A stretch of DNA of 64,000 nucleotides, taken from the NCBI GenBank assembly GCA_965644295.1, contig CBFFRP010000369.1, positions 1 through 64,000 of the forward strand, given 5' to 3'. This stretch comes from Paraphysomonas bandaiensis (taxonomy: Eukaryota > Protista > Chrysophyceae). The notes beneath the pieces were generated by a model that made no database searches, had not been told where the DNA came from, and saw only the letters and a program-made list of their open reading frames with translations. Both the position numbers and the translations under genes were made by a program. Each line of letters starts with the position of its first letter. Within the stretch, counting starts at the first letter, position 1. Below, piece after piece: positions 1-64,000 of this stretch.

Positions 1-3
1 ACA

Positions 4-3000
4 TTGATTCCTTCTGTAGATTATCGTTTTGTAAATGTGTCAACTGCTGTTTTTTCGAAAGGTTCTGTCGGTTTAGTGTATGGCGAATTTTTAGGTACAT
101 TTGGACTTTTTATTTCTAACGGATCCGCTATTTTATTTTTTAATGACAGCAGTTTTCATGATGTCACCTCAGGAGATACGAATTTAGTACTTGCTGTCGC
201 AGGAGGCTCTAGAAAAAGCAGCCAGGATGGATCCTTCGACAATAGTGAAGCACAATTTTCTAATATTGGGCGAATGACATTCAATTTTTCATTAAATATA
301 TTACTGGTGTGTGAGGATGATACCAATACGATTAGAATACTTGATTTGGAAGGACGATATGTGCATACTATCTCTGATGTGGGTGGTAATCGATTGTTGT
401 TTAGCAGTCGTCAAGGATACAGCACGGGAGGTCGATTTCCTGGTATGGATATTGACAAGGCAGGTTCGTATTTATATGTGACGGATCGCACGAACTTGTA
501 CAACCTTACTCGAGACACGACATCTTCATCGATATCAGCGTATGTTCGTGAGGAATATGTAGCATTGACACAATTCAAGGCAGCTAATTCGTGGCCTGAG
601 AATGTGTACATATTTGGTGTTGCTTCTGTCGAGAGTCACGGCATGGTGTATGTGACAGTGTCCTTGGGTTTGAATCTGTTGTTGAAGATACCAATGCGTG
701 TGGCGCACTATTCGGAGATATCAGTGTTAGCGGGCAATCCAAGTGAAGTGTATGGGGGTATTTCTGATGATACTCACACCCCTTACCTTCAGGACGGGTT
801 TGGCACAGATGCGTTACTGGCTTTTCCATCGAGTATAGCATATGACCCTGTGGAGGATGCTCTGTACTTCACAGAGAGTTTTACGGAGTTTAGCGATATT
901 ATCGATGATTTATATGTTGGCTCTATGACGGTTCGGAAGTACTCTGTGTACTCTGGCTATGTGAGTACGTATGCTGGTTATGACTTTTCTCAAAATCGCG
1001 ATGAGCAAGGTTCATATTTCACCGCTGGTGGTTATCAGGACGGTTGGGCTGGAGTAGCTCAGTTTTCGTATCCACTAACGATATGTTATGCGTTCTCTCA
1101 TTTGAACCGGCCAGTGTTGTTTTTAACGGATTTCTTCAACGATGCAATTCGTGTGGTATATTCTTCGACACCTGAAGTTTTTAGTTTTCATGCCAATTCG
1201 TTATCTTCGAGTTTGGAAAGTGAATCCTTGTTAGGGTCTTATCGTGACAGTGATGGTATCACTGATATATCTGGTAGTGTGGTGCTTTCCAAGAGTGCCA
1301 CGAACTATTTTCGTAGGGGTAGCACCATTTCAACGCAATCTATCGGTAATGTAACCGATATGTTCTATGATTTGCTGAGAACGTGCGTTGCATCAAACCC
1401 TTATGCACCTACAGTGGTGCCAACTTACATGTCAGTTGTTCCCAGCCTATTTCCTTCTCAGCAGCCAACTGTTGCACCAACTGCTACAAATGAAACCTTT
1501 AATATATCCGATGCAGAACTTCGTACTAAAGGTTTTCTGGCGAGTGAGGGTTGTGAGTTTTCATATATTGATAGCATATGGTACGGGCGTCAACGGAGTG
1601 GTAGCCGAGATTCTTGGAACGATTTCACGTTTGACGTTGGCTCCAGTTTCAATTTTTACGATCCCACAGGCTTATCTATATTTGTGACGGGGGCGGAATG
1701 TACTGCTTGTCGGGATACGCATTCCTACTCTGAAATGTACAGTTGCCCTGATCGTGATTTGTTAAGCTCTTTTTATAATTCTATAAGTGAAAAATCTGAC
1801 AATATTATGTCATGTAATGGCCACACATGGGTGTCTGAGGTGTGTAGCGATGGCAGTTTTGAGGTCTGTGTGGACTGTGAATCGCCCTGTTTTTGCGGTG
1901 TAAGGGCGTCAACACCAGCTGACTTGGCATGTTATGGTGTTGGAGGGAGAGCATTAGGATTCTGTTTGTCACTTGATTCCCGCATTGTAGCACCGGAATT
2001 CTCTCATATATCTACTGTATCGAACCAGAATATGCAGAGTATTTTTGCCAATATTCATAACATTTCAGGAGTAGGGTACTTTTACTGCGCTGCATACAGT
2101 GAATTACCTGAGGCTATCAGCGTGGAGCGTATCCGCACAGATGGAGTAGGTGACTTCGCAAGCGGCCCAGGTAGCTATAGCATTGAGTTGTCAGGGCTCT
2201 CCCTCGGCATTGAGTATACTATTCTCTGCTACACTGAGTCTGTCGTACAGGAAGAATCTGGATCTGATCATACAGCTCTCAGCACTGTACTTGACATGGC
2301 TGTGACAGATAGAATCCTCGGAAAGAAGACTGTAACATTATCTTTTCCCCGTCGTCGTATTCCCGTCTCTCAGTCCACTTCTCAGTTTTCGATTCAGCTG
2401 AATGGTTTGCCTACTAAATTTGTGGAATTAGATATTATCGTTTATTTTAAACCATTACCACAAGCTGGAAAGTGCGATATTTTATCGTCGCTTCTTGAAG
2501 TATCTGAAACCGCCACAACTATCGTTCCCTCTCAGTTTTTGTTTAACGGCGATGCATTTGTTGACAAGGCGTCCACTTTCAGAATATATCCAACTGAAGT
2601 GGGTTGTTTATACTTGACTCTAAATATATCTGGTGATAGTTCTTCGGAGTTTTATGTTAACATTTCTTCCCCTTTCAGCGACGAAGGGTTTTTAATACTT
2701 GAGGTTTATGGCGTTACTCATCCAGAACCACCTACGCTTCTTCTGGCTGAGTTTTCGAGTTCAGGTTCATCTATATTGATTGCCTTCGATTCTGATACAG
2801 ACAAGGGAAAAAATAATGGTTTGCTGGACCAGGTGTTTTCTTGTGATAAAGTATTTTCTTTTGCTGGAGCGGATGAATCTACGTGTACGTTTACATCTGA
2901 AAGAGAAGTAATAGCGACACTTCCTGCCATGTCTTCCACTGTACCGTTTATTGGAAGTGAAATTGGGCTGCTTGACGATGTAATCACTGCAGCTTGTCTA

Positions 3001-6000
3001 GATTCTTTGTCGACATGTCCGTCATATGAACCCGCGCCTGCAGTGGCGACCACACTTGAGGCACCGAAAGATCCCATCCTACCTGTTGTGTCTATAAATG
3101 CACCAGTTCGTATCTCTGCGTGCGAGTCATTGAGACTTTCCTATGAGCAGTCATATGGGAGTGGAGGTCGAAATTGGAGCAGTGTAGTGTGGGTGGTGAA
3201 TACAGTGTCAGGAGCAGTCGAGGAGGCAGCGACTTCATACTTGAATAGCGCCGTGTCAACGTGCTCTGGCAGTCAATCGAATTGTCGTATACTACCCAAT
3301 TCTTACCTCACGCCTGGGGAGTCGTATGTGTTCAGACTTGCCTTGACAAACTTTCTGGGAGAATCCGGGGTTGCGTCTATTACTGTCAGCAAGCACAAAA
3401 AGAGTTCTCTTCCGAGTGTAGAGATTGATGGCGCACGAAGTCGAACCATGCTTCGGCACGAGCGCCTGGCCCTACACGCCAGAGCTAGTCCGTCAGTGTG
3501 CAGTGGCCAAAGGCAAACTAAAAATAGCTTATCTTATCGCTGGAGAGTTTTTAAATCAGGAATTTTGGTCGACACCGTCGTGAATAAAGCTTTGAGCCCA
3601 CTGAATTTTATACTTCATCCATACGAACTAGACTTGGATTCATCGTATAGGTTTCGATTGATTGTAACTGACAACGTGAGGGGAACGAATTCATCCGCAT
3701 CAGTATCAGTGTTTGTTGATAGTGGATCGATTGTACCCCTCATATACGGTGGTAGATCCGTCGTCCAGTCAGTGGGAAGTGATATTGAACTGGACGCCTC
3801 TGGTTCGTATGACGACAATGTGAATGTTAACAGTGGCGAGGTTTCTATGTTGACGTATTCGTGGAGTTGCATTCAGTTAAGACCTACGCTGGATATCTGT
3901 AACATATCTGGAGTTTCGACCACAGCTGCTATTATAAAAATTCCTGCGTATACACTGAAAAGTTCTTCAGAATATGAATTCACAGTGGTTGTAAGCAATT
4001 CAAGGTTAGAAGTCAATACGACTGTGCAGTTGACAACAACTACTGGCGACAAGTTTGTTCCAACTTCAGAAGTTTCAGTTCTCGAAAATGATGGGCTCGA
4101 CAAGAATCGGGTTGTGAATTGGAATGACGATGTTATTCTGTTATCAACTATAACTTCGACATCAGGCGCGTATGCTCAATGGAGCATGTCTTCGTCTAGC
4201 ACTGAGCTGGCAACTGTTAACTTTACCGTTCTTAGTGGTGGGGTCTTTGCGTTCCCGTACAGAGTACCCGGGACATTTTTGTCCAATGGAGATAGCACGT
4301 ACGTATTTCAGCTGACTGTAAATCCCTTCGAATGTAGAGATTGTGTGGCGACAATTACAACAGTGTCCGTCAGAGTAAATGCAGGTCCTGTGTGTGGCCC
4401 TTTTGATGTTTTTCCTTCTAGCGGGATAGCAGGAAGTATGGGAACAAATTTTACGTTATCATCTTCGTCGTGTGAAGACTTTGATTTACCGATGTCGTAT
4501 TCTTTTTCATACCTACAAGATGGAACTGATGATATACTTATCACGTCCGTCTCACAATTATCGTATGTGATAACCTACTTACCTGCTGGAAATTCGGTTA
4601 AAGGCGACAGCCATGCTCTCACTCTAGGCTGTGCAGTGTTCGACAGTTTTGGAGCGAGTACTTCACGCTTAACAACTGCGATTGTCACCCCGTGGGGTTA
4701 TTTCAGTGCTGCAACTCTTGCTGAAAATATTACTGTTGAAATAAATTATGCTGTTGGCGTACAAGATTACAGCTTGCTGTTTCAGCGAACAGCTTCTGCC
4801 CAAATTGAAATTGAGCAATATATCAGTAATTTTGGGATGGATAATATTGATGATTTAGCCGAAGTCACGTCGACGATGATTGATACCCTTCTCACCCATT
4901 TTGATAAGTTTGAGTTCATCGAGAATGTAAAGTATATTGATTCTGCTGTTAGTCTGTGTCCTTTGCTTGCCAATGGCACTGTCATTCAGAGCGGTAACTT
5001 CTCGGATCAAATTGAATTGGCTACCATGTATTCATCGCTTGTCACCACAGTGTTTGTCGAGTCCGAATTTCACAACATTGACACTGCACTGGATTTACTT
5101 AGTTGTGTAAATTTTTTGAATGTAGCAAGTGCGAAAGTTGTACCGTCAACAGCAAGGCGACGACTCTTTGCTTCTGAAGCCTCTGATATGTCGAAGAAAT
5201 TGATCAGTGTAATATCTGAATATATAAAGGATAATCTACTTGTTGGAGAGGAGGCGAGTGGAATATATAGTGCGTTTAGTGTGTATGTTGCGATCGGCTG
5301 GCCTTTTGCCATACCGGATTCGATAATCGAGGCGCCATCATTAAGTAACGAAAATGCTCCGTATTCTAATTTTTCTAGTATTCTGAATCTTTTCGACTTA
5401 CAGGAGGCATGGGAGTATGTGTTGGAAATTTCGACTGCAGTCAATGGGATTGAGCCGGAATGTAAGGTTGATAACTCTACGTGTGATGTTATCAGTGATT
5501 CTGGGCGTATCATGTATTCAATGACGTTTAGAACCACAGAGAATGTTTCTGTGAGTGACGATATTATGGTTTGGACGACAATGTACAATTTCCGCAACAT
5601 ATCTAACGAAGTCACTTTATTTGACACACCGCATGAATCGCAGTTATTTTGCGAGAGTGAGCCGTCCTATACCACTCAAAGCTACTTTTGCAGCTCTGAT
5701 ATTACAAATGGTGTACCAGCTTTTATAGACGTCGAATGTCCGGCGAATGCAGCTGGAACTTGGACTGTGGTCTGTCCCCTATACAATACTCGACCCATCT
5801 GTGCTGATGGAACAGGAGCACAGGACTCAAGGTGTACTGTTGTCGATTTTGATGGTCTTTCAACAACATGTGCCTGTCCCGCTTCATTGGAAAATTCCCA
5901 GACGTCTCGTAAGCGCAAGAGAAGAAAGCTGCAGTCAGACGAGGTAGGATACACTTTTTCAGTCGATAATTCGGTTCTATTGGGTAGTGTACAGCAGTAT

Positions 6001-6987
6001 GAAAAGGATAGCGTGTATGTTCCAAGGAGTCCATCTCCTGCACCTACACCTGCTCCTAGTGTGCCTAATAATTCTGCGCGAAGTGTAGACGATGGTCTTC
6101 TAACTGATACGAATACATCAGCATATTTTATTGCAGCAGGATTGCTTGTTTGCTGTATATTGAGTGTTATGTGCGTTGTTGCTATGCGAAGAAGGCATCA
6201 CAGGAGATTAGAAGAGAAATATAATGGACAGAGTGCCTCCGACTTAGCCGCTACTACATTCGCTGATAATTTAGTACTTGCTCGAGACTGCAAACGTAGG
6301 CAGTGTTATCAAGATGCGGAAGAATATTATCTGATGGCCCTGGATATTGTTGAGACCGGTACTATTTCCGGAATTAGTGACATTGATAAGGCAGCAGCGT
6401 ACTATGAATTAGCTGACGTTATGACAAGATTAGGAAACCACCTTGGTGCCTTGTCGTACTACCAAAAGTCGCATGCAGTCTTTAAGCATGGGATACTCCC
6501 TGGAGATAAAGGAAAATCGACATTGAAACCAAATGAAATTACGCCGTTTTCTACCGCTGCAAAGCAGCGATCATTCCTCAAGAGTTTTAGGGGTGGGATA
6601 TACAATCCTGATTGTGATTTACGCAGTTTATCAAGTGACAAGTCTAAAGCTGATGAAAGCTATGAATCATGTTCAAGCGGTGACAAGACACCTATACAAG
6701 GTGAGTCTGCTTCCGATGGCGAATCAGAGTCTGATGACGATCCTCCCTCTACGGATTCTTTAGCCTCTGAATGTAGCGATGCTGATTACAGCAGTGATGA
6801 TCAGGACGGCATCATCGATACTGATGACATCGACATTGAACACTATGATAGCGATGAAGAAAATGCATTAAGAGTTGGACCTGTCAACTTTCATTGGAGT
6901 TTAGTAGCGCCTAGGAGGCTTTCTAGTTCTATTGTGGAAGGAAATCTGGATGACGAAATCAGTCGTTCGTTTTCTAAAATGCTGTGA
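4..6987 (+). CDS. Giant single-pass surface receptor: NHL-like propeller, Cys-rich region, PKD/REJ-like region, TM helix, cytoplasmic TPR-like helices, acidic tail; probably 5'-truncated by the window edge
   Basis: 2327-aa uninterrupted ORF. NHL-type motifs (QDGFGTDALLAFPSSIAYD, YQDGWAGVAQFSYP). REJ/PKD-like motifs (SYGSGGRNW, IELDASGSYDDN, LTYSWSC, DLPMSYSFSY). TM segment YFIAAGLLVCCILSVMCVVAM followed by RRRHHRR. TPR-like AAAYYELADVMTRLGNHLGALSYYQKS. Confidence 0.8.
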   Translation: MIPSVDYRFVNVSTAVFSKGSVGLVYGEFLGTFGLFISNGSAILFFNDSSFHDVTSGDTNLVLAVAGGSRKSSQDGSFDNSEAQFSNIGRMTFNFSLNILLVCEDDTNTIRILDLEGRYVHTISDVGGNRLLFSSRQGYSTGGRFPGMDIDKAGSYLYVTDRTNLYNLTRDTTSSSISAYVREEYVALTQFKAANSWPENVYIFGVASVESHGMVYVTVSLGLNLLLKIPMRVAHYSEISVLAGNPSEVYGGISDDTHTPYLQDGFGTDALLAFPSSIAYDPVEDALYFTESFTEFSDIIDDLYVGSMTVRKYSVYSGYVSTYAGYDFSQNRDEQGSYFTAGGYQDGWAGVAQFSYPLTICYAFSHLNRPVLFLTDFFNDAIRVVYSSTPEVFSFHANSLSSSLESESLLGSYRDSDGITDISGSVVLSKSATNYFRRGSTISTQSIGNVTDMFYDLLRTCVASNPYAPTVVPTYMSVVPSLFPSQQPTVAPTATNETFNISDAELRTKGFLASEGCEFSYIDSIWYGRQRSGSRDSWNDFTFDVGSSFNFYDPTGLSIFVTGAECTACRDTHSYSEMYSCPDRDLLSSFYNSISEKSDNIMSCNGHTWVSEVCSDGSFEVCVDCESPCFCGVRASTPADLACYGVGGRALGFCLSLDSRIVAPEFSHISTVSNQNMQSIFANIHNISGVGYFYCAAYSELPEAISVERIRTDGVGDFASGPGSYSIELSGLSLGIEYTILCYTESVVQEESGSDHTALSTVLDMAVTDRILGKKTVTLSFPRRRIPVSQSTSQFSIQLNGLPTKFVELDIIVYFKPLPQAGKCDILSSLLEVSETATTIVPSQFLFNGDAFVDKASTFRIYPTEVGCLYLTLNISGDSSSEFYVNISSPFSDEGFLILEVYGVTHPEPPTLLLAEFSSSGSSILIAFDSDTDKGKNNGLLDQVFSCDKVFSFAGADESTCTFTSEREVIATLPAMSSTVPFIGSEIGLLDDVITAACLDSLSTCPSYEPAPAVATTLEAPKDPILPVVSINAPVRISACESLRLSYEQSYGSGGRNWSSVVWVVNTVSGAVEEAATSYLNSAVSTCSGSQSNCRILPNSYLTPGESYVFRLALTNFLGESGVASITVSKHKKSSLPSVEIDGARSRTMLRHERLALHARASPSVCSGQRQTKNSLSYRWRVFKSGILVDTVVNKALSPLNFILHPYELDLDSSYRFRLIVTDNVRGTNSSASVSVFVDSGSIVPLIYGGRSVVQSVGSDIELDASGSYDDNVNVNSGEVSMLTYSWSCIQLRPTLDICNISGVSTTAAIIKIPAYTLKSSSEYEFTVVVSNSRLEVNTTVQLTTTTGDKFVPTSEVSVLENDGLDKNRVVNWNDDVILLSTITSTSGAYAQWSMSSSSTELATVNFTVLSGGVFAFPYRVPGTFLSNGDSTYVFQLTVNPFECRDCVATITTVSVRVNAGPVCGPFDVFPSSGIAGSMGTNFTLSSSSCEDFDLPMSYSFSYLQDGTDDILITSVSQLSYVITYLPAGNSVKGDSHALTLGCAVFDSFGASTSRLTTAIVTPWGYFSAATLAENITVEINYAVGVQDYSLLFQRTASAQIEIEQYISNFGMDNIDDLAEVTSTMIDTLLTHFDKFEFIENVKYIDSAVSLCPLLANGTVIQSGNFSDQIELATMYSSLVTTVFVESEFHNIDTALDLLSCVNFLNVASAKVVPSTARRRLFASEASDMSKKLISVISEYIKDNLLVGEEASGIYSAFSVYVAIGWPFAIPDSIIEAPSLSNENAPYSNFSSILNLFDLQEAWEYVLEISTAVNGIEPECKVDNSTCDVISDSGRIMYSMTFRTTENVSVSDDIMVWTTMYNFRNISNEVTLFDTPHESQLFCESEPSYTTQSYFCSSDITNGVPAFIDVECPANAAGTWTVVCPLYNTRPICADGTGAQDSRCTVVDFDGLSTTCACPASLENSQTSRKRKRRKLQSDEVGYTFSVDNSVLLGSVQQYEKDSVYVPRSPSPAPTPAPSVPNNSARSVDDGLLTDTNTSAYFIAAGLLVCCILSVMCVVAMRRRHHRRLEEKYNGQSASDLAATTFADNLVLARDCKRRQCYQDAEEYYLMALDIVETGTISGISDIDKAAAYYELADVMTRLGNHLGALSYYQKSHAVFKHGILPGDKGKSTLKPNEITPFSTAAKQRSFLKSFRGGIYNPDCDLRSLSSDKSKADESYESCSSGDKTPIQGESASDGESESDDDPPSTDSLASECSDADYSSDDQDGIIDTDDIDIEHYDSDEENALRVGPVNFHWSLVAPRRLSSSIVEGNLDDEISRSFSKML

Positions 6988-7809
6988 TAAAAAGTTTTGC
7001 AGATATTCTGTATTGTTCATATATATGCCAACCGAAATGTTTTTTGTCTAGTGCGACGGAGTTAGAATATAGTGTGAGTATAATAGCGAGAGTAGTGATA
7101 TTTTAATTGGTAAGATAAAATATTTATCCACGTATCAGTCAATTAAATTCTTACCTTCTGTGGTGTATTGATGGGCGATTTGCCTGAGACGACGTCGAAC
7201 GTTAGCGTCGATTGCATTCCTCAATTGGAACTAGTAAGCTCTCCAAAATAGTTGAACGTAGCCGTCTTTAGCACAGTTGGTTTGAAGGTGAGTGTAAGTC
7301 CTTCTGCGGCTGCCAGGTCAGTCATCACGGGTTTTGGAAACTATTGGAAACTTTACAAGAGGTTTAGAACGGTACATAGAGTATGAACGTTGAGCTTAGC
7401 ACGTTTACTTCGTAGTAATTTCGCTTGTTCAGCGTCATTGCTATACAATTCGCGACACTATTTTATCTAACAAGACTATCAAGCCGAAATTCTAGTCATA
7501 TATTATAAACTTCCTTCAACAAAGTCGGACTCGCACCTTTTCGTGTTGTTCCGGGGGATAAGTACCGGAGATATTTCTTCGAGAAACTAACGTGATATGC
7601 ATACATAGTCAGCAGATATTATTCTTCCCACTCATACCCAGATACTTGTGAGGTACAATTGACACTAATTAGTGTCAGTTGTGTAGACGTCTTTGGGCCC
7701 TGACGAATAAACAGGCACCTAGGAATGGGCGCACCAAGAGCATCCGGGGTATTGGGCTGCCTACTGAAGACAAGCAAACGGACTGGTTCACCTTAAGGGC
7801 AGAGGGTGA

Positions 7810-7962
7810 AAGTGGTTGCACCTTGGTGCTTGCGGTGACGCATAAGCAGCTTTTGTAGCGCTATATAGAGTAGGATATCAGAGTTAAGCACTAGTTAGTT
7901 AAATTGTTTTGCTACATTAGTTCTGACTCTAACACGCCTATTACTAATAATCAGAGATTCAC
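7810..7962 (+). mobile_element. Short copy of LINE-related 3' element (copy A)
   Basis: AAGTGGTTGCACCTTGGTGCTTGCGG...CGCCTATTACTAATAATCAGAGATTCAC matches 26115-26298, 32813-32964 and the reverse strand at 45809-45961. Confidence 0.85.
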
Positions 7963-9464
7963 AACTAATGAACACTTGGTAACCTCGCATACTTTACGAG
8001 AACTATGGTCTTCTTATTCATGTGATTTCTATGATGTCTCAGTCTAATAAAAACAATGTATTCTATATTTTATATTGAGGAATAGTTATTTTATAATTTG
8101 TTTGTAGCACAGCATAATTTTTCTGCACAGCTTAAAGTACTTCACTTTTCATTCCATTTGTAAAGATATATTATAGGTATATGCCCCCAATGGAATAACG
8201 GGAAAGGCCTAACCATGCACAAAAATGAAGCCTCACAGATTCTCGTTTTACTGTGAAGTTCCGGTCAGTAGCATGACAAGTTCTGATTTGAAGGAAATTA
8301 TTGCTTTCCATGAAATCGCTTGCTGTGGTATGCATATACTAAGTCACCTCAGATTGTCGTATTTACCACATCCGTTGGTCATGATATCACGCTCTCTAAC
8401 AAAGTCATTTCAGTATCAAAAATACCTCTGTAATAGTTCATATACGTTAATATATGCATTACAAGATCAAATATGAAGAATGAAGGTTAATATTTTGGAC
8501 GCATTTAGAGTAGGTATAATTTATGGATGCTTCCGGTAACTAAATGTTACAGAGATACTTAGAGCATGTAGTAGTACTATTGGTAGTTTCTGGTTGCTCG
8601 AACAACTAGGATTTTCAAACATCCACATGATTACAGCTGTGTTGCTAGATATGTATGCCTTGTAGATTTCGTTACAAATTCTTCACTGTGTAATATTCGC
8701 CGTTTAATATAAAAATGAAATGGATTAACATTTACAATAATAAGTTACAATATCCTGAAGTACACTAATATTATTACTTAGTTAACATTCTTGTGTGAAA
8801 CCTGGTGAAATTACTCTCAAAGCTCTGGGGCCATGCGATCAATTATGATCCTACATTGACCTTCTTGCCTTGCGTATATTCTGTTCACCCTAATACGGAG
8901 ACTCTTCACTAAAAAAGCTTCTTCTGCTGAAATAGTCACAAGAAAATATAAGGGGGACCGCAACAACATCATGCATAGAGCACACGTATATCACCAGATA
9001 CACCATGGTAAGATAGACTAGTTATTAAGAGATGCAAGATTGTGCTACACTAACATAGCATGACTCTCATCTGCTGCCTTTGTATGTACCGTCAAGTGCT
9101 AAATTGCACTGCACGATGAACGGTCAAAGCCTCACTCTATCCAGCAATAGCGTGCATGACTCCTTGCCTACGATCGCGTCTTCTACTTCGTCCTTGCTCT
9201 TCATATGAATCACAAGGAACGCCAGTCCTCTCTCTTGTTAAGTCGGGGTCGACCTATTCGTCCATATATATCCATATGGATATGGGGACATGCACACGGC
9301 ACAGCACAGTTACAGCAGACGTTGGAGTGAATCGAAACCACCTATTTTTTTAAATATATAAAAATCAGGATTTAATTATTTAATCTGCCTTTTTATATGT
9401 AAAATATTACTGTATATTTATAAAAAACTAATGTTTTTGATAAGAAAACCATAAAACCTGACCA

Positions 9465-10652
9465 TTGACTGCTGCTGATACACACAGCAGTGTGTGTACG
9501 GCAGGAGTGCTCTGTGTATCATGTCTAGATGTACAGCAGTCAAGTACATGGACTGATGTGTGTATGTTCTCTGGGAGGGGACATCCATATCCAATATGCA
9601 CAACACAGCGTCTGATGTCTGGTAAATATCATGCTTCGATGGAAACGAAACTAGATAGCTCAGACGTGTGGTGGAAGCGAAAAGAAGATGACGAGAGGTA
9701 CGCTATACACTACTTACAGTCTCTCGACGATCGACTGCTCTCAGCTTTATTGGGGAACCCTTCAGACGAACTAGTGACTAGAATAGCGGCATCTAGCGCT
9801 CTACCTCCGAAACTAATTCGACGGACTGCATGTGGGCTTCGCCGTCCCACTTCGTTCTTTCATTACATATATTATAAGCCTCGTAACGTCTTATGTCAGC
9901 CCAATCAACGTAATAGAGAGGCCGAGGCAAGTGTCTATAAGTTTCTGCCTAGTGGATATCCGTATGTTCCTTTTGGCGGAAGGTTAGATGCTGATACCGA
10001 GGGTCTGTTATTTTTTTCAGATGATGGTAAGCTCTTGAACGGCCTTGTTGATCCTTCACGAAAGTGTGCTCAGAGACCGTGCAATGTACTCAAAGAGTAC
10101 TACGTTAAAGTCGTCCCATTCGCCTGTATGCAACGTAATATGTGTACCGGTCAAAATGAAAGTAAAGATGAAATAGATTCTAGCCAGTGGGAAGTTATTA
10201 TTTCAGACGCAATATCTTCCATGAGTCTACCACTTGATGTCAAAGGAGATCTCACTAAACCAGCGATAGTTAAGCATCTAGAACCGAGCTCGGTGAAATG
10301 GATGGATGAGTCCTCGACAGACACTTTATTTATTAACTCTTTCTGGCTCTCTGTTGTCATTGATGAAGGGAAAAACAGGCAGGTACGGAGACTCTGCCGT
10401 CGCGCAGGTTTGTCTGTACAGCGGTTAATCAGAGTGCGTTTTGGCCCCCTATCTTTGTGGAGTGACAACAGTGGAAACCACTGTCGTGCGGGTGAGGCAC
10501 GAACTTTGAATGTAGATGAAATTGCGGCTATATATGACGCTGTGTCTCTTCCCAGTGCCACTTCGATACCTTGTCCACTTCCAGTAGCTGGTCAAGACTT
10601 GCTTCACCTTGTGCCGAACACCGATGACACCATCAATAGATACCAGAAATGA
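9465..10652 (+). CDS. RsuA/RluE-family pseudouridine synthase (true start probably a downstream ATG)
   Basis: Motifs YYKPRNVLC, GRLDADTEGLLFFSDDG (catalytic Asp), EGKNRQVRRLC and LIRVRFGPL. Confidence 0.9.
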   Translation: MTAADTHSSVCTAGVLCVSCLDVQQSSTWTDVCMFSGRGHPYPICTTQRLMSGKYHASMETKLDSSDVWWKRKEDDERYAIHYLQSLDDRLLSALLGNPSDELVTRIAASSALPPKLIRRTACGLRRPTSFFHYIYYKPRNVLCQPNQRNREAEASVYKFLPSGYPYVPFGGRLDADTEGLLFFSDDGKLLNGLVDPSRKCAQRPCNVLKEYYVKVVPFACMQRNMCTGQNESKDEIDSSQWEVIISDAISSMSLPLDVKGDLTKPAIVKHLEPSSVKWMDESSTDTLFINSFWLSVVIDEGKNRQVRRLCRRAGLSVQRLIRVRFGPLSLWSDNSGNHCRAGEARTLNVDEIAAIYDAVSLPSATSIPCPLPVAGQDLLHLVPNTDDTINRYQK

Positions 10653-11969
10653 TATATATGTATATTAACTAGGAAAATTGTAGCTGTTCAGTATCAAAAC
10701 ACAATCAGACAAACGTATAGCACCACAACTTCTGAGAACTTGTACCTGATAGGTACTAATCATTCTTTAAATCCTAATATCATATATCTCGTAGAAACGT
10801 ACAGATATTTGGAGAGTAAAAGAATGAGTATTTCTGTCATATTGCAGAGGACTATTCTGATTTATTTATTCATGTATACCTTTTAACTTTAAAAAAATAT
10901 AATATATGCTCAGCAACAAACTATGAATTATTATCAAACAATATAAGTTACACGACTGTACAAGATATGCTATTATGAAATTGGCTCTAATACTTCTTGC
11001 TACTATTGTGTCATGATATCCCGCCATTGGGTCTTACCTTTTCCGCTTTTCTATTGTGTGATACCAGTATGTCGACCGGATAGTATGTCAAAATATAGGA
11101 CCTTGCACTAAGCATCATATTTTCCATAGATCTTATTTCAGAGCTCTACAATAACAGTATGGTACTTAAAATCAGATAAAGTTTATATAGGGCAGTAAAT
11201 TTCTGTTAGATATGGTACAAGCTGTTAGTGTATATGCAAATATCGAAAAAATATACACTATGAAACTACAATTTATTCTTACTGTTATCAATTTCACATT
11301 ATGACAACAACACTAAAAGTTAAATATCTTGCTACTTATGCATTATACCCAGTTCACAATAATTCTAAGTGCTTTACGTCATTCTCAAGATACCTACATA
11401 ACGGCCATATATATTTACTTTAAATACATACGCTTCTTTATACAAAGCAACACAAATTGCTATTCTATATCCAATCAGATAATATATTCCACTATCACCC
11501 TTCAGTGTGCGAAACCTCTCATCTATAGCGGACAGCAGTCAGTGTCCATAACTCAGTGCATAGCTCACTCTATGTTAGTTAAAGATAATGAAAAGAAACC
11601 ACTCATAGCGTGACACGACTCAGAAAGGCTGTCCTCAGGAAGATCTAAAAGTATCACGACATTAATTACATTATGATTGCACCATACTGCCAGCTGCTAT
11701 GTGATTATGTGATGCATCAACATGGACGTTTCGGGCACACTGCTGTCTGTACTGCTGTACTGCTGGATATGCTACGCACGTACGTGTCTTGGCCAGTACA
11801 TATATGTAGAGGCCATATACAGCATGTATACTGCTGTATACTGCACAGTATCCCATGCACTGTCTGCTGCTGTATTTAAACTTAAATGCACACACACTTA
11901 TATACATACATACATACATCTATCCGGACCATCCTTCTACTCCACCCCATCCCCTCTCCCTGGAGGAAC

Positions 11970-14900
11970 ATGGAATCCTCTAGCACCACCTCATCCCCAG
12001 ATACATGTTTCTCAGTGGTCCAGCAGAAGTCTTTCTCTCCCAGTCGAGTGGCTCTGTGTCCATGTATGGATCTGGTCGCTACTCTATCTATGAATGGTAT
12101 ACTCAGTGTCTATCGCACGTTCTCATGGTAATCTACCGTATAATCGATACGGATACATGAACTGATGGATGGGTTGTGTCAGGGAGCGGGTGTTCACTGA
12201 GCGTGATATTGTTGGGGGCTCTGCATCGGCTCTCTCGTTTTCCCCTTCAGGTATATAACACTCACATTGCTTCTTCTGTTCATTACAAGCGTATTATAGG
12301 AAAGGTTATCGCTGTTGGTTCAGACGATGGAGTGGTGGCTGTTCTGGACTTAGAGACATCTTACCATATGCCTGCCCATCCGTCAGTGCTTTATTGAATT
12401 TTCGCATTAGTTCTTACGTTTCTATATCAGACTGCATGGACTTGCCCAGTCTCCAGTATCTGCCATCGAATGGGTGCAAATTACTCAAACACCATCGGTA
12501 TCAGAGCCCTATGACTTTGACCATGTGAGTCCAACTCGCAGCTATTCAATTCTTGTTTTACAATGGAGGACAGACTTGGCTGCACGGAGGAGTCAACATG
12601 GCTGCTCGAGTTGGCATGCGCGAGTGGGTAGAGGTATGATGTTTCTTAAAATATAGTGTGGTATTGACACTTCATGTTGCTGGATGGCCAGGCAGAGGAG
12701 GCAGAGGGAGAAGTGGGACCGGACGCAGTTTCTCTCAGTGCTCTTCTGCCCAGCATTGCAGGCGCTTTGATGCTGGTTCTCCACCGTGAAACTGGTGTGC
12801 TTGTGGCGTACTCGTGCTGTTTGTTCCCTCTCTTTTCAGGTTCTTATTTTTCTCTTACAGTGGGCTACTTTTTTGATAGTTGTGCAGTGAAAGTCAACAT
12901 TGCTTTTCCTGAACCTAGTTCGATATGGAAAGGAGCTTCTCATTTAGCTCGACATATAGGAGAAACGGAGTGTATATGTATGCTGTCCAGGCTTTATACT
13001 TCACCTGCTTCCTCTGCTTCATCCCTGGAGGTGAGGGATGTGGGCGCTGCTGGGCCTCATACTGGCGTAGAAGTTCGGTTATTGAACGCGCCGGAAATAG
13101 CGGCACACAAGTGGTATGAGCACAAAGCAAGATTGTTGCTTCAGATGCATCGGGATGTAAGGCGCATGGAGAAAGTTATAACAGACTGCGGAAAGAAATG
13201 GAAAGACGCCGCAAAGTACGATTCCCGTTTCATCTATAGTATGTGTGGTAGTTTACTTTTTCGTCGCTGTATTGCAGAGTAATACCCGCCAAGATGACTC
13301 TGCTCAAATCAATACTGAATGGTTATGAGGTCGAACATACTCCGGTTGAATTTTTGTATTCAGTAGCTTTGTGTGGACATTGGCATCCAGCAGCCCAGGT
13401 AAAACCTTTCTCTACAGCGAAAATTGTAGCTGAACATCCATGTAGGCTGCCTTTAGTACCAATTGGAATGAACAAGGGCTACAGCGGCTGCGATCATCTA
13501 TTGACGCCGCATCGAAAGATGTCCTCAAACTGCTTCACCTCAACCTATACCCTACGATTGTCAACTTTATTCTGCGTTGTCGGTGAGGGTGGTATATTTA
13601 TAGTGTTTGTTTTTTACATTGAAGACAACAATTGCAGTGAGATGGTGGCATTGCTCTCTGTGGAGCTACAGAGAAATCCTCGCGACCAAGTGAAGCAGAG
13701 ATCTAGAGAGCTTCAGACGCTCATTTTTAGCTCCGAGGCCCTTCTTTATAAGGTTAGAAACTCTTAGTCTTGTATTTTCTGATGTTATGGTCCTGCTAGT
13801 TCGATGAGACCCTGAACGAAGCACATGTTGCAACGAGAGCGATGAAGCTCTTTCTCCAGGTACAGATAGCTGAGTGGAAGAAAGCTAAATATAATCTGTT
13901 CGCAGTTTGTGAAGACCAACATGGCAATTGCAGCTGCTGGGGACAGTAGCGCCACACGGGCTCAGGCAGACCCCAACCCTAAGTATGTTTCAATAGTTCT
14001 CAACCCACCGTTGCACTGTTTATTTTTTTATTGCACAGGAAAGCCTACCTTCCACTCTTCGACCCTCGTGTACCTAGAGCTGAGGGAGTACCAGCACAGG
14101 CGGAGCATGTATGCGCGACTCACTTATATGCATACTTCCTGGTGCGGGTGGCCTTAACTGATCTCCTCTAGCTATACTGATGTGTGTTTCAGGATGATCC
14201 TATCCCTGATGCAGTTGTTGAGCACAGGAGAGGAACAAATGGATTTTATACGGAGGACCCCCCCCCGCATATTAACCATTCAGACACTATCCGCGAGATA
14301 CTGAAGGTACACTTGTTATGGTCGATTACGATAACGTTGTAACTGCGCTCGCGTTAACGGTGATGCTATTTTTTTCAGCTCTCGGAGTCAGGGGTGCTTT
14401 TCGAGGGTATTTCAACGATTGAACCTCTTCCAAGTGATGACAAGCTTGCCCAGGTTTCATTGCTTACCCAGTTTAAGGTACTCAATCAAATTTTTGCAAA
14501 GTGAAGCTAAATTCCCGTTAGAGTGTGAAGACTCTTTTCGAGAGCTTCTTTCAAAACAACCAGTACAATGCGGTCTTAAACCTAGAGCCAAGTGAGCTGC
14601 GATCGAGCGTTAAGATTAATTTATTAACGGAACCGGGAAATGCCGGGTGTCTTGCGGAAGATGTGGCCAGTATTAGCGGTACGTCCATTACTGTGCAAGG
14701 CGGCAATGTGGGGGATGATAGAGATGGATCTTCGAGATCTATCTTCATAGATCACGGTCAAGTGTTTTCATTGTTACTTGGTAAAGACACTGGAAGTCTC
14801 TGCCAGTGCAATGGTGGTGCTGCAGACTGCGGTATTCTTGTGCTATGGCGACAAAATAAGATCGGAACGGACTGTGCAGAGTGGTATGCTGCCTGCATCC

Positions 14901-15415
14901 GACCTGCACAGTTGCCACAGAATTTCTGTCTGCATAACACGCTCTCAATGCGCCTCTACGTCAGTACTATGCATGAAGGCCATGGCAACACAAGGGCATC
15001 CGTAATGCTTATAGTTAGATCAGCAGCCGGAGATAGCTGCTGTTTACTTAAATTGAACCTATTGGATCTACAATACTGTGTAATCACACATAGTGTAAAT
15101 GAGTCATCCTCTGGTAGTGTAGACACCGTATCAGTTAATGTGGATAGTATACGATATATAGGTCATTCTAGTGTAGAAGTGAAATCTCGAATTTTGAACT
15201 GTTCAGGAGCAGTCATTGACCTCATCAGTTCGGCGCTTCGTGGGGTGTCGTGTTTACTTATGTCTGGAAGTGTGGATGCATCTCATAGCCGAATGGGTTT
15301 GGCAGAATCAATGGTTCTTTTGGATATGGAGGAGGATGAGTGCGATGATGAATCTGATGAGGATGAATCGGGCGGTGAAGAATCTGGAAGTGACGATGGA
15401 ACCATGGTTATATGA
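11970..15415 (+). CDS. ANAPC4: Anaphase-promoting complex subunit 4 (multi-exon)
   Basis: N-terminal CPCMDLVATLSMNGILSVYRTFSW and GKVIAVGSDDGVVAVLDLE match the ANAPC4 WD40 region. Helical middle exons follow, and the C-terminus ends RGVSCLL...LLDMEEDE. Many short GT-AG introns. Confidence 0.75.
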
Positions 15416-16091
15416 TAAGAAGTTATTGTATTTGATTTCTTTGATGGGAAGCCAAGTAGGTAGCTATTATGTTTTCTGATATTTATAGATGCATGCAATG
15501 TAATAACTGGTGTAATGCGCTCTATCAATAAACTCCTCATTGTCTAAACCATGGCTTGCAATGGTTTGAGTTTTGAGTATTCCATGTAACTTGTAAAGCC
15601 TTACCAGTGCGTATCAATAACACGTACACGGGAGATCTATCTAAACCTATCTAAAGGCTAATAGTGTGCGCACGTGCCTTCGAATGCCACCCTCAACTAA
15701 TTTCTGGTGTTGAAGTTTCGCACTGATATATATGAAATTCTATCTTTGCGTTGTAAAATATTGACCTATACCCTCTTTGTCTTAAAAATGTGTTTATCTT
15801 CCCATATTCGTAGTAGTGAATGTCCTATTATTAGCAGGGCCAGGTAAGAATATATTGGATAGCAATATAAACATTGCAGTTATTTGTTTTGCTTGCTACA
15901 ACATTTTGCTCATGCAATTGTGTACTTTGAAAATAGATTTGATTAATCATAAATAACTGTATACAGCCATATCATTGCAATAATTACATGTGGCAAGCAA
16001 TGCAACAGCTGATCAAAACTTGTACCGTAGCAGAATATTGGTGAACATGATACTTAAACTTACGACGGTTTAAATTTAACTAGCAGGCACT

Positions 16092-18399
16092 CTACGCATT
16101 ACTTGGCTTCTCCACTACGTTGGGAACAGGAAAACAAGCACTATGCGTTCTATCCAATACTACATAGTACGCCTTATCCACCACGGCATCCATGTTCTCT
16201 GCCTTCTTCTGCTGCAATGTTTGTACTCTGCGCATGCAGCAGATCGACAGCGCTACAGAAGCCTACAAATAAAATGAATGATTAGAGGACGCATGGAGTA
16301 GACATCAGAAATACCTTTAGTAGTGACGATGCAGACTCTATCAGCTGATTGTTCCTCAATATTGTAATAGGGCGCATTGACGGGGAACCAGATATCATCT
16401 CCTGGGCAACGTACTTCACCCTCTCCACCACATCCTTTATATTCTTGAAGTGCAATAGCGCGTTCTGGACGTTCTGTTCAGCCGTCCGTTCAGCCAGCTG
16501 CGATCTTGTCTTCAAGAAATCGGAATGAGGTAACGGGGGTGGGTTATGAATCCATTGAAAAGCCTTATACCGACAAACGAAGCGAAAGCCTGCCGATGCG
16601 AAGGAATTATCCTCTAAAGAATGAACCACTCCGCTGTCGAGGAGCTCTAAATGGACTTGGAACAACCCTTTCACCACCTGGGATCTAGCCGTGATTGCAA
16701 CTTCCTCCACGCTAACGGGCAGAGGAGGTGGGGGTTGTTGCTGCAACACTTTCTTCGCTTCCTTCAAAGCTTTACTACTTTGCTTACTCTTCTTCGAATT
16801 TTTCCCCTTAGAAAGTGTTTTAAGGGTTTCCTCAGCTTCAGCTTTATGTGATTCATACAAAGCTATCCGCATCTGGTGCCGTAGCTCGCGCATCTTTTTC
16901 ACAGCCCACATCTGACTAGATAGAATATAGTCCCAGTACCAATAGAAAGAGCAAATCTCGGAAGGTGCCAAGAGGTCCATTTCCATCTGAACTGATAGAT
17001 AAGTGTCCATTAAACCGGTAACGAGAGCCATTGCCCAATAAGTAAACCATTGCTGTGTAGGCTGTCCCTCTCCAGCTGACAACGCATCTCTGACAGAGGC
17101 ATCTATGGCCGCTGCGTCATTCATTACTCCTCCCCACCTCTCGAATACTGCTTCCAATCTCCCACCCAGCCTCGTGCGGTGAACAGAAAAAGGCCTCATT
17201 GTATCCCACAAATGTCCTCCTAGTATAGCCGCCCACTGGTGACAGAGGTCAGACTGGGTCAAAGAAATTGGAATCCCTCGGTTGACCATAGAGGCGAGAA
17301 CAAGTTCAGGAAGCAAGGGCCGCAAGCCATGCAGTAAAGCCCACACCACTGATCGCGGCAGTACTGTTGCTCCAGAGAGTGAAAGTGTAGACATGTAGCT
17401 GAGCAAGGCATCCGCATCTAATTCCGACGTGCTCACCACATCTCGGAGGGAGGCACATAGTACTTCGATGCGACCACACTCATCGGCCATAAACGAAACA
17501 CTTTCCGCATAGGAACGCATCGAAAAGGTGCGAGCTGGGGCATTCTGTTTTATTTTAAGAATATCAGGCTGAAACGCACTGTCTATGACTCCTTCAGTGC
17601 AGGAACATGACTGGAGAACATTTTTCAGAGCCTCCAGTGAACGTTTCGCCCGCTTGGCCTCCTCACAAACACGAGACACGCGACCGGCCATGCCAGGGAT
17701 ATCACACATTTCCAGACTGGTTTTAGCGCTTTTTACTGACTCCCTGGTCTCGGTGGCAATGACATCCAATAGATTATGGAGACATTCTCTTGTCTTGAGT
17801 ATAGCAGCCACCTCCTCAGACAGGTTTGCACTCTCTCTGGATATGACCTCGCAAAGAGACTCCAATGCAGCTGAGGATTCTATTTCTGACTCGTTAGCAG
17901 AGGGTATGGAGGTGTGATGGAAATCATCATCCTCAAAAATGTCAGCTGTCAAGACGGCATCACGAAGAAGCCTTGCGCTCACCACCAAGTCCTTGCAGTA
18001 AACTGTTAACACATTGGCACATCCTTCACAGCCAGACAACACTTTCCATGCCTGAGGCCATACATACACACATTGATTAATACTCTCCAACAGAGCCGCC
18101 CCATCAAAATAAGCCGCCTCGTAGACAATCATCTGTCTGAGAATAGAGGAGAGAGCGGCTGCATCGATATCAGAGGACACGTGAGAGACTATCAGATCAT
18201 CGAAGTCACTGCACTTCACTCCAAAGCATGGATCCATTTTCGGGTCAAGTATCTCAACAGCAGACATGGAGTCAAACAGAGAGAAGGAGGAGGAGGTCAG
18301 CATAGGGGTGTCATTATCCAGCCCTTCGGCCACTCGCCTGCAAAGCTCTGTGATGTCCTCCAGCTCAACTTTCTGTTGCTGGTGATTATCCGTATCCAT
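16092..18399 (-). CDS. NAA35: NatC auxiliary subunit Mak10/NAA35 (one short intron near the 3' end)
   Basis: FSLFDSMSAVEILDPKMD, DIFEDDDF, EICSFYWYWDYIL and RYKAFQWIHNPPPL are Mak10 signatures. The last exon ends at TAG 16092-16094. Confidence 0.9.
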
Positions 18400-18485
18400 T
18401 GTATGGGGATAGTGGTGGACTCAGAGATATAAAGTTAAATATATAACAATACATTGATGGCATCTCTGTGCTGTACTCGTATGGT

Positions 18486-19139
18486 GTATGTATGTATGTA
18501 TGTATGTATGTATGTATGTATGTATGTATGTATGTATGTATGTATGTATGTATGTATGTATGTATGTATGTATGTATGTATGTATGTATGTATGTATGTA
18601 TGTATGTATGTATGTATGTATGTATGTATGTATGTATGTATGTATGTATGTATGTATGTATGTATGTATGTATGTATGTATGTATGTATGTATGTATGTA
18701 TGTATGTATGTATGTATGTATGTATGTATGTATGTATGTATGTATGTATGTATGTATGTATGTATGTATGTATGTATGTATGTATGTATGTATGTATGTA
18801 TGTATGTATGTATGTATGTATGTATGTATGTATGTATGTATGTATGTATGTATGTATGTATGTATGTATGTATGTATGTATGTATGTATGTAGGTATGTA
18901 TGTAGGTATGTATGTAGGTATGTATGTATGTATGTATGTATGTATGTATGTATGTATGTATGTATGTATGTATGTATGTATGTATGTATGTATGTATGTA
19001 TGTATGTATGTATGTATGTATGTATGTATGTATGTATGTATGTATGTATGTATGTATGTATGTATGTATGTATGTATGTATGTATGTATGTATGTATGTA
19101 TGTATGTATGTATGTATGTATGTATGTATGTATGTATGT
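18486..19139. repeat. (GTAT)n tetranucleotide array, about 650 bp
   Basis: Near-perfect array with three GTAG variant units spaced 12 bp apart near 18890-18920. Confidence 0.98.
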
Positions 19140-19261
19140 TTGTATACGTACAGTATATAGTGTGATATTGTGTAGGTGTTTGTATGTGTTGTATGTATAT
19201 AGAGGAGTGCTCTATCTTGAACTATAACGACAGCTGCATTACCAGGACCACTATTACAGAC

Positions 19262-22200
19262 ATGTCCACGGAACCCTCAGCTACTTCCTCCTCCACTCCT
19301 TTGAGTGAACCTGCCCAGGAGCTTAAAGCTAGGGGTAACTCCGCATACAGTGAGGGTGATCACGAGGAGGCTGTGAGATGCTTCACTGAGGCGTTGTCTC
19401 TCTGTCCCGACCATGAGATCCTCTTATGCAACAGGAGTATGGCGTATGCAGCTATGAGCGAATGGGATAAATCGATTGAAGATGCTAAGCAGGTGATTGG
19501 CTGGATGGATGTGTTGTGTGGTCTGATAGATGTGTCTGGCTGTGCTCACAGGCTGTGAAGTTAGCCCCAAAGTATGAGAAGGCTTATTTCCGTCTCGTGA
19601 AAGCTCTGGTAACATCTGTATTGTATTTTGATTGTGAATATAATGTGTAGTGTTGAAAATATATACTTCTTAGATTCAAAAGGAGAGATTCAAAGATGCG
19701 AGACTCTATCTGACTATTGGATTCAACGAATGCGGGAATTCAAAACACCTTCGCGTCCTGGAACAGGATATACTGGATGCTACTGGAATTCCAGTGCGCC
19801 CTAAACCACACGATTTTGATACTATTGAGGAGCTCGGAGACGGTAATTTCTCGAAAATATATAAAGCTGAACACAAGCCTACTGGAAAGGTGTACGCTGT
19901 TAAGGTCAGCGAATTAAGCTCCCGTATATTAGGAGTGTCTTATATCTAACTATATAGACAATTGAAAAAATGACTGTGGACCGAATGAAAAGACGCCATA
20001 CAAATATTCATAATGAAATTCTGATAGAGAAAAGGGTACGTCTGGAGTGAGAATGATTCCATAAACTCACTTTTTTTCAGACACTCAACAAACTTGATCA
20101 TCCCAATATAGTAACATTGTACTCTACTTTTCAAGACTATGGTACTTTGTACTATCAGATGGAGTTCTTGAGCGGTGGTGAGGTCTGGAGTCATCTTCAA
20201 GATAGCTACAGTGGATCATCTGTTGGGTGCCCTCTCTCCCTCGCCCGATTTTTCATTGCGGAGGCGATCAACGCACTGGAGTACATGCACAGGTGAGTGC
20301 AAATTTTACCATGGCTCTTTCGTTTAACACTGGCCTCTTATATTTATATAGGCGGGGAATTGTGCATAGAGGTGAACTTTTCCGCCTGGTTACACGTTTT
20401 ATTTTGACGTCATAATTTCTGTTATCGCAGATGTGAAACCCGAGAATATGTTACTCACAGCGGATGGTAAGTTTACTATCCATTATACTTCTTTCTAGTG
20501 CTTCTGATGCTAATATTAGGACATCTGAAGTTTGTAGACTTCGGCACATGCAAAGACCTTTTGCAACCTGATTTAAACGGCCAGGAATTCGTCGGGACGG
20601 CGGAATACATGAGTCCAGAGGTAGTTGAAAGCAAGGATAGCGGACCGGAAACTGACCTGTGGGCCCTAGGCGTGGTACTGTATCAGATGATGACGGGATA
20701 CACCACTTTTTTAGCAGCCAGTCCTTATTTGTCCTTTCTGCGCATCAAGCGTACGTTTATCCGACAGCCGTGTTTTGCGTCTCAGTCTACACAGAGCTTG
20801 ATATCTACTCTAATCCAACGGAACAAGAAAAAGCGACTGCAGAGTGCAGCCGCTCTCACCCAATCTTCGGATGAAAAAGTAATTCTATCATATGACAAGC
20901 TTCGCCAGCACCCCTTTTTTACAGATGCCAAAGACTTTGTGTTTCCTAATCCCTATAAGCCTGCCCCGGCTGTCAGGGTCCCTCGGCTAGGGGAGTTAGC
21001 TCTCAGGGCGGTAGGAATGGCAGCCAAAGTGGCGGCCGAAAAGATATCAGTAAACGGTGGGTCCAGGGTGGGTCTGGATAAGTGGGTACAAGAGTTTTCT
21101 CTCACACGACTACCTGAGCACTCACGGAAAGGAGTTCTGCACTATCTTAATCGCCGTGGGGAAGCCCATGCTCCCGCAGTGTACCGTCTATTCTGGTCTT
21201 CTGTAGTGGATGCGAGGTGCATACGGCCAGACTGGACAGAGAAAGAGATCCTTGGCTTCAATAGACACACTCAGGGCCACTGGGAGAAGGGATTTACGTT
21301 TGCATACGTCACCGATCCCCTCTTTGGTCGAACAGACCCTGTAAAGTGTGAGGCAGAACAGCATAACCTCCGCACCGCCATTTCTGCCATAAACAAATGC
21401 CGACCCAGATTTGTTGTGATAGGTGGAAATTTTACAAGTGCTTCGCCTGATATCGCTGCTGTGGCGTCTGGAAGTGTAGACGCTCACCTTACACAAACAG
21501 AACTGTTTCGTCGGTATATATCTGCTATGCCTTGTATTATCACATCATGCGTATTGTGATGTAGATGTGCCGCGCGTGTATCAGAAACTATTCCAGTCCT
21601 TTTTGTTCCAGGTGACCACGATTGTGCTGAGAATGGTATACCGACCCCAGAGTCTTTGGGTGAGTGTATTTTGTACCGTTGTGTAGTTGTCTCAGTTTCC
21701 TGTATTGGGCAGAACGCTACCGCAGTCGTTATGGCTGCGACCACTTTGGCTTTTGGTATGGCGGTGTCAGGCTACTAGTGATCAACTCAACTTTGATGAT
21801 TCACCCCGAGGTAAGATAGTATAATCATGACTTTGTTTTGCCTGCCTCAACCACTCGCCCTCCTGCGTTATCAGAGGGCTCCGGTACAGGCTGCCTACCA
21901 AGATACTTGGTTGGAGGAAGAATTGGAGCAGTGTAGGATGTGTGCAATGCACGTAGTTGTTTTTTCCCATCATCGGTGGTTTATTGATCATGCTGATGAA
22001 GACAACTGCCAAGACGTTGCTGTAAAGTATGCCTTATTCTTTTGAGTTCTCCCTCTGAGCTTACATTCACTGCAGGGTGATGCCGAAGACACTTCGCGAC
22101 AAGTGGCTTCCAAAGATGCGCCATGTTAAATTGAAGTATGTGTTTGCGGGAGGATGCGTATGTGACCAGAGTGCTGTAATTGCACCCTACCCTAAGAAGA

Positions 22201-22808
22201 TCGCACGGATTCGTGGTGAGACACGATCGGCATCACTTTATTTTATTTCATTCTGCATTACGAATAGATGGCAGTGGGGCGAATCGGGATGAGGACCAAG
22301 TACAGATGACGACTGAAGCACTGTGTGTGAGCGATGTATCTGTCACAGAGGCGAGCCAGGAGTGCGGGTATATGACACCTGGAAAATCTGTATGTGCTTT
22401 TAGTGTTTTGTGTAGTTCTGCGATCTCTGAAGGCGTTGAAAGCCAAGATGATACCGTGGAGCGGGATTGGAAAGAGTTACCGCCGGACATGCCGGAGTAC
22501 AGCGACACTGATTCCGAGAAGGATGGAGATGAAGAGAATAAAGATAAAGACGAGACTGAAGAGGATGACAATGTATGTGTATGATTGTGTGCTATTCCGG
22601 ACTCAATTAATGTCTACTGCTACAGGGTCTCTTCAGCCCCGACACCACTTACAACGGTCCAGAATTAGTGATAACGGCCCCCATTGGAACAGCGTCGACC
22701 GACTCTGGAGTTCAAGTGTTTCGTCTGATAGATGTGGTAAATGAGGAGTGTATGCAGCAACGTGCATTCTCGATTGATTCAATTCCAACTAAATTGGATA
22801 GAACGTAG
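19262..22808 (+). CDS. TPR + PDK1-like AGC kinase + CPPED1-like calcineurin-type metallophosphoesterase fusion (multi-exon)
   Basis: Spliced translation gives TPR (ELKARGNSAY...NRSMAY...KYEKAYFR), kinase (LGDGNFSKIY, YAVK, HRDVKPEN, DFGTCK, FVGTAEYMSPE, DLWALG) and CPPED1-like blocks (FAYVTDPLFG, PRFVVIGGN, LFVPGDHD, FGFWYGGVRLLVINS, QDTWLEEEL, VVFSHH). Kinase and phosphoesterase are joined inside the single ORF 20498-21559. Confidence 0.88.
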
Positions 22809-22961
22809 AGTAACTAATATCTGGCGGTTCAGTGTTTAGCAACAGTTCTTACTCATACAGACTATTCGTATATACATGTTTATACAGTAGTAAGTATATT
22901 CTCTTACACTCTAGAAGTAAAGCTATGACAACAAAGCCTATTACCTGGAATAGTCATTGGT

Positions 22962-23245
22962 ACAAACGTATAGCATATCTATATTAGGATTTGAGATTTG
23001 ACATTAGAATGGATAAGACTTAGTAACTGAACGTTGAACTCACTCAATAATCAACTAGATAATTAGAAGCAACATCTATTATCATTCATTGTAATTCACT
23101 GAAACAAACGTATAGCATATCTATATTAGGATTTGAGATTTGACATTAGAATGGATAAGACTTAGTAACTGAACGTTGAACTCACTCAATAATCAACTAG
23201 AAAATTAGAAGCAACATCATTCATCATTCATTGTAATTTACTGAA
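22962..23245. repeat. Tandem direct duplication, 2 x 142 bp
   Basis: ACAAACGTATAGCATATC...CTGAA starts at 22962 and again at 23104, with only a few differences. Confidence 0.95.
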
Positions 23246-24210
23246 TACATATACTTTCAATACTACCAATCAATAATAGCTATTATCATACATAATCTTA
23301 TGCAGTCAATATAATTCAGTTTAGCTGAGCTACTTCATAGCACATCATCAAAATCATATATAACTGAATGCAAATATTAAGATTAATAGTAGGCGATTTA
23401 AATTGGGATCTTTAGACACTGTGTATCGCTGTATATTAATCAAATATAGTATTCTATATTGGAGAGATAGTTAGGTTGTGGTGTTGTATTAATGAGATTG
23501 CAGCAACATCAATATAATATTTCTCTATAAGTAATATCATTAACAGATACTATATTTTCAGTTTCTTTGCATGTTCCTGATGCTGTTGTAGTTTTGTAGA
23601 CTTTGTATTTGTATTTTCATTTAATAATATACAGGATAATAGCTTCTAGCGATAAACATCAACAGGCTACAAATACGTACGTAGGTGTAGGTTGTAGGTA
23701 ATGAAATGCGGTATTCTTCAAGTAACGACTACTATTCAATGAGAAACACAGCTTTTAATTGCATACCAATATGTAAAGCTCAACAATCTAGTGCAGTCCT
23801 CCTTTTCCACTTCTCAACTACTGCGTGGATGGATATATCAGCAAACATGCTGAATAGAGATTTTGTGCCAAAGTTGTTCAGCTGTTGAATGCAGACAGAA
23901 TTCTGCTACAGCAGGATTAGCGCTGGCATATCACGGCTTTGAATTTGAAAGAGCTTGAAACTATTCCTATTACTTAGCGGTTTCATAGTAAAATGTCGAC
24001 ATAATAAATTTTCTTTGATTGGAGAGATGTAGTATTTAAATTGTTATATATCTCAAAGCGCTTCGTCCCTTTTTCCGCTCATATCTCCTAGAAAACTTAA
24101 CTGACGAAGATGATACAGAAGACTATGATGAAAGTGCTACTATTCCTTATTTACATTGCCTGTGTGCCCATGATGGAGGACAAACATCAGACTTTCATTG
24201 TAATTAATGG

Positions 24211-26298
24211 GAATTGGGCCTTACCCTTCAGGAACCTGAGCCTCCCGAACCACAGGATGAACACATGCTGACCAACCTAAAACAAGAACTCGGCCTTAAT
24301 AGCGTCCAACCAGATACTTTCAAGGCTATCTTCACAGATGGATCATACACAGCCAGTGCGCTCTCCACGCGTCGCCTCACTCATGTCAATCCGCGAACAC
24401 GATGGACACACCGAGGAGGTGCAGCGGTCGTCTACTTACCCCCAGAAAATGCCTGGGAAGATGGTACAACCATAATACTACGACTAGATACACCCTTTCG
24501 TGATGTGCCCGGTTTGGACTCATACGCATATGAACTCATAGGCACAGCCATGGGGCTTATACTCTCAACACGCATTCCCGAACACATAAGAAGCCACACA
24601 GACTATCAGGCAGTGTGCACCCGCACTGAGGAAGCACTCTCCACAAGACGCAGAGCTCTCGGTCACCGTGCAAAAGGGGTACTACTCGAAAGCATCGCGG
24701 CCAGTAGAGATTGCAAACGACAGGTGACCTGGGTGAGGTCTCATCCCGAACGACGTACCACAGATGAAACGGAGTGGACGTTTGAGGACAAGGGCATCTA
24801 TATTGCGGACGCAGTTGCGGGTGAAGACTGGCATGAAGTCGATCGCATCCTTGGAAAAAATAACTACACTGTCTGTACAATTGCGATTGACAGTGCCATC
24901 GAACGCTTACTAACTGCTGGATTATGGCACTGGCGTATGCACAGTACAAGACGGCCATACTACTCTAGCCCACTCCTTACTAATTTCCAAGATCTCTGCG
25001 ACCTAAGGACACTTGAGAACTACACTTCAACCAGAGATCAACGCTACGGACACAATCCTGATCGAGCGCCTGGCTACTGGACCAATAGCGGAGTACACCT
25101 CCCGCGCAAACTAGCTCAAGCGGATGGCAGTGCATCCAAAGACAAACTCAGCTCAAATCTACGCCAAAGAATACTCAACACGGCACTGACATGGGACAAA
25201 TCTTTCTGCATAGGGAGGAACCGGGCCAAAACCAAACAGGGGCTTGACCTGACCAAAGTCGCATGCTCTGACTGCGGGTTTCGACTAGATTCCCTAAAAC
25301 ATATGTGCCTCGACTGCACACATGAATCCATCACCCAAATAAGGGAAACTGCATTTCAATCGCATAAAAATGTGCTCCACGAAATACAGAGAACTCAGAC
25401 CTTACCCAACTGGATCACATCTGCACTACGGAGACTCTCCAGCAGAGCCTGGAATCCCTCCATCCCACAGGTCGAGAGATACTGGACTGGAACCATCACA
25501 GCAGCCCAACTGGAAACGGTCTTCGGAGATGCCATACACAACCACCTGACGGCACACAGTCTACGGAACCTAGAAACAGCGGTTATTAATCTCCTGCAAC
25601 CGCTTTACACTGCAGCGAAGCTTATGTTACAGGATCGCGGTTGTCGCTATATCACCATGTCCAAAAGGCCGCCCAGGCTACTCCCGAGACCCCGTCCGAA
25701 ACGCAGTCAGTCAAGACAACGTCCGAGAGTCCTTCGATTACTAGGGGTCCAACGAAGACCCCCCACAGCGTATCCGACTCCAGACACACGTGCACACCTC
25801 ACAGGTCCTACCCGACAGAGCACTGGACTGCCCAGACCTCCACAACGCCGACGGCTTCGACAACTCTATCTACACCCGCGGCCCCACAGGAGCACAGTAA
25901 CACAGACTACAAACCCAACTCCTCCTCCCAACAATCCCCACCACTCTCAACCCACACATCTGGAACTAGGTGCACTCAGGACCCTAATTCAGAACGCTGA
26001 GCCCCCTCCAAAACCAATGGAGACCCATCCCAAAGGGAGACCCCCAGATCAAATACGCCGGTGAGTCCACGGACACACAATAAAGGCGAATTTCATATCA
26101 CACAAAAAGAACGGAAGTGGTTGCACCTTGGTGCTTGCGGCGACGCACAAGCAGCTTTCGTAGCGTTAAATAGTAGGATAAAAGAGTTTGTATTGATTAG
26201 TTACGGGTAGTGGTCTAACTAGTATGACTAGCATTCTTCTAGCCACTAATTGATGCAAGGTCTCAACGCCTATTGCTAAATAATCAGACATTCACTAC
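24211..26298 (+). mobile_element. 5'-truncated non-LTR retrotransposon (LINE) encoding RNase H and a CCHC knuckle
   Basis: 13-bp TSD TTGTAATTAATGG at 24198-24210 and 26299-26311. ORF 24214-26064 has RNase H motifs (FTDGS, YAYE, HTDY, WVRSH, IADAVA) and CSDC-x8-H-x4-C. The ORF is open from the element's 5' junction; no RT domain remains. Confidence 0.92.
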
Positions 26299-26788
26299 TT
26301 GTAATTAATGGTGATGCTCAGTCACCCGCGGTAACGTCAAGTGTGCAGTAGGAGAGAGAAATATAGTGTACTATGTAAGACGAGCTCATAGTAAAACGGT
26401 TGAATATAGTTATGAGGGAAGTACCTTCAGTTTCTGATGTATGTGGTCTATACGTCTATACCAAGTGCGGTGATATGGGGTTGACTGGCGAATATATACT
26501 CACAAGAGTGAAAGCAGGTGTTCACTAGATTTTGCATGAATATAGTGTGAAGTGTTTAGATTAATACTTAAAATTGTTTCTTGGAAGCGCAAATCTGAGA
26601 AGCAGACGCTGCGTTTAACAAAGCAGTTAAAGGTTTACGTCGTGATGCAAAGTTTACTTCAGTGATATGATCACACTTAATAGTGTATACTAAAGGGGTG
26701 TTATTATTGCTAGCTACTTGACAAAAAAGGCAGTTGGATGCAGCCTATACCTCCACCACAAATGTCATATACTCTATACCCTATCACA

Positions 26789-27628
26789 TTATTTGCGACC
26801 TTTCTTTCCCTTCTTCTTTTTTGAATTTCCGGAGGAAGTTGCAGTCGTTATCTGCTGGGTCTGTTGTTGTGCAGCTTCCTGCTTAGCTGTCTCCACTGCC
26901 TGCTGCTGACGCTTTATGCGACTGTTAAGCTTTGGGATAAAAGTTCCCATTTTCTTAAGAAGATCTTTCTCTATAAACAAAGTAATTACGAACCAGTTAC
27001 TACGATGGAGCGTAAACTTACTTGACTTTATTTCTTCGTTGCAATAGTTTCCACTGTCATCAACTATTTGAACGCGAATTCTACCACATTTCAAGAAAAG
27101 TCTAGGATACCTCTTGTACGGCTGAAAAACATGTCAACGACAACATATTTGCACAAAAGAAATAACCTCGATAACATGACGAAGTTTCAAGCTCTGGCAG
27201 ATTTCAGACATCTCACTGACAATAGGGTCAGAGCCTGTCCATTGAAAAAGAAATCAAACATGACAATACATGATATATAATTCATCTTACAGCAATGTTC
27301 TTTCCCGATTCTGCGTCCTTGAGCATAACTTAAGTCAGAATTAATATACGCCGGCCAAATCTGAACGAACTTTGAAAAATCGAACTCGCGTACATCTGCT
27401 CACTGCAGTTAGATAACAGGAGCACAGGAACACACAGGCACTTACTCGGATCCCCCGACCATAGAAACTTTGCACTGAATGAACACAAAAGTTATGGCAG
27501 TAACGACAATGAAATCAGTCTGACTTTGGGTCGGGCATGACGGGCATCTGCGGCATACCCATGTCCTCATCCTTCGCCGCTGCCATCGCCTGGGCCTGAG
27601 CTAGTCTCTTTTTTTGGGACTTGGACAT
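26789..27628 (-). CDS. SRP19: Signal recognition particle 19 kDa protein (multi-exon)
   Basis: Spliced exons give KFVQIWPAYINSDLSYAQGRRIGKEH and GRIRVQIVDDSG...KKDLLKKMGTFIPKL, with a basic tail KKKKGKKGRK. Confidence 0.9.
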
Positions 27629-27770
27629 TATATATAGTATGGAGCGTGTTGTGGATAGGAGTTATAACTATATACTGTATATGCCAGGCTCAACTATTAC
27701 CATACCAGGCCACCTAACACAACCCTCATACTGTACTCTCATACAGCGGTACACACAATACAATACAAGG

Positions 27771-27886
27771 TACATACATACATACATACATACATACATA
27801 CATACATACATACATACATACCTACATACATACATACATACATACTTACATACTTACATACATACATACATGCATACATACATACG

Positions 27887-27918
<32 letters not shown>

Positions 27919-27978
27919 CACATACATACATACATACATATACACATACATACATACATACATACATACATACATACA

Positions 27979-28010
<32 letters not shown>

Positions 28011-28226
28011 CACATACATACATACATACATACATACATACATACATACATACATACATACATACATACATACATACATACATACATACATACATACATA
28101 CATACATACATACATACATACATACATACATACATACATACATACATACATACATACATACATACATACATACATACATACATACATACATACATACATA
28201 CATACATACATACATACATACATACA

Positions 28227-28258
<32 letters not shown>

Positions 28259-28260
28259 CA
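27771..28260. repeat. (CATA)n tetranucleotide array, about 490 bp
   Basis: Array with variant units in the left half and pure units in the right half. Confidence 0.98.
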
Positions 28261-28579
28261 CTCATCTATGCTGCTCTATGTTGAGGTATACGTGTATTTC
28301 ACAGTGTACCATATACACTGCCTACCGTTTCGTTTAAGAGTACTACGGCATAGAGTACAGACGCGTGCAGAATTTAGCATGGGGTACAAGTACATACCCC
28401 TATCTGGTATCCCCTGTATATGTATGTCTATGTATGTATGTATGTAGTATGTATATTTGTATGAAGTACAGTACACTGTATCTTCATCTCGAACGTGTTG
28501 TACGATAATATCATATACAAACACGTCCCTCGTATATATATATATATATAAGGACTCTATCGACCTATCATATCACCTG

Positions 28580-30565
28580 ATGATGATGAGGGGATTGATC
28601 TTGATTATCAGTATCGTTAGCTGCGCATCAACAGCACTGGATGAGTATGTATGGGCGGCTGATGATAACTATGCGTGGGTTGATCTGGGAGAAGAGCACA
28701 TCCTTCACGGCAGGAATGCAAAGGGAGATAAGACATGGACCGGATACACTCTTAATGTCACCTCTCAGAGATGGCTCACTGATGATGATTTCTCTCCAGA
28801 ATCAGACTGTAAGAGCATATGGTGAGCTGTGTGTTTGTTGAGTGTGCAGATGTTTACTGACCTCATCAGGTGGCATATTCTTGTTGTTATCGTCCCAGAC
28901 AACGTAGTATGGACCAGGAATGCGTCTCTGTGGGTAACTGGATGGTCCAATACAAGTCCTCTTCCTCAGGCTACTGACGAAGATGTTTTGCTTGCTGCGG
29001 AACTTGCCATGGGCACCGGCATGATTATGGGTTCTCTTTTCCAAATTCCCAACGAGCATATCATATTCAGCTCCGATCCCATTCAGAAGAGTAGATCGGA
29101 GGATGCTATAATTGCTTTCACATGGGTGCGTGGATACATAGGTTGTGCTGCTTGTGATGTTTTTGGTGTCCTGTAGGACCACTTCCTCAACGATCCCTCC
29201 CAACCCGAGTGGTTGCTACGCTTTCCGATGGTCAAGGCTACTTTGAGGGCGATGTAAGTTCACATTACAGATTTCATCTCTCAAATTATGGACTCACTTG
29301 TATATAGGGATGCTATGACTGAATTTGCCGCTAAGAAGTTCCCCGAAGAGGACTACCGACTTGACTACTATGGTGTATGCGGGGCATCTAAGCGAGGATG
29401 GACTACATGGGACGTAGGGGCGGTTGATCCAGACAGGTATACATTAGAGTTTTGCAACCTAGAAGTCCGTCTAAGCCCTTATCAATTATTAATATGAATG
29501 TATGAGATTGCATGGTAACCCTAGATATGTAGGGTGATGGCTATTGTTCCTATCGTTTTGGATGCCATCAATTTTGTATCCGTTGAGCACCACGAGTGGC
29601 GGTCTTATGGCGGATGGAGCTGGGCTCTCAAGGACTACTATGAAATGAACCTCACGGTAATCAAAGTGTCTTCCTAAACTCATTTCCTGATATCGCTCAT
29701 TGAACCATAGGCGAGGTTTGACGATCCCAATATGGTCCTTCTACAAGAGAACGTTGACCCCTTCTTCTACAAAGACAGACTTACCATGCCAAAGCTGGTG
29801 GTTAACGCAGTGCTCGATGAATTTCAGCAGCCTGATGAGTGGGTGTGTAGAGATCCTATCTCATGTCTCTGATATCTGTTTATTGTAGTACTCACTATTG
29901 GTGGAGCGATATGCCGGGTCCCAAGCATTTTTTGATGACGCCTAACGCTGAGCACTCAGAGATCACTGGCATATTCGAGATTGTTCCTGCCATCGGCACA
30001 TACCTCACATACCTGGTGTGTCAACTATTTTTTTATCCCGGTTGAGTTAATTTGTTTGCATTTTTAGCTCTATGGTGCCACCGTTCCAACTTTCACATGG
30101 GATATCAGTGAAGCCGATGGTACCATCACTGCGACTTTAGATGGAGAAGGTGAAGTGTATGAAGCATCGATGTGGTACGCCTACTCTTGCGGTACAAACT
30201 CGGACGGAGTCATTCGCCGCGACTTCCGCATTCTAAGTATGGATGATCCCTGCCACTGTGGCATAGGATATGACGGATATTGCGCGAATTTAAAGTCATT
30301 CTGGACTCGCGAAATCCTCGAACCTCAGGTTACGGAAGACGGAACACGTGTATACAAAGCCCGCATGGATGCACCCGATGATGGGAGATATGTAGCCTTC
30401 TTCATTGATGTGAAGTACAAAGACCCAAGGGAGGGCCTAAAAGGCGACGTTCTTCCCAAGGACATGCCTGGAATGTTGGAATTTACCACTGAGGTGTCTG
30501 TGTGGCCGAATACTTTCCCTTATGAAGATTGCGTCGGTACCGAATGTTATGGAACGTTGCTTTAG
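28580..30565 (+). CDS. Secreted PqaA/AprA-family protein (alpha/beta-hydrolase fold), multi-exon
   Basis: Signal peptide, then TALDEYVWAADDNYAW, LNVTSQRWL, QIPNEHIIF..DP..RSEDAIIAFTW, GASKRGWTTW and DEFQQPDD. Confidence 0.88.
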
Positions 30566-32535
30566 TGCAGAGCATTGGACCATTACTCACTGAAATGCTA
30601 CCATAGTCGCCTTCAGAGGTTAACGAAAATGCGACTTGCTCTTACGTACTTGAGATACAATTTATGTGAACGTACGTAGTCGCTTGAGATTGTTTGGGGA
30701 TGACTATTTCCATCTTCTCAGTGTCGTAGCTAACAATTATTGGTTATGAAATAATAAATGATATATACTTCTATTTTGCACATCTTTTAATATAGTCGTG
30801 ATGGGGATGGAGTTTACGCGCAGCAACATTGTATGAATTCATAACATAGTCCATTAATGTGATCTTTGAGTTCACAACTCGTCGTTAAGTGGAGCAATGC
30901 ATCGGCTAGGGCAAAGCCTCGAACTTCATGTATGTAAATATGAACCTCGTATTATAGTTCTATTTAACCACCATTTGCAAGGAGGCAATATCGTCCAGCG
31001 CTCAAAAAGCGTGAGCGAACTGCTCGTGTTTTAAATTTAAACAAGCTACGATATTTCTTGTCTCTAGATTAAATTGTAGCATGTTCTCATGATGCTAAAA
31101 ACCTGGTATATCTGTATATCTAGAGTGTGAAGCTCGTTTCTCCCTGATTAATATCAAGATTTGACATCTCACCAGTGGAATGAACTTTACAATTGAAAGT
31201 AAACTTACACTCAATGCTGAAAATTATAAATTATAATCAGTATCATTCATCATTCACTAAATCATAGTGTTATCCTAACCACCAGCAATTCTGCGTACAG
31301 TCTTAGATCGTCACTCTCTTTTACAGTTAATATATTTCGGTTTCACTACTATAATTACTCTCATGATATTAGTTGTCATACTACAGTTTACTATTACGGT
31401 ATTCTTTGAGTAGCAGATACAATTTAAGTGCCTTAATTGTACAGTACATCTTTCAATATTTCCATGAAACGGACGAAGTCGATAACTAACATTTCGTAAA
31501 CAAATAAAGAATTAAATCAACGGTATCTATACATAAGTTTAAGGAGTGAAAATTGTACTACATGAACTCAAACCTATAAATCCCCGAATTTCAATAATAG
31601 TTGCAACAAATGTATCTCTACCACAGAGGTATTCTGAGGGAATATAGCAACTGCATCGAATTAATATTCGTACATAAATGCGATGATGAATGTGAGAAAT
31701 TGTAGTCGCACGAAGCTTCTTGTTCGACAAGAATATATTATATATGTGTAGTCGGTGACTTTTATAGCTGTAAAACGGAAGTAATATGGAAGAAATTAGT
31801 AAAAAATATTATAAATAATACTTCTCACACTGTTAATATCTTCATAGTTACTTATTGTGCATAGTTATACCCTTTTCCAACCATCATCAAAAATTTCACC
31901 AGGTTTCATACATTTCACCAGATTTTGGTGTTACCTCGACTTTTGCCTTATAACTGGCACCATCGTCATATATATGTACATCGCACTTAAGCCCTGCTAG
32001 TGTATCTTGCACACATAATCCTGAAAGGAATGAGTGCCACCACTCCAAATCACCTTTCTTCTTCATCAGATGTGGCATATGAACTCACCAGCAAAATTCT
32101 TGAAGTATTGTTTCGAAGCCCTCTCGCTATGAATATCTACGTGCACTTTCATCATCATTCTGATCTTCTACAGCAGTCGAAAGAAGGATTTTAGCGCTCG
32201 ATTATTTGATTCTGATATTGATTTCCCTAAACTCTTGTGTGTTATGATAAAGGCGCAAACGGCTGTCATTATCATAATTAATATATATACTGTACAAGAT
32301 ATAGTTTCTGTTCAACCGATTGTTGAAGTTAAATGTCTGTAATGCCCAATATGCTATTATGAGCGTTCTGGTTCTGTTGAACTCAATTCAGACATAATTA
32401 CTTTGTGTTTTATGAAGTTTATCTCAGGGAACTTGGAAGGCCAATCTAGAATTAAATTTTACTTTTATGAGTAGAGTATGCTACCATCATGTTTGAGTGA
32501 TTTTATAAATTATTGACTTTTAGTGAATACTGAAA

Positions 32536-32626
32536 TAGTGGATGTCTTATTTTTAGCAATAAGCGTGTAAGAGTCAGAACTAATGTAGCAAAACAATTTA
32601 ACTAACTAGTGCTTAAGGTGCAACCA
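32536..32626 (-). mobile_element. Internally deleted short copy of LINE-related 3' element (copy B)
   Basis: Reverse strand reads TGGTTGCACCTT joined directly to AAGCACTAGTTAGTTAAATTGTTTTGCTAC...GACATCCACTA. Confidence 0.8.
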
Positions 32627-32812
32627 GTGAAACTGAATACAATGAAGACCTCGTCATCGTGGAACTCAAATTTGTAAGTGAGATTAATGACTAGTTTTTT
32701 CATTCACTTTGACTAGGCTTTTACAAAAAAAATTGTGGCTTGGTAATTCAACACCAGTATCCTAAAGGCAGAAGTGTCAGGTATATCAACATTCTGCGTT
32801 TGCTTTGAGCAA

Positions 32813-32964
32813 AAGTGACTGCACATTGGTGCTTGCGGTGATGCACAAGCAGCTTTCGTAGCGTATAATAGTAGGATGTCAGAGTTAAGTAAGCACTAGT
32901 TAGTTAAATTGTTTTGCTACATTAGTTCTGATTCCTACACGCCTATTGCTAATAATAAGTCATT
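32813..32964 (+). mobile_element. Short copy of LINE-related 3' element (copy C)
   Basis: AAGTGACTGCACATTGGTGCTTGCGG...CGCCTATTGCTAATAATAAG. Confidence 0.85.
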
Positions 32965-33445
32965 TTCTATTTCTAATTCAACCAACTTGACAAGGTCGAG
33001 TAATATATTAACTCTGTATTATTGATAACCACCACGTTGCTTTTCAAAATCAACACTATCCCTACACAGGAGGATACCCTCGGTAGTATTTTTTAAATTT
33101 ATCAATTAGAGTGCATCGTAGTACTGTATTACATTACGTACTCCACTAACAACCCTCGTCAATATCACTAATTCAATTAACCAGCGCGATAGACAAAAAA
33201 TTTACACTACTATTCTGGAATAAATCATATTGGCTAACTGTAGGCTTCAGAAAGAATTGTAGCCCTAAAGTTTCTGAAAGCGCATGAATGCAGCCCTCAC
33301 CCATCAATACAAAAAAAATAATGGACAATAAACAGGTTCCGAGGAAGCAGAACCGACTGGTCCCATCGTAAGAACAGAACCTCAATTACAGTATTTCGTG
33401 GTATTACTACGCGATATTATGTACATTCCCTTCGCATAGCTCAGA

Positions 33446-36400
33446 CTACGCAGAGAGCTGTCTCTTTTCTATAGCAATTTGTGCCCGAGCAAGTCTTGAG
33501 GGCTTGCCATATAAAAAAACTCTATCATTTTGACCTAAAATAGTACTCGGCTGATGATCATACAAAAATTGTGAGTGTCAGTTTGTATTACACAACAGAG
33601 TACGTACCGGTGGACTAATATAAACATACGGTAGTATCGCTCGAGCCTTCGGATTTGCGGCCCTGTATATTCCAAAACATATCACCTGCACCAAAGTAAG
33701 AATTTGGTATGAATTATATCGGTCCAAACGTACATGATGGTACGACATAATTCTGAACAGGTCCAAAAACTTTCGTCCCACCATTGAAATAGGTACGTCC
33801 GCCTGCATCACCGTCTGGCCAGCCTGTCCACAAACTAACTTTTCGCATATCAGCGGCGTCAGTACCCCGAAAAAACTCTGAACAAGAAGAGACTCAAAGC
33901 TTGATGGGACATAAGCCCTCGCGGAGGCAAACACGGGAAGCATGTGGTGCGTGTCCGTAGCATCCCAAAATCTGTTTTCCACATTCTCAGGTTCGACTTT
34001 GTTCTCCTTTATCTGTATAGCTTCTACTATTGAGTGATCAATAGTACTCGCCCTCCGGCCAATATTAGACGGCAACCGAGCCATCGACCCATGCATGGTC
34101 TGCCTAATAGTATTGCGCTTCGACGTGAACCTGCCTAAATGATCACCAGTCTCGGTTTTAGTCATATCACCGCCGCGATCGTTTTCATCCGATCCTTTCC
34201 TGAATCCTATAGCCCCGCTGCTCTGTAATCGTAAAACAGGCTTCTTGGAAGCATCCGACTTCGATCGGATTTGACGCTTCGTAGGTTTAAAGTACTCGAG
34301 AGGGTTTCTTCTAACACGTCGCATAATGGTAGCATTCAACACTGTCACATATCTGTCAAGACATAAACAAATAACACGAAAAGTCGCACCGGCCATATTA
34401 GAAGAGCATGTCAATTCAACAGAAAAGAAGACGTCACGAGGAATGTATTGTTCGAGCTTCAGATAGGCAAATAGAGTACCGGAATCTATACTCTCTTCTT
34501 CAACCTGCGTAATTTTTATCAGCGCAGAACAGTAAAAATCGAACAATGTACCGTTGTCACACCATCTCTATTGCACAATAAGACAACGGCAAATGCATTC
34601 TCCACGTTGGCACGATTAAATACAGCACTTCTTGTCAGCGAACCCAATAAAACGTATACGTCATTGTAACGTCCTTTGATAGCTTCCCACTTGGACGGAA
34701 GCTCAGGACTGACGATAACAAGTGGATGATAAGCCGCACCCTTCACAGCGGGACGACGGAGCTCAGATATGAACATTGGTAGACTGGTATCATTCCCGAA
34801 TACAATAATGTGATCGTCTACCTCAACTGTATCTGTGATCACTTGTGATTCGACACCTACGCATATATTAGCCCAATACAATATACAGAAAGGTCGAAGT
34901 ACCAAAGTTTGCCATAATCTTTTCGAGGGGGTCTTCCTCCTCTACCTCAGCCATCTTCAGGGCCTCTGATGGAGAGATAATTTTGGCGGGAACTTCAGAT
35001 ACCGGTGGTGCAGAGGGCGGGGCTTTTTCTTTCAATACCTCTGACGGTGACATTGGGCCTCGATGGTGTGCGTGTGTCCCTGTGAATATCGCCGTAAAAA
35101 TCCATGAGTAAACGATAGGGCTTAGAATCTATGAAAAGTACCTTTAGCAGCCTCTGTAGACGGGGGACTATCAGTAGGTGGAGGTTCGGAAGGTGGCCCG
35201 GGGATCTCTTCTCCATTAGACAGAGTTCTAGGTCTGGAAAGGACCGGCTCAGTGGCCCCACGACTGAGAATTCGATTCAACGGGACAGGCGTTGCGGACT
35301 TTGCAGGTGGAGTGCTTGTGCCACTTCCTTTCCGTTCCTGAGGTTGTGAGGTACTTTTTTCAGGAGTGGCAGTTGGAGTCTTACGAGTAACGGAAGGTGA
35401 CATACTTGGAGGCGGCTTGAGGCCACCAAGCTCATGAAGTTCTTTAAGTGTTTTCCTTATTTCTTTCGGGTTGCTGTTCATATTAGCACCAACAGTTGCA
35501 CCACGTAGGAAAGGTTTCGGCTTCTTGGATTTCGGTTTCGGTACATCCTCCGCCTCTTTTAACATGGCTGATGGAGCGAGCATCTGAAGCATACCCTTAC
35601 GTCCGCCGCCCTTGGCTTTCACATTATCCTCTGTTTCGCTATTCTCCTCGTCGCTGTCATCCTCATCACTTTCCTCCTTCATGCTAATTTGAGACGTTCG
35701 ATCTCTTTCGGACCGGATACTCTTGCGTCCTGTATCGGCTTCAATAATTGGTGATATCGGTTTGCGCACCCCTAGTAATCCTACGATACACTTAAGACAC
35801 TGAGGTGGTACACAAATGATGACCTACCCAATGGCCTGACTCGATTAGTCGTTCCGCCCACCATCCCGCCCCCTATAGTTAAGAAAGTTATACCATCACT
35901 ACAATTACCACTTATCCTACCGATCTGACTTGACATCCTTCGGCCTTCACTACCCTCGCGTGTGTTGTGCGTCGTCGCCACATATCCCACATACGTGTCG
36001 TCGTCATCATCGGAGTCAGATAACGGTACCGAGTTTCGAGTTGACATAAGCCTCTCGAGTCTTAGATTATCGACAGCGAACTGCAGTACAGCAATTAAGC
36101 GTCAGAAACATACAAAACATTTACAAGCACCACACCTTTTGACTGTTCCCATTTCCAGTTTTAAAAACAATATTATTCTTCAGGTTCTTAAGGGTTGACA
36201 GCTTTGATGCCTGTTTAGTCATAAAAACAGCTGTCGGCTTTTGAGATGTCAATTCTCCTGGTTTGTCGTCACTGAATGAACATGGGAAGGAATCTTCCTC
36301 GTCATTAATTTTATTCAACATACTTATAACGCAATTAATATCTGTTAGGCCTCTGGCTACATGCTCGGCTTGCATCTGGTCGTCTGCCATTATCAAAGCT

Positions 36401-38405
36401 ACGTTGAAAACAGAAAAGAAGGACTTAAAGGTTTTGTGATCCCCTAAATCCTTTTGAGTGGGGTTGAATGTCATTTCATCTTGGTCAGCACTGCATAGTC
36501 CCAGAACTATAATGCCCCATTCCATGTATATAGCTTCACATAGCCTGTCAAAACTATATGATATTGCTTTAAGGAAGTCACTGTCGAGTGGTACATAGTA
36601 AAACTCCATACGGGCTCCATGCAAGTACTCGCCATACCACGGGTCCAATTTATTCTCAACAACAGCGGACACTGCACCAAAGCTATGAAAAATGTTTTCC
36701 ACAAATGTTGAAAAACCAGGACAAATCGAGTTTCTAGCCTGGAGGGTAGTTTTGAACTCATCCAGACATAGGATGACGTCAATATCACTATCCTTAAGGA
36801 TGGTACGATCCTCTGGTCGCAGCACCTGTACAAGACAGTCTAGATCGGGATTGAAATTTGACACAGATAGTGCTCTCATAACAGTGGCCGCATCTTCTGT
36901 TCCCGCCGCTGAGGCTGACACCTCGGTATTGCACAAAAAAAACATTCCTGCTGCCACATCTGCTCTCACTTTCTTAAGATCTTCAACGGAGAGGGCAGAC
37001 CCGATCACATATGTGACGCGAGAATCCAACATCGGACTAAGAATAAGGTTGCGAACATCTTCATTTGGCTCCACGGGACACAATACAACAGCATGGAACT
37101 CCGGGGACGAGGAAAATGCTCTATCTGGATGAAAGAACTCCTTGAAAAACTGCTCTAATTTGGACTTGTCATTAACATGGCCACAGAGAATGACATGGCT
37201 CTCTTGGGGATGGGCCTTGTACGGATTGCGATAAGGCGATCGCATCGATAAAAGAACCTGTAATTTGTTGACCTGCATCGGAATGACCACTAGAGAGGCT
37301 ACTATGAACAGAAGCACCACAGATCTTGAGTACCTACACAGAAGTATATCAGAGATATCAGAAGAAACCGCAGCACAGAGTTCTCACGTTGTAGTTGGAG
37401 CAATGTCGCCATAACCCACAGTAGAAACAGTAACGATTATGAAGTAGAATGCATCGAAATATGTCAATCGAATACAGCGGATACTTGAGGGTTTGTATTG
37501 GTCATCTCCACGCTGTATAATGCAGCCGATTAGAATACCAGAAAGATCCAAAAGTGAAACTACCTGGTAATAACCTTCACAATTGTTCTCCTTGCAGTCA
37601 CAAGAATCATCTGCCGGAGAGCTAGGAGAACATGAGGGGCGCCAATCAGTTCGCGAGTTGATGTACTGACAGTCGAACTGATACTGCTCAATGTCGTTTT
37701 CCATGAGCTGAACCAAGCCTGCATAGAAAGATTAGGCGAAACACTACTTGCTAGACGAGTTTCACCAGCTGCAAGAAATGTCATACTCAGTAAGGTAAGT
37801 GTTAACGATAACAACTGCCTCTTCACACCACTCATGTTCCGTAAAGCCTTAAACGTTCTGAATATTCTTGCCAATCGCAGAATCCTAACAAAACGTAGAA
37901 ACCCTAAATTGGTAGCTTTGTTACCAGTGGCTATCGTTAAGTATACAGGCAAAATAGTCACAATATCAACTATTGTCATAGACTGTCTAAAATAAGAAAG
38001 TGTTCCGTCCAAATAAAAATTTAACGAAAAATCCACCATAAAGAATTGTGTGATGATCATTTCCGATAACAGGAAGGTCGAAGCTCCTCTGTAGCTGGAG
38101 ATGTAGGTGTCCGCCACATAGACAATACATGCCAACACCGACAATGCGATTTGAAGGATATCCCACACGGCCCCTGCCCATGAATTCGCTTTGGTTATAG
38201 CGATTTTCTTCCTGAGCGGGTAATGCTCTGGAAGACCGGGAAAGAGTATTCGTGAAAGGGAAAAATCATCCGACTGCATGCTGCTGACATGGTCTGCTGC
38301 CTTCTTGTTCTTCTTCTCTATTTTGCTAATAGAGGGAAGTCCCCGGGGATTATCATGAGAGAAAGAGTCGCGACTAGAGAACTGTCTGGACAGACCCCTA
38401 TTCAT
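33446..38405 (-). CDS. Slo/BK-family potassium channel alpha subunit (multi-exon)
   Basis: S4 LRFVRILRLARIFR; pore FYFIIVTVSTVGYGDIAP; RCK1 HVILCG...GSALSVEDLKKVRA...CPGFSTFVENI; RCK2 DHIIVFG...GSL...RANVENA; LPVFASARAYVPS; terminal DRVFLYG. Confidence 0.92.
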
Positions 38406-39103
38406 AGTTGCTACACTGGATGTCGCCTATCTGATAATCTCTGCAAATCGAGAGCATATACAATGCTACAAACGCATATAAATCTAACGCCTACACTACT
38501 ATCGTACCTTATACTATAGGGGCGAGGATATTATATTAATGTAACGATAGGGAGGGACGTCAATGTATACACACACACACACACACACTGGTAGATCAGT
38601 GCCCTACAGAGCTACCTGTACAACACCGTACAGAGCTGAAGAGGTATGCCTGGTATGCGTATGATGGCACATCCCTGTATACAGCTACACTACACAGTAT
38701 GCTATGGAGAGGGATTGGTACCAGTACACATACCTGCTGCTGCTGTATACATAGATTCGTACAATGAAACTGACCACTGATACTGCTGCTGGTGCAGTAT
38801 TTCTGTGATAACGACGGACTCTGATTGGCTAATAAAATACAATTTTCTATTCCCCAAAGTCCAGCAGGGTATTAAATATCCAGATATTTTGATCTAGAAC
38901 TTGGAAGAAATTCAGTGTATGAAGTACAGCAGTACACACCATGTACAGAGTATGCAGTACTGATGTATGCATGTCCTACTGTGCTGTATGCCATATATTT
39001 TAGACGGGAGAATGGACGGGAGGTGGATCTGCCTCATGCATGGAAAGCAAGAACGAGATAAAGCGGCACATCACACTAATCTGACTCCACTCTCTTGAGC
39101 GCT

Positions 39104-39867
39104 ATGGCTCCTTCTAAAGCAAAGCGTCCTATTGCTGTTCGTCTAAGAGGAGTAGGTAAAGTTAAATCACCAGGACCGAGCAGACTCCTCACTTCTATTG
39201 ATGATCAAATAGCGGCTCTCGAAAATGAGATTAATGATATAACTAGTGACTCCGGCGATGAGGATTCGGATGAAAGCTCTGATAGTGACTCGGAAGGCAG
39301 TGTACATGAGGAAGAAGATTTAGTCGAGGTTCGTGATAGTGACGGTAATATAGTGTCCATCAAGTCTAAATTAAACGGTAATTCTTATCGTGTGTTGTTA
39401 TTGTTTGACGATGATTTATAGATGAAAAAATTAACCCCTTACCCAAGGAGTACTTACCTGATCCTAAGTGCGGAATTCCAAAAGCGGTAAAGGGACCACA
39501 GAAACCAAAGCAGCCACGTAAGACTAAATCTAATGACAGAACTGTGTTGGGTGCTGCAGACGGACTACAGAAAACTGTGGACGAACTCTTACGCAATTAT
39601 ACTCCATCGTCTGCTGAACGGCGGCCTTTTTGGTGCCGGATATGTAGGTATCAGGGGTGTAGTGAAGAAGACCTTATGAATCACCGGCAGTCGGAATTAC
39701 ATACCCTGGCATCAGAGCGAGAGCGGAAGCTGAGTACATGCAAGCTTTGTCGAAAGCAATTCACATCTCCTGAGCAGTTAAAGGAACACTTGAAGGGTAA
39801 AGCCCATATTGAGCGTCTTAGTCGCATGAATCAGAAGCAACAGAAGTCTAAAGACTTTCACCGATAG
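39104..39867 (+). CDS. Small protein with an acidic N-terminal region and two matrin/U1-type C2H2 zinc fingers (one intron, about 39378-39421)
   Basis: CRICRYQG...HRQSELH and CKLCRKQFTSPEQLKEHLKGKAH. Confidence 0.8.
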
Positions 39868-40348
39868 GGACCTGTATTCGTGATATTATTGTATAGTGCT
39901 GTGACCACTGTTTATTTTATTTCAAACTTAAAAATATGTAATGATGATAGCTTTAAGCCGCTAGCATTCCGTTCTATAAACGCCCTAGCGGCATAATCCT
40001 ATGGTCGTCTACTATACAACCGTAATACAACCTTAGATTACTTTGATGGTCGCGGAGCTAAAAATCGACAAACGTACTCCTAAATATCTCAACTCATTGA
40101 TGAGATACTTTGTAGTATAGTGATATTTCCAGGGCTACTATGACTGCCCAATTACAATTCATTTTTGTGACCTTGTACTCAGCATTGCTTCTGCTACAAC
40201 TGTACAGCTGTAACTTAAGTATTTGTTACGTTTTACATTACTGTTCCAAATATCCATCACAACTGATACAACCAGATAGAATGCACATATATATTATTAC
40301 AAATATAATCACATCAGTTAATATGAATAAATAAACTATTGATACAAA

Positions 40349-41620
40349 TCAAAGTACAAAACAGCACTTCTCACTCTTAGTGGTCTCGACATTGCACTCC
40401 GTGTGTCGCTCGGTGCATACCAACATCTCAAAATCCCGAAGAAATTTCTGCACCTGAAGTCGACCATCTGACCCAATACAAAGAAAATTGTCTGCTTCAT
40501 TTAGGGCTTTGTCAATTGCTCTGTTTATTATTTCTATGTCACGGCTATCGGCTCCAATGATATGAATTTCCCTGGCACCAACATAAACACGCTTACATAC
40601 TGCATCAACTGCAAGAGCAGCAGCCTGTAATGCAGCACTTTCGTTATCCAAAAGAGAGGCTAAGTAAAGCACCGGAAGTGCTAGATGCTCGAGAGCCTGC
40701 TCTGAGGCTATATGCATAGCAGAAGCATAGTAGCCCTCAATGGAATTGACATTTCCGTCATGCAACGGTACCTGGATATGTATCGTTCCGCCATAACATC
40801 CGGCAGAGAAGCATGCATTTACAATATCATTAGGGTTACAGTCACTTCTATCCAAGCCGTCAACATATTCCACCTGCACAATAGCACCTCTGGGCCCACC
40901 GTTAAAACAATGCATATCTCCAAGTGAAATGCACAAAATGGCACCGTGCGAAAGCTGTAAACGGCGAGTGACAGTTATACCCTTGGCTTCTACACAATGA
41001 GCAGCACTGCTATACCCTTGTAACTCTATTGCCGGGAACAGCAAAGTGCACACACCCGCTTCCGATGCAATGCGAATGTTTCGCGGATCATCGTCAACTA
41101 ATAACACATTGGACAACGACAACTTCTGTTTGTGAAGTTTATATATACACTCCATCGCTGATCCAATGTGACCCTGCTTTCCATACTCGGAAAATCCCTT
41201 TGGAGTTTTCCATGACCCATCCTCGCACCGAATAATAATTTTCCCAGCGATCTCATTTCCACCTAGCACAATAGCCAAAACCTTACGAATAAGTTCAGTC
41301 TGTCCGCTAAACGTAACCACTGCTACGTGCATGTCCTGAATTTTAACAGCCTCTTGTAGCATCGCGGTGAATACAGGACGAACATGGGCCGCTAGGGTGT
41401 CAGCAGAGCCTGTCCATCGCCCGCCAGTGTGGATCTGCACTATAGTTGCATCGAAATCAATCGCCAGCAACCTTATCCCGCCCACAGAGGCGGCTAATGA
41501 AAGAATTCGTGCAACATGGTTGTGCAATTGGCCGTTATCGCAGCTCATGGTGACAAAGCTATAGGCTGCACCAATGCAGTTTCTCCTGTGCAGTATCTTC
41601 ATGCAACTCCAGGCAGACAT
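40349..41620 (-). CDS. HAD-superfamily phosphatase + degenerate macro domain + C-terminal CaaX
   Basis: HAD motifs I-IV: AIDFDAT, VVTFS, GKQGH, LVDDDPRN. Macro-like blocks ISLGD, GAIV, IHIQVP, YYASAMHIASEQALEHLALP. Ends KCCFVL*. Confidence 0.75.
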   Translation of the reverse strand: MSAWSCMKILHRRNCIGAAYSFVTMSCDNGQLHNHVARILSLAASVGGIRLLAIDFDATIVQIHTGGRWTGSADTLAAHVRPVFTAMLQEAVKIQDMHVAVVTFSGQTELIRKVLAIVLGGNEIAGKIIIRCEDGSWKTPKGFSEYGKQGHIGSAMECIYKLHKQKLSLSNVLLVDDDPRNIRIASEAGVCTLLFPAIELQGYSSAAHCVEAKGITVTRRLQLSHGAILCISLGDMHCFNGGPRGAIVQVEYVDGLDRSDCNPNDIVNACFSAGCYGGTIHIQVPLHDGNVNSIEGYYASAMHIASEQALEHLALPVLYLASLLDNESAALQAAALAVDAVCKRVYVGAREIHIIGADSRDIEIINRAIDKALNEADNFLCIGSDGRLQVQKFLRDFEMLVCTERHTECNVETTKSEKCCFVL

Positions 41621-41787
41621 ACACGCACAACACGGATATACATATATACAGCAGACTGCTGTCGGTATACATCTTGCAATCTACGGTCTATACGCAGCTG
41701 TACTCTGCTCTGTACGGTACGTCTACTCCCATATACAGCCAGCACACGGGGGTCAGCTGTGTCTCGTATCACATACACATCTCATCA

Positions 41788-42119
41788 CTATCTCGATATC
41801 AACCGCCACAGCTCAACAAATGCTGCAATCTGTGAATCCTGTCCATCTATCTTCTTGAGAGGTACAACTGTAACTGTTTCTACGGACTTGATAATCGGAT
41901 GAAGAGGATATACATACTCCCCTTCTACTGACTGCAGTTGTACTGCTGTGAGGTCGGCTTCCGTGTAATCTCTCTCCACGTTACCCTCTTGTGACCCTTG
42001 CGATGTAACTCTTATTCCACCACCAACTATTTGACTTGATTATCCCACCTAAAGGAGATGTTCTTGGATATAGCAGGGGCCGGAGCTTCTCCTTCATTTC
42101 CTTCACTAGTTGACATCAT
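41788..42119 (-). CDS. Small spliced ORF, or upstream exons of the HAD gene
   Basis: MMSTSEGNEGEAPAPAISKNISF, then a probable intron, then VTSQGSQEGNVERDYTEADL... Protein-like composition, no recognisable domain. Confidence 0.4.
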
Positions 42120-43113
42120 GCAGCGCCACGAGCATATACACTGGTACTTGTCATGCTGCTTCAACGCTTAAATGTATGTCTGATTGTTTACGGCTAGTGA
42201 ATTGCGTCCGTCATCACGTTAACTCTATGCCAATAATTTTATTTGTTGCGAACATTACAATACTTTGAACTATGGATTTAAGTACCTCATATCTAATACA
42301 TTGGTATCACGTAGCTGTTATATATATTCATTATATATACAACTAATAAACGTTAACTTTATAAATATTAAATCCATTAGCCACAATTCTACTGAACTTG
42401 TGGTAGGGAAGTGGACATCAGGAAGCTACGAGAATGGCAAAATTCATTTGAAACAGAGTTAAAAGTAAACCCAATTCCTTGATTTCAAAGGTAGTGGGCA
42501 TGTGCAGATTGTCTTAGGTAACACTTATTGGAAGGTCATTATTACAGATTACAGCTACTTGGGTAAATCTTTAATGGTAATTATCGAATTGAGATAGCAG
42601 GAGACTTTTGTACAAATTCTGCGGATACAAATTGTAAGCACATGTTTAATAACATTTTAGTTTTATGATTTAGAATATGGTAGTCTCGTAGTACCACTAT
42701 ATTTTTTAAAGTTTCATTAGGTGATCGATCCTTTCTATATATGTCTATCTGGGCGCAAAATTTTCCAATGATAAAAACTGTCGGCTTAAGAATCAGTTCT
42801 TGAAATTTGCTTACATCTATAAGTAATTTGTACTCATCTCTACACTTATTATTATTCAATGTGAGATATATCTGAATAGACAATGACAGCTGACGACATT
42901 AATGTTCTTGTTGTTTGTTGCACGAAGATAAAAGTGAAGGCATCAACACGGACCATCGACATCTGTAGTTCAAAGTAAACATACATTTTAAGTCCTTTAC
43001 ATGTTATAGAATGATGAGATCAAAGTCAGCACAAGGCTGGAAGTAGAGTAGTATTAAGATAAATACAGACTATAAATTAGTGTACTACAAAACAGACCAC
43101 TGCTAGCTGCTAG

Positions 43114-44148
43114 CTACCACCAAGTTTTCCTCGCTGGGACAGGTGGGTTTGGGGGTGCCTCATCACCACTAAATGGCTTGATGTGAAAGTACGCGATATT
43201 GCAATAATTCATATATTCTCCGTAATTGGTTGTAAAATTAAGTCCAAGCGTAGATTGAATGTGCAAAGCTATTTTGTAGTCTTCTCTAGATTCGTCTGTC
43301 ATAAGAAGTGGCCGGGATATGTATTCAAGATTTGTATAATTCCCGTATAATTCGCAGTGTTGGCGCCTCCTGTGGTGGTCAGAGAGAACATTGCTACCAA
43401 ATACTACTGGTGGGATCTCATGATACGTTTCCAAGTTCCGCTTCAGCCATGCAGCCTTCGGATCATCTGCACGCTCAAGCGTCGATTTGACAGAGTTCGC
43501 ATGCTCTTGACGTGTCAAACCTCCTTGCTGGGGATAATTATCTTCCAGTATCATGTGCTGGAATCCTTGTTTTTGTAAGTATGTCACACGGGCGTAGGAC
43601 ATTTGGTGGTCGTCTTCATACACAAGGGTTGTAGCCGGATTGACTCCAGGATAGTTGACCCAATCAATATCCTGAATATCCTTAAATTTCTTACCTGTGA
43701 GATATTCATTGTTAGTATTATCTATCCATCGAACTGGTTGACCACAGATAGGGTGATCAAGAGGGTCTATAGAGATAATTTTTGCGCTTGGAGCAGCCGA
43801 GCGAAAGAAATATGTTGAGACACCAGAATTAACGCCCGATTCAATTACTGTTTCTGGTTTGATATGCTTGGTGACCATATATATAGCAAACGCATGATTG
43901 ATACGAATACCACACTTGTTATTTTTATCTGGTCGATTATTATAGAGCTCAAGAAATTCGTCTAAATGTTCCAAGAAATACTCACGAGAGTTGTCAATGA
44001 AGTTGTGTCCCAGCTGCATCAGTTTGCTTCCCAGTTCGGAAGATGGTACTCCAAACTGAAAGTCTCGTCGTATGTATTTAGCTCTACTCAAACAGATAAG
44101 CGTACAAAACAATAGAGCCCTAGCGATGTAGACTGCCTTTAATGTCAT
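43114..44148 (-). CDS. Secreted/Golgi class I SAM-methyltransferase-like protein
   Basis: Signal peptide from ATG 44148; IKPETVIESGVNSGVSTYFFRSAAPSAKIISIDP (motif I region); LVYEDDH; ILEDNY. Confidence 0.7.
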   Translation of the reverse strand: MTLKAVYIARALLFCTLICLSRAKYIRRDFQFGVPSSELGSKLMQLGHNFIDNSREYFLEHLDEFLELYNNRPDKNNKCGIRINHAFAIYMVTKHIKPETVIESGVNSGVSTYFFRSAAPSAKIISIDPLDHPICGQPVRWIDNTNNEYLTGKKFKDIQDIDWVNYPGVNPATTLVYEDDHQMSYARVTYLQKQGFQHMILEDNYPQQGGLTRQEHANSVKSTLERADDPKAAWLKRNLETYHEIPPVVFGSNVLSDHHRRRQHCELYGNYTNLEYISRPLLMTDESREDYKIALHIQSTLGLNFTTNYGEYMNYCNIAYFHIKPFSGDEAPPNPPVPARKTWW

Positions 44149-45808
44149 ATTGTGATTAGGATGGCGCAGATGACAATATAATGACAGTGATAGTAGGACG
44201 GTCAACGGTGTGTAGATTATAGTAGTATAGTGAGGAGTGGGTAGTGAAGTGGGTGAAGACGAGGATCACTGAACAACTGCTATATCAGGATGAGTGCATA
44301 ACATCTACATACATACATACATATATATGTACAGTGTATATGTACTACGTGGTGGTACATATAATACCGGCTCACCCTACACATATGTATACCGGTATAC
44401 TGTACCGTATAGCGAATGATGTCGTACTCATACCCTGTCCAGTATACGGTATATACGGTATCTACAGTATACTATACTTAGAGACACGACGTGGACCACA
44501 TCAGTTGGAATGTGTGCTATATTATATCAAGGAGCACCTCCTTCATTGTGAGAGTGGTCCACAAACAGTAAGGGAAGCTCTCACCCTTTCAGTTCTAACA
44601 CTTTCACACCTTCAAGCGAGGCTGTGGTTTATTGTGGTGCATGTTATTTGTAGGTGCCCTATTCCGAGATCACGCCCTAGTAAAATGATAGTGTTGATTA
44701 AACTAAGCAACGTATAGATTTTATTAAACTCCTGGCGCATTCTTTGTGTGCTTGTGTGTGGCACCAGACAAGCGTCAGCTAGATCTACACTGTACTTGCA
44801 TAGTCGTACATGATTACGAGAAATCCTACGCATTCTAAGGAAGGAGGGGTCTCAGCTAATGCCAGCTTGGCCTATACTGAGTCATACATGGTCACGAAAA
44901 CTCCGCGTAATCTTTTGGGAAGGTGAACATGGCATTGCTAGAATATGCGCGAATTACATACATAGGTGAAGACGAACACGGGATAAGGCAGTAGGGTGGC
45001 TCGCACAGTATCCGTGCGCGAACTATATGGTAAGTCAAGCTGTTGAATAGGTGGACGGGTGTGTGAATACGTAGAATCAGCGCAATTTCTTGGTGTTATA
45101 TGTGGTATACCAGCGAGTCATCACTATGGCCACACTGTCGGAATGGGGCAGCGTGCATATATTTGTTGTTGTTGACGTGAAAGCTCAGCTCGTTGTGTTT
45201 GTTACGTTTTTTGAACGTTACATGAGCACAATCACTGTGGTGTGGTACAGAAATATTTTACTCTGACCTTCCCATGTTCTGATATATCATCGTTGTTTTG
45301 GTTGTGCTCGGTGTTAAAAAGGCTTACTTTATCACTCTTGTACGAATATTAGTGTGCACTATTGCGACATCCATTTCTGGAAGGCAAGCGAGGCATGATA
45401 CGCCAATGGCTGAGGTAGGTTGTACAATTTATATGTTGTTTTGATTTTTTTCTAGCATATACTGCAGTCGAAGAGATAATTTGTAATATATTTCCCATGT
45501 GATTGGGACTCCTCTCCACACCACCTACCTGCGTATACTGCTTGTATCGAGTCAAATTAGCCTGTCATCTCTGGAATGAAGTTCTTCGTTAAGTGTTATT
45601 GTCAAAGATATGTCGTGTCGCATTGCCATTGAAATCGTCAACAAAACTGAAGCTGGTAATTCACCTACTGTCAACTATGTACACCCATTTGACACAAGAT
45701 CGACATATAAATATTAATTTTCATATATATAACTGAAGATGCCGTATCAATGTAGATATACCCAAATTAAGTCAAGTACTTTGTAATGTAGTATGTAAGG
45801 CCCTCGTG

Positions 45809-45961
45809 TTTTTAGTGAATGTTTTTAGTGAATGTCTGATTATTAGCAATAGGCGTGTAAGACTAGCAAAATAATTTAACTAACCAGTGCTTAACTCTGA
45901 TATCCTACAATTTGGCGCTGCTGATTGTGTGTCACCGCAAGCACCAAGGTGCAACCACTTT
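45809..45961 (-). mobile_element. Short copy of LINE-related 3' element (copy D) with a duplicated 13-nt tail
   Basis: Reverse strand reads AAAGTGGTTGCACCTTGGTGCTTGCGG...ATCAGA(CATTCACTAAAAA)x2. Confidence 0.85.
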
Positions 45962-46438
45962 CATTACTTCTCGGCTTCATGATACTTCACTTCAGGGCCT
46001 GGTAACCATTAATGGTAATGCCATTATAATTGCCGGGACATTTTTAATTAATGCCATTAATCTACTTTTGTTGAGAGGCTCTTTAGTCGTGCAGCGTTGA
46101 TTATGACACCTGAGCGTAGAATCATGAATCCATATCGACTAGAATCGGTGCTATTCCTACGAGCCAATTACATGTTGTGGGATGTTTATACCCTCCATAA
46201 AGCCCTGCAAGAAGATCCTGATGTGTCAGTAGAGAGCGAGAAGTAGTTAAAATTTGTAGTCTGCTATTTAACTAAAAATTAGCAATTAAGGGAGCACAAC
46301 AGTATCTATTATATGAGTGGTGCTATCTACTTTAAGTTAGTAGGTACTAATGGCCATTAATGCGCCATTATAATTGCCGGGACATTTTTCATTAATGCCA
46401 TTATAATTGACGGGAGCTGGACTACCATTAATGGGCCA

Positions 46439-49400
46439 TGTTAGCTTTGGACATTTCACTGAAGTTAACTTTGCTCTACGCGTAAACCGTAACCTTGCTG
46501 TTGAACACAATGCACTTTCAAGTAAGAAATTATAATTATTATTCTGAACACTTCACTACATATTCGTGTAACATATGTTGAAACATCTGTTCCCAGCAAC
46601 ACCTGTTTATCATATGTTCATCAGTCAGTTCTATATCTTGTATAGTCACACATCAGTAACTGAATTTAATTCCTTTGTAACTATAATCACCCGTTACACC
46701 TATGAGTTGACTTTACCTATTGCACACTGTTAACTCACTTCAATTGCACAATATATATCACATCATATTGCAGAACTCAACACTCCCACTCAATTGGATG
46801 TAGTTAACCATTCTAAAATATGTGAAGAACATTGCTATCGGATACGCAACCACCGAACCTCATAGGACACTGGTGGACGTATGACTCCGCTGGTATAGCT
46901 AGCTCCCACCATTCAGTAACACCTAACTAGGTACGACGAGCTCTCTTTACCTTGGGTACCTCTGCGATAATTTGTTCAGTAGTCTTAAATTTTTCCCCAA
47001 GATTTCGCTCCCTCTGTTCAATGAATATTGGACCTCTCAAAGCCTTGGTATATATATCAGCCATCTGTTGTCGACTGCTCACATGAATTAATTTCGCTGT
47101 ATTAAACTGTTCGGGATCCACATGCTCTCTAATCATATGATACTTAATCTCAATATGTTTCGATCGTTGATGTTGCACTGGATTTTCCGATATATCCTGA
47201 GCACTTTGACTATCCAGGAATAATGGTGTGGGCTCGTCAATTTTCAATCCTACTTCACCAGTCACCCCCCGAGACCATATCATTTCCTGTAATCCATTAT
47301 ATAAGCATTGATACTCTGCTTGCATAGTCGATGTAGCTACAGTAGACTGAAGTTTGGAACCCCACGATAGTGGTCCACCAGCTCCAAACATAACATAACC
47401 TGAAGTTGATCTCCTCGTCAACGGATCGCCTGCCCAGTCAGCATCAGTGAACATATGAAGATCAAAATCTCTCCCTCTATAATGAATGCCTTTATCTGTA
47501 GTACCTCGTACATACTGCATTAAATACATCAGGAGCTTACATACAGTGATATTAACTTTCGTTGAGAATCGTGACAATACTCCCACTGCATATGAGATAT
47601 CCGGCCTTGTATTCATAGATAAATAGAGTAACGCTCCTAGGAGTGGACGATAGGGAAAATTATCAACTAACTTCTGCTCCTCAGCTGAATGCACATGTTC
47701 CACTCCCACTTTGACATCACTAGGTAGTGGGTATAGCCGCGTCTTGTCCCTTGCACCCAGAAAATCCACATACTTCACCAATATCTTTTTGATGAACACT
47801 GTCTGGTCAAGTTTGAGACAATTCGGAGTTCTCGTCACTCTCACGTTCAAAAAAACTGGCCACTCTCATTCATATCTGTAATATCAAACCTTTCACATAC
47901 TCGTCGCTTAATTTCCAAAATAATATTCGTATCTCGACATGCTCTCAGCATATTATCATCATGACTGTGGTGAGCTTCGAAGACCATATAAACTTTTCTT
48001 CAGTTTAAAGCAATATCCTGGTGGCAATTTGAAATCTGCTGGTGTTGCATACTTATACACACATCTCCTTTTATATCTGCATATACAAGAATGCATTAGA
48101 TACGTCGAGTTGATGCACCACCATATTCATAACAAACGCGATAGCTAATAGCAATCTTACTGTTACCGCTTTTACCACTGGAGTATAATTGTTGGCTCTA
48201 CCAACCTCATGGCCTCCGCATCCAAGTACCACAAGTCTTGCTTTCTATCGTGGAATCGCACCCTCCTTGTTGCGTTTCAAAGCAAAGACATACTCAGGAT
48301 TCCAATTGCAGTGACACTGGGGTAGGGATGATGGGCTTAACTTCCATTACTTCCCTTCGTTCCAGTCTGTCACGCTCAGCCTGTCTTGCTGTCAATGGAG
48401 TGACACTGGGGTAGGTATGGGCTTAACTTCCATTACTTCCCTTCGTTCCAGTTCGTCACATTCAGCCTGGCTGAACTCCATTGCTTCCGTTCCGGCAACT
48501 CCAAGGATTCGGAATATGTCTGAGGCACCTTAGGTCCCGCTGACGAGCACCAGATGGAATCTGCCTCCTCTAGTAGGCTGCACTCCACTTCGTCACACGA
48601 AGGTAATACGTGCTTCTCCCCTACTACTGACACATTCGTCACCACCCTTGGAGCCCTTGTGCGCCTGCCCCTAGTTGAGCGATCTGATGGAGCTTCCTCT
48701 CCCGGAGCACTTACGAAGTCAGAAGGGGATGGAACCGTCCCAGTCAACTGCTGTAATAAATGTCCGCTGGTCCCGTCGTCACGAGATCCAGAACTAGCAG
48801 ATACTCTTGTCACAAGGTCTTCACTCATCCGCGATGATGTGAATAGGAGTCTTAACTTCCAGTTGCTCCTCACCACCTGACATCAGGGATCTATATCCCA
48901 CAGTTAGACCTCTTTCCGAATCTATATTCGCGTGGTCTTGTTGTACAGTTGGCCGCCATCTTCACATGGGTTTTGTCGATAACACTCCTCCCTGAGGAAC
49001 CACTGCCACCGTGGCTTAGTCCATTTCTCGGTAGTAATCAGCCGATCTCTAGGGCACTGATACATCAAACAGGACATGAACAGACGTGACTATTGTATCT
49101 CCTACTATCAACACTTGATACCCCATCTGCTCGTTGGGAAACCCACAAAATATCCTGTTTGTGCCTTTTCCTCCCAGTCTTTCCGTCTATCGGCCTTCGG
49201 GACTAATACATACGCCTTGCACCCCCATTTCCTCTCAACCAGGATAACTCGGGCACCTTTCCTCCCAGGAATACACTCATAAGGCAACATCCACTAACTT
49301 TACTGTCCTCCTTGGCATTTTCCTCCATTACATGATGGCATGATGACGTAATAATAGGCTAATTCAAAACGTCATAATATTATATAGTGCCTCCCATGGC

Positions 49401-50606
49401 ATTCCTCCATGCTCATCATAGTCTCCAGCCAGCACCTCTCTACCAGTGTTTAACTCTACAATTCTCGGTACTCTAAGTAGTTCCAATCCACACACCAGTG
49501 CCCGCAGCATTCCGCCTGAGACAATATTCTTCACCGCATCTTCACATACTTTGATGCCTTCTCTTTTGCCAGTGTTGAAAGCTTCCTACTCCTTGAGTCT
49601 CCATTGCTGACCCCTTCTTCGTCAGAGATATGACTCCTGGCTCTGCTTCATATTTCTCTAGCACTCTATGATCTTTAACAACAATGAATAGCTGCTTTCC
49701 GGCACAACTGTCTAGATACACTCGTTGGTCTACTGTTTCAGTCATAAGCACTTCACCATCTATCATATTGGACTCCCCTCCAGATGAGACATCATCATCT
49801 TCATATTAGCACCATTCCGCCGATGAACTCCGTCTCTGTCTCTGTTCATGTGTATGTTCAGCACTCTCTGCTCGTTAACTATGAACAGCTGCACTGCTCT
49901 GCTGCTCTGCTCAGTGTACAAGGCAGTTTTAGTAGAAAATACATTTCAGCCTATCAATCTCTATTTCGACCATATCATTGGCCAATATTTACAAGCTGGT
50001 ATTTCGCTGTAGTCTTTTGGAGTACTACTCCCAACTCACTCCTAGACCTATCCACAAGCGTTTGAAGCATATGATTGGACAAAACCTCCTTATTCGGATC
50101 ATCGTCTGGTAGTCGCCTCCATGTATCGGCTGGCACCCTCCAATACATCTGCGTCATGTTCACATGCCTCCCAAATCGTTACAACACACGTGTCGTTTCA
50201 CTTGTCAAACTTCAGCACCTTGCTGTCCTCCTTCGCCTCATCAGAGCTACCACTCGCTACCATGTTAGCTTTGGACATTTCACTGAAGTTAACTTTGCTC
50301 TACGCGTAAACCGTAACCTTGCTGTTGAACACAATGCACTTTCAAGTAAGAAATTATAATTATTATTCTGAACACTTCACTACATATTCGTGTAACATAT
50401 GTTGAAACATCTGTTCCCAGCAACACCTGTTTATCATATGTTCATCAGTCAGTTCTATATCTTGTATAGTCACACATCAGTAACTGAATTTAATTCCTTT
50501 GTAACTATAATCACCCGTTACACCTATGAGTTGACTTTACCTATTGCACACTGTTAACTCACTTCAATTGCACAATATATATCACATCATATTGCAGAAC
50601 TCAACA
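46439..50606 (-). mobile_element. Ty1/copia LTR retrotransposon, internally decayed
   Basis: 344-bp TG...CA LTRs at 46439-46782 and 50263-50606; 5-bp TSD GGCCA; PBS-like TGGTAGCGAG next to the 5' LTR; PPT GAGTGGGAG; fragments of protease (VYLDSCA), integrase C-terminus (WGCKAYVLVP) and RT. Confidence 0.96.
46927..47850 (-). pseudogene. Copia pol C-terminal fragment (end of RT + RNase H)
   Basis: YRPLLGALLYL..TRPDISYAV, FTDADWAGD..RRSTSGY, HQRSKHIEIKYH, QMADIYTKAL. Upstream pol is broken by frameshifts and deletions. Confidence 0.92.
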
Positions 50607-51058
50607 GGCCATTAATGGTTACCAGGCCCTGCTTCACTTAGCCCGAATAATGCTGTAGGAGTTAACAGTTCGGCTTTCAGTACTGACGCTCGGCATGATC
50701 TTGATTTGGAGGAATCTGCTTTAGTTACATCAGTGGTAATAATAATGTATAAAACAACTAATTTTTCGTATATATAACGGTTTTAAAATTAAAATATTGC
50801 GTTTGTAAAATTGAAATATATTCAATATACAAGATCATGACTATGGACTAAGATCTGATACTTTTATTATAAAGTCCACAAAATCAGATTAGATAAGTTA
50901 TTATGACGTTCGTCATATTTGGTGATAGTACAATTGTAATGCTATTATAATTCATGATCATCGTCATATGTATGTAAGCAAGACCACAACATAAATACAT
51001 ATTATTGCCCGGCTACATCTAATACAAGAGTAGTTGCATCTCGGATATAAATTTGTCT

Positions 51059-53188
51059 TCACTGATCCAATCCCTTTCGTAAGTATGCAAAAGCTCCAAA
51101 ACCTAAAACATTGTACATGAAATAAACTTTAAATATAAACGGAAGCCACGATGCCACAGCATTATCTACCTCATGTTGATTCGGGTGACTATCGTCATCT
51201 GCGATAGCCTGTGCAGTAGCCATCATGCGCCTCAGATCAATTTTTTTCTGTCTCTGTACACTTGTTGGCTCGCTACTATTTGTGTCCGGCGTACGTTTCA
51301 ATCCGCCAAACGAAAAAAACTTGCTAAATATTGACCGCCGAGAGGACCCAGCATTGGCGGATTGATCATATGAAGTGTCGGAGGCTACACTGTGGGAGCT
51401 GTCTCCCACCAACCGTATCTATGGATAAATTTGTAAGACATTATGAATTATTGTATGAATACACATCTGTACCGGAGCCTTATCATTCTTGGCCCACTCC
51501 ATGATGCTGTGGAAAGACACTGGCTGGATCCAGTCTGGTACAAACGATGTACTGTTGCTGTTATCATGAGAGGCACTCAAAGACATAGCACTCAAGGGTT
51601 CCTTATCGAGTACAGGGCCTTCTTTTCTCTTCAAGTACACGACATACGCACTATATATTACAAGTGGGACGCACAACAACACAAGCCAGGCATATTTTGC
51701 ATGGTTAGGTTCACTATGAGCATCATGCTTCCCCTGTAGGGAAATATCATTGCCAGTCCATATATATGCGCATCCAGTCCGACGCTCCCCGGAGTTGATT
51801 CCATTCGTATCACCTACCACGAAATGACCCGCTCTTATTGCCACGGAGACACCAACTCGACTGTATTTATTATCTGCTGAGGATGATGTCCCCGGATCAA
51901 GAAATTGATTACTCCAATGCCCACTATGGGTCCATCCATCACCACTTGAAGAAAACAAATATACCGAAGCGTTTACCCCTAACACTCCGTCACCCGGTGC
52001 ACCCACCACTATGTTGCCGTGGTTTATTCGTACACTATACCCGAACATACCGAACTGCTCCACCTCCGCCAAGGTGCCGAGCTCAACTACCCGTCCCCAC
52101 CACTCTGCATAATTCCCACCACCCTCTATTGGTGCATACCCCAAACGATAAACATGCGCCCCGCCAGATTGCACCTCTACGACATTTCCTTCTCCCTCTT
52201 GCTCGATATATCTGGTCATCAGATATTGGCCGACAACTACTTCACTCCCCCACACCGCCACACTGTGACCGAAGTACGTCGTAGTTTGCATATCTGGCGG
52301 TTCAAGCCGACTCACGAGCTCATACATTGTACCTGCTTCTAGGCCGTAGTATACATCGTCATAGAAACCTTGCTCAGTTACATTGCGGGCATAAATATAG
52401 ACTACCCCAGTTCTACTATTCGCCCAAGGTGCTCCGACAACCAGTCGAGACATGTGAATGTCAATACTCCAACCGAAATTCAAGTACGGTAAAGGATCCT
52501 CTGGAAATAAAACAGAATCTAACACCCAACCATCCGGTACAGGGGGGGTGTAGTCATCATCCCCAGCTGCACTGATGCCAAGGGATCGGGAGGCCGCTCC
52601 TTCATCGACGCGATAGGTGTACACTACTCCACACTGTGTATAGAGGTCACTATTGCCAACTGCACCCACAGCAAGAAGTTGGTCTTTCAACACCACGCTC
52701 CATCCGAAATGTTCGTTCTTGCTCGGCCCGTCGGAATAAAATATCCCATATTCGTCCCAGACACCATCTGTTTTGGAATACATGTACACTGCACCCGAGT
52801 TCGTGTATTGAGCATCATCACCATACGCACCAACTACAGCTGTGTCGTCATTACATGACACACTCCACCCAAAATAATCGGAATCCCCGCCTAGACTCGG
52901 TCTTAGTTTCGCTTGTATATCCCACCCCCCTGATGATGAGAGGCCATACACATAAGCCGTACCCGACTCCACTGATCGAGATGTGTCCTCATAAGAGCCC
53001 ACTATCAGTGACTCTCCACATAATGCCACACTACTACCATAACTATCCCCCTCCTCTCCGTCCTTAGAGTACAGTTTATAAGCATCAGATTCGCTGAATC
53101 CCCACTTGGAATATCCTTCTATACACACACACAGATACAGACACAGACAGACAGAGAGAGAGGAAAACAACTGCATGAGTAGATGCAT
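51059..53188 (-). CDS. FG-GAP repeat (integrin-alpha-like propeller) type I membrane protein, intron 51419-51472
   Basis: Signal peptide; about 6-7 repeats such as YFGWSVSCNDDTAVVGAYGDD...SGAVYMY; TM YAWLVLLCVPLVIYSAYVVYL; Ser-rich tail continues in ORF 51059-51412. Confidence 0.88.
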
Positions 53189-53852
53189 GCTGCGCTATAT
53201 TATGATATGCGATTACACTCACGGCATCATGAGTATATATATGTATGTATGTGTATATTATTCCCCATCACATGACATCACCTCATGCTCATATCATACT
53301 ATAGAACACACACGCTGCTGTACATACCACACTACCACACTACTCATATGTGCAGAATAGGCACTTGTACCTCAAAATACAGCACTGTACTCCATACTGC
53401 TGTATGTCATACGTATAATATTCGGATATCTACTGTGGAAAATTGGCTAAAAATTTAGATTATTATGTACAATGAGAATACCAGGTATACAGACACAATA
53501 CAGTACAACCATTGGTACATATGTACGGATAATATATGTACCAATGAGATCTCGACATAAAGCGATGAGGTTCATCGATTGGTTTATAATCCTTCTATTA
53601 ACCATCCATCTCTCTTTGCGGGAGTCTTATTGTGTGAATAGGAATACATGTATACGGTATACGGTATACTACATACATACGGTGCTGTTAATGGAGTGTT
53701 GAGCAGTGCGGTCATTCAGCACACACTCATATATATATACATGTACATGTACTCACCATGACACATGCCCTCGTTCATATCCTTCACTAGTACAGTAATC
53801 TAATGTGTCTCATCTCTCTCCTATCTCTCTCTGTATTGGTGTGACTCTAGTT

Positions 53853-55940
53853 ATGGTTCGAGACAGAGGCGTATACGCATATGCGTGCATGTGTGTGTGC
53901 ATGTGTATCACTCTGACAGCCGTCAGCTGCTCATCATCTGCCGCCCATGATAACACACAGCATATGGAGTTTCACGATACACTGTCTGGATCGGGATCAA
54001 GGGGATCCATGCAGAGCAAGTGGGTCCAGTACATAGCCGCAGATGACTCAAGTGTGGTTAAAGTTGAGTGGATATTCAGATCTGTACGCGGATTAACTCA
54101 ACGATTGAAAACGGAACATTGTGAGCCTGTGACATGGGTTGTGTCTCTTAATAACTCGTCCATTGGACAGTCCACCTGTATGTGGTCAATGAGAAGAGGC
54201 CTCTGCTCGTCTGGCTGTGTATTACCTCGTCCTAATATACGGAACACCTACTTTTATATTGATCCATTAGATCTCCTTTTCAATATATCCTCTTTCAGCC
54301 ATAACACCGAAGCATATAATCTTTGGGATCACACTCTATCGACAAAGGAATATACTGTTGTAGACACTGAGATATCAATGACCGAAACTAAATACTTGAG
54401 GTCTTTAAGTAGCGGATATTCGGAAGATTGGAAGAGTGCCAAGCCCCTCCGACTCTTTTCTTCTGACGGGTATTCCTATGATAACTTTGGCACTAGTTTG
54501 AGCATGCACAGTGATGTCACGGCTGTGGGAGCAGTAACGAGAGACCGTGGTGGTCTTGTGTTCGTCTTCTATCGACAAGGGAAGGACTTCTTTCAAGACC
54601 CTTACCCTCTGGCAGGGTACCAAGAATATTCCAATGACTTTTTCGGTTGGAGTTTGGATGTTTACGATCGCTCAATCGCCGTTGGAGCTTACCAGACTGT
54701 TGTTCAAGGCGAAGATGCCACCTCAGTCGGTGCGGTGTATGTATTCCTGCACATGTCATCTGGGTGGACGGTAGAATCATTTATACGAATTGCTCGAGAG
54801 CGTGACGGTAAGGACAAAGAAGATGATAACGCGCCACGTTACGATAATTTTGGTTGGTCTCTGAGTCTCTATGACAACACTCTAGTCGTTGGAGCTTATG
54901 GGGATGATAGTATGGGGACCTCAGCAGGAGCTGTCTATGTGTACGATCGGTTGGAAGGGCGTGCCTTCTCCTGGTCTCTGACCCAAAAACTTGTCGCAGA
55001 TGATGGGATGGCATATGCATCATTTGGATGGAGTGTGAGCCTCTACGAGAATGTGACAGCAGTGGGTGCGTATGGCGACAGTAGCGTGGACTCGTATATG
55101 GGGGCAGTATACGTGTTCCACCGTACGGATAATATGTTCTGGACGCTTGCTTCTAAGCTGGTTCCTGCAGATGGAGGAGTAAATGATTTCTTTGGGTGGG
55201 ATGTAGAGGTATGGGGAGATGTGCTTGTGTCAGGGTCCCACAGCTGGGCGTATACAGGCTCTATGGATGAGGTCCCAGTTGGTGCCGTCTACACGTATAC
55301 CCGTGATATCACGTCATCGATATCAGAGAATGGAGTATGGGGAGCAGAGTACAAGTTGAAACCAATCGATGCGGCCACGAGATACTTTGGTAATTCTGTC
55401 TCTCTGGCAGACAATACAATGGTAGTGGGTGCATTCGGGGATGCTAGCAATATGGAAGAATCTGGAAGTGCCTTTGTATACACTGCGACGTCGCACTCAT
55501 CCACCCATGAAAATGGTGACCCTATTACATCAGTCCATTGGTCAAAGCGTATTAAGTTATCAACAAATAGCACAGAGGGGTATATGGACTTTGGGTACAG
55601 TGTTGCGGTTTACGATGGTGTTGCACTGGTTGGTGCTGTGCGAGCTGATGGAGCTGTTGCGGACTCGGGGGCGGTGTTTGCATTCGTAAGATCTGTGGAT
55701 AAATCATCCCTAGGAAACCCAGTGAGCGAAACCACCTACATAGCCCTAGTATCTTTTCTTCCTGTGCTTTTTGCTATTGTATGTGCAGTTATTGGTATAG
55801 CAATGATTTTCTTGAAACCTGACAAGTCGTCCCAAATAACTGTGGTTGATGAAAGTGTCTATGGAAAAGATGACCATAGCGGCCACGATATATCTGCTCA
55901 TTCTGTCACAAGTCTTATTCCCCACCATTCCGGGAGTTAG
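53853..55940 (+). CDS. FG-GAP repeat type I membrane protein with an extra N-terminal domain
   Basis: Signal-like N-terminus from ATG 53853; 7 repeats such as NFGWSLSLYDNTLVVGAYGDD..AGAVYVY; TM YIALVSFLPVLFAIVCAVIGIAMIFL; short tail. Confidence 0.9.
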   Translation: MVRDRGVYAYACMCVCMCITLTAVSCSSSAAHDNTQHMEFHDTLSGSGSRGSMQSKWVQYIAADDSSVVKVEWIFRSVRGLTQRLKTEHCEPVTWVVSLNNSSIGQSTCMWSMRRGLCSSGCVLPRPNIRNTYFYIDPLDLLFNISSFSHNTEAYNLWDHTLSTKEYTVVDTEISMTETKYLRSLSSGYSEDWKSAKPLRLFSSDGYSYDNFGTSLSMHSDVTAVGAVTRDRGGLVFVFYRQGKDFFQDPYPLAGYQEYSNDFFGWSLDVYDRSIAVGAYQTVVQGEDATSVGAVYVFLHMSSGWTVESFIRIARERDGKDKEDDNAPRYDNFGWSLSLYDNTLVVGAYGDDSMGTSAGAVYVYDRLEGRAFSWSLTQKLVADDGMAYASFGWSVSLYENVTAVGAYGDSSVDSYMGAVYVFHRTDNMFWTLASKLVPADGGVNDFFGWDVEVWGDVLVSGSHSWAYTGSMDEVPVGAVYTYTRDITSSISENGVWGAEYKLKPIDAATRYFGNSVSLADNTMVVGAFGDASNMEESGSAFVYTATSHSSTHENGDPITSVHWSKRIKLSTNSTEGYMDFGYSVAVYDGVALVGAVRADGAVADSGAVFAFVRSVDKSSLGNPVSETTYIALVSFLPVLFAIVCAVIGIAMIFLKPDKSSQITVVDESVYGKDDHSGHDISAHSVTSLIPHHSGS

Positions 55941-56739
55941 CTGTCAGTAGGATGCAGTATACGCATGATATATATATATAGAAACAGTGCAAGTTTTAAA
56001 GAGTATATAGTTTAGATTTTTGCTGGGTTCATATTATGTGTGGTTATTTTTTAGGACTGCTGTAAAATATAAATAATGTTTTGAACATGCTGTGTAGTGC
56101 ACTAAATGCTTGGGTATTAATTATTGAACCTAGTATATATTGAAACCGTTCGTCACTATAAATTATGATAGTGGCTTCGAAATTGTACTTAATGCTTCAA
56201 ACCTGTCAACTTTCAGTTGAAGCCTACTCACAAATTCCGCTCGCGTATACGTACGCATTACAAGTAGCTCAAAGTGCTGCCTATCAGAAGAAGAAAACCT
56301 TTTGATGACATTGTGGATTCTCTTCTTTGCCCCACCATATTCCCAACGAATTGTAATTACAATTTATACATATTTTAAAAACGTTTTACTATCACCACTA
56401 GCACATTGCTAGGGTACGCTCTCGGTTTGTCATCTGAATCTAAATATAGTAGTATACAGTAAGTACAAGTGAATAATGGAGCGTAGCAAGCTGGGGCAAT
56501 TGTTGAGATCTGAAGATTCTATATACTTGCAATTGAGTGCAGTATTATGTGAGATGCAAGGATCGAAAGATATATATGTAATTAGTACATTATATTGTGT
56601 AGTATGAAACTGAAGTAGAAGTGGGTGACTATACAGGATACGATCACTGAGTGTGTGGTTTGTAGACTATAGTAGTATATGAATGGTGTTGAACACATCG
56701 AACACAACTTAGGTTCTTTATCATGTAATGTTTATAATT

Positions 56740-57366
56740 TCATCTTAGTGATTATGCAGCAATACAGAGGATGACGAAGCTGAAGTTGGCTATATGCAGA
56801 AAAAATTCTTCAATCAGCTCAAAAAATTAAGAAACGGAAAGTTGAAATATCTAAGTACAGGTGCACGAGTCATGTAGTATGTACTACCAGTACATGTGAA
56901 TGCCTGTTCAGCGCAGCAAAACTGATTATATATCAGTGCTGCGCAAACGTATGCATCCTACTACACTTAATATGATGTTGCTTCTGAAAACTAACCGACA
57001 GTTGTGGCCGGATGCAAGCATATTTCAATTAATATGGGATAAATATGGTGATGATGATGTCACCGATGATGACTCAGAGGGTGATAATGAAGAAACTTTT
57101 AATTAGTTAAGAGTAGTGGGTTGATTATCAAGTGACCTTAGACTTTATAATGACAAGTACTAAAAACTACGGATGTAATTACTTACTGATTAGTCATACT
57201 AATATATGGCAATAGCATTGTTGGGCCGGTTTAAAAACTCCATAAATACTATTGATGGAACGCTATCTAACAATAGTATTGCAATATATTTTTTCCTATC
57301 CCTGAATTACGGGATGACTTGAAGCATTAGCAATAACCCGCGACAATTAATTGTTACCCAGCCCTG
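56740..57366 (+). mobile_element. Decayed hAT transposon 3' part (dimerisation-domain remnant plus terminal repeat-like ends)
   Basis: Frameshifted TTSTCECLFSAAKLII / RKRMHPTTLNMMLLLKTNRQLW. Right ends read CAGGGATAGG (57304) and CAGGGCTGGGTAACAATTAATTG (57366) on the reverse strand. Left end not identified. Confidence 0.75.
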
Positions 57367-57784
57367 ATACAGAGGAGCATGTAATCGCAAAGAGACGTAT
57401 TATCAAAAATGTGTGGTTGGGTATCAGTTGTTTGATCAAACCAGTAGCCCTACAGCAACAAGATACTTGACAATAAATATATTTGGTTAGTTGTTTCCAT
57501 AGATTATAGAATTACTGCACACTTTCTTCGCGAGTTCTAAAATCAATGTTCAGCAAATTTTAATGCATTTATATGATCGATATTTCATTGACTTAATGTA
57601 CTTTCCATTGATAATTTACCGCGGGAAATCGACTAGTTGGATTGGCTTAAGACAAAATATGCGTACAGTTTTAAAAACAAACTCCGGTCAAAAATACGTA
57701 TTTACACTGAGAAACTTTCACTACTGCAGCCAACCAAAAGCGAGAGTTTTATGCGCACTGTGATACGCCTATATGCACATCATA

Positions 57785-58897
57785 TCATCGTCCTGCCGAC
57801 TGCGCTCTGTTCGATCCTGGGAGTTTATTAGCCCCAGAATCCGAGAGGGTCATTCGTATTCTAAGTACTGCGTTTCCTGACGGAGGCCGCTCCCTCGGCT
57901 TCTTTTTCAAGGGAGGCATTGACTTGGCACGTGACATAGATGGGAACTCACGTTCAGGGAGGTCAGTGACGAGATGTGACAAGGGTGTAGAAATTTGCAT
58001 CGCTGTTTGTATCGAGGCATGTACCTGCCGCCCTACCTCCGAGGCTCGGGCCAGCACATCTGCATCCGGAGGGGAACTGAGAACACTCATAATATGATTG
58101 TTCTCTATATATAACTCATTGCTAGTTCGTTCTGCATAGTCATATATGCAACTGTCAGTATCAGCAAAGCTTGGGCGATGTGAATCTTCTATGGAGTCAA
58201 GACTGCCCCACTTAGAATCAGCGTAGGCAAGATACCGCTCTCGTATGACCCCCCTAAGTAATGCTGTGTCAGCAGCGTCCATAGTGCTAGAATTAGTCTC
58301 CAAAAGGTCAACATTGCTCGAGCTTGCCGAAGAGTTTCTTGCTCGGCGAAGGTCCGAAATAGAATGAGCAGAATGGGCTTTCTTCTTCTTGTGCTTCCAG
58401 GACTGCCGTATGTACCGCTTACGACTGGATATTATATCCCCGCAGTTGGACAAACGCCACTGCACGTTTAGATTAATAAAATTATTTACTGCACGGTTAA
58501 ATATGGCCGTGATTCGGTCGATATATTTCACATGTTTCGTAGGAGAGGGTGCTCGCATTGAAGCTGTCAGTAAGTTTAAGTCCACCTCGAGAAACTCCCT
58601 CAACAAACAGTTATCTGACGGAACTAACGATAAGACAGAAAGCAAATACAAATCCAGTTCTTTCATTCGGGTCAGTATAACATCATCGTAATACTTTCCC
58701 AAAATAACCTTAGGTGGCAGGCGCCTCGGTATATTATACCCCGCTTTCCGTATCTTCCTGTCGAAACGATCAAACTCACTGTATCTCTTCCTCGTCGCCC
58801 ACTCCTGTCCATGAAAAACAACCTTGATTACATACTCCACATGACCGGCTAACCCATAGCCTACAGTGTAACGCTGAATAGTTGCAGTGACAGCCAT
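57785..58897 (-). CDS. PX-domain protein
   Basis: HVEYVIKV...WATRKRYSEFDRF...LPPK...RMKELDLYL...LREFLE. Confidence 0.88.
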   Translation of the reverse strand: MAVTATIQRYTVGYGLAGHVEYVIKVVFHGQEWATRKRYSEFDRFDRKIRKAGYNIPRRLPPKVILGKYYDDVILTRMKELDLYLLSVLSLVPSDNCLLREFLEVDLNLLTASMRAPSPTKHVKYIDRITAIFNRAVNNFINLNVQWRLSNCGDIISSRKRYIRQSWKHKKKKAHSAHSISDLRRARNSSASSSNVDLLETNSSTMDAADTALLRGVIRERYLAYADSKWGSLDSIEDSHRPSFADTDSCIYDYAERTSNELYIENNHIMSVLSSPPDADVLARASEVGRQVHASIQTAMQISTPLSHLVTDLPEREFPSMSRAKSMPPLKKKPRERPPSGNAVLRIRMTLSDSGANKLPGSNRAQSAGR

Positions 58898-59118
58898 GAT
58901 ATTGTCAAGTAACCATACAGACTACCATAAGACTCTATACTCCACTCTACAATCAGACAACACACACAGAATACCCTAACACAGGAAACACTGATACAGA
59001 GGTACTGCTAATAAGTGTGCAGTCGTCAAGACTATTGCATTGTGTAGAGGCCTTGATTATACCACACATCTAAAGTTCCACTAATAACAGCAACCACAAC
59101 AACACACATACAAATATA

Positions 59119-59379
59119 TACATACATACATACATACATACATACATACATACATACATACATACATACATACATACATACATACATACATACATACATA
59201 CATACATACATACATACATACATACATACATACATACATACATACATACATACATACCTACATACATACATACATACCATACATACATACATACATACAT
59301 ACATACATACATACATACATACATACATACATACATACATACATACATACATACATACATACATACATACATACATACA
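59119..59379. repeat. (CATA)n tetranucleotide array, about 260 bp
   Basis: Direct observation; two variant units. Confidence 0.98.
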
Positions 59380-59621
59380 GATATGTATATGTACAACACC
59401 AGTATACCACAGTATACCCTATGTATACAACTCAATTTGTATATTTAACCAATCACACGCCAGATAAATATATCACATTGTTCTCATTTGCTAATATTAT
59501 ACTAAACAGTGGTCATCATACTCTGTCGTACATGTACTGAAACGGACTTAAAGAGGATGTCTTCAAACTATTAGCTACCTTAAGTTAACTTCTTTATCCG
59601 CTTACAGAGTGTACACCGATA

Positions 59622-60316
59622 ATGGGAGGAGGGATATCTCGACCGAAGCTATTTGAATTGGAGCACACTCCCGAGTTTAATGAGATGACTTCGAAGTTGC
59701 ATCTCTCTGAAGAAGATGTGAAGCACTTTTGGAAGGCATTCTGCCAGATTGGTAACACCGCACCCATGTTGAGTTCTAAGTATTGATGATTCTTGTAGAT
59801 ACGTCAAAGAATAATTTTATTGCACTTGACGAGTTTCAGAACTATTACCGAATCCATGAAGACAGGAAAGTATTTTTCTTAAAAATGGCCTACTCTCGCA
59901 CTGTTACTAATAAACACCGTGAAGTTAACTTTTTCGACTATGTGAGCCACACTTGGGACTATTTGACCTTAGATCTTTCGGCTTTTGTTTTTCAGCTGTA
60001 CGATAAAGATGGTTCGCAATCGCTGAATAGAGATGAATATTCGAAGATTGCCGAATGTGTATATGGAATCAAATTTGGCGAAAATAAAATTCTAGATGAC
60101 CAGCTGAAGAGAAGCGATGCAGATGGTAGTGGACAAATTTCGTACAGTGAGTTTGTAGAGCTTACGAAGCGAAATCAACACATCAACCGCGAAGCATTTT
60201 ATGTCCAGGACGCCATGAAGCAACACATTGGTGGAGAAAAGTTTTGGAACAAAAAAATTGAAGATAGAAAGGCAACAATGGGAAACAAAACTTTGCACCA
60301 GATTTTGAAATCATAG
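59622..60316 (+). CDS. N-myristoylated EF-hand calcium sensor (calcineurin-B/NCS-like), one intron about 59752-59798
   Basis: MGGGIS myristoylation consensus; EF loops DTSKNNFIALDE, DKDGSQSLNRDE and DADGSGQISYSE. Confidence 0.88.
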
Positions 60317-60396
60317 ATTTAGGAATGTACTTTCCGTGCTGGTATCCGATATTTGGCCCTGTGTGTGCTGTAAAGGATTTGTTAGAAACAATATAC

Positions 60397-61044
60397 TAGG
60401 GGGCGATAACAATATATTGCAATATATTGCCAGCAAAATTAAATAATAATAATATTTTAAAGACCAATAATTATTAAATATGTTGCAATATATTGATATA
60501 TATTGGGCGCTACGAAGAAGAAATGAGCTCGATCGGCAGTAACTAGTTTTAGTAGAGGATACAATACATAATGATGAATACCCAATAACAATGCAGCAAC
60601 CAGTACTCTTTGTCACTGTCGTCCTATTCTCGTCCTGATCAGGCGGTCCATGATCGATGACCTGTTGCACAGTCTTTGCGGTCCACAAGTGCTTGTTGAA
60701 GCGCAGAAACAGCAGCAGTTCAAGCAGTTTGGAGTTTACTATTTGGTGAATAGCTTGACAGAGACAGTGCAAATTCTTATGCTGAACATGAATAGCGTTT
60801 TTCGTTGCAGGTATGCATCAGAATTGTTTGATGTTATAATAATATATGAGTTATATGTGAACATGAAGAGTATTTATGGTTAATCAAATATATTTCTAAG
60901 ACACACAAGCATGAGCAATATATGTCAATATATTGCAATATATTGCGAGGCCAAGTTTTGCACAAATAATAATTAATATATTGTGGCAAGTAAAAATAAA
61001 TAATTGATATATATTGCAATCCAATATGTATTTACCTGGCCCTG
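60397..61044. mobile_element. Non-autonomous hAT-like MITE, 648 bp
   Basis: 8-bp TSD CAATATAC at 60389-60396 and 61045-61052; ends TAGGG.../...CCCTG; multiple subterminal CAATATATTG palindromes at both ends. Confidence 0.82.
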
Positions 61045-61521
61045 CAATATACAGATAGTACGATAGTACTATCTTGTCTAGCTAAACTCCCGACTGGCTT
61101 CCGAATAGCAGGTAACTAGAGTTATATTTGAAGTACTTACTATAAAGTTCTTCCCATATAGTAGCTATTAAATTTGATTTGTCAGCGCCCAATCGTGTTG
61201 CAGATTGTTTTCTACGTAATGTATATTATATCTTTTGGTAGTACATGCACGACACTACTTGTAATGGTGTACTCAGTGCTTACTCCCCTTATGAATCAGG
61301 AGTAGAACGCACCCCAACACGTCTACATTGCTTTCGAATGTAGAAGAGATGATCAATAATTATATTAAACCAAAATACGATATTCAACTCATATGAAATT
61401 ACCTCATATGATATTATGTAATTAACACACTTGAGTTTAATTCGAATATATCTAATCCCAATCACCTTCACTCTAAATTACAAACGAACTACATATAGCG
61501 TAAACACTAAATATATATGTG

Positions 61522-61911
61522 TCAACTTATATCCAGTGTCTGTTCAAGCTGCAAAATAGCCGCATTGACGTTAATGCTTTCCCTCGTAAATGCACCCAAT
61601 GAATCTTCCGCATCTCGTAAACGCTTGTGTAAATCATCTAGAGAGCGCTGCTCCCGATTTAATTCACTAGTAAGTTCATTCATGGTCTCAACAGATAGGT
61701 TCGTCGATCTTCTCCACCTCTGATACAGTTTAGACTAAGAAAATTAAAGCGATAAGCAGTAAACCTGTAATAATCTTCCAAGATCTCGCGCCAATGTTTC
61801 GCATTCTCTTTGATCGTAATCCTGCTTCAAACTCTGGCGCTCAAGATCTCTAATTATCGCTAGCCCTCTGTTCTCGATGTTATTATGATGACGACAAATT
61901 TCGTTAGCCAT
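61522..61911 (-). CDS. Small coiled-coil protein, about 115 aa (intron 61720-61764)
   Basis: In-frame splicing of MANEIC...LGRLLQ to RWRRSTNLSVETMNELTSEL...LEQTLDIS*; heptad pattern. Confidence 0.65.
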
Positions 61912-63235
61912 GTAGTTGAATGACTTAAAGATGGTGAGGTGCACAACTCTTGTCTGAAATAACTATGCTTATCACTGCTGTCAGTGGGACGATGGAATAG
62001 GACGGTTAGGATGTGGAGTTGTCGTATAGTATGGTATGGTATAGTATGGTGTGTGGTATAGTAGACTAGGAACTTCCTACAGGCAGATACAGTGTAAGCT
62101 TATAGAATAGCGATTGGAAACCTAACGTATCACCTGTATACTCTATGTATACAGCTCCACCCTACACTCCTAAGGTATTGTATTCTTATTCCTCTGTAGT
62201 CTATGTATTCTATAGTACAATGCCGTACGATATCAGTTGAATCTCTTGTGCTGTGCTGCTCTTGTGTACGTATGTGTAGGCAGCAGCAGGAGTACAATGC
62301 AGCGTAGGTGTGTATAGAGTACAGCGCACAACACGCACTCTCTCTCTGTGTATATATGTATGTATATGTCAGTTGATCTACTATAATTACACGCTCTCTC
62401 TTAGTATCAACACAACACTCCTTCTTTATCTCACTCCATGCGTTGAACATATCACTCATGCACTATACATCAGTGTGTTTATTCATATCGTGTAATTTTA
62501 TTAGAAGTTAGCTGAGATATGCTTCTCATCGAATAACAACACCGTCATAGTGCTTCTGTTGATCTGTGGACTGGCTGAGTCACTGCTATTGATTCAGCAA
62601 TCAGTAGCTTTGAGTTTAGTGTTAATATATCGCATATATAATATCTGGAGTTATGAGTAGTGAGTACTCAGCGTTGAGCACGGGCGATCTGTGTACGGCA
62701 ATAGATTCTATGCCACCTGCCCCTCCCCCTGACAGTAGCCCAGCTATAAGTGGTAGGGGTGTATTGTAGCCGCCTTTTTTCTTAGATTTTGTTGTATGTA
62801 GACTCTGCTGTGTTGGATGCAATTAAGTTGGAAGAGACTGAATCTCTTTCGCCCTCTCCTGTACGTGACACCAACGGCTGTGTCGCCATGACGATAACTG
62901 GGTCACCTAAGACCCCTCGTAGCAGGTATATACATATATATGTATACATATTTATATGACTAATTATTGGTGTAGTCAAAAGAAGAAGCGTCCAACCCTG
63001 TTAACCACGGATGATAGTCTCTCGGACATTAAATATGACCTCATGTAAGTACGCGACGTATCTAGTACAAATGGTCCCGTTACGCATCATATGTATTCGT
63101 GAATCACACAACACTGTGTATAGGCGCCGCAGTAAACGAGGAGCATTCGATAGCCCTGTGTCTTATCAGTCAGGCAGCCCCACCAGTGCAGAGAAAAGTA
63201 TGTCGACGTCCAATATATAAACCGTAAAATGACTA

Positions 63236-64000
63236 ATGCTACTGTCCACCATAGCTGGTGCATTTGCTTCTCCTGAAATTTCTCCAAAATCTCGTAGAGG
63301 TTCTAAAAGTTTAAATTCCCCTAGCGGAAGCAGGAGAAGCTCGTTTGAAAACAAGCCATCCACAGTGAAGCACACTTATAAGTATGATATGGTTAAGTGG
63401 TGCTTACTCTGCTTAACGTTGTAAACCACTGTAGAGCGAATTCAATTATGGATCGTGCGAAGCAATTGTCTGTAAATGATTACCACTTTCTGAAGACTAT
63501 TGGAAAGGTAACAATAAGAGCATGTATCGCTGATGGTTACCCTCTGTATAGGGAGCGTTTGCAGAGGTAAAGCTAGCGGCTAAATTAGACGAGCCAATGA
63601 AAGCTGGCTGCATTCCTGAAGAGCGGTAGACATAGTCCATAGTTTATGTATAGATGAGTATGATAATCTGTGATAGGTATGCTATCAAGATTATAAAGAA
63701 AAACTTCCTCCAAGACAAACGTACGGTAAAGTTTAAGGCGCGTGGAAGCGGTGCCAACTCATCCCCAATATCTATTGGGGCTTCCCCACAAAGAAATACA
63801 CCTGAGGAGGTGCGATTTTAACATTAATATTATAGTATTTTGACATGTATCATGCTGTCTAATTCAATGCACTGAGTACTGACTGGTGTGTGTCACCACG
63901 GACAGATTAAACAGGTGCCGGACGAAGTGCTCCAGGAGATCAGTATAATGAAACACCTGGTTCACCCGCAGTTGGTGAAACTGCACGAAATCATTGATGA
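63236..64000 (+). CDS. Ser/Thr kinase, CaMKK-like, N-terminal part (runs off the window)
   Basis: Spliced VNDYHFLKTIGKGAFAEVKLA, YAIKIIKK and EVLQEISIMKHLVHPQLVKLHEIID, with a basic/Pro insert between subdomains II and III. Confidence 0.8.

Follow-up and report, generated by a model that had tools for sequence, protein, structure and literature searches.

Long (TATG)n arrays between head-to-head genes of Paraphysomonas bandaiensis: candidate lineage-specific microsatellites upstream of promoters

The window analysed here, a 64,000-nt stretch of Paraphysomonas bandaiensis DNA, contains three long, near-pure (TATG)n arrays, verified with Tandem Repeats Finder and by direct reading, each located between two head-to-head genes. 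With a probability of about one half, the arrays are lineage-specific microsatellites situated upstream of promoters; their role is probably that of a spacer or modulator, and a selected regulatory role is possible. The flanking genes retain core promoters of their own, as shown for two genes whose RNA starts in unique DNA lying between array and ATG; the array therefore pushes two self-sufficient core promoters apart and is not a promoter itself. The arrays, to which no strand is assigned, are the following:

18485-19145, array A1, (TGTA/TATG)165, period 4, 165 copies, 98% matches
27771-28256, array A2, (TACA/CATA)121, 121.5 copies, 95% matches
59102-59379, array A3, (ACAT/CATA)70, 69.8 copies, 96% matches

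In A1, three TAGG variants divide the repeat into a pure block of 101 units and another of 55, A2 has interruptions in its 5' third and 61 pure units in its 3' part, and A3, whose left edge decays into TATATATTTG (minus-strand reading), carries one base substitution and one 1-bp shift. The array coordinates of the preliminary description agree with these to within a few bases. A survey of repeats with a period of 1-6 and a length of at least 16 bp found no other long microsatellite in the window; it revealed short TATG-family runs at 11902, 28429, and 44306, as well as (TA)9 at 28533 and (AC)10 at 38569. A (TATG)3 is located at 53240, and the short TATG-family runs of 3-4 units all lie in putative promoter DNA (4/4). 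The array purity of 95-98% suggests young tracts and fast turnover. It is very improbable that the lengths, or even the placement, of existing arrays result from mis-assembly of simple repeats: a tetranucleotide array cannot be bridged by the k=31 contigs of the public runs, and neither of the low-coverage DNA runs, X16 or X18, gives a contig over 18101-18500, but the unique DNA on each side leads into genes that are colinear and correctly oriented, the agreement of RNA contigs with the flanks is exact to within 42-70 bp of the arrays, and specific interruptions such as the TAGG variants and the 1-bp shift are unlikely in collapsed or expanded repeats.

The flanking genes and their strands were checked with Pfam, the SRP19-like gene being the exception, with no match in the Pfam search. 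The genes and the associated elements are:

16032-18415, minus strand, transcript of NAA35/Mak10 (NatC auxiliary subunit; Pfam), ATG at 18399, 52-nt intron at 16262-16313
18438-18446, minus strand, TATA-like TTATATATT, ca. 30 nt upstream of the NAA35 RNA 5' end
19262-22808, plus strand, TPR-protein kinase gene (TPR, then Pkinase; Pfam), ATG at 19262, exon 1 at 19262-19492
26789-27628, minus strand, SRP19-like gene with several small exons, ATG at 27628, 143 bp from A2
28417-28468, no strand, small degenerate (TATG)11 array in the promoter flank of the PhoPQ-related gene
28533-28550, no strand, TATA-like (TA)9 tract ca. 30 bp upstream of the PhoPQ-related ATG
28580-30562, plus strand, PhoPQ-activated pathogenicity-related (PqaA-like) gene (Pfam PhoPQ_related, homologs), ATG at ca. 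28580
57514-59060, minus strand, transcript of a PX-domain gene (Pfam), CDS at 57785-58897, ATG at 58897
59622-60316, plus strand, two-exon EF-hand gene (Pfam), ATG at 59622, MGGG start, intron at ca. 59750-59798

A1 thus separates NAA35 from the TPR-kinase gene, A2 the SRP19-like gene from the PhoPQ-related one, and A3 the PX gene from the EF-hand gene. The SRP19 call is based on one exon that reads ...IWPAYINSDLSYAQGRRIGK... in translation and on a C-terminal ORF rich in lysine, and the start of the PhoPQ-related protein resembles a signal peptide. The distances from the arrays to the two ATGs are 86 and 117 bp for A1, 143 and 324 bp for A2, and 205 and 243 bp for A3, in agreement with the earlier estimate of about 85-320 bp, and introns, convergent spacers, and the LINE-bearing gap contain no long array, also as described before.

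That all three arrays fall in divergent spacers has P=0.018 when spacers are counted (5 of the 16 are divergent) and P=7e-4 by array-free length (divergent spacers make up 8.8% of intergenic bp), both values being post hoc, with n=3, and derived from an approximate spacer table in which several large spacers are annotated from ORFs only. In a comparison of divergent spacers with the five tandem ones, i.e., those with unidirectional promoters, P=0.083. Hence, the statement that the arrays occur only between head-to-head genes stands as a 3/3 count for the window, but a preference for divergent spacers is indistinguishable from one for promoters. Two of the five divergent spacers have no long array:

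38406-39104, between a BK-channel gene (minus strand) and a zinc-finger gene (plus strand), with (AC)10 and array-like words
53189-53757, between two FG-GAP genes

The latter spacer comprises alternating purine-pyrimidine tracts of 25-26 nt, (TATG)3 included; on the side of the minus-strand gene they lie ca. 45-70 bp from its ATG, and on that of the plus-strand gene they immediately precede the candidate ATGs. Unique DNA amounts to 201-463 bp in the array-bearing spacers versus 569-699 bp in the array-less ones, which would fit arrays replacing needed spacing or function.

The NAA35 RNA 5' end lies at ca. 18415, 70 bp from A1, in a spliced RNA contig of run X8, and the depth bins of run X12 agree with an end near 18413; the PX RNA 5' end lies at 59060, 42 bp from A3 (contig L001). 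These positions are ends of assembled contigs, not of cap-mapped reads, and concern two of the six flanks, the starts on the other four being deduced from the ATG and TATA positions. Neither the NAA35 nor the PX RNA contigs include array sequence, and so the arrays are located upstream of the transcription start, like promoter-associated tandem repeats. TATA-like elements, read by eye, occur on all six array flanks, e.g. GTATATAG at ca. 19195-19203 on the TPR-kinase flank, and a CCAAT box on one, that of the EF-hand gene, at ca. 59450, followed by a TATA-like element at ca. 59465-59476. Since the RNA 5' ends fall outside the arrays and TATA-like elements are present on the flanks, the arrays are untranscribed upstream DNA rather than core promoters. 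A core bidirectional promoter formed by the arrays was rejected, as the two mapped RNA 5' ends fall in unique sequence, each downstream of a TATA-like element of its own that is also outside the array. The proposal that the arrays are promoter elements is thereby narrowed: they are promoter-upstream and untranscribed, and their words are enriched in array-free promoters (see below), but they do not belong to the core promoter.

The conserved NAA35/TPR-kinase pair offers a clean comparison of the same spacer with and without an array. The pair is head-to-head in two relatives, with a spacer of 149 bp in L008 and of 41-68 bp in L009, neither containing an array, while in the Paraphysomonas window the spacer is built of a 661-bp array and 201 bp of unique DNA. 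As both short spacers lack the repeat, the NAA35/TPR-kinase bidirectional promoter needs no array, and an array acting as a core element conserved at the orthologous promoter was rejected. The notion of a microsatellite-based bidirectional promoter was not upheld, given the array-free pair in two relatives and the two array-less divergent spacers in the window. No TATG-family runs of at least three units were found in ca. 44 kb of the relatives' genomic DNA. The repeats therefore look lineage-specific and added to promoters, for relatives run the same gene pair without them.

In this Paraphysomonas genome, promoter DNA, both divergent and unidirectional, is rich in alternating purine-pyrimidine words with a TATA-like core, such as TGTATATA, TACATA, and GTATAC. 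Array words, e.g. TACATA, are ca. 6-fold enriched in array-free promoter DNA, unidirectional promoters included. The density of array 6-mers is 29/kb in array-free DNA of divergent spacers versus 4.95/kb elsewhere; they are 5-11-fold enriched in putative unidirectional promoters and far less so in convergent spacers, where their frequency is 0.45-2.9 times that in coding DNA. Alternating purine-pyrimidine runs of at least 16 nt outside the arrays number 12, with 1.65 expected, and are found mostly upstream of ATGs. No period-4 phase was found among the dispersed array words, a point against their being mere remnants of arrays and compatible with a functional word. The enrichment is absent from the divergent spacers of a relative, L012; hence, the seed words may be array debris or a new cis-code, not an older vocabulary.

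In the preferred reading, that of lineage-specific microsatellites upstream of promoters, alternating purine-pyrimidine words already present in promoter DNA would act as seeds, replication slippage would expand them into (TATG)n tracts of 280-660 bp, and these would persist nowhere but in the untranscribed DNA ahead of the core promoters. Survival of (TATG)n would be restricted to promoter-upstream DNA since the seed words occur there, it would be excluded from the 5'UTR because one orientation gives an ATG every 4 nt, and it would be confined outside introns, which are only 44-72 nt long here. An effect on expression, if any, would be secondary: the array may space or insulate the two promoters, absorb negative supercoils from divergent transcription as a tract that is easily under-wound, or act as a sink for factors binding TATA words. 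Against this reading speak the strong promoter confinement (P=7e-4 by length), which would need a promoter-specific mutational process, the smaller amount of unique DNA in array-bearing spacers, the lack of word enrichment in L012, and the lack of a period-4 phase among the dispersed words.

A more tentative alternative is a selected cis-regulatory array, i.e., a multimerised binding or structural element serving both divergent genes, with its length tuning their expression; it could be a homotypic cluster of transcription-factor or TBP-like sites, a tract that excludes nucleosomes or adopts the Z form, or a platform for 6mA at ApT. The promoter-only location is consistent with it, and so are the smaller amount of unique DNA where an array is present and the 6-25-fold enrichment of the words in promoters lacking an array, where they occur in either orientation and without a common phase, as expected of dispersed binding sites. 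TATG, as originally described, is a strict pyrimidine-purine alternation with one ApT per unit; there is thus one ApT per 4 bp across all arrays, which gives a high ApT density near transcription starts. The uninterrupted alternating runs inside the arrays measure 409, 222, 407, 144, and 102 nt. According to the twin-domain model, divergent transcription units generate negative supercoiling, and the strict alternation over hundreds of bp lies between such units. The B-Z energies per dinucleotide are about 1.3 kcal/mol for CA/TG and about 2.4-2.5 kcal/mol for TA, and a rough estimate from these values predicts that a long (TATG)n would flip to Z near a superhelical density of -0.04. TG-repeat promoter elements acting via Z-DNA have been documented (PMC3664823, PMC8053131). 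Neither (TATG)n strand forms a stable hairpin, which makes a cruciform or a slipped hairpin unlikely. Selection for the array is, on the other hand, opposed by the array-free orthologous promoter in two relatives, the array-less divergent spacers (two of the five in the window), and the mapped RNA starts and by-eye TATA-like elements outside the arrays, while the very high purity and the spread in length from 70 to 165 units point to turnover and not to maintenance. It is unlikely that (TATG)n constitutes a genome-wide, lineage-specific promoter architecture, flipping to Z-DNA under negative supercoiling from divergent transcription or binding a dedicated factor, and so forming an open, insulated inter-promoter domain whose length would tune both genes and which would attract transposons.

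Quite unlikely is an origin linked to transposons, in which the arrays and the word-rich promoter DNA would have been written or extended by TA-targeting cut-and-paste elements favouring open promoter chromatin; each of many rounds of insertion and excision would leave a TA plus CA/TG-type footprint matching one repeat unit, and the arrays would then become landing pads. The Tc1/Sleeping-Beauty-type footprint TACAGTA/TACTGTA is 10-fold enriched in promoter segments (7 against 10) and the footprint word TACATGTA 40-fold (4 against 1), with controls near 1-fold, but these counts are tiny, and the signal is not specific, as TACCGTA is enriched as much as TACAGTA. Moreover, slippage alone explains long pure tracts. 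No direct or inverted matches of at least 10 bp were found between the 150-bp flanks of any of the three arrays, so that A1-A3 are not bordered by terminal inverted repeats or target duplications of that length, and a transposon-bounded microsatellite was rejected for lack of element termini and target-site duplications. Only one clear transposon lies in the window; it is a LINE fragment (24213-26297) that has its own 13-bp duplication and no TATG tail, and it is unrelated to the arrays. Elements targeting microsatellites are known, such as Waldo LINEs in ACAY repeats and Micron MITEs (PMC3812793), and the Waldo target ACAY includes ACAT, of the same repeat family as (CATA)n; unlike in those cases, no transposon is associated with A1-A3.

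Several known systems share features with the arrays. Microsatellites bound by factors include (GA)n with the GAGA factor in Drosophila and (GGAA)n with EWS-FLI1, both homotypic clusters of a short word; the (TATG)n word is also enriched as scattered copies in array-free promoters, but the arrays lie between two core promoters and are not distal enhancers. In Haemophilus influenzae, (TA)n is located in the overlapping divergent promoters of hifA and hifB and its length affects both genes. Like (TATG)n, it is a microsatellite inside a bidirectional promoter, but it acts inside the core promoter by altering the -10/-35 spacing, whereas (TATG)n extends over hundreds of bp outside both core promoters. 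Promoter platforms of ApT 6mA are of the ciliate, green-alga, and early-fungus type, with an MT-A70 (AMT1/MTA1-type) enzyme as the writer; the window contains no gene for such an enzyme. Contingency loci are reviewed in PMC3899988. For the variable tandem repeats of yeast and human promoters, a role has been proposed in maintaining open chromatin and in rendering expression evolvable via repeat number (Vinces et al. 2009 as reviewed in PMC3899988; PMC4857002); as in Paraphysomonas, unstable repeats are concentrated upstream of transcription start sites. In yeast, such repeats are short and AT-rich and comprise a variety of motifs, in contrast to the single tetranucleotide of 70-165 units (0.28-0.66 kb) that fills most of a divergent spacer here. 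The (TG/CA)n Z-DNA microsatellites of promoters (human HO-1, PMC3664823; B-Z dynamics, PMC8053131) are also alternating upstream tracts under negative supercoiling, and the arrays share with them the uninterrupted alternation; the (TATG)n unit, TA plus TG, differs in its higher predicted Z cost, and the tracts are 10-20 times longer.

Promoter microsatellites as such are already known. The literature searched contains no paper on Paraphysomonas microsatellites and no description of a single tetranucleotide occupying hundreds of bp, restricted to promoter-upstream DNA, and recurring throughout the genome of a protist. If the arrays affect expression, they would provide a naturally occurring model for the influence of repeat length, DNA supercoiling, and non-B structures on bidirectional promoters in a compact stramenopile genome, and a source of rapid expression variation in Paraphysomonas, a marine flagellate and an abundant bacterivore. 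If they are neutral, they would still be evidence of a strongly promoter-specific mutational process.

Three long (TATG/CATA)n arrays, A1, A2 and A3, were delimited by Tandem Repeats Finder and direct reading, and the genes on their flanks, except for SRP19, were identified by Pfam matches:

18485-19145, array A1, period 4, 165 copies, 98% matches
ATG 18399, minus strand, NAA35/Mak10 gene, beside A1
ATG 19262, plus strand, gene coding for TPR followed by a protein kinase domain, beside A1
27771-28256, array A2, period 4, 121.5 copies, 95% matches
SRP19 gene, beside A2, without a Pfam match, read from the translation of one exon (...IWPAYINSDLSYAQGRRIGK...) and from a C-terminal ORF rich in lysine
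Plus strand, PhoPQ_related (PqaA-like) gene, beside A2
59102-59379, array A3, period 4, 69.8 copies, 96% matches
ATG 58897, minus strand, PX gene, beside A3
Plus strand, EF-hand gene, beside A3

The TATG family accounts for all the long microsatellites found in the 64 kb by a perfect-repeat survey (period 1-6), the remaining matches being tracts of 16-20 bp, and no literature on microsatellites in the genus Paraphysomonas was found. An artefact of assembly is considered a very improbable source of the arrays. On the plus strand A1 reads as TATG, while A2 and A3 read as CATA, so the orientation of the array is not fixed relative to the flanking genes. The strands and start codons of these genes place each array between a head-to-head pair, at 86 and 117 bp (A1), 143 and 324 bp (A2), and 205 and 243 bp (A3) from the two ATGs, which confirms the arrangement reported in the preliminary description.

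That description also claimed that the arrays occur only inside head-to-head promoters. In an approximate table of spacers (5 divergent, 5 tandem, 5 convergent, and 1 of undetermined class), several large entries of which were annotated from ORFs alone, so that intron-rich genes would escape, the location of all three arrays in divergent spacers has a probability of 0.018 by spacer count (divergent 5/16) and of 7e-4 by array-free length (divergent spacers making up 8.8% of intergenic bp), but of 0.083 when only the five tandem, i.e., unidirectional-promoter, spacers are used for comparison. These statistics support placement on the promoter side rather than on the 3' side or in transposon gaps. 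Restriction to head-to-head spacers is not supported by the window data, since it is not separable from a promoter location in general and two of the five divergent spacers (BK channel/zinc finger and FG-GAP/FG-GAP) lack a long array. The latter separates two FG-GAP-repeat paralogs lying head-to-head (51062-55940); it is 569 bp long, and near both gene starts purines and pyrimidines alternate over tracts of 25-26 nt. An example of an intron-rich gene is found on the plus strand upstream of NAA35 (12501-15525): two RNA runs show GT..AG joints for at least 12 introns, each of 44-72 nt, within 3 kb. Annotation from ORFs does not detect genes of this kind, and large spacers that appear empty may therefore hide others. 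In the convergent spacer between this gene and NAA35 (15815-15960) the contigs of two DNA runs, X16 and X18, are interrupted; they have loose ends and skip a piece of 56 bp, suggesting that other samples of this organism have a structural polymorphism here, or else an inserted element. Both runs are low-coverage DNA of this organism rather than of relatives, and neither gave a contig at the A1 flank. No match was found by Rfam and tRNA scans of the window.

RNA 5' ends were mapped, from contigs, for NAA35 and PX only. A spliced NAA35 contig of the RNA run X8 spans 16032-18415 with the 52-nt GT..AG intron of the gene removed, and the depth bins of an independent polyA metatranscriptome (X12) fit an end near 18413. 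This gives a 5'UTR of about 16 nt and an RNA start 70 bp short of A1, with TTATATATT located 30 nt upstream of the RNA end. The PX contig L001, identical in sequence to the window and taken to be RNA because its ends coincide with those of the gene, starts at 59060, 42 bp from A3, the edge of which decays into TATATATTTG. No RNA contig entered an array. Direct reading of the sequence revealed TATA-like tracts on all six flanks, 20-75 nt upstream of the ATG, accompanied on the EF-hand flank by a CCAAT box. CCAAT/ATTGG boxes lie beside TATA-like tracts in three promoter flanks (38822-38835, 53575-53590, and 59448-59476), which points to core promoters of the conventional type with NF-Y and TATA sites. 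With RNA ends and TATA-like tracts outside them, the arrays constitute untranscribed upstream DNA between two separate core promoters; they are promoter-upstream microsatellites and not core promoter elements. A metagenome scan with exon 1 of the TPR-kinase gene yielded distant relatives only and no transcript of this organism.

An MMETSP1103 peptide whose label is Paraphysomonas, the name of a colourless marine chrysophyte, matches the second EF-hand exon at 100% identity; the entry is 5'-truncated and has no contig. The window stretch is also present in marine polyA metatranscriptomes. Exact-product look-ups for NAA35, G11 (a 423-aa ORF, 40349-41620), and FG-GAP gave no match; splicing of the actual products is the probable reason. 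One NCBI protein with the label Symbiodinium microadriaticum shares 92% identity with the PhoPQ-related exon (28829-29176) and probably stems from a Paraphysomonas-like contaminant of that assembly. Downstream of the TPR-kinase gene a 142-bp unit is present in two copies of 97% identity (22962-23245).

The need for an array can be judged from relatives, to whose contigs NAA35 homologs (about 37% identity) were traced. In two of these, L008 (3203-5373) and L009 (3039-5335), NAA35 also lies head-to-head with an ortholog of the TPR-kinase gene (41-45% identity in tblastn with exon 1), and the ATG-to-ATG spacers, of 149 bp and 41-68 bp, respectively, contain no repeat; the spacer in the window has 862 bp, comprising the 661-bp array and 201 bp of unique DNA. 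Judging from these contigs, the NAA35/TPR-kinase locus (16032-22808) is an old, very compact bidirectional pair whose promoter does not need the array, and for at least one pair, then, an array would not be required for bidirectional transcription. The proposal that the arrays are promoter elements is thus borne out as to their location upstream of promoters, but not as to a part in the core promoter or a need for them in bidirectional transcription, given the RNA starts outside them and the array-less pair in the relatives; an array selected for a regulatory role is regarded as a less likely alternative. Among the other relatives, the EF-hand ortholog contig shows neither PX synteny nor an array, and the contig with the PhoPQ-related gene (92% identical) ends short of the promoter.

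The arrays share their vocabulary with promoter DNA. Outside them, 12 strictly alternating purine-pyrimidine runs of at least 16 nt were found (1.65 expected), the majority a short way upstream of an ATG. The array 6-mers TACATA, ATACAT, CATACA, and ACATAC are enriched 7-9x in array-free divergent-spacer DNA and 5-11x in putative unidirectional promoters, with much lower values in convergent spacers; these counts favor a reading of the arrays as expanded TACA/GTAC promoter motifs. ATATACA/TGTATAT is present in 10 of 13 promoter segments, and the short TATG-family runs, of 3-4 units, fall in putative promoter DNA in all four cases. Distances between the dispersed words are uniform modulo 4, and the lack of a period-4 phase indicates that the decay of old arrays does not by itself account for these words. 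Nor is an ancestral vocabulary supported: in L012, a 20-kb stretch of a relative with about four divergent spacers, array words occur at 3.95 per kb in divergent spacers vs 3.86 elsewhere, compared with 29 vs 4.95 per kb in the window. No TATG-family run of at least 3 units was found in the DNA of the relatives L007-L012, L012 included (about 44 kb in all).

An origin of the arrays from transposon footprints was also considered. TACAGTA/TACTGTA and TACATGTA, which match canonical Tc1/Sleeping-Beauty excision footprints, are enriched 10x and 40x, respectively, in promoter segments (e.g., 19150-19261, 28265-28579, 38406-39104, and 59395-59621), but the numbers are low and TACCGTA shows as much enrichment, making the signal a non-specific lead, and neither terminal repeats nor target duplications were found at the borders of A1-A3, so that this origin is unlikely. 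A LINE fragment (24213-26297, plus strand) contains a 618-codon ORF of low coding score and no Pfam match, and a target duplication of 13 bp, TTGTAATTAATGG, lies on its two sides, at about 24200-24212 and at about 26298-26310. The fragment has no TATG tail, and a LINE tail or transposon boundaries were rejected as the source of the arrays.

As to DNA structure, the minimum free energy on folding was 0 kcal/mol for both array strands; hairpins were accordingly rejected, and cruciforms or slipped hairpins at the arrays are predicted to be unlikely. By a rough estimate from B-Z energies, the Z-DNA form could be reached by a long (TATG)n tract near a superhelical density of -0.04, of the order reached behind polymerases.

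The lack of arrays in the relatives and of word enrichment in L012 indicates that this lineage has gained the arrays as well as the promoter vocabulary. The best explanation, to which we assign a probability of roughly one half, is that slippage specific to this lineage would have expanded promoter words into arrays, tolerated only where promoter DNA is untranscribed, and that the arrays may at most have a spacing, insulating or supercoil-absorbing effect.

Follow-up and report, generated by a model that had tools for sequence, protein, structure and literature searches.

The 64,000-nucleotide stretch of Paraphysomonas bandaiensis DNA analysed here (the window) contains one expressed gene with four modules: a TPR domain, a PDK1-like kinase, a helical linker and a phosphoesterase fold of the CPPED1 family. 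Judged from its motifs, the kinase is catalytically intact, and its closest relative in sequence and in fold comparison is PDK1. The phosphoesterase is likely to be a pseudoenzyme whose fold is still under constraint. The gene and its parts are located as follows.

19262-22808, + strand: whole gene, 15 exons, 927 codons plus a TAG stop
19262-19492, 19552-19608, 19674-19904, 19958-20035 and 20081-20292, + strand: exons 1-5
20352-20371, 20431-20466, 20520-21513, 21565-21659 and 21713-21810, + strand: exons 6-10
21875-22026, 22076-22215, 22268-22367, 22416-22572 and 22626-22808, + strand: exons 11-15
20520-21513, + strand: exon 8, 330 codons without a stop, encoding the kinase C-lobe, the linker and phosphoesterase motifs I-II; 100% identical to P0032 290-619
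19262-19784, + strand: TPR domain, residues ~16-133, in exons 1, 2 and the start of 3 (Pfam TPR_1/TPR_2)
19818-20920, + strand: AGC/PDK1-like kinase, residues 145-422, in exons 3-8 (Pfam Pkinase, 198 bits)
19902-19904, + strand: kinase Lys173
20365-20371 and 20431-20432, + strand: kinase HRD (275-277), split across these two segments
from 20537, + strand: kinase DFG (295-297)
20585-20587, + strand: Glu311, at the position of PDK1 Ser241
20963-21289, + strand: helical linker, residues ~437-545, with the motifs RVPxLxELCxRAVG ... HYLxR ... YRLF
21290-22805, + strand: CPPED1-like calcineurin-type phosphoesterase, residues 546-927, in exons 8-15
21314-21322, + strand: motif I, D554/L556
21425-21430, + strand: motif II, G591-N592
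21611-21622, + strand: motif III, G636-D637-H638-D639
21968-21973, + strand: motif IV, H716-H717
22149-22160, + strand: motif V, G760-G761-C762-V763
22270-22572, + strand: acidic Ser/Asp/Glu-rich insert, residues 783-867, between motif V and the last strands
22368-22415, + strand: in-frame, stop-free intron of 48 nt inside the acidic insert

Introns of the fusion gene are 45-65 nt long and all have GT-AG boundaries. P0032, a 927-aa MMETSP transcript ORF flagged 'complete', matches the gene closely: 13 of the 15 exons translate into consecutive stretches 100% identical to it, and the junctions of exons 13-14 (22268-22572), together with their 48-nt intron, were matched by eye to P0032 residues 775-870. 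P0032 was used as a stand-in for the gene's 927-aa product in the whole-protein analyses (domains, fold and families). Because the exons match one complete transcript ORF, the single transcript assumed in the original prediction, which had named RNA-seq as the check, is confirmed; the sequence features listed in that prediction were all found where it placed them. It had also described kinase and phosphoesterase as continuous within one exon. This holds for their junction, since exon 8 runs in an uninterrupted frame from the DFG motif through a linker of 110 aa to beyond phosphoesterase motif II, but not for the whole phosphoesterase, which is spread over exons 8-15. The chance that the fusion is an artefact, with two neighbouring genes joined through read-through or mis-assembly, is negligible: no evidence supporting it was found, and it is already refuted by the open frame across the junction, by the complete transcript ORF and by dozens of orthologues in other taxa with the same domain order. 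The kinase/phosphoesterase junction is also crossed by independent ORF fragments and by intron-free ORFs from other organisms and contigs.

The N-terminal TPR domain, claimed in the original prediction, is found by Pfam and comprises three motifs and a capping helix, with seven helices modelled by AF2 between residues 16 and 133 at pLDDT >90. Its nearest natural PDB matches by sequence are Hop TPR1, RPAP3, SGT, Tom70 and PP5. All five residues of the carboxylate clamp (K22, N26, N57, K87 and R91) are present; an ungapped HMMER match between residues 16-75 and residues 2-61 of 1ELW sets K22, N26 and N57 on the clamp, and the assignment of K87 and R91 extends this register beyond the ungapped match. 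The corresponding residues of Hop TPR1 are K8, N12, N43, K73 and R77. The clamp columns are conserved among the family members that have a TPR. Thus, as far as these residues can tell, the domain is of the Hsp70/Hsp90 co-chaperone type with its clamp kept. It shares a clamp TPR with Hop, SGT, RPAP3 and Tom70, and with PP5 it shares a three-repeat TPR bearing a K-N-N-K-R clamp and placed N-terminal of a catalytic domain. In PP5, the TPR autoinhibits the enzyme until Hsp90 binds. The fusion protein differs from PP5 and the other TPR co-chaperones in that its TPR is joined to a kinase, and binding of EEVD tails is only predicted for it. Plant BSK kinases likewise carry a kinase and a TPR on one chain, but with a different domain order and from different families; Pfam TPR_BSK1_C matched weakly (27.6 bits, under its cut-off).

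The kinase contains all the motifs attributed to it in the original prediction: a GDGNF loop, the AVK Lys173, HRD, DFG and the FVGTAEYMSPE activation segment. The catalytic set (K173, E197, HRD, N282 of KPEN, and DFG) is invariant across the fusion family. In the PDB its best sequence match is human PDK1, by the small margin of 165 bits against 160 for Akt2, and in Foldseek human PDK1 occupies all of ranks 1-45 (TM 0.85-0.92); NCBI and JGI label its orthologues AGC/PDK1 or 3-phosphoinositide-dependent kinase. PDK1 serves as master activator for AGC kinases, such as Akt in animals, and both the animal and the plant enzymes carry a C-terminal phosphoinositide-binding PH domain. Pfam found no PH domain in P0032, in line with the original prediction, or in six orthologues.

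Human PDK1 and the fusion kinase have in common the FVGTA-Y-SPE activation segment, the TFQD strand and, as far as the alignment can tell, most residues of the PIF pocket and phosphate site. Equivalents of human K115, I118, V127, R131 (as K), T148, Q150 and L155, in human numbering, are conserved in the family (K177, V180, I194, K198, T215, Q217 and L222 in the window protein). The equivalents of I119 and V124 are not hydrophobic, in a region where a 5-residue insert before helix C makes the alignment uncertain. Whereas human PDK1 has a PH domain and Ser241, the fusion kinase lacks the former and has Glu (31 of 42 family rows) or Asn (the other 11) in place of the latter, so that the window protein has no autophosphorylatable Ser at this position. 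In addition to the insert before helix C, the fusion protein has gained the N-terminal TPR and the C-terminal linker and phosphoesterase fold. Reading the sequence by eye revealed no FxxF[ST][YF] hydrophobic motif downstream of the kinase. DFVFPNPY was considered as a mimic of such a motif and rejected, since it lies only 6-12 residues past the kinase core, too close to reach the N-lobe.

The kinases of the genome that score next best comprise a PX plus Akt/SGK-like protein and an Akt/SGK-like kinase (L005, L008), and a cNMP-binding, PKG-like kinase; the fourth, L010, has only Pkinase in Pfam. Those that are Akt/SGK/S6K-like have a normal S-F-C-G-T T-loop and an FEGFTF hydrophobic motif, the latter scanned for in L005/L008. 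No second PDK1-like gene turned up among these four, three of which, looked at as candidates for another PDK1 bearing a PH domain, proved to be Akt/SGK-like or PKG-like instead.

The helical linker is conserved across the fusion family and found in that family only, with identities of 42-50% between most ochrophyte orthologues and 22-33% to Ectocarpus, Achlya and a diatom. AF2 modelled it alone at a pLDDT of 88.8. It has no Pfam match, and its modelled fold matched nothing significantly (Foldseek E > 3, best VIA Z 4.5). AceK, the top VIA match at that Z of 4.5, was not significant as a relative of the linker. The VPxLxELCxRAV motif suggested an F-box/Elongin-BC-box-like module, which was discarded because the N-termini of ZYG11B and APPBP2 reached only Z 3.6-3.9 in VIA.

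The C-terminal domain belongs to the CPPED1 family, as originally proposed: a profile of 61 standalone CPPED1-like proteins matches P0032 537-735 (E 5.5e-31), BLASTP links it to a standalone paralogue of the same genome (E 4e-21), and its nearest ESM Atlas clusters are CPPED1 (TM 0.87 over 291 residues). That paralogue, L007:1390-2391:-, is a canonical CPPED1-like gene. A PDB sequence search with it returned only insignificant matches to purple acid phosphatase (E ~0.09), so no close relative has a solved structure. Pfam applied to single exons found the TPR and the kinase and missed the phosphoesterase, apart from a weak DNA_pol_E_B match, which is why a family-specific profile was needed; on the window protein, Pfam Metallophos scored 17.4 bits, below its cut-off of 21.5. 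CPPED1 is a metal-dependent phosphatase with Akt pSer473 as a reported substrate. Its proposed role as an Akt phosphatase in humans is reported in few papers.

The signature of CPPED1 is D-[x]n-GD-[x]n-GNH[D/E]-[x]n-H-[x]n-GHxH (PMC8366450); the window protein departs from it, reading D / GN / GDHD / H / GGCV. Eight positions are invariant in 108-121 aligned standalone relatives. Three of these are kept (Asp554, His638 and His716), as is Asp639 of motif III, and five are changed: Gln to Leu556, Asp to N592, Asn to D637 and both histidines of GHxH, which has become GGCV (760-763). The original prediction had recognised GD>GN, GNHD>GDHD and the loss of GHxH, all borne out here, and had missed the Gln to Leu change in motif I. 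At the ligand positions its nearest relative, P0048, reads N/GN/EN/YH. The pseudoenzyme reading is favoured because five of the eight invariant residues are replaced, including both GHxH histidines and the bridging Asp, and because even the retained ligands vary in the nearest relatives. Asp554, His638, Asp637 and His716 could hold one metal, leaving a residual or altered activity. Core identities of 43-49% to most ochrophyte orthologues and 24-34% to Ectocarpus, Achlya and a diatom are similar to those of the linker and only somewhat below those of the kinase.

The domain thus shares fold and family with CPPED1, its relatives are named CPPED1, and canonical members of the fusion family carry the full D-GD-GNHD-H-GHxH set; it differs in the replaced invariant residues, in its fusion to a kinase, in an acidic insert of 85 residues and in falling in a separate clade. 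Presence of the insert ahead of the last strands agrees with the original prediction. AF2 predicts it to be disordered (pLDDT <50 for residues 783-855 and 857-868), and P0033, an orthologue with a canonical site, also has an insert. The full-length AF2 model has a pLDDT of 86.7 and a pTM of 0.85, consistent with a packed multi-domain unit.

The fusion also occurs in oomycetes, brown and yellow-green algae, chrysophytes, diatoms and Nannochloropsis, with the TPR present in the ochrophyte members. In a tree, fusion and standalone phosphoesterases split on one branch with 99% support: the kinase-linker-phosphoesterase fusion arose once and is common to oomycetes and ochrophytes. Its metal ligands are canonical in a few members (Ectocarpus, Tribonema, P0033-35 and P0052), which show both Pkinase and Metallophos in Pfam, and degenerate in most. 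Motif III of the degenerate orthologues varies freely (GSSD, GGND, GERD, GPAD), motif II GN[FM]T is conserved in many of them, and the CPPED1 profile barely picks up the phosphoesterase of diatoms and Nannochloropsis. The phosphoesterase of the ancestral fusion was probably of the active type, its ligands decaying later in several lineages.

As a whole, the combination of a PDK1, a TPR and a docking pseudophosphatase is the best explanation of the protein, and we lean slightly towards it. For the kinase part, the chances are about even that it is the cell's PDK1 acting on Akt/SGK/S6K-like kinases, independent of T-loop phosphorylation of its own and coupled through the TPR to Hsp70/90. It would phosphorylate the T-loop Ser of the Akt/SGK/S6K-like kinases of the genome, docking on their FEGF-T-F hydrophobic motif through the largely conserved PIF pocket. 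Glu or Asn in place of Ser241 leads us to propose that its own T-loop would need no phosphorylation. The TPR may couple the kinase to the C-termini of Hsp70/90, or let these gate it, as in PP5. More tentatively, the dead phosphoesterase may be a non-catalytic docking or regulatory module that most plausibly binds a phosphorylated stretch of an AGC kinase (CPPED1 is reported to act on substrates of this class) and takes over the recruitment and regulatory job of the animal and plant PH domain, much as the original prediction had proposed a sensor of phospho-substrate or ligand in place of that domain; where the ligands are canonical (Ectocarpus, Tribonema), this module would remain able to remove the phosphate. 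It is rather doubtful that the protein is a single-chain writer and eraser or reader, in which PDK1 would write the T-loop phosphate and the CPPED1-type domain would recognise the phosphorylated hydrophobic motif. Under such a scheme, proteins with a canonical site (brown and yellow-green algae) would erase the phosphate, and those with a dead one (P. bandaiensis, chrysophytes, diatoms and oomycetes) would only hold or shield it.

The phosphoesterase fold may instead serve the kinase of its own chain in a purely structural or regulatory way (through autoinhibition, stabilisation or dimerisation) and bind no phospho-ligand, the decay of its site reflecting a lost pocket function. The pTM of 0.85 over 927 residues is consistent with rigid inter-domain packing, and the freely varying ligand positions of the degenerate orthologues, the barely detectable diatom and Nannochloropsis domains and a linker that co-evolves with both neighbouring domains fit as well. 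However, a fully canonical site was kept in several fusion lineages, so the pocket was long functional in the fusion, and the conserved GN[FM]T of motif II hints at a pocket that is retained and altered; we regard such a role as possible and somewhat unlikely. Continued enzymatic activity of the domain through a non-canonical site, mononuclear or based on an Asn592/Asp637 swap, would make the protein a true bifunctional kinase/phosphatase, but is improbable. Retention of Asp554, His638, Asp639 and His716 would suit such an enzyme, as would the paired D>N and N>D changes, which resemble a swap capable of keeping one metal site. Against this, the protein has lost the motif I Gln and both GHxH histidines, none of which varies among the aligned standalone proteins, P0048 does not share the ligands retained here, and the Metallophos score is under its cut-off. 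The domain might also be a small-molecule sensor: a pseudo-phosphodiesterase through which a bound cyclic nucleotide or other phosphoester would gate the kinase. CPPED1 has a class III cAMP-phosphodiesterase signature with CpdA as its closest non-eukaryotic homologues (PMC8366450), and some standalone relatives are named CpdA at JGI; this is nevertheless very improbable, since nucleotide binding in the calcineurin fold relies on the metal centre, which is lost here.

Known pseudophosphatases include STYX, MTMR and the D2 domains of RPTPs, and PHLPP2 has been reported as a pseudophosphatase in AGC signalling (PMC12002173). Like the window domain, these combine a decayed catalytic site with a constrained phosphatase fold in a signalling protein; they have PP2C or PTP folds, whereas the window domain is calcineurin-like, of the CPPED1 type, and covalently joined to a kinase. 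No description of a CPPED1-type pseudophosphatase was found in the literature searched. The bifunctional enzymes AceK, HprK/P and PFK-2/FBPase-2 also place kinase and phosphatase activities on one chain, but their families and domain order are unlike those of the fusion.

In the stramenopile branch, to which diatoms, brown algae and oomycetes pathogenic to plants and fish belong, the PDK1-like kinase is joined in one chain to a CPPED1 family member, and because this fusion is conserved it is strong genomic evidence that both act in one pathway. If the scheme of a single-chain writer and eraser or reader holds, the fusion would provide independent evolutionary evidence, of the Rosetta-stone kind, for CPPED1 proteins having been hydrophobic-motif phosphatases of the eukaryotic PDK1/AGC pathway ancestrally; it would also give the first CPPED1-type pseudophosphatase and a PH-independent way of steering PDK1. 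The series from canonical to dead sites within one architecture is a natural experiment on how a phosphatase becomes a pseudophosphatase, and tractable stramenopiles for testing these ideas include Nannochloropsis, Phaeodactylum, Phytophthora and Ectocarpus.

The original prediction had left undecided whether the architecture was already catalogued in other stramenopiles. As sequence it is widespread there, but no paper describing or characterising the TPR/kinase/phosphoesterase combination was found in the literature searched, which covered few subscription journals. Public databases name the fusion proteins plainly 'PDK1' or 'protein kinase'.

The gene at 19262-22808 (+) comprises 15 exons by three-frame translation and splice-site reading, from an ATG at 19262 to a TAG at 22806-22808; every intron is of the GT-AG type, with lengths of 45-65 nt. 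A word search with alignment of the first hits identified a matching 927-aa MMETSP transcriptome ORF flagged 'complete' (P0032, on which all whole-protein analyses were run and whose numbering is used here). Thirteen exons, compared singly, are each 100% identical to consecutive stretches of P0032; for exons 13-14 (22268-22572), the junctions and the 48-nt intron at 22368-22415 were matched by eye, unscored, to P0032 775-870. The public RNA evidence is thus one ORF, as the original prediction of a single transcript had it, which answers the possibility that transcripts split the locus. The predicted continuity of kinase and phosphoesterase within one exon holds at their junction, where exon 8 (20520-21513) takes in the kinase DFG motif and the whole linker and ends past phosphoesterase motif II, all in one frame without a stop. 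The modules upstream of the phosphoesterase domain are as follows.

P0032 19-108: TPR repeats (Pfam)
P0032 145-402: Pkinase (Pfam, 198 bits)
P0032 ~437-545: linker, conserved in the family

Sequence and structural modelling both identify the kinase as PDK1-like, and it is intact, with all catalytic residues invariant in a 44-member family alignment. By sequence, human PDK1 is the top PDB match (165 bits), with Akt2 near (160 bits); Foldseek on the AF2 model of P0032 (pLDDT 86.7, pTM 0.85) separates PDK1 more clearly, the human PDK1 kinase domain filling ranks 1-45 at TM 0.85-0.92. The equivalents of the PIF pocket and phosphate site of human PDK1 are mostly conserved in the family. Where PDK1 has Ser241, the window protein has Glu, and the family rows have Glu (31/42) or Asn (11/42); the PDK1-type Ser241 autophosphorylation site is not used by the fusion family. 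Pfam finds no PH domain in P0032, in line with its predicted lack.

Metallophos scores 17.4 bits on P0032, under its 21.5 cut-off in Pfam. The CPPED1-like identity originally proposed is nevertheless well founded: a standalone paralogue from the same genome (L007) aligns to residues 547-754 (E 4e-21), a profile from 61 standalone CPPED1-like proteins matches 537-735 (E 5.5e-31), and the C-terminal part adjoins CPPED1 clusters in the ESM Atlas (TM 0.87 across 291 residues, with normalisation to the CPPED1 side). A D / GD / GNHD / H / GHxH-type signature is published for human CPPED1 (PMC8366450). The standalone reference used below consists of residues invariant in all aligning sequences (108-121 of 121).

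Metal-ligand motifs of standalone relatives and their state in the window protein
Motif I Asp: Asp554, kept
Motif I Gln: Leu556, replaced
Motif II Gly-Asp: Gly591-Asn592, Asp replaced
Motif III Gly-Asn-His: Gly636-Asp637-His638, His kept, Asn replaced
Motif IV His: His716, kept
Motif V Gly-His-x-His: Gly760-Gly761-Cys762-Val763, both His replaced

Five of the eight invariant residues are therefore replaced. The predicted ligand changes are confirmed (GD>GN, GNHD>GDHD, GHxH>GGCV) and extend to the motif I Gln; motif V directly follows model strand 754-759, the place expected from the fold. By the ligand roles established for the calcineurin-like fold, the lost residues include the bridging Asp and one motif V ligand per metal. 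The closest relative, P0048, has N / GN / EN / YH at the ligand sites and differs even where the window protein keeps its ligands, so the kept ligands too are not under selection. The core of the phosphoesterase domain shares 43-49% identity with most ochrophyte orthologues, among them one whose ligands are canonical; for the proteins of Ectocarpus, Achlya and a diatom, which are more distant, the figure is 24-34%. In the same comparisons the linker is similar (22-50%) and the kinase moderately higher (44-65%). Judged from these alignments, the fold is conserved and the ligands are not, which is the pattern of a pseudoenzyme and not of a decaying remnant. The acidic insert is found in canonical-ligand members too. 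In the window gene it contains the intron 22368-22415, which is in frame and stop-free; its retention would add 16 residues with the ORF unbroken, and an alternative isoform is therefore possible.

The kinase-linker-phosphoesterase order occurs in oomycetes (Saprolegnia, Aphanomyces, Achlya, Thraustotheca, Lagenidium), in Ectocarpus, Tribonema, the chrysophyte Epipyxis (38-59% identity by domain), Nannochloropsis, Tetraparma and Chrysophaeum, in the diatoms Conticribra (Thalassiosira) weissflogii, Ditylum and Pseudo-nitzschia, and in many environmental contigs; one fusion in a transcriptome of the foraminifer Bolivina is of uncertain origin. Oomycete proteins begin at the kinase, whereas ochrophyte ones have the TPR. 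When a tree was built from 36 fused and 41 standalone phosphoesterase domains, one branch (99% support) divided the two sets, as a single fusion event would lead one to expect. Both kinds of copy occur in Ectocarpus, in Pseudo-nitzschia and in the window's genome. Ligands are fully canonical in Ectocarpus, Tribonema and the orthologues P0033-35, P0052 and P0065, canonical over the ORF extent in P0044 and P0049, and partly or wholly degenerate in all remaining fusion members. This tree, in which basal forks are not resolved and the ligand columns were included, requires at least three changes of ligand state. The sequences are already public, and canonical members score Pkinase + Metallophos (± TPR) in Pfam; a literature search of incomplete coverage found no description of the architecture, its spread or its ligand decay. 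The protein is best seen as joining two familiar kinds of enzyme, a PDK1 kinase and a CPPED1 phosphoesterase, the latter now a probable pseudophosphatase.

The TPR is of co-chaperone type, and among natural PDB entries it most resembles Hop TPR1, RPAP3, SGT, Tom70 and PP5. In an ungapped alignment to Hop TPR1, K22, N26 and N57 fall on the two-carboxylate clamp, and continuing the same register places K87 and R91 at further clamp positions; these columns are conserved in every family member having a TPR. The linker has no Pfam domain and no significant fold match in structure comparison; a model of the linker by itself predicts helices with confidence (pLDDT 88.8).

The window's own genome (62.6 Mb) was searched for paralogues. 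The standalone CPPED1-like gene, L007:1387-2391 (-) (contig C72, about 67886-68890), is intron-free, encodes 334 aa and, unlike the degenerate fused copy, has the full D / GD / GNHD / H / GHxH signature; its relatives are named 'serine/threonine-protein phosphatase CPPED1' at JGI. A standalone paralogue is also known from Ochromonas. No second PDK1-like gene is among the best kinase matches of the genome (four top paralogues; the PDB comparison covered the three other than L010). At least two Akt/SGK/S6K-like AGC kinases are present, L005:1474-2901 (-) and L008:1856-3040 (-), on contigs C297 and C150. Each carries a canonical S-F-C-G-T T-loop together with an FEGFTF hydrophobic motif in a downstream exon, classical features of PDK1 substrates, and the two are candidate substrates here. 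Their T-loop segments are identical, and a recent duplication seems to have produced the pair; the L005 kinase has an N-terminal PX domain. Contig C297 also carries a PKG-like kinase (L009:1150-2913 (+)) with two cyclic-nucleotide-binding domains before the catalytic domain.

We infer that this protein serves the cell as its PDK1. Having Glu in place of the T-loop Ser would make the kinase constitutively competent, and control would pass instead to the appended modules: the TPR may work via Hsp70/90 tails, with PP5 as an analogy, and the dead phosphoesterase may be a docking or regulatory module. PDK1 reads the Akt-type hydrophobic motif, the one that CPPED1 is reported to dephosphorylate; specifically, removal of this phosphate from Akt is reported for human CPPED1 (PMC8366450). 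As one protein reads the motif that the other reportedly dephosphorylates, it is simplest to suppose that a phosphorylated AGC segment is what the fused domain recognises; the phosphate would be erased in canonical lineages and only bound in degenerate ones. Its chief rival is a purely intramolecular, structural role for the phosphoesterase domain; the whole chain is predicted to be compact. Residual catalysis by this domain, three of whose eight invariant residues persist, and small-molecule sensing by it are less likely.

A (TGTA)n microsatellite at 18485-19145 (~165 copies, 98% match) takes up most of the 860 bp that separate the start codon from the divergent upstream gene, and gives rise to spurious 'MYVC' ORFs. 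The divergent upstream neighbour, 16282-18399 (-), is a 705-aa single-exon ORF with Mak10 and NAA35-like TPR domains; Mak10/NAA35 serves the NatC N-acetyltransferase as its auxiliary subunit. This gene is unrelated to the fusion. Downstream, a 616-aa ORF at 24214-26064 (+) is probably a LINE's own.
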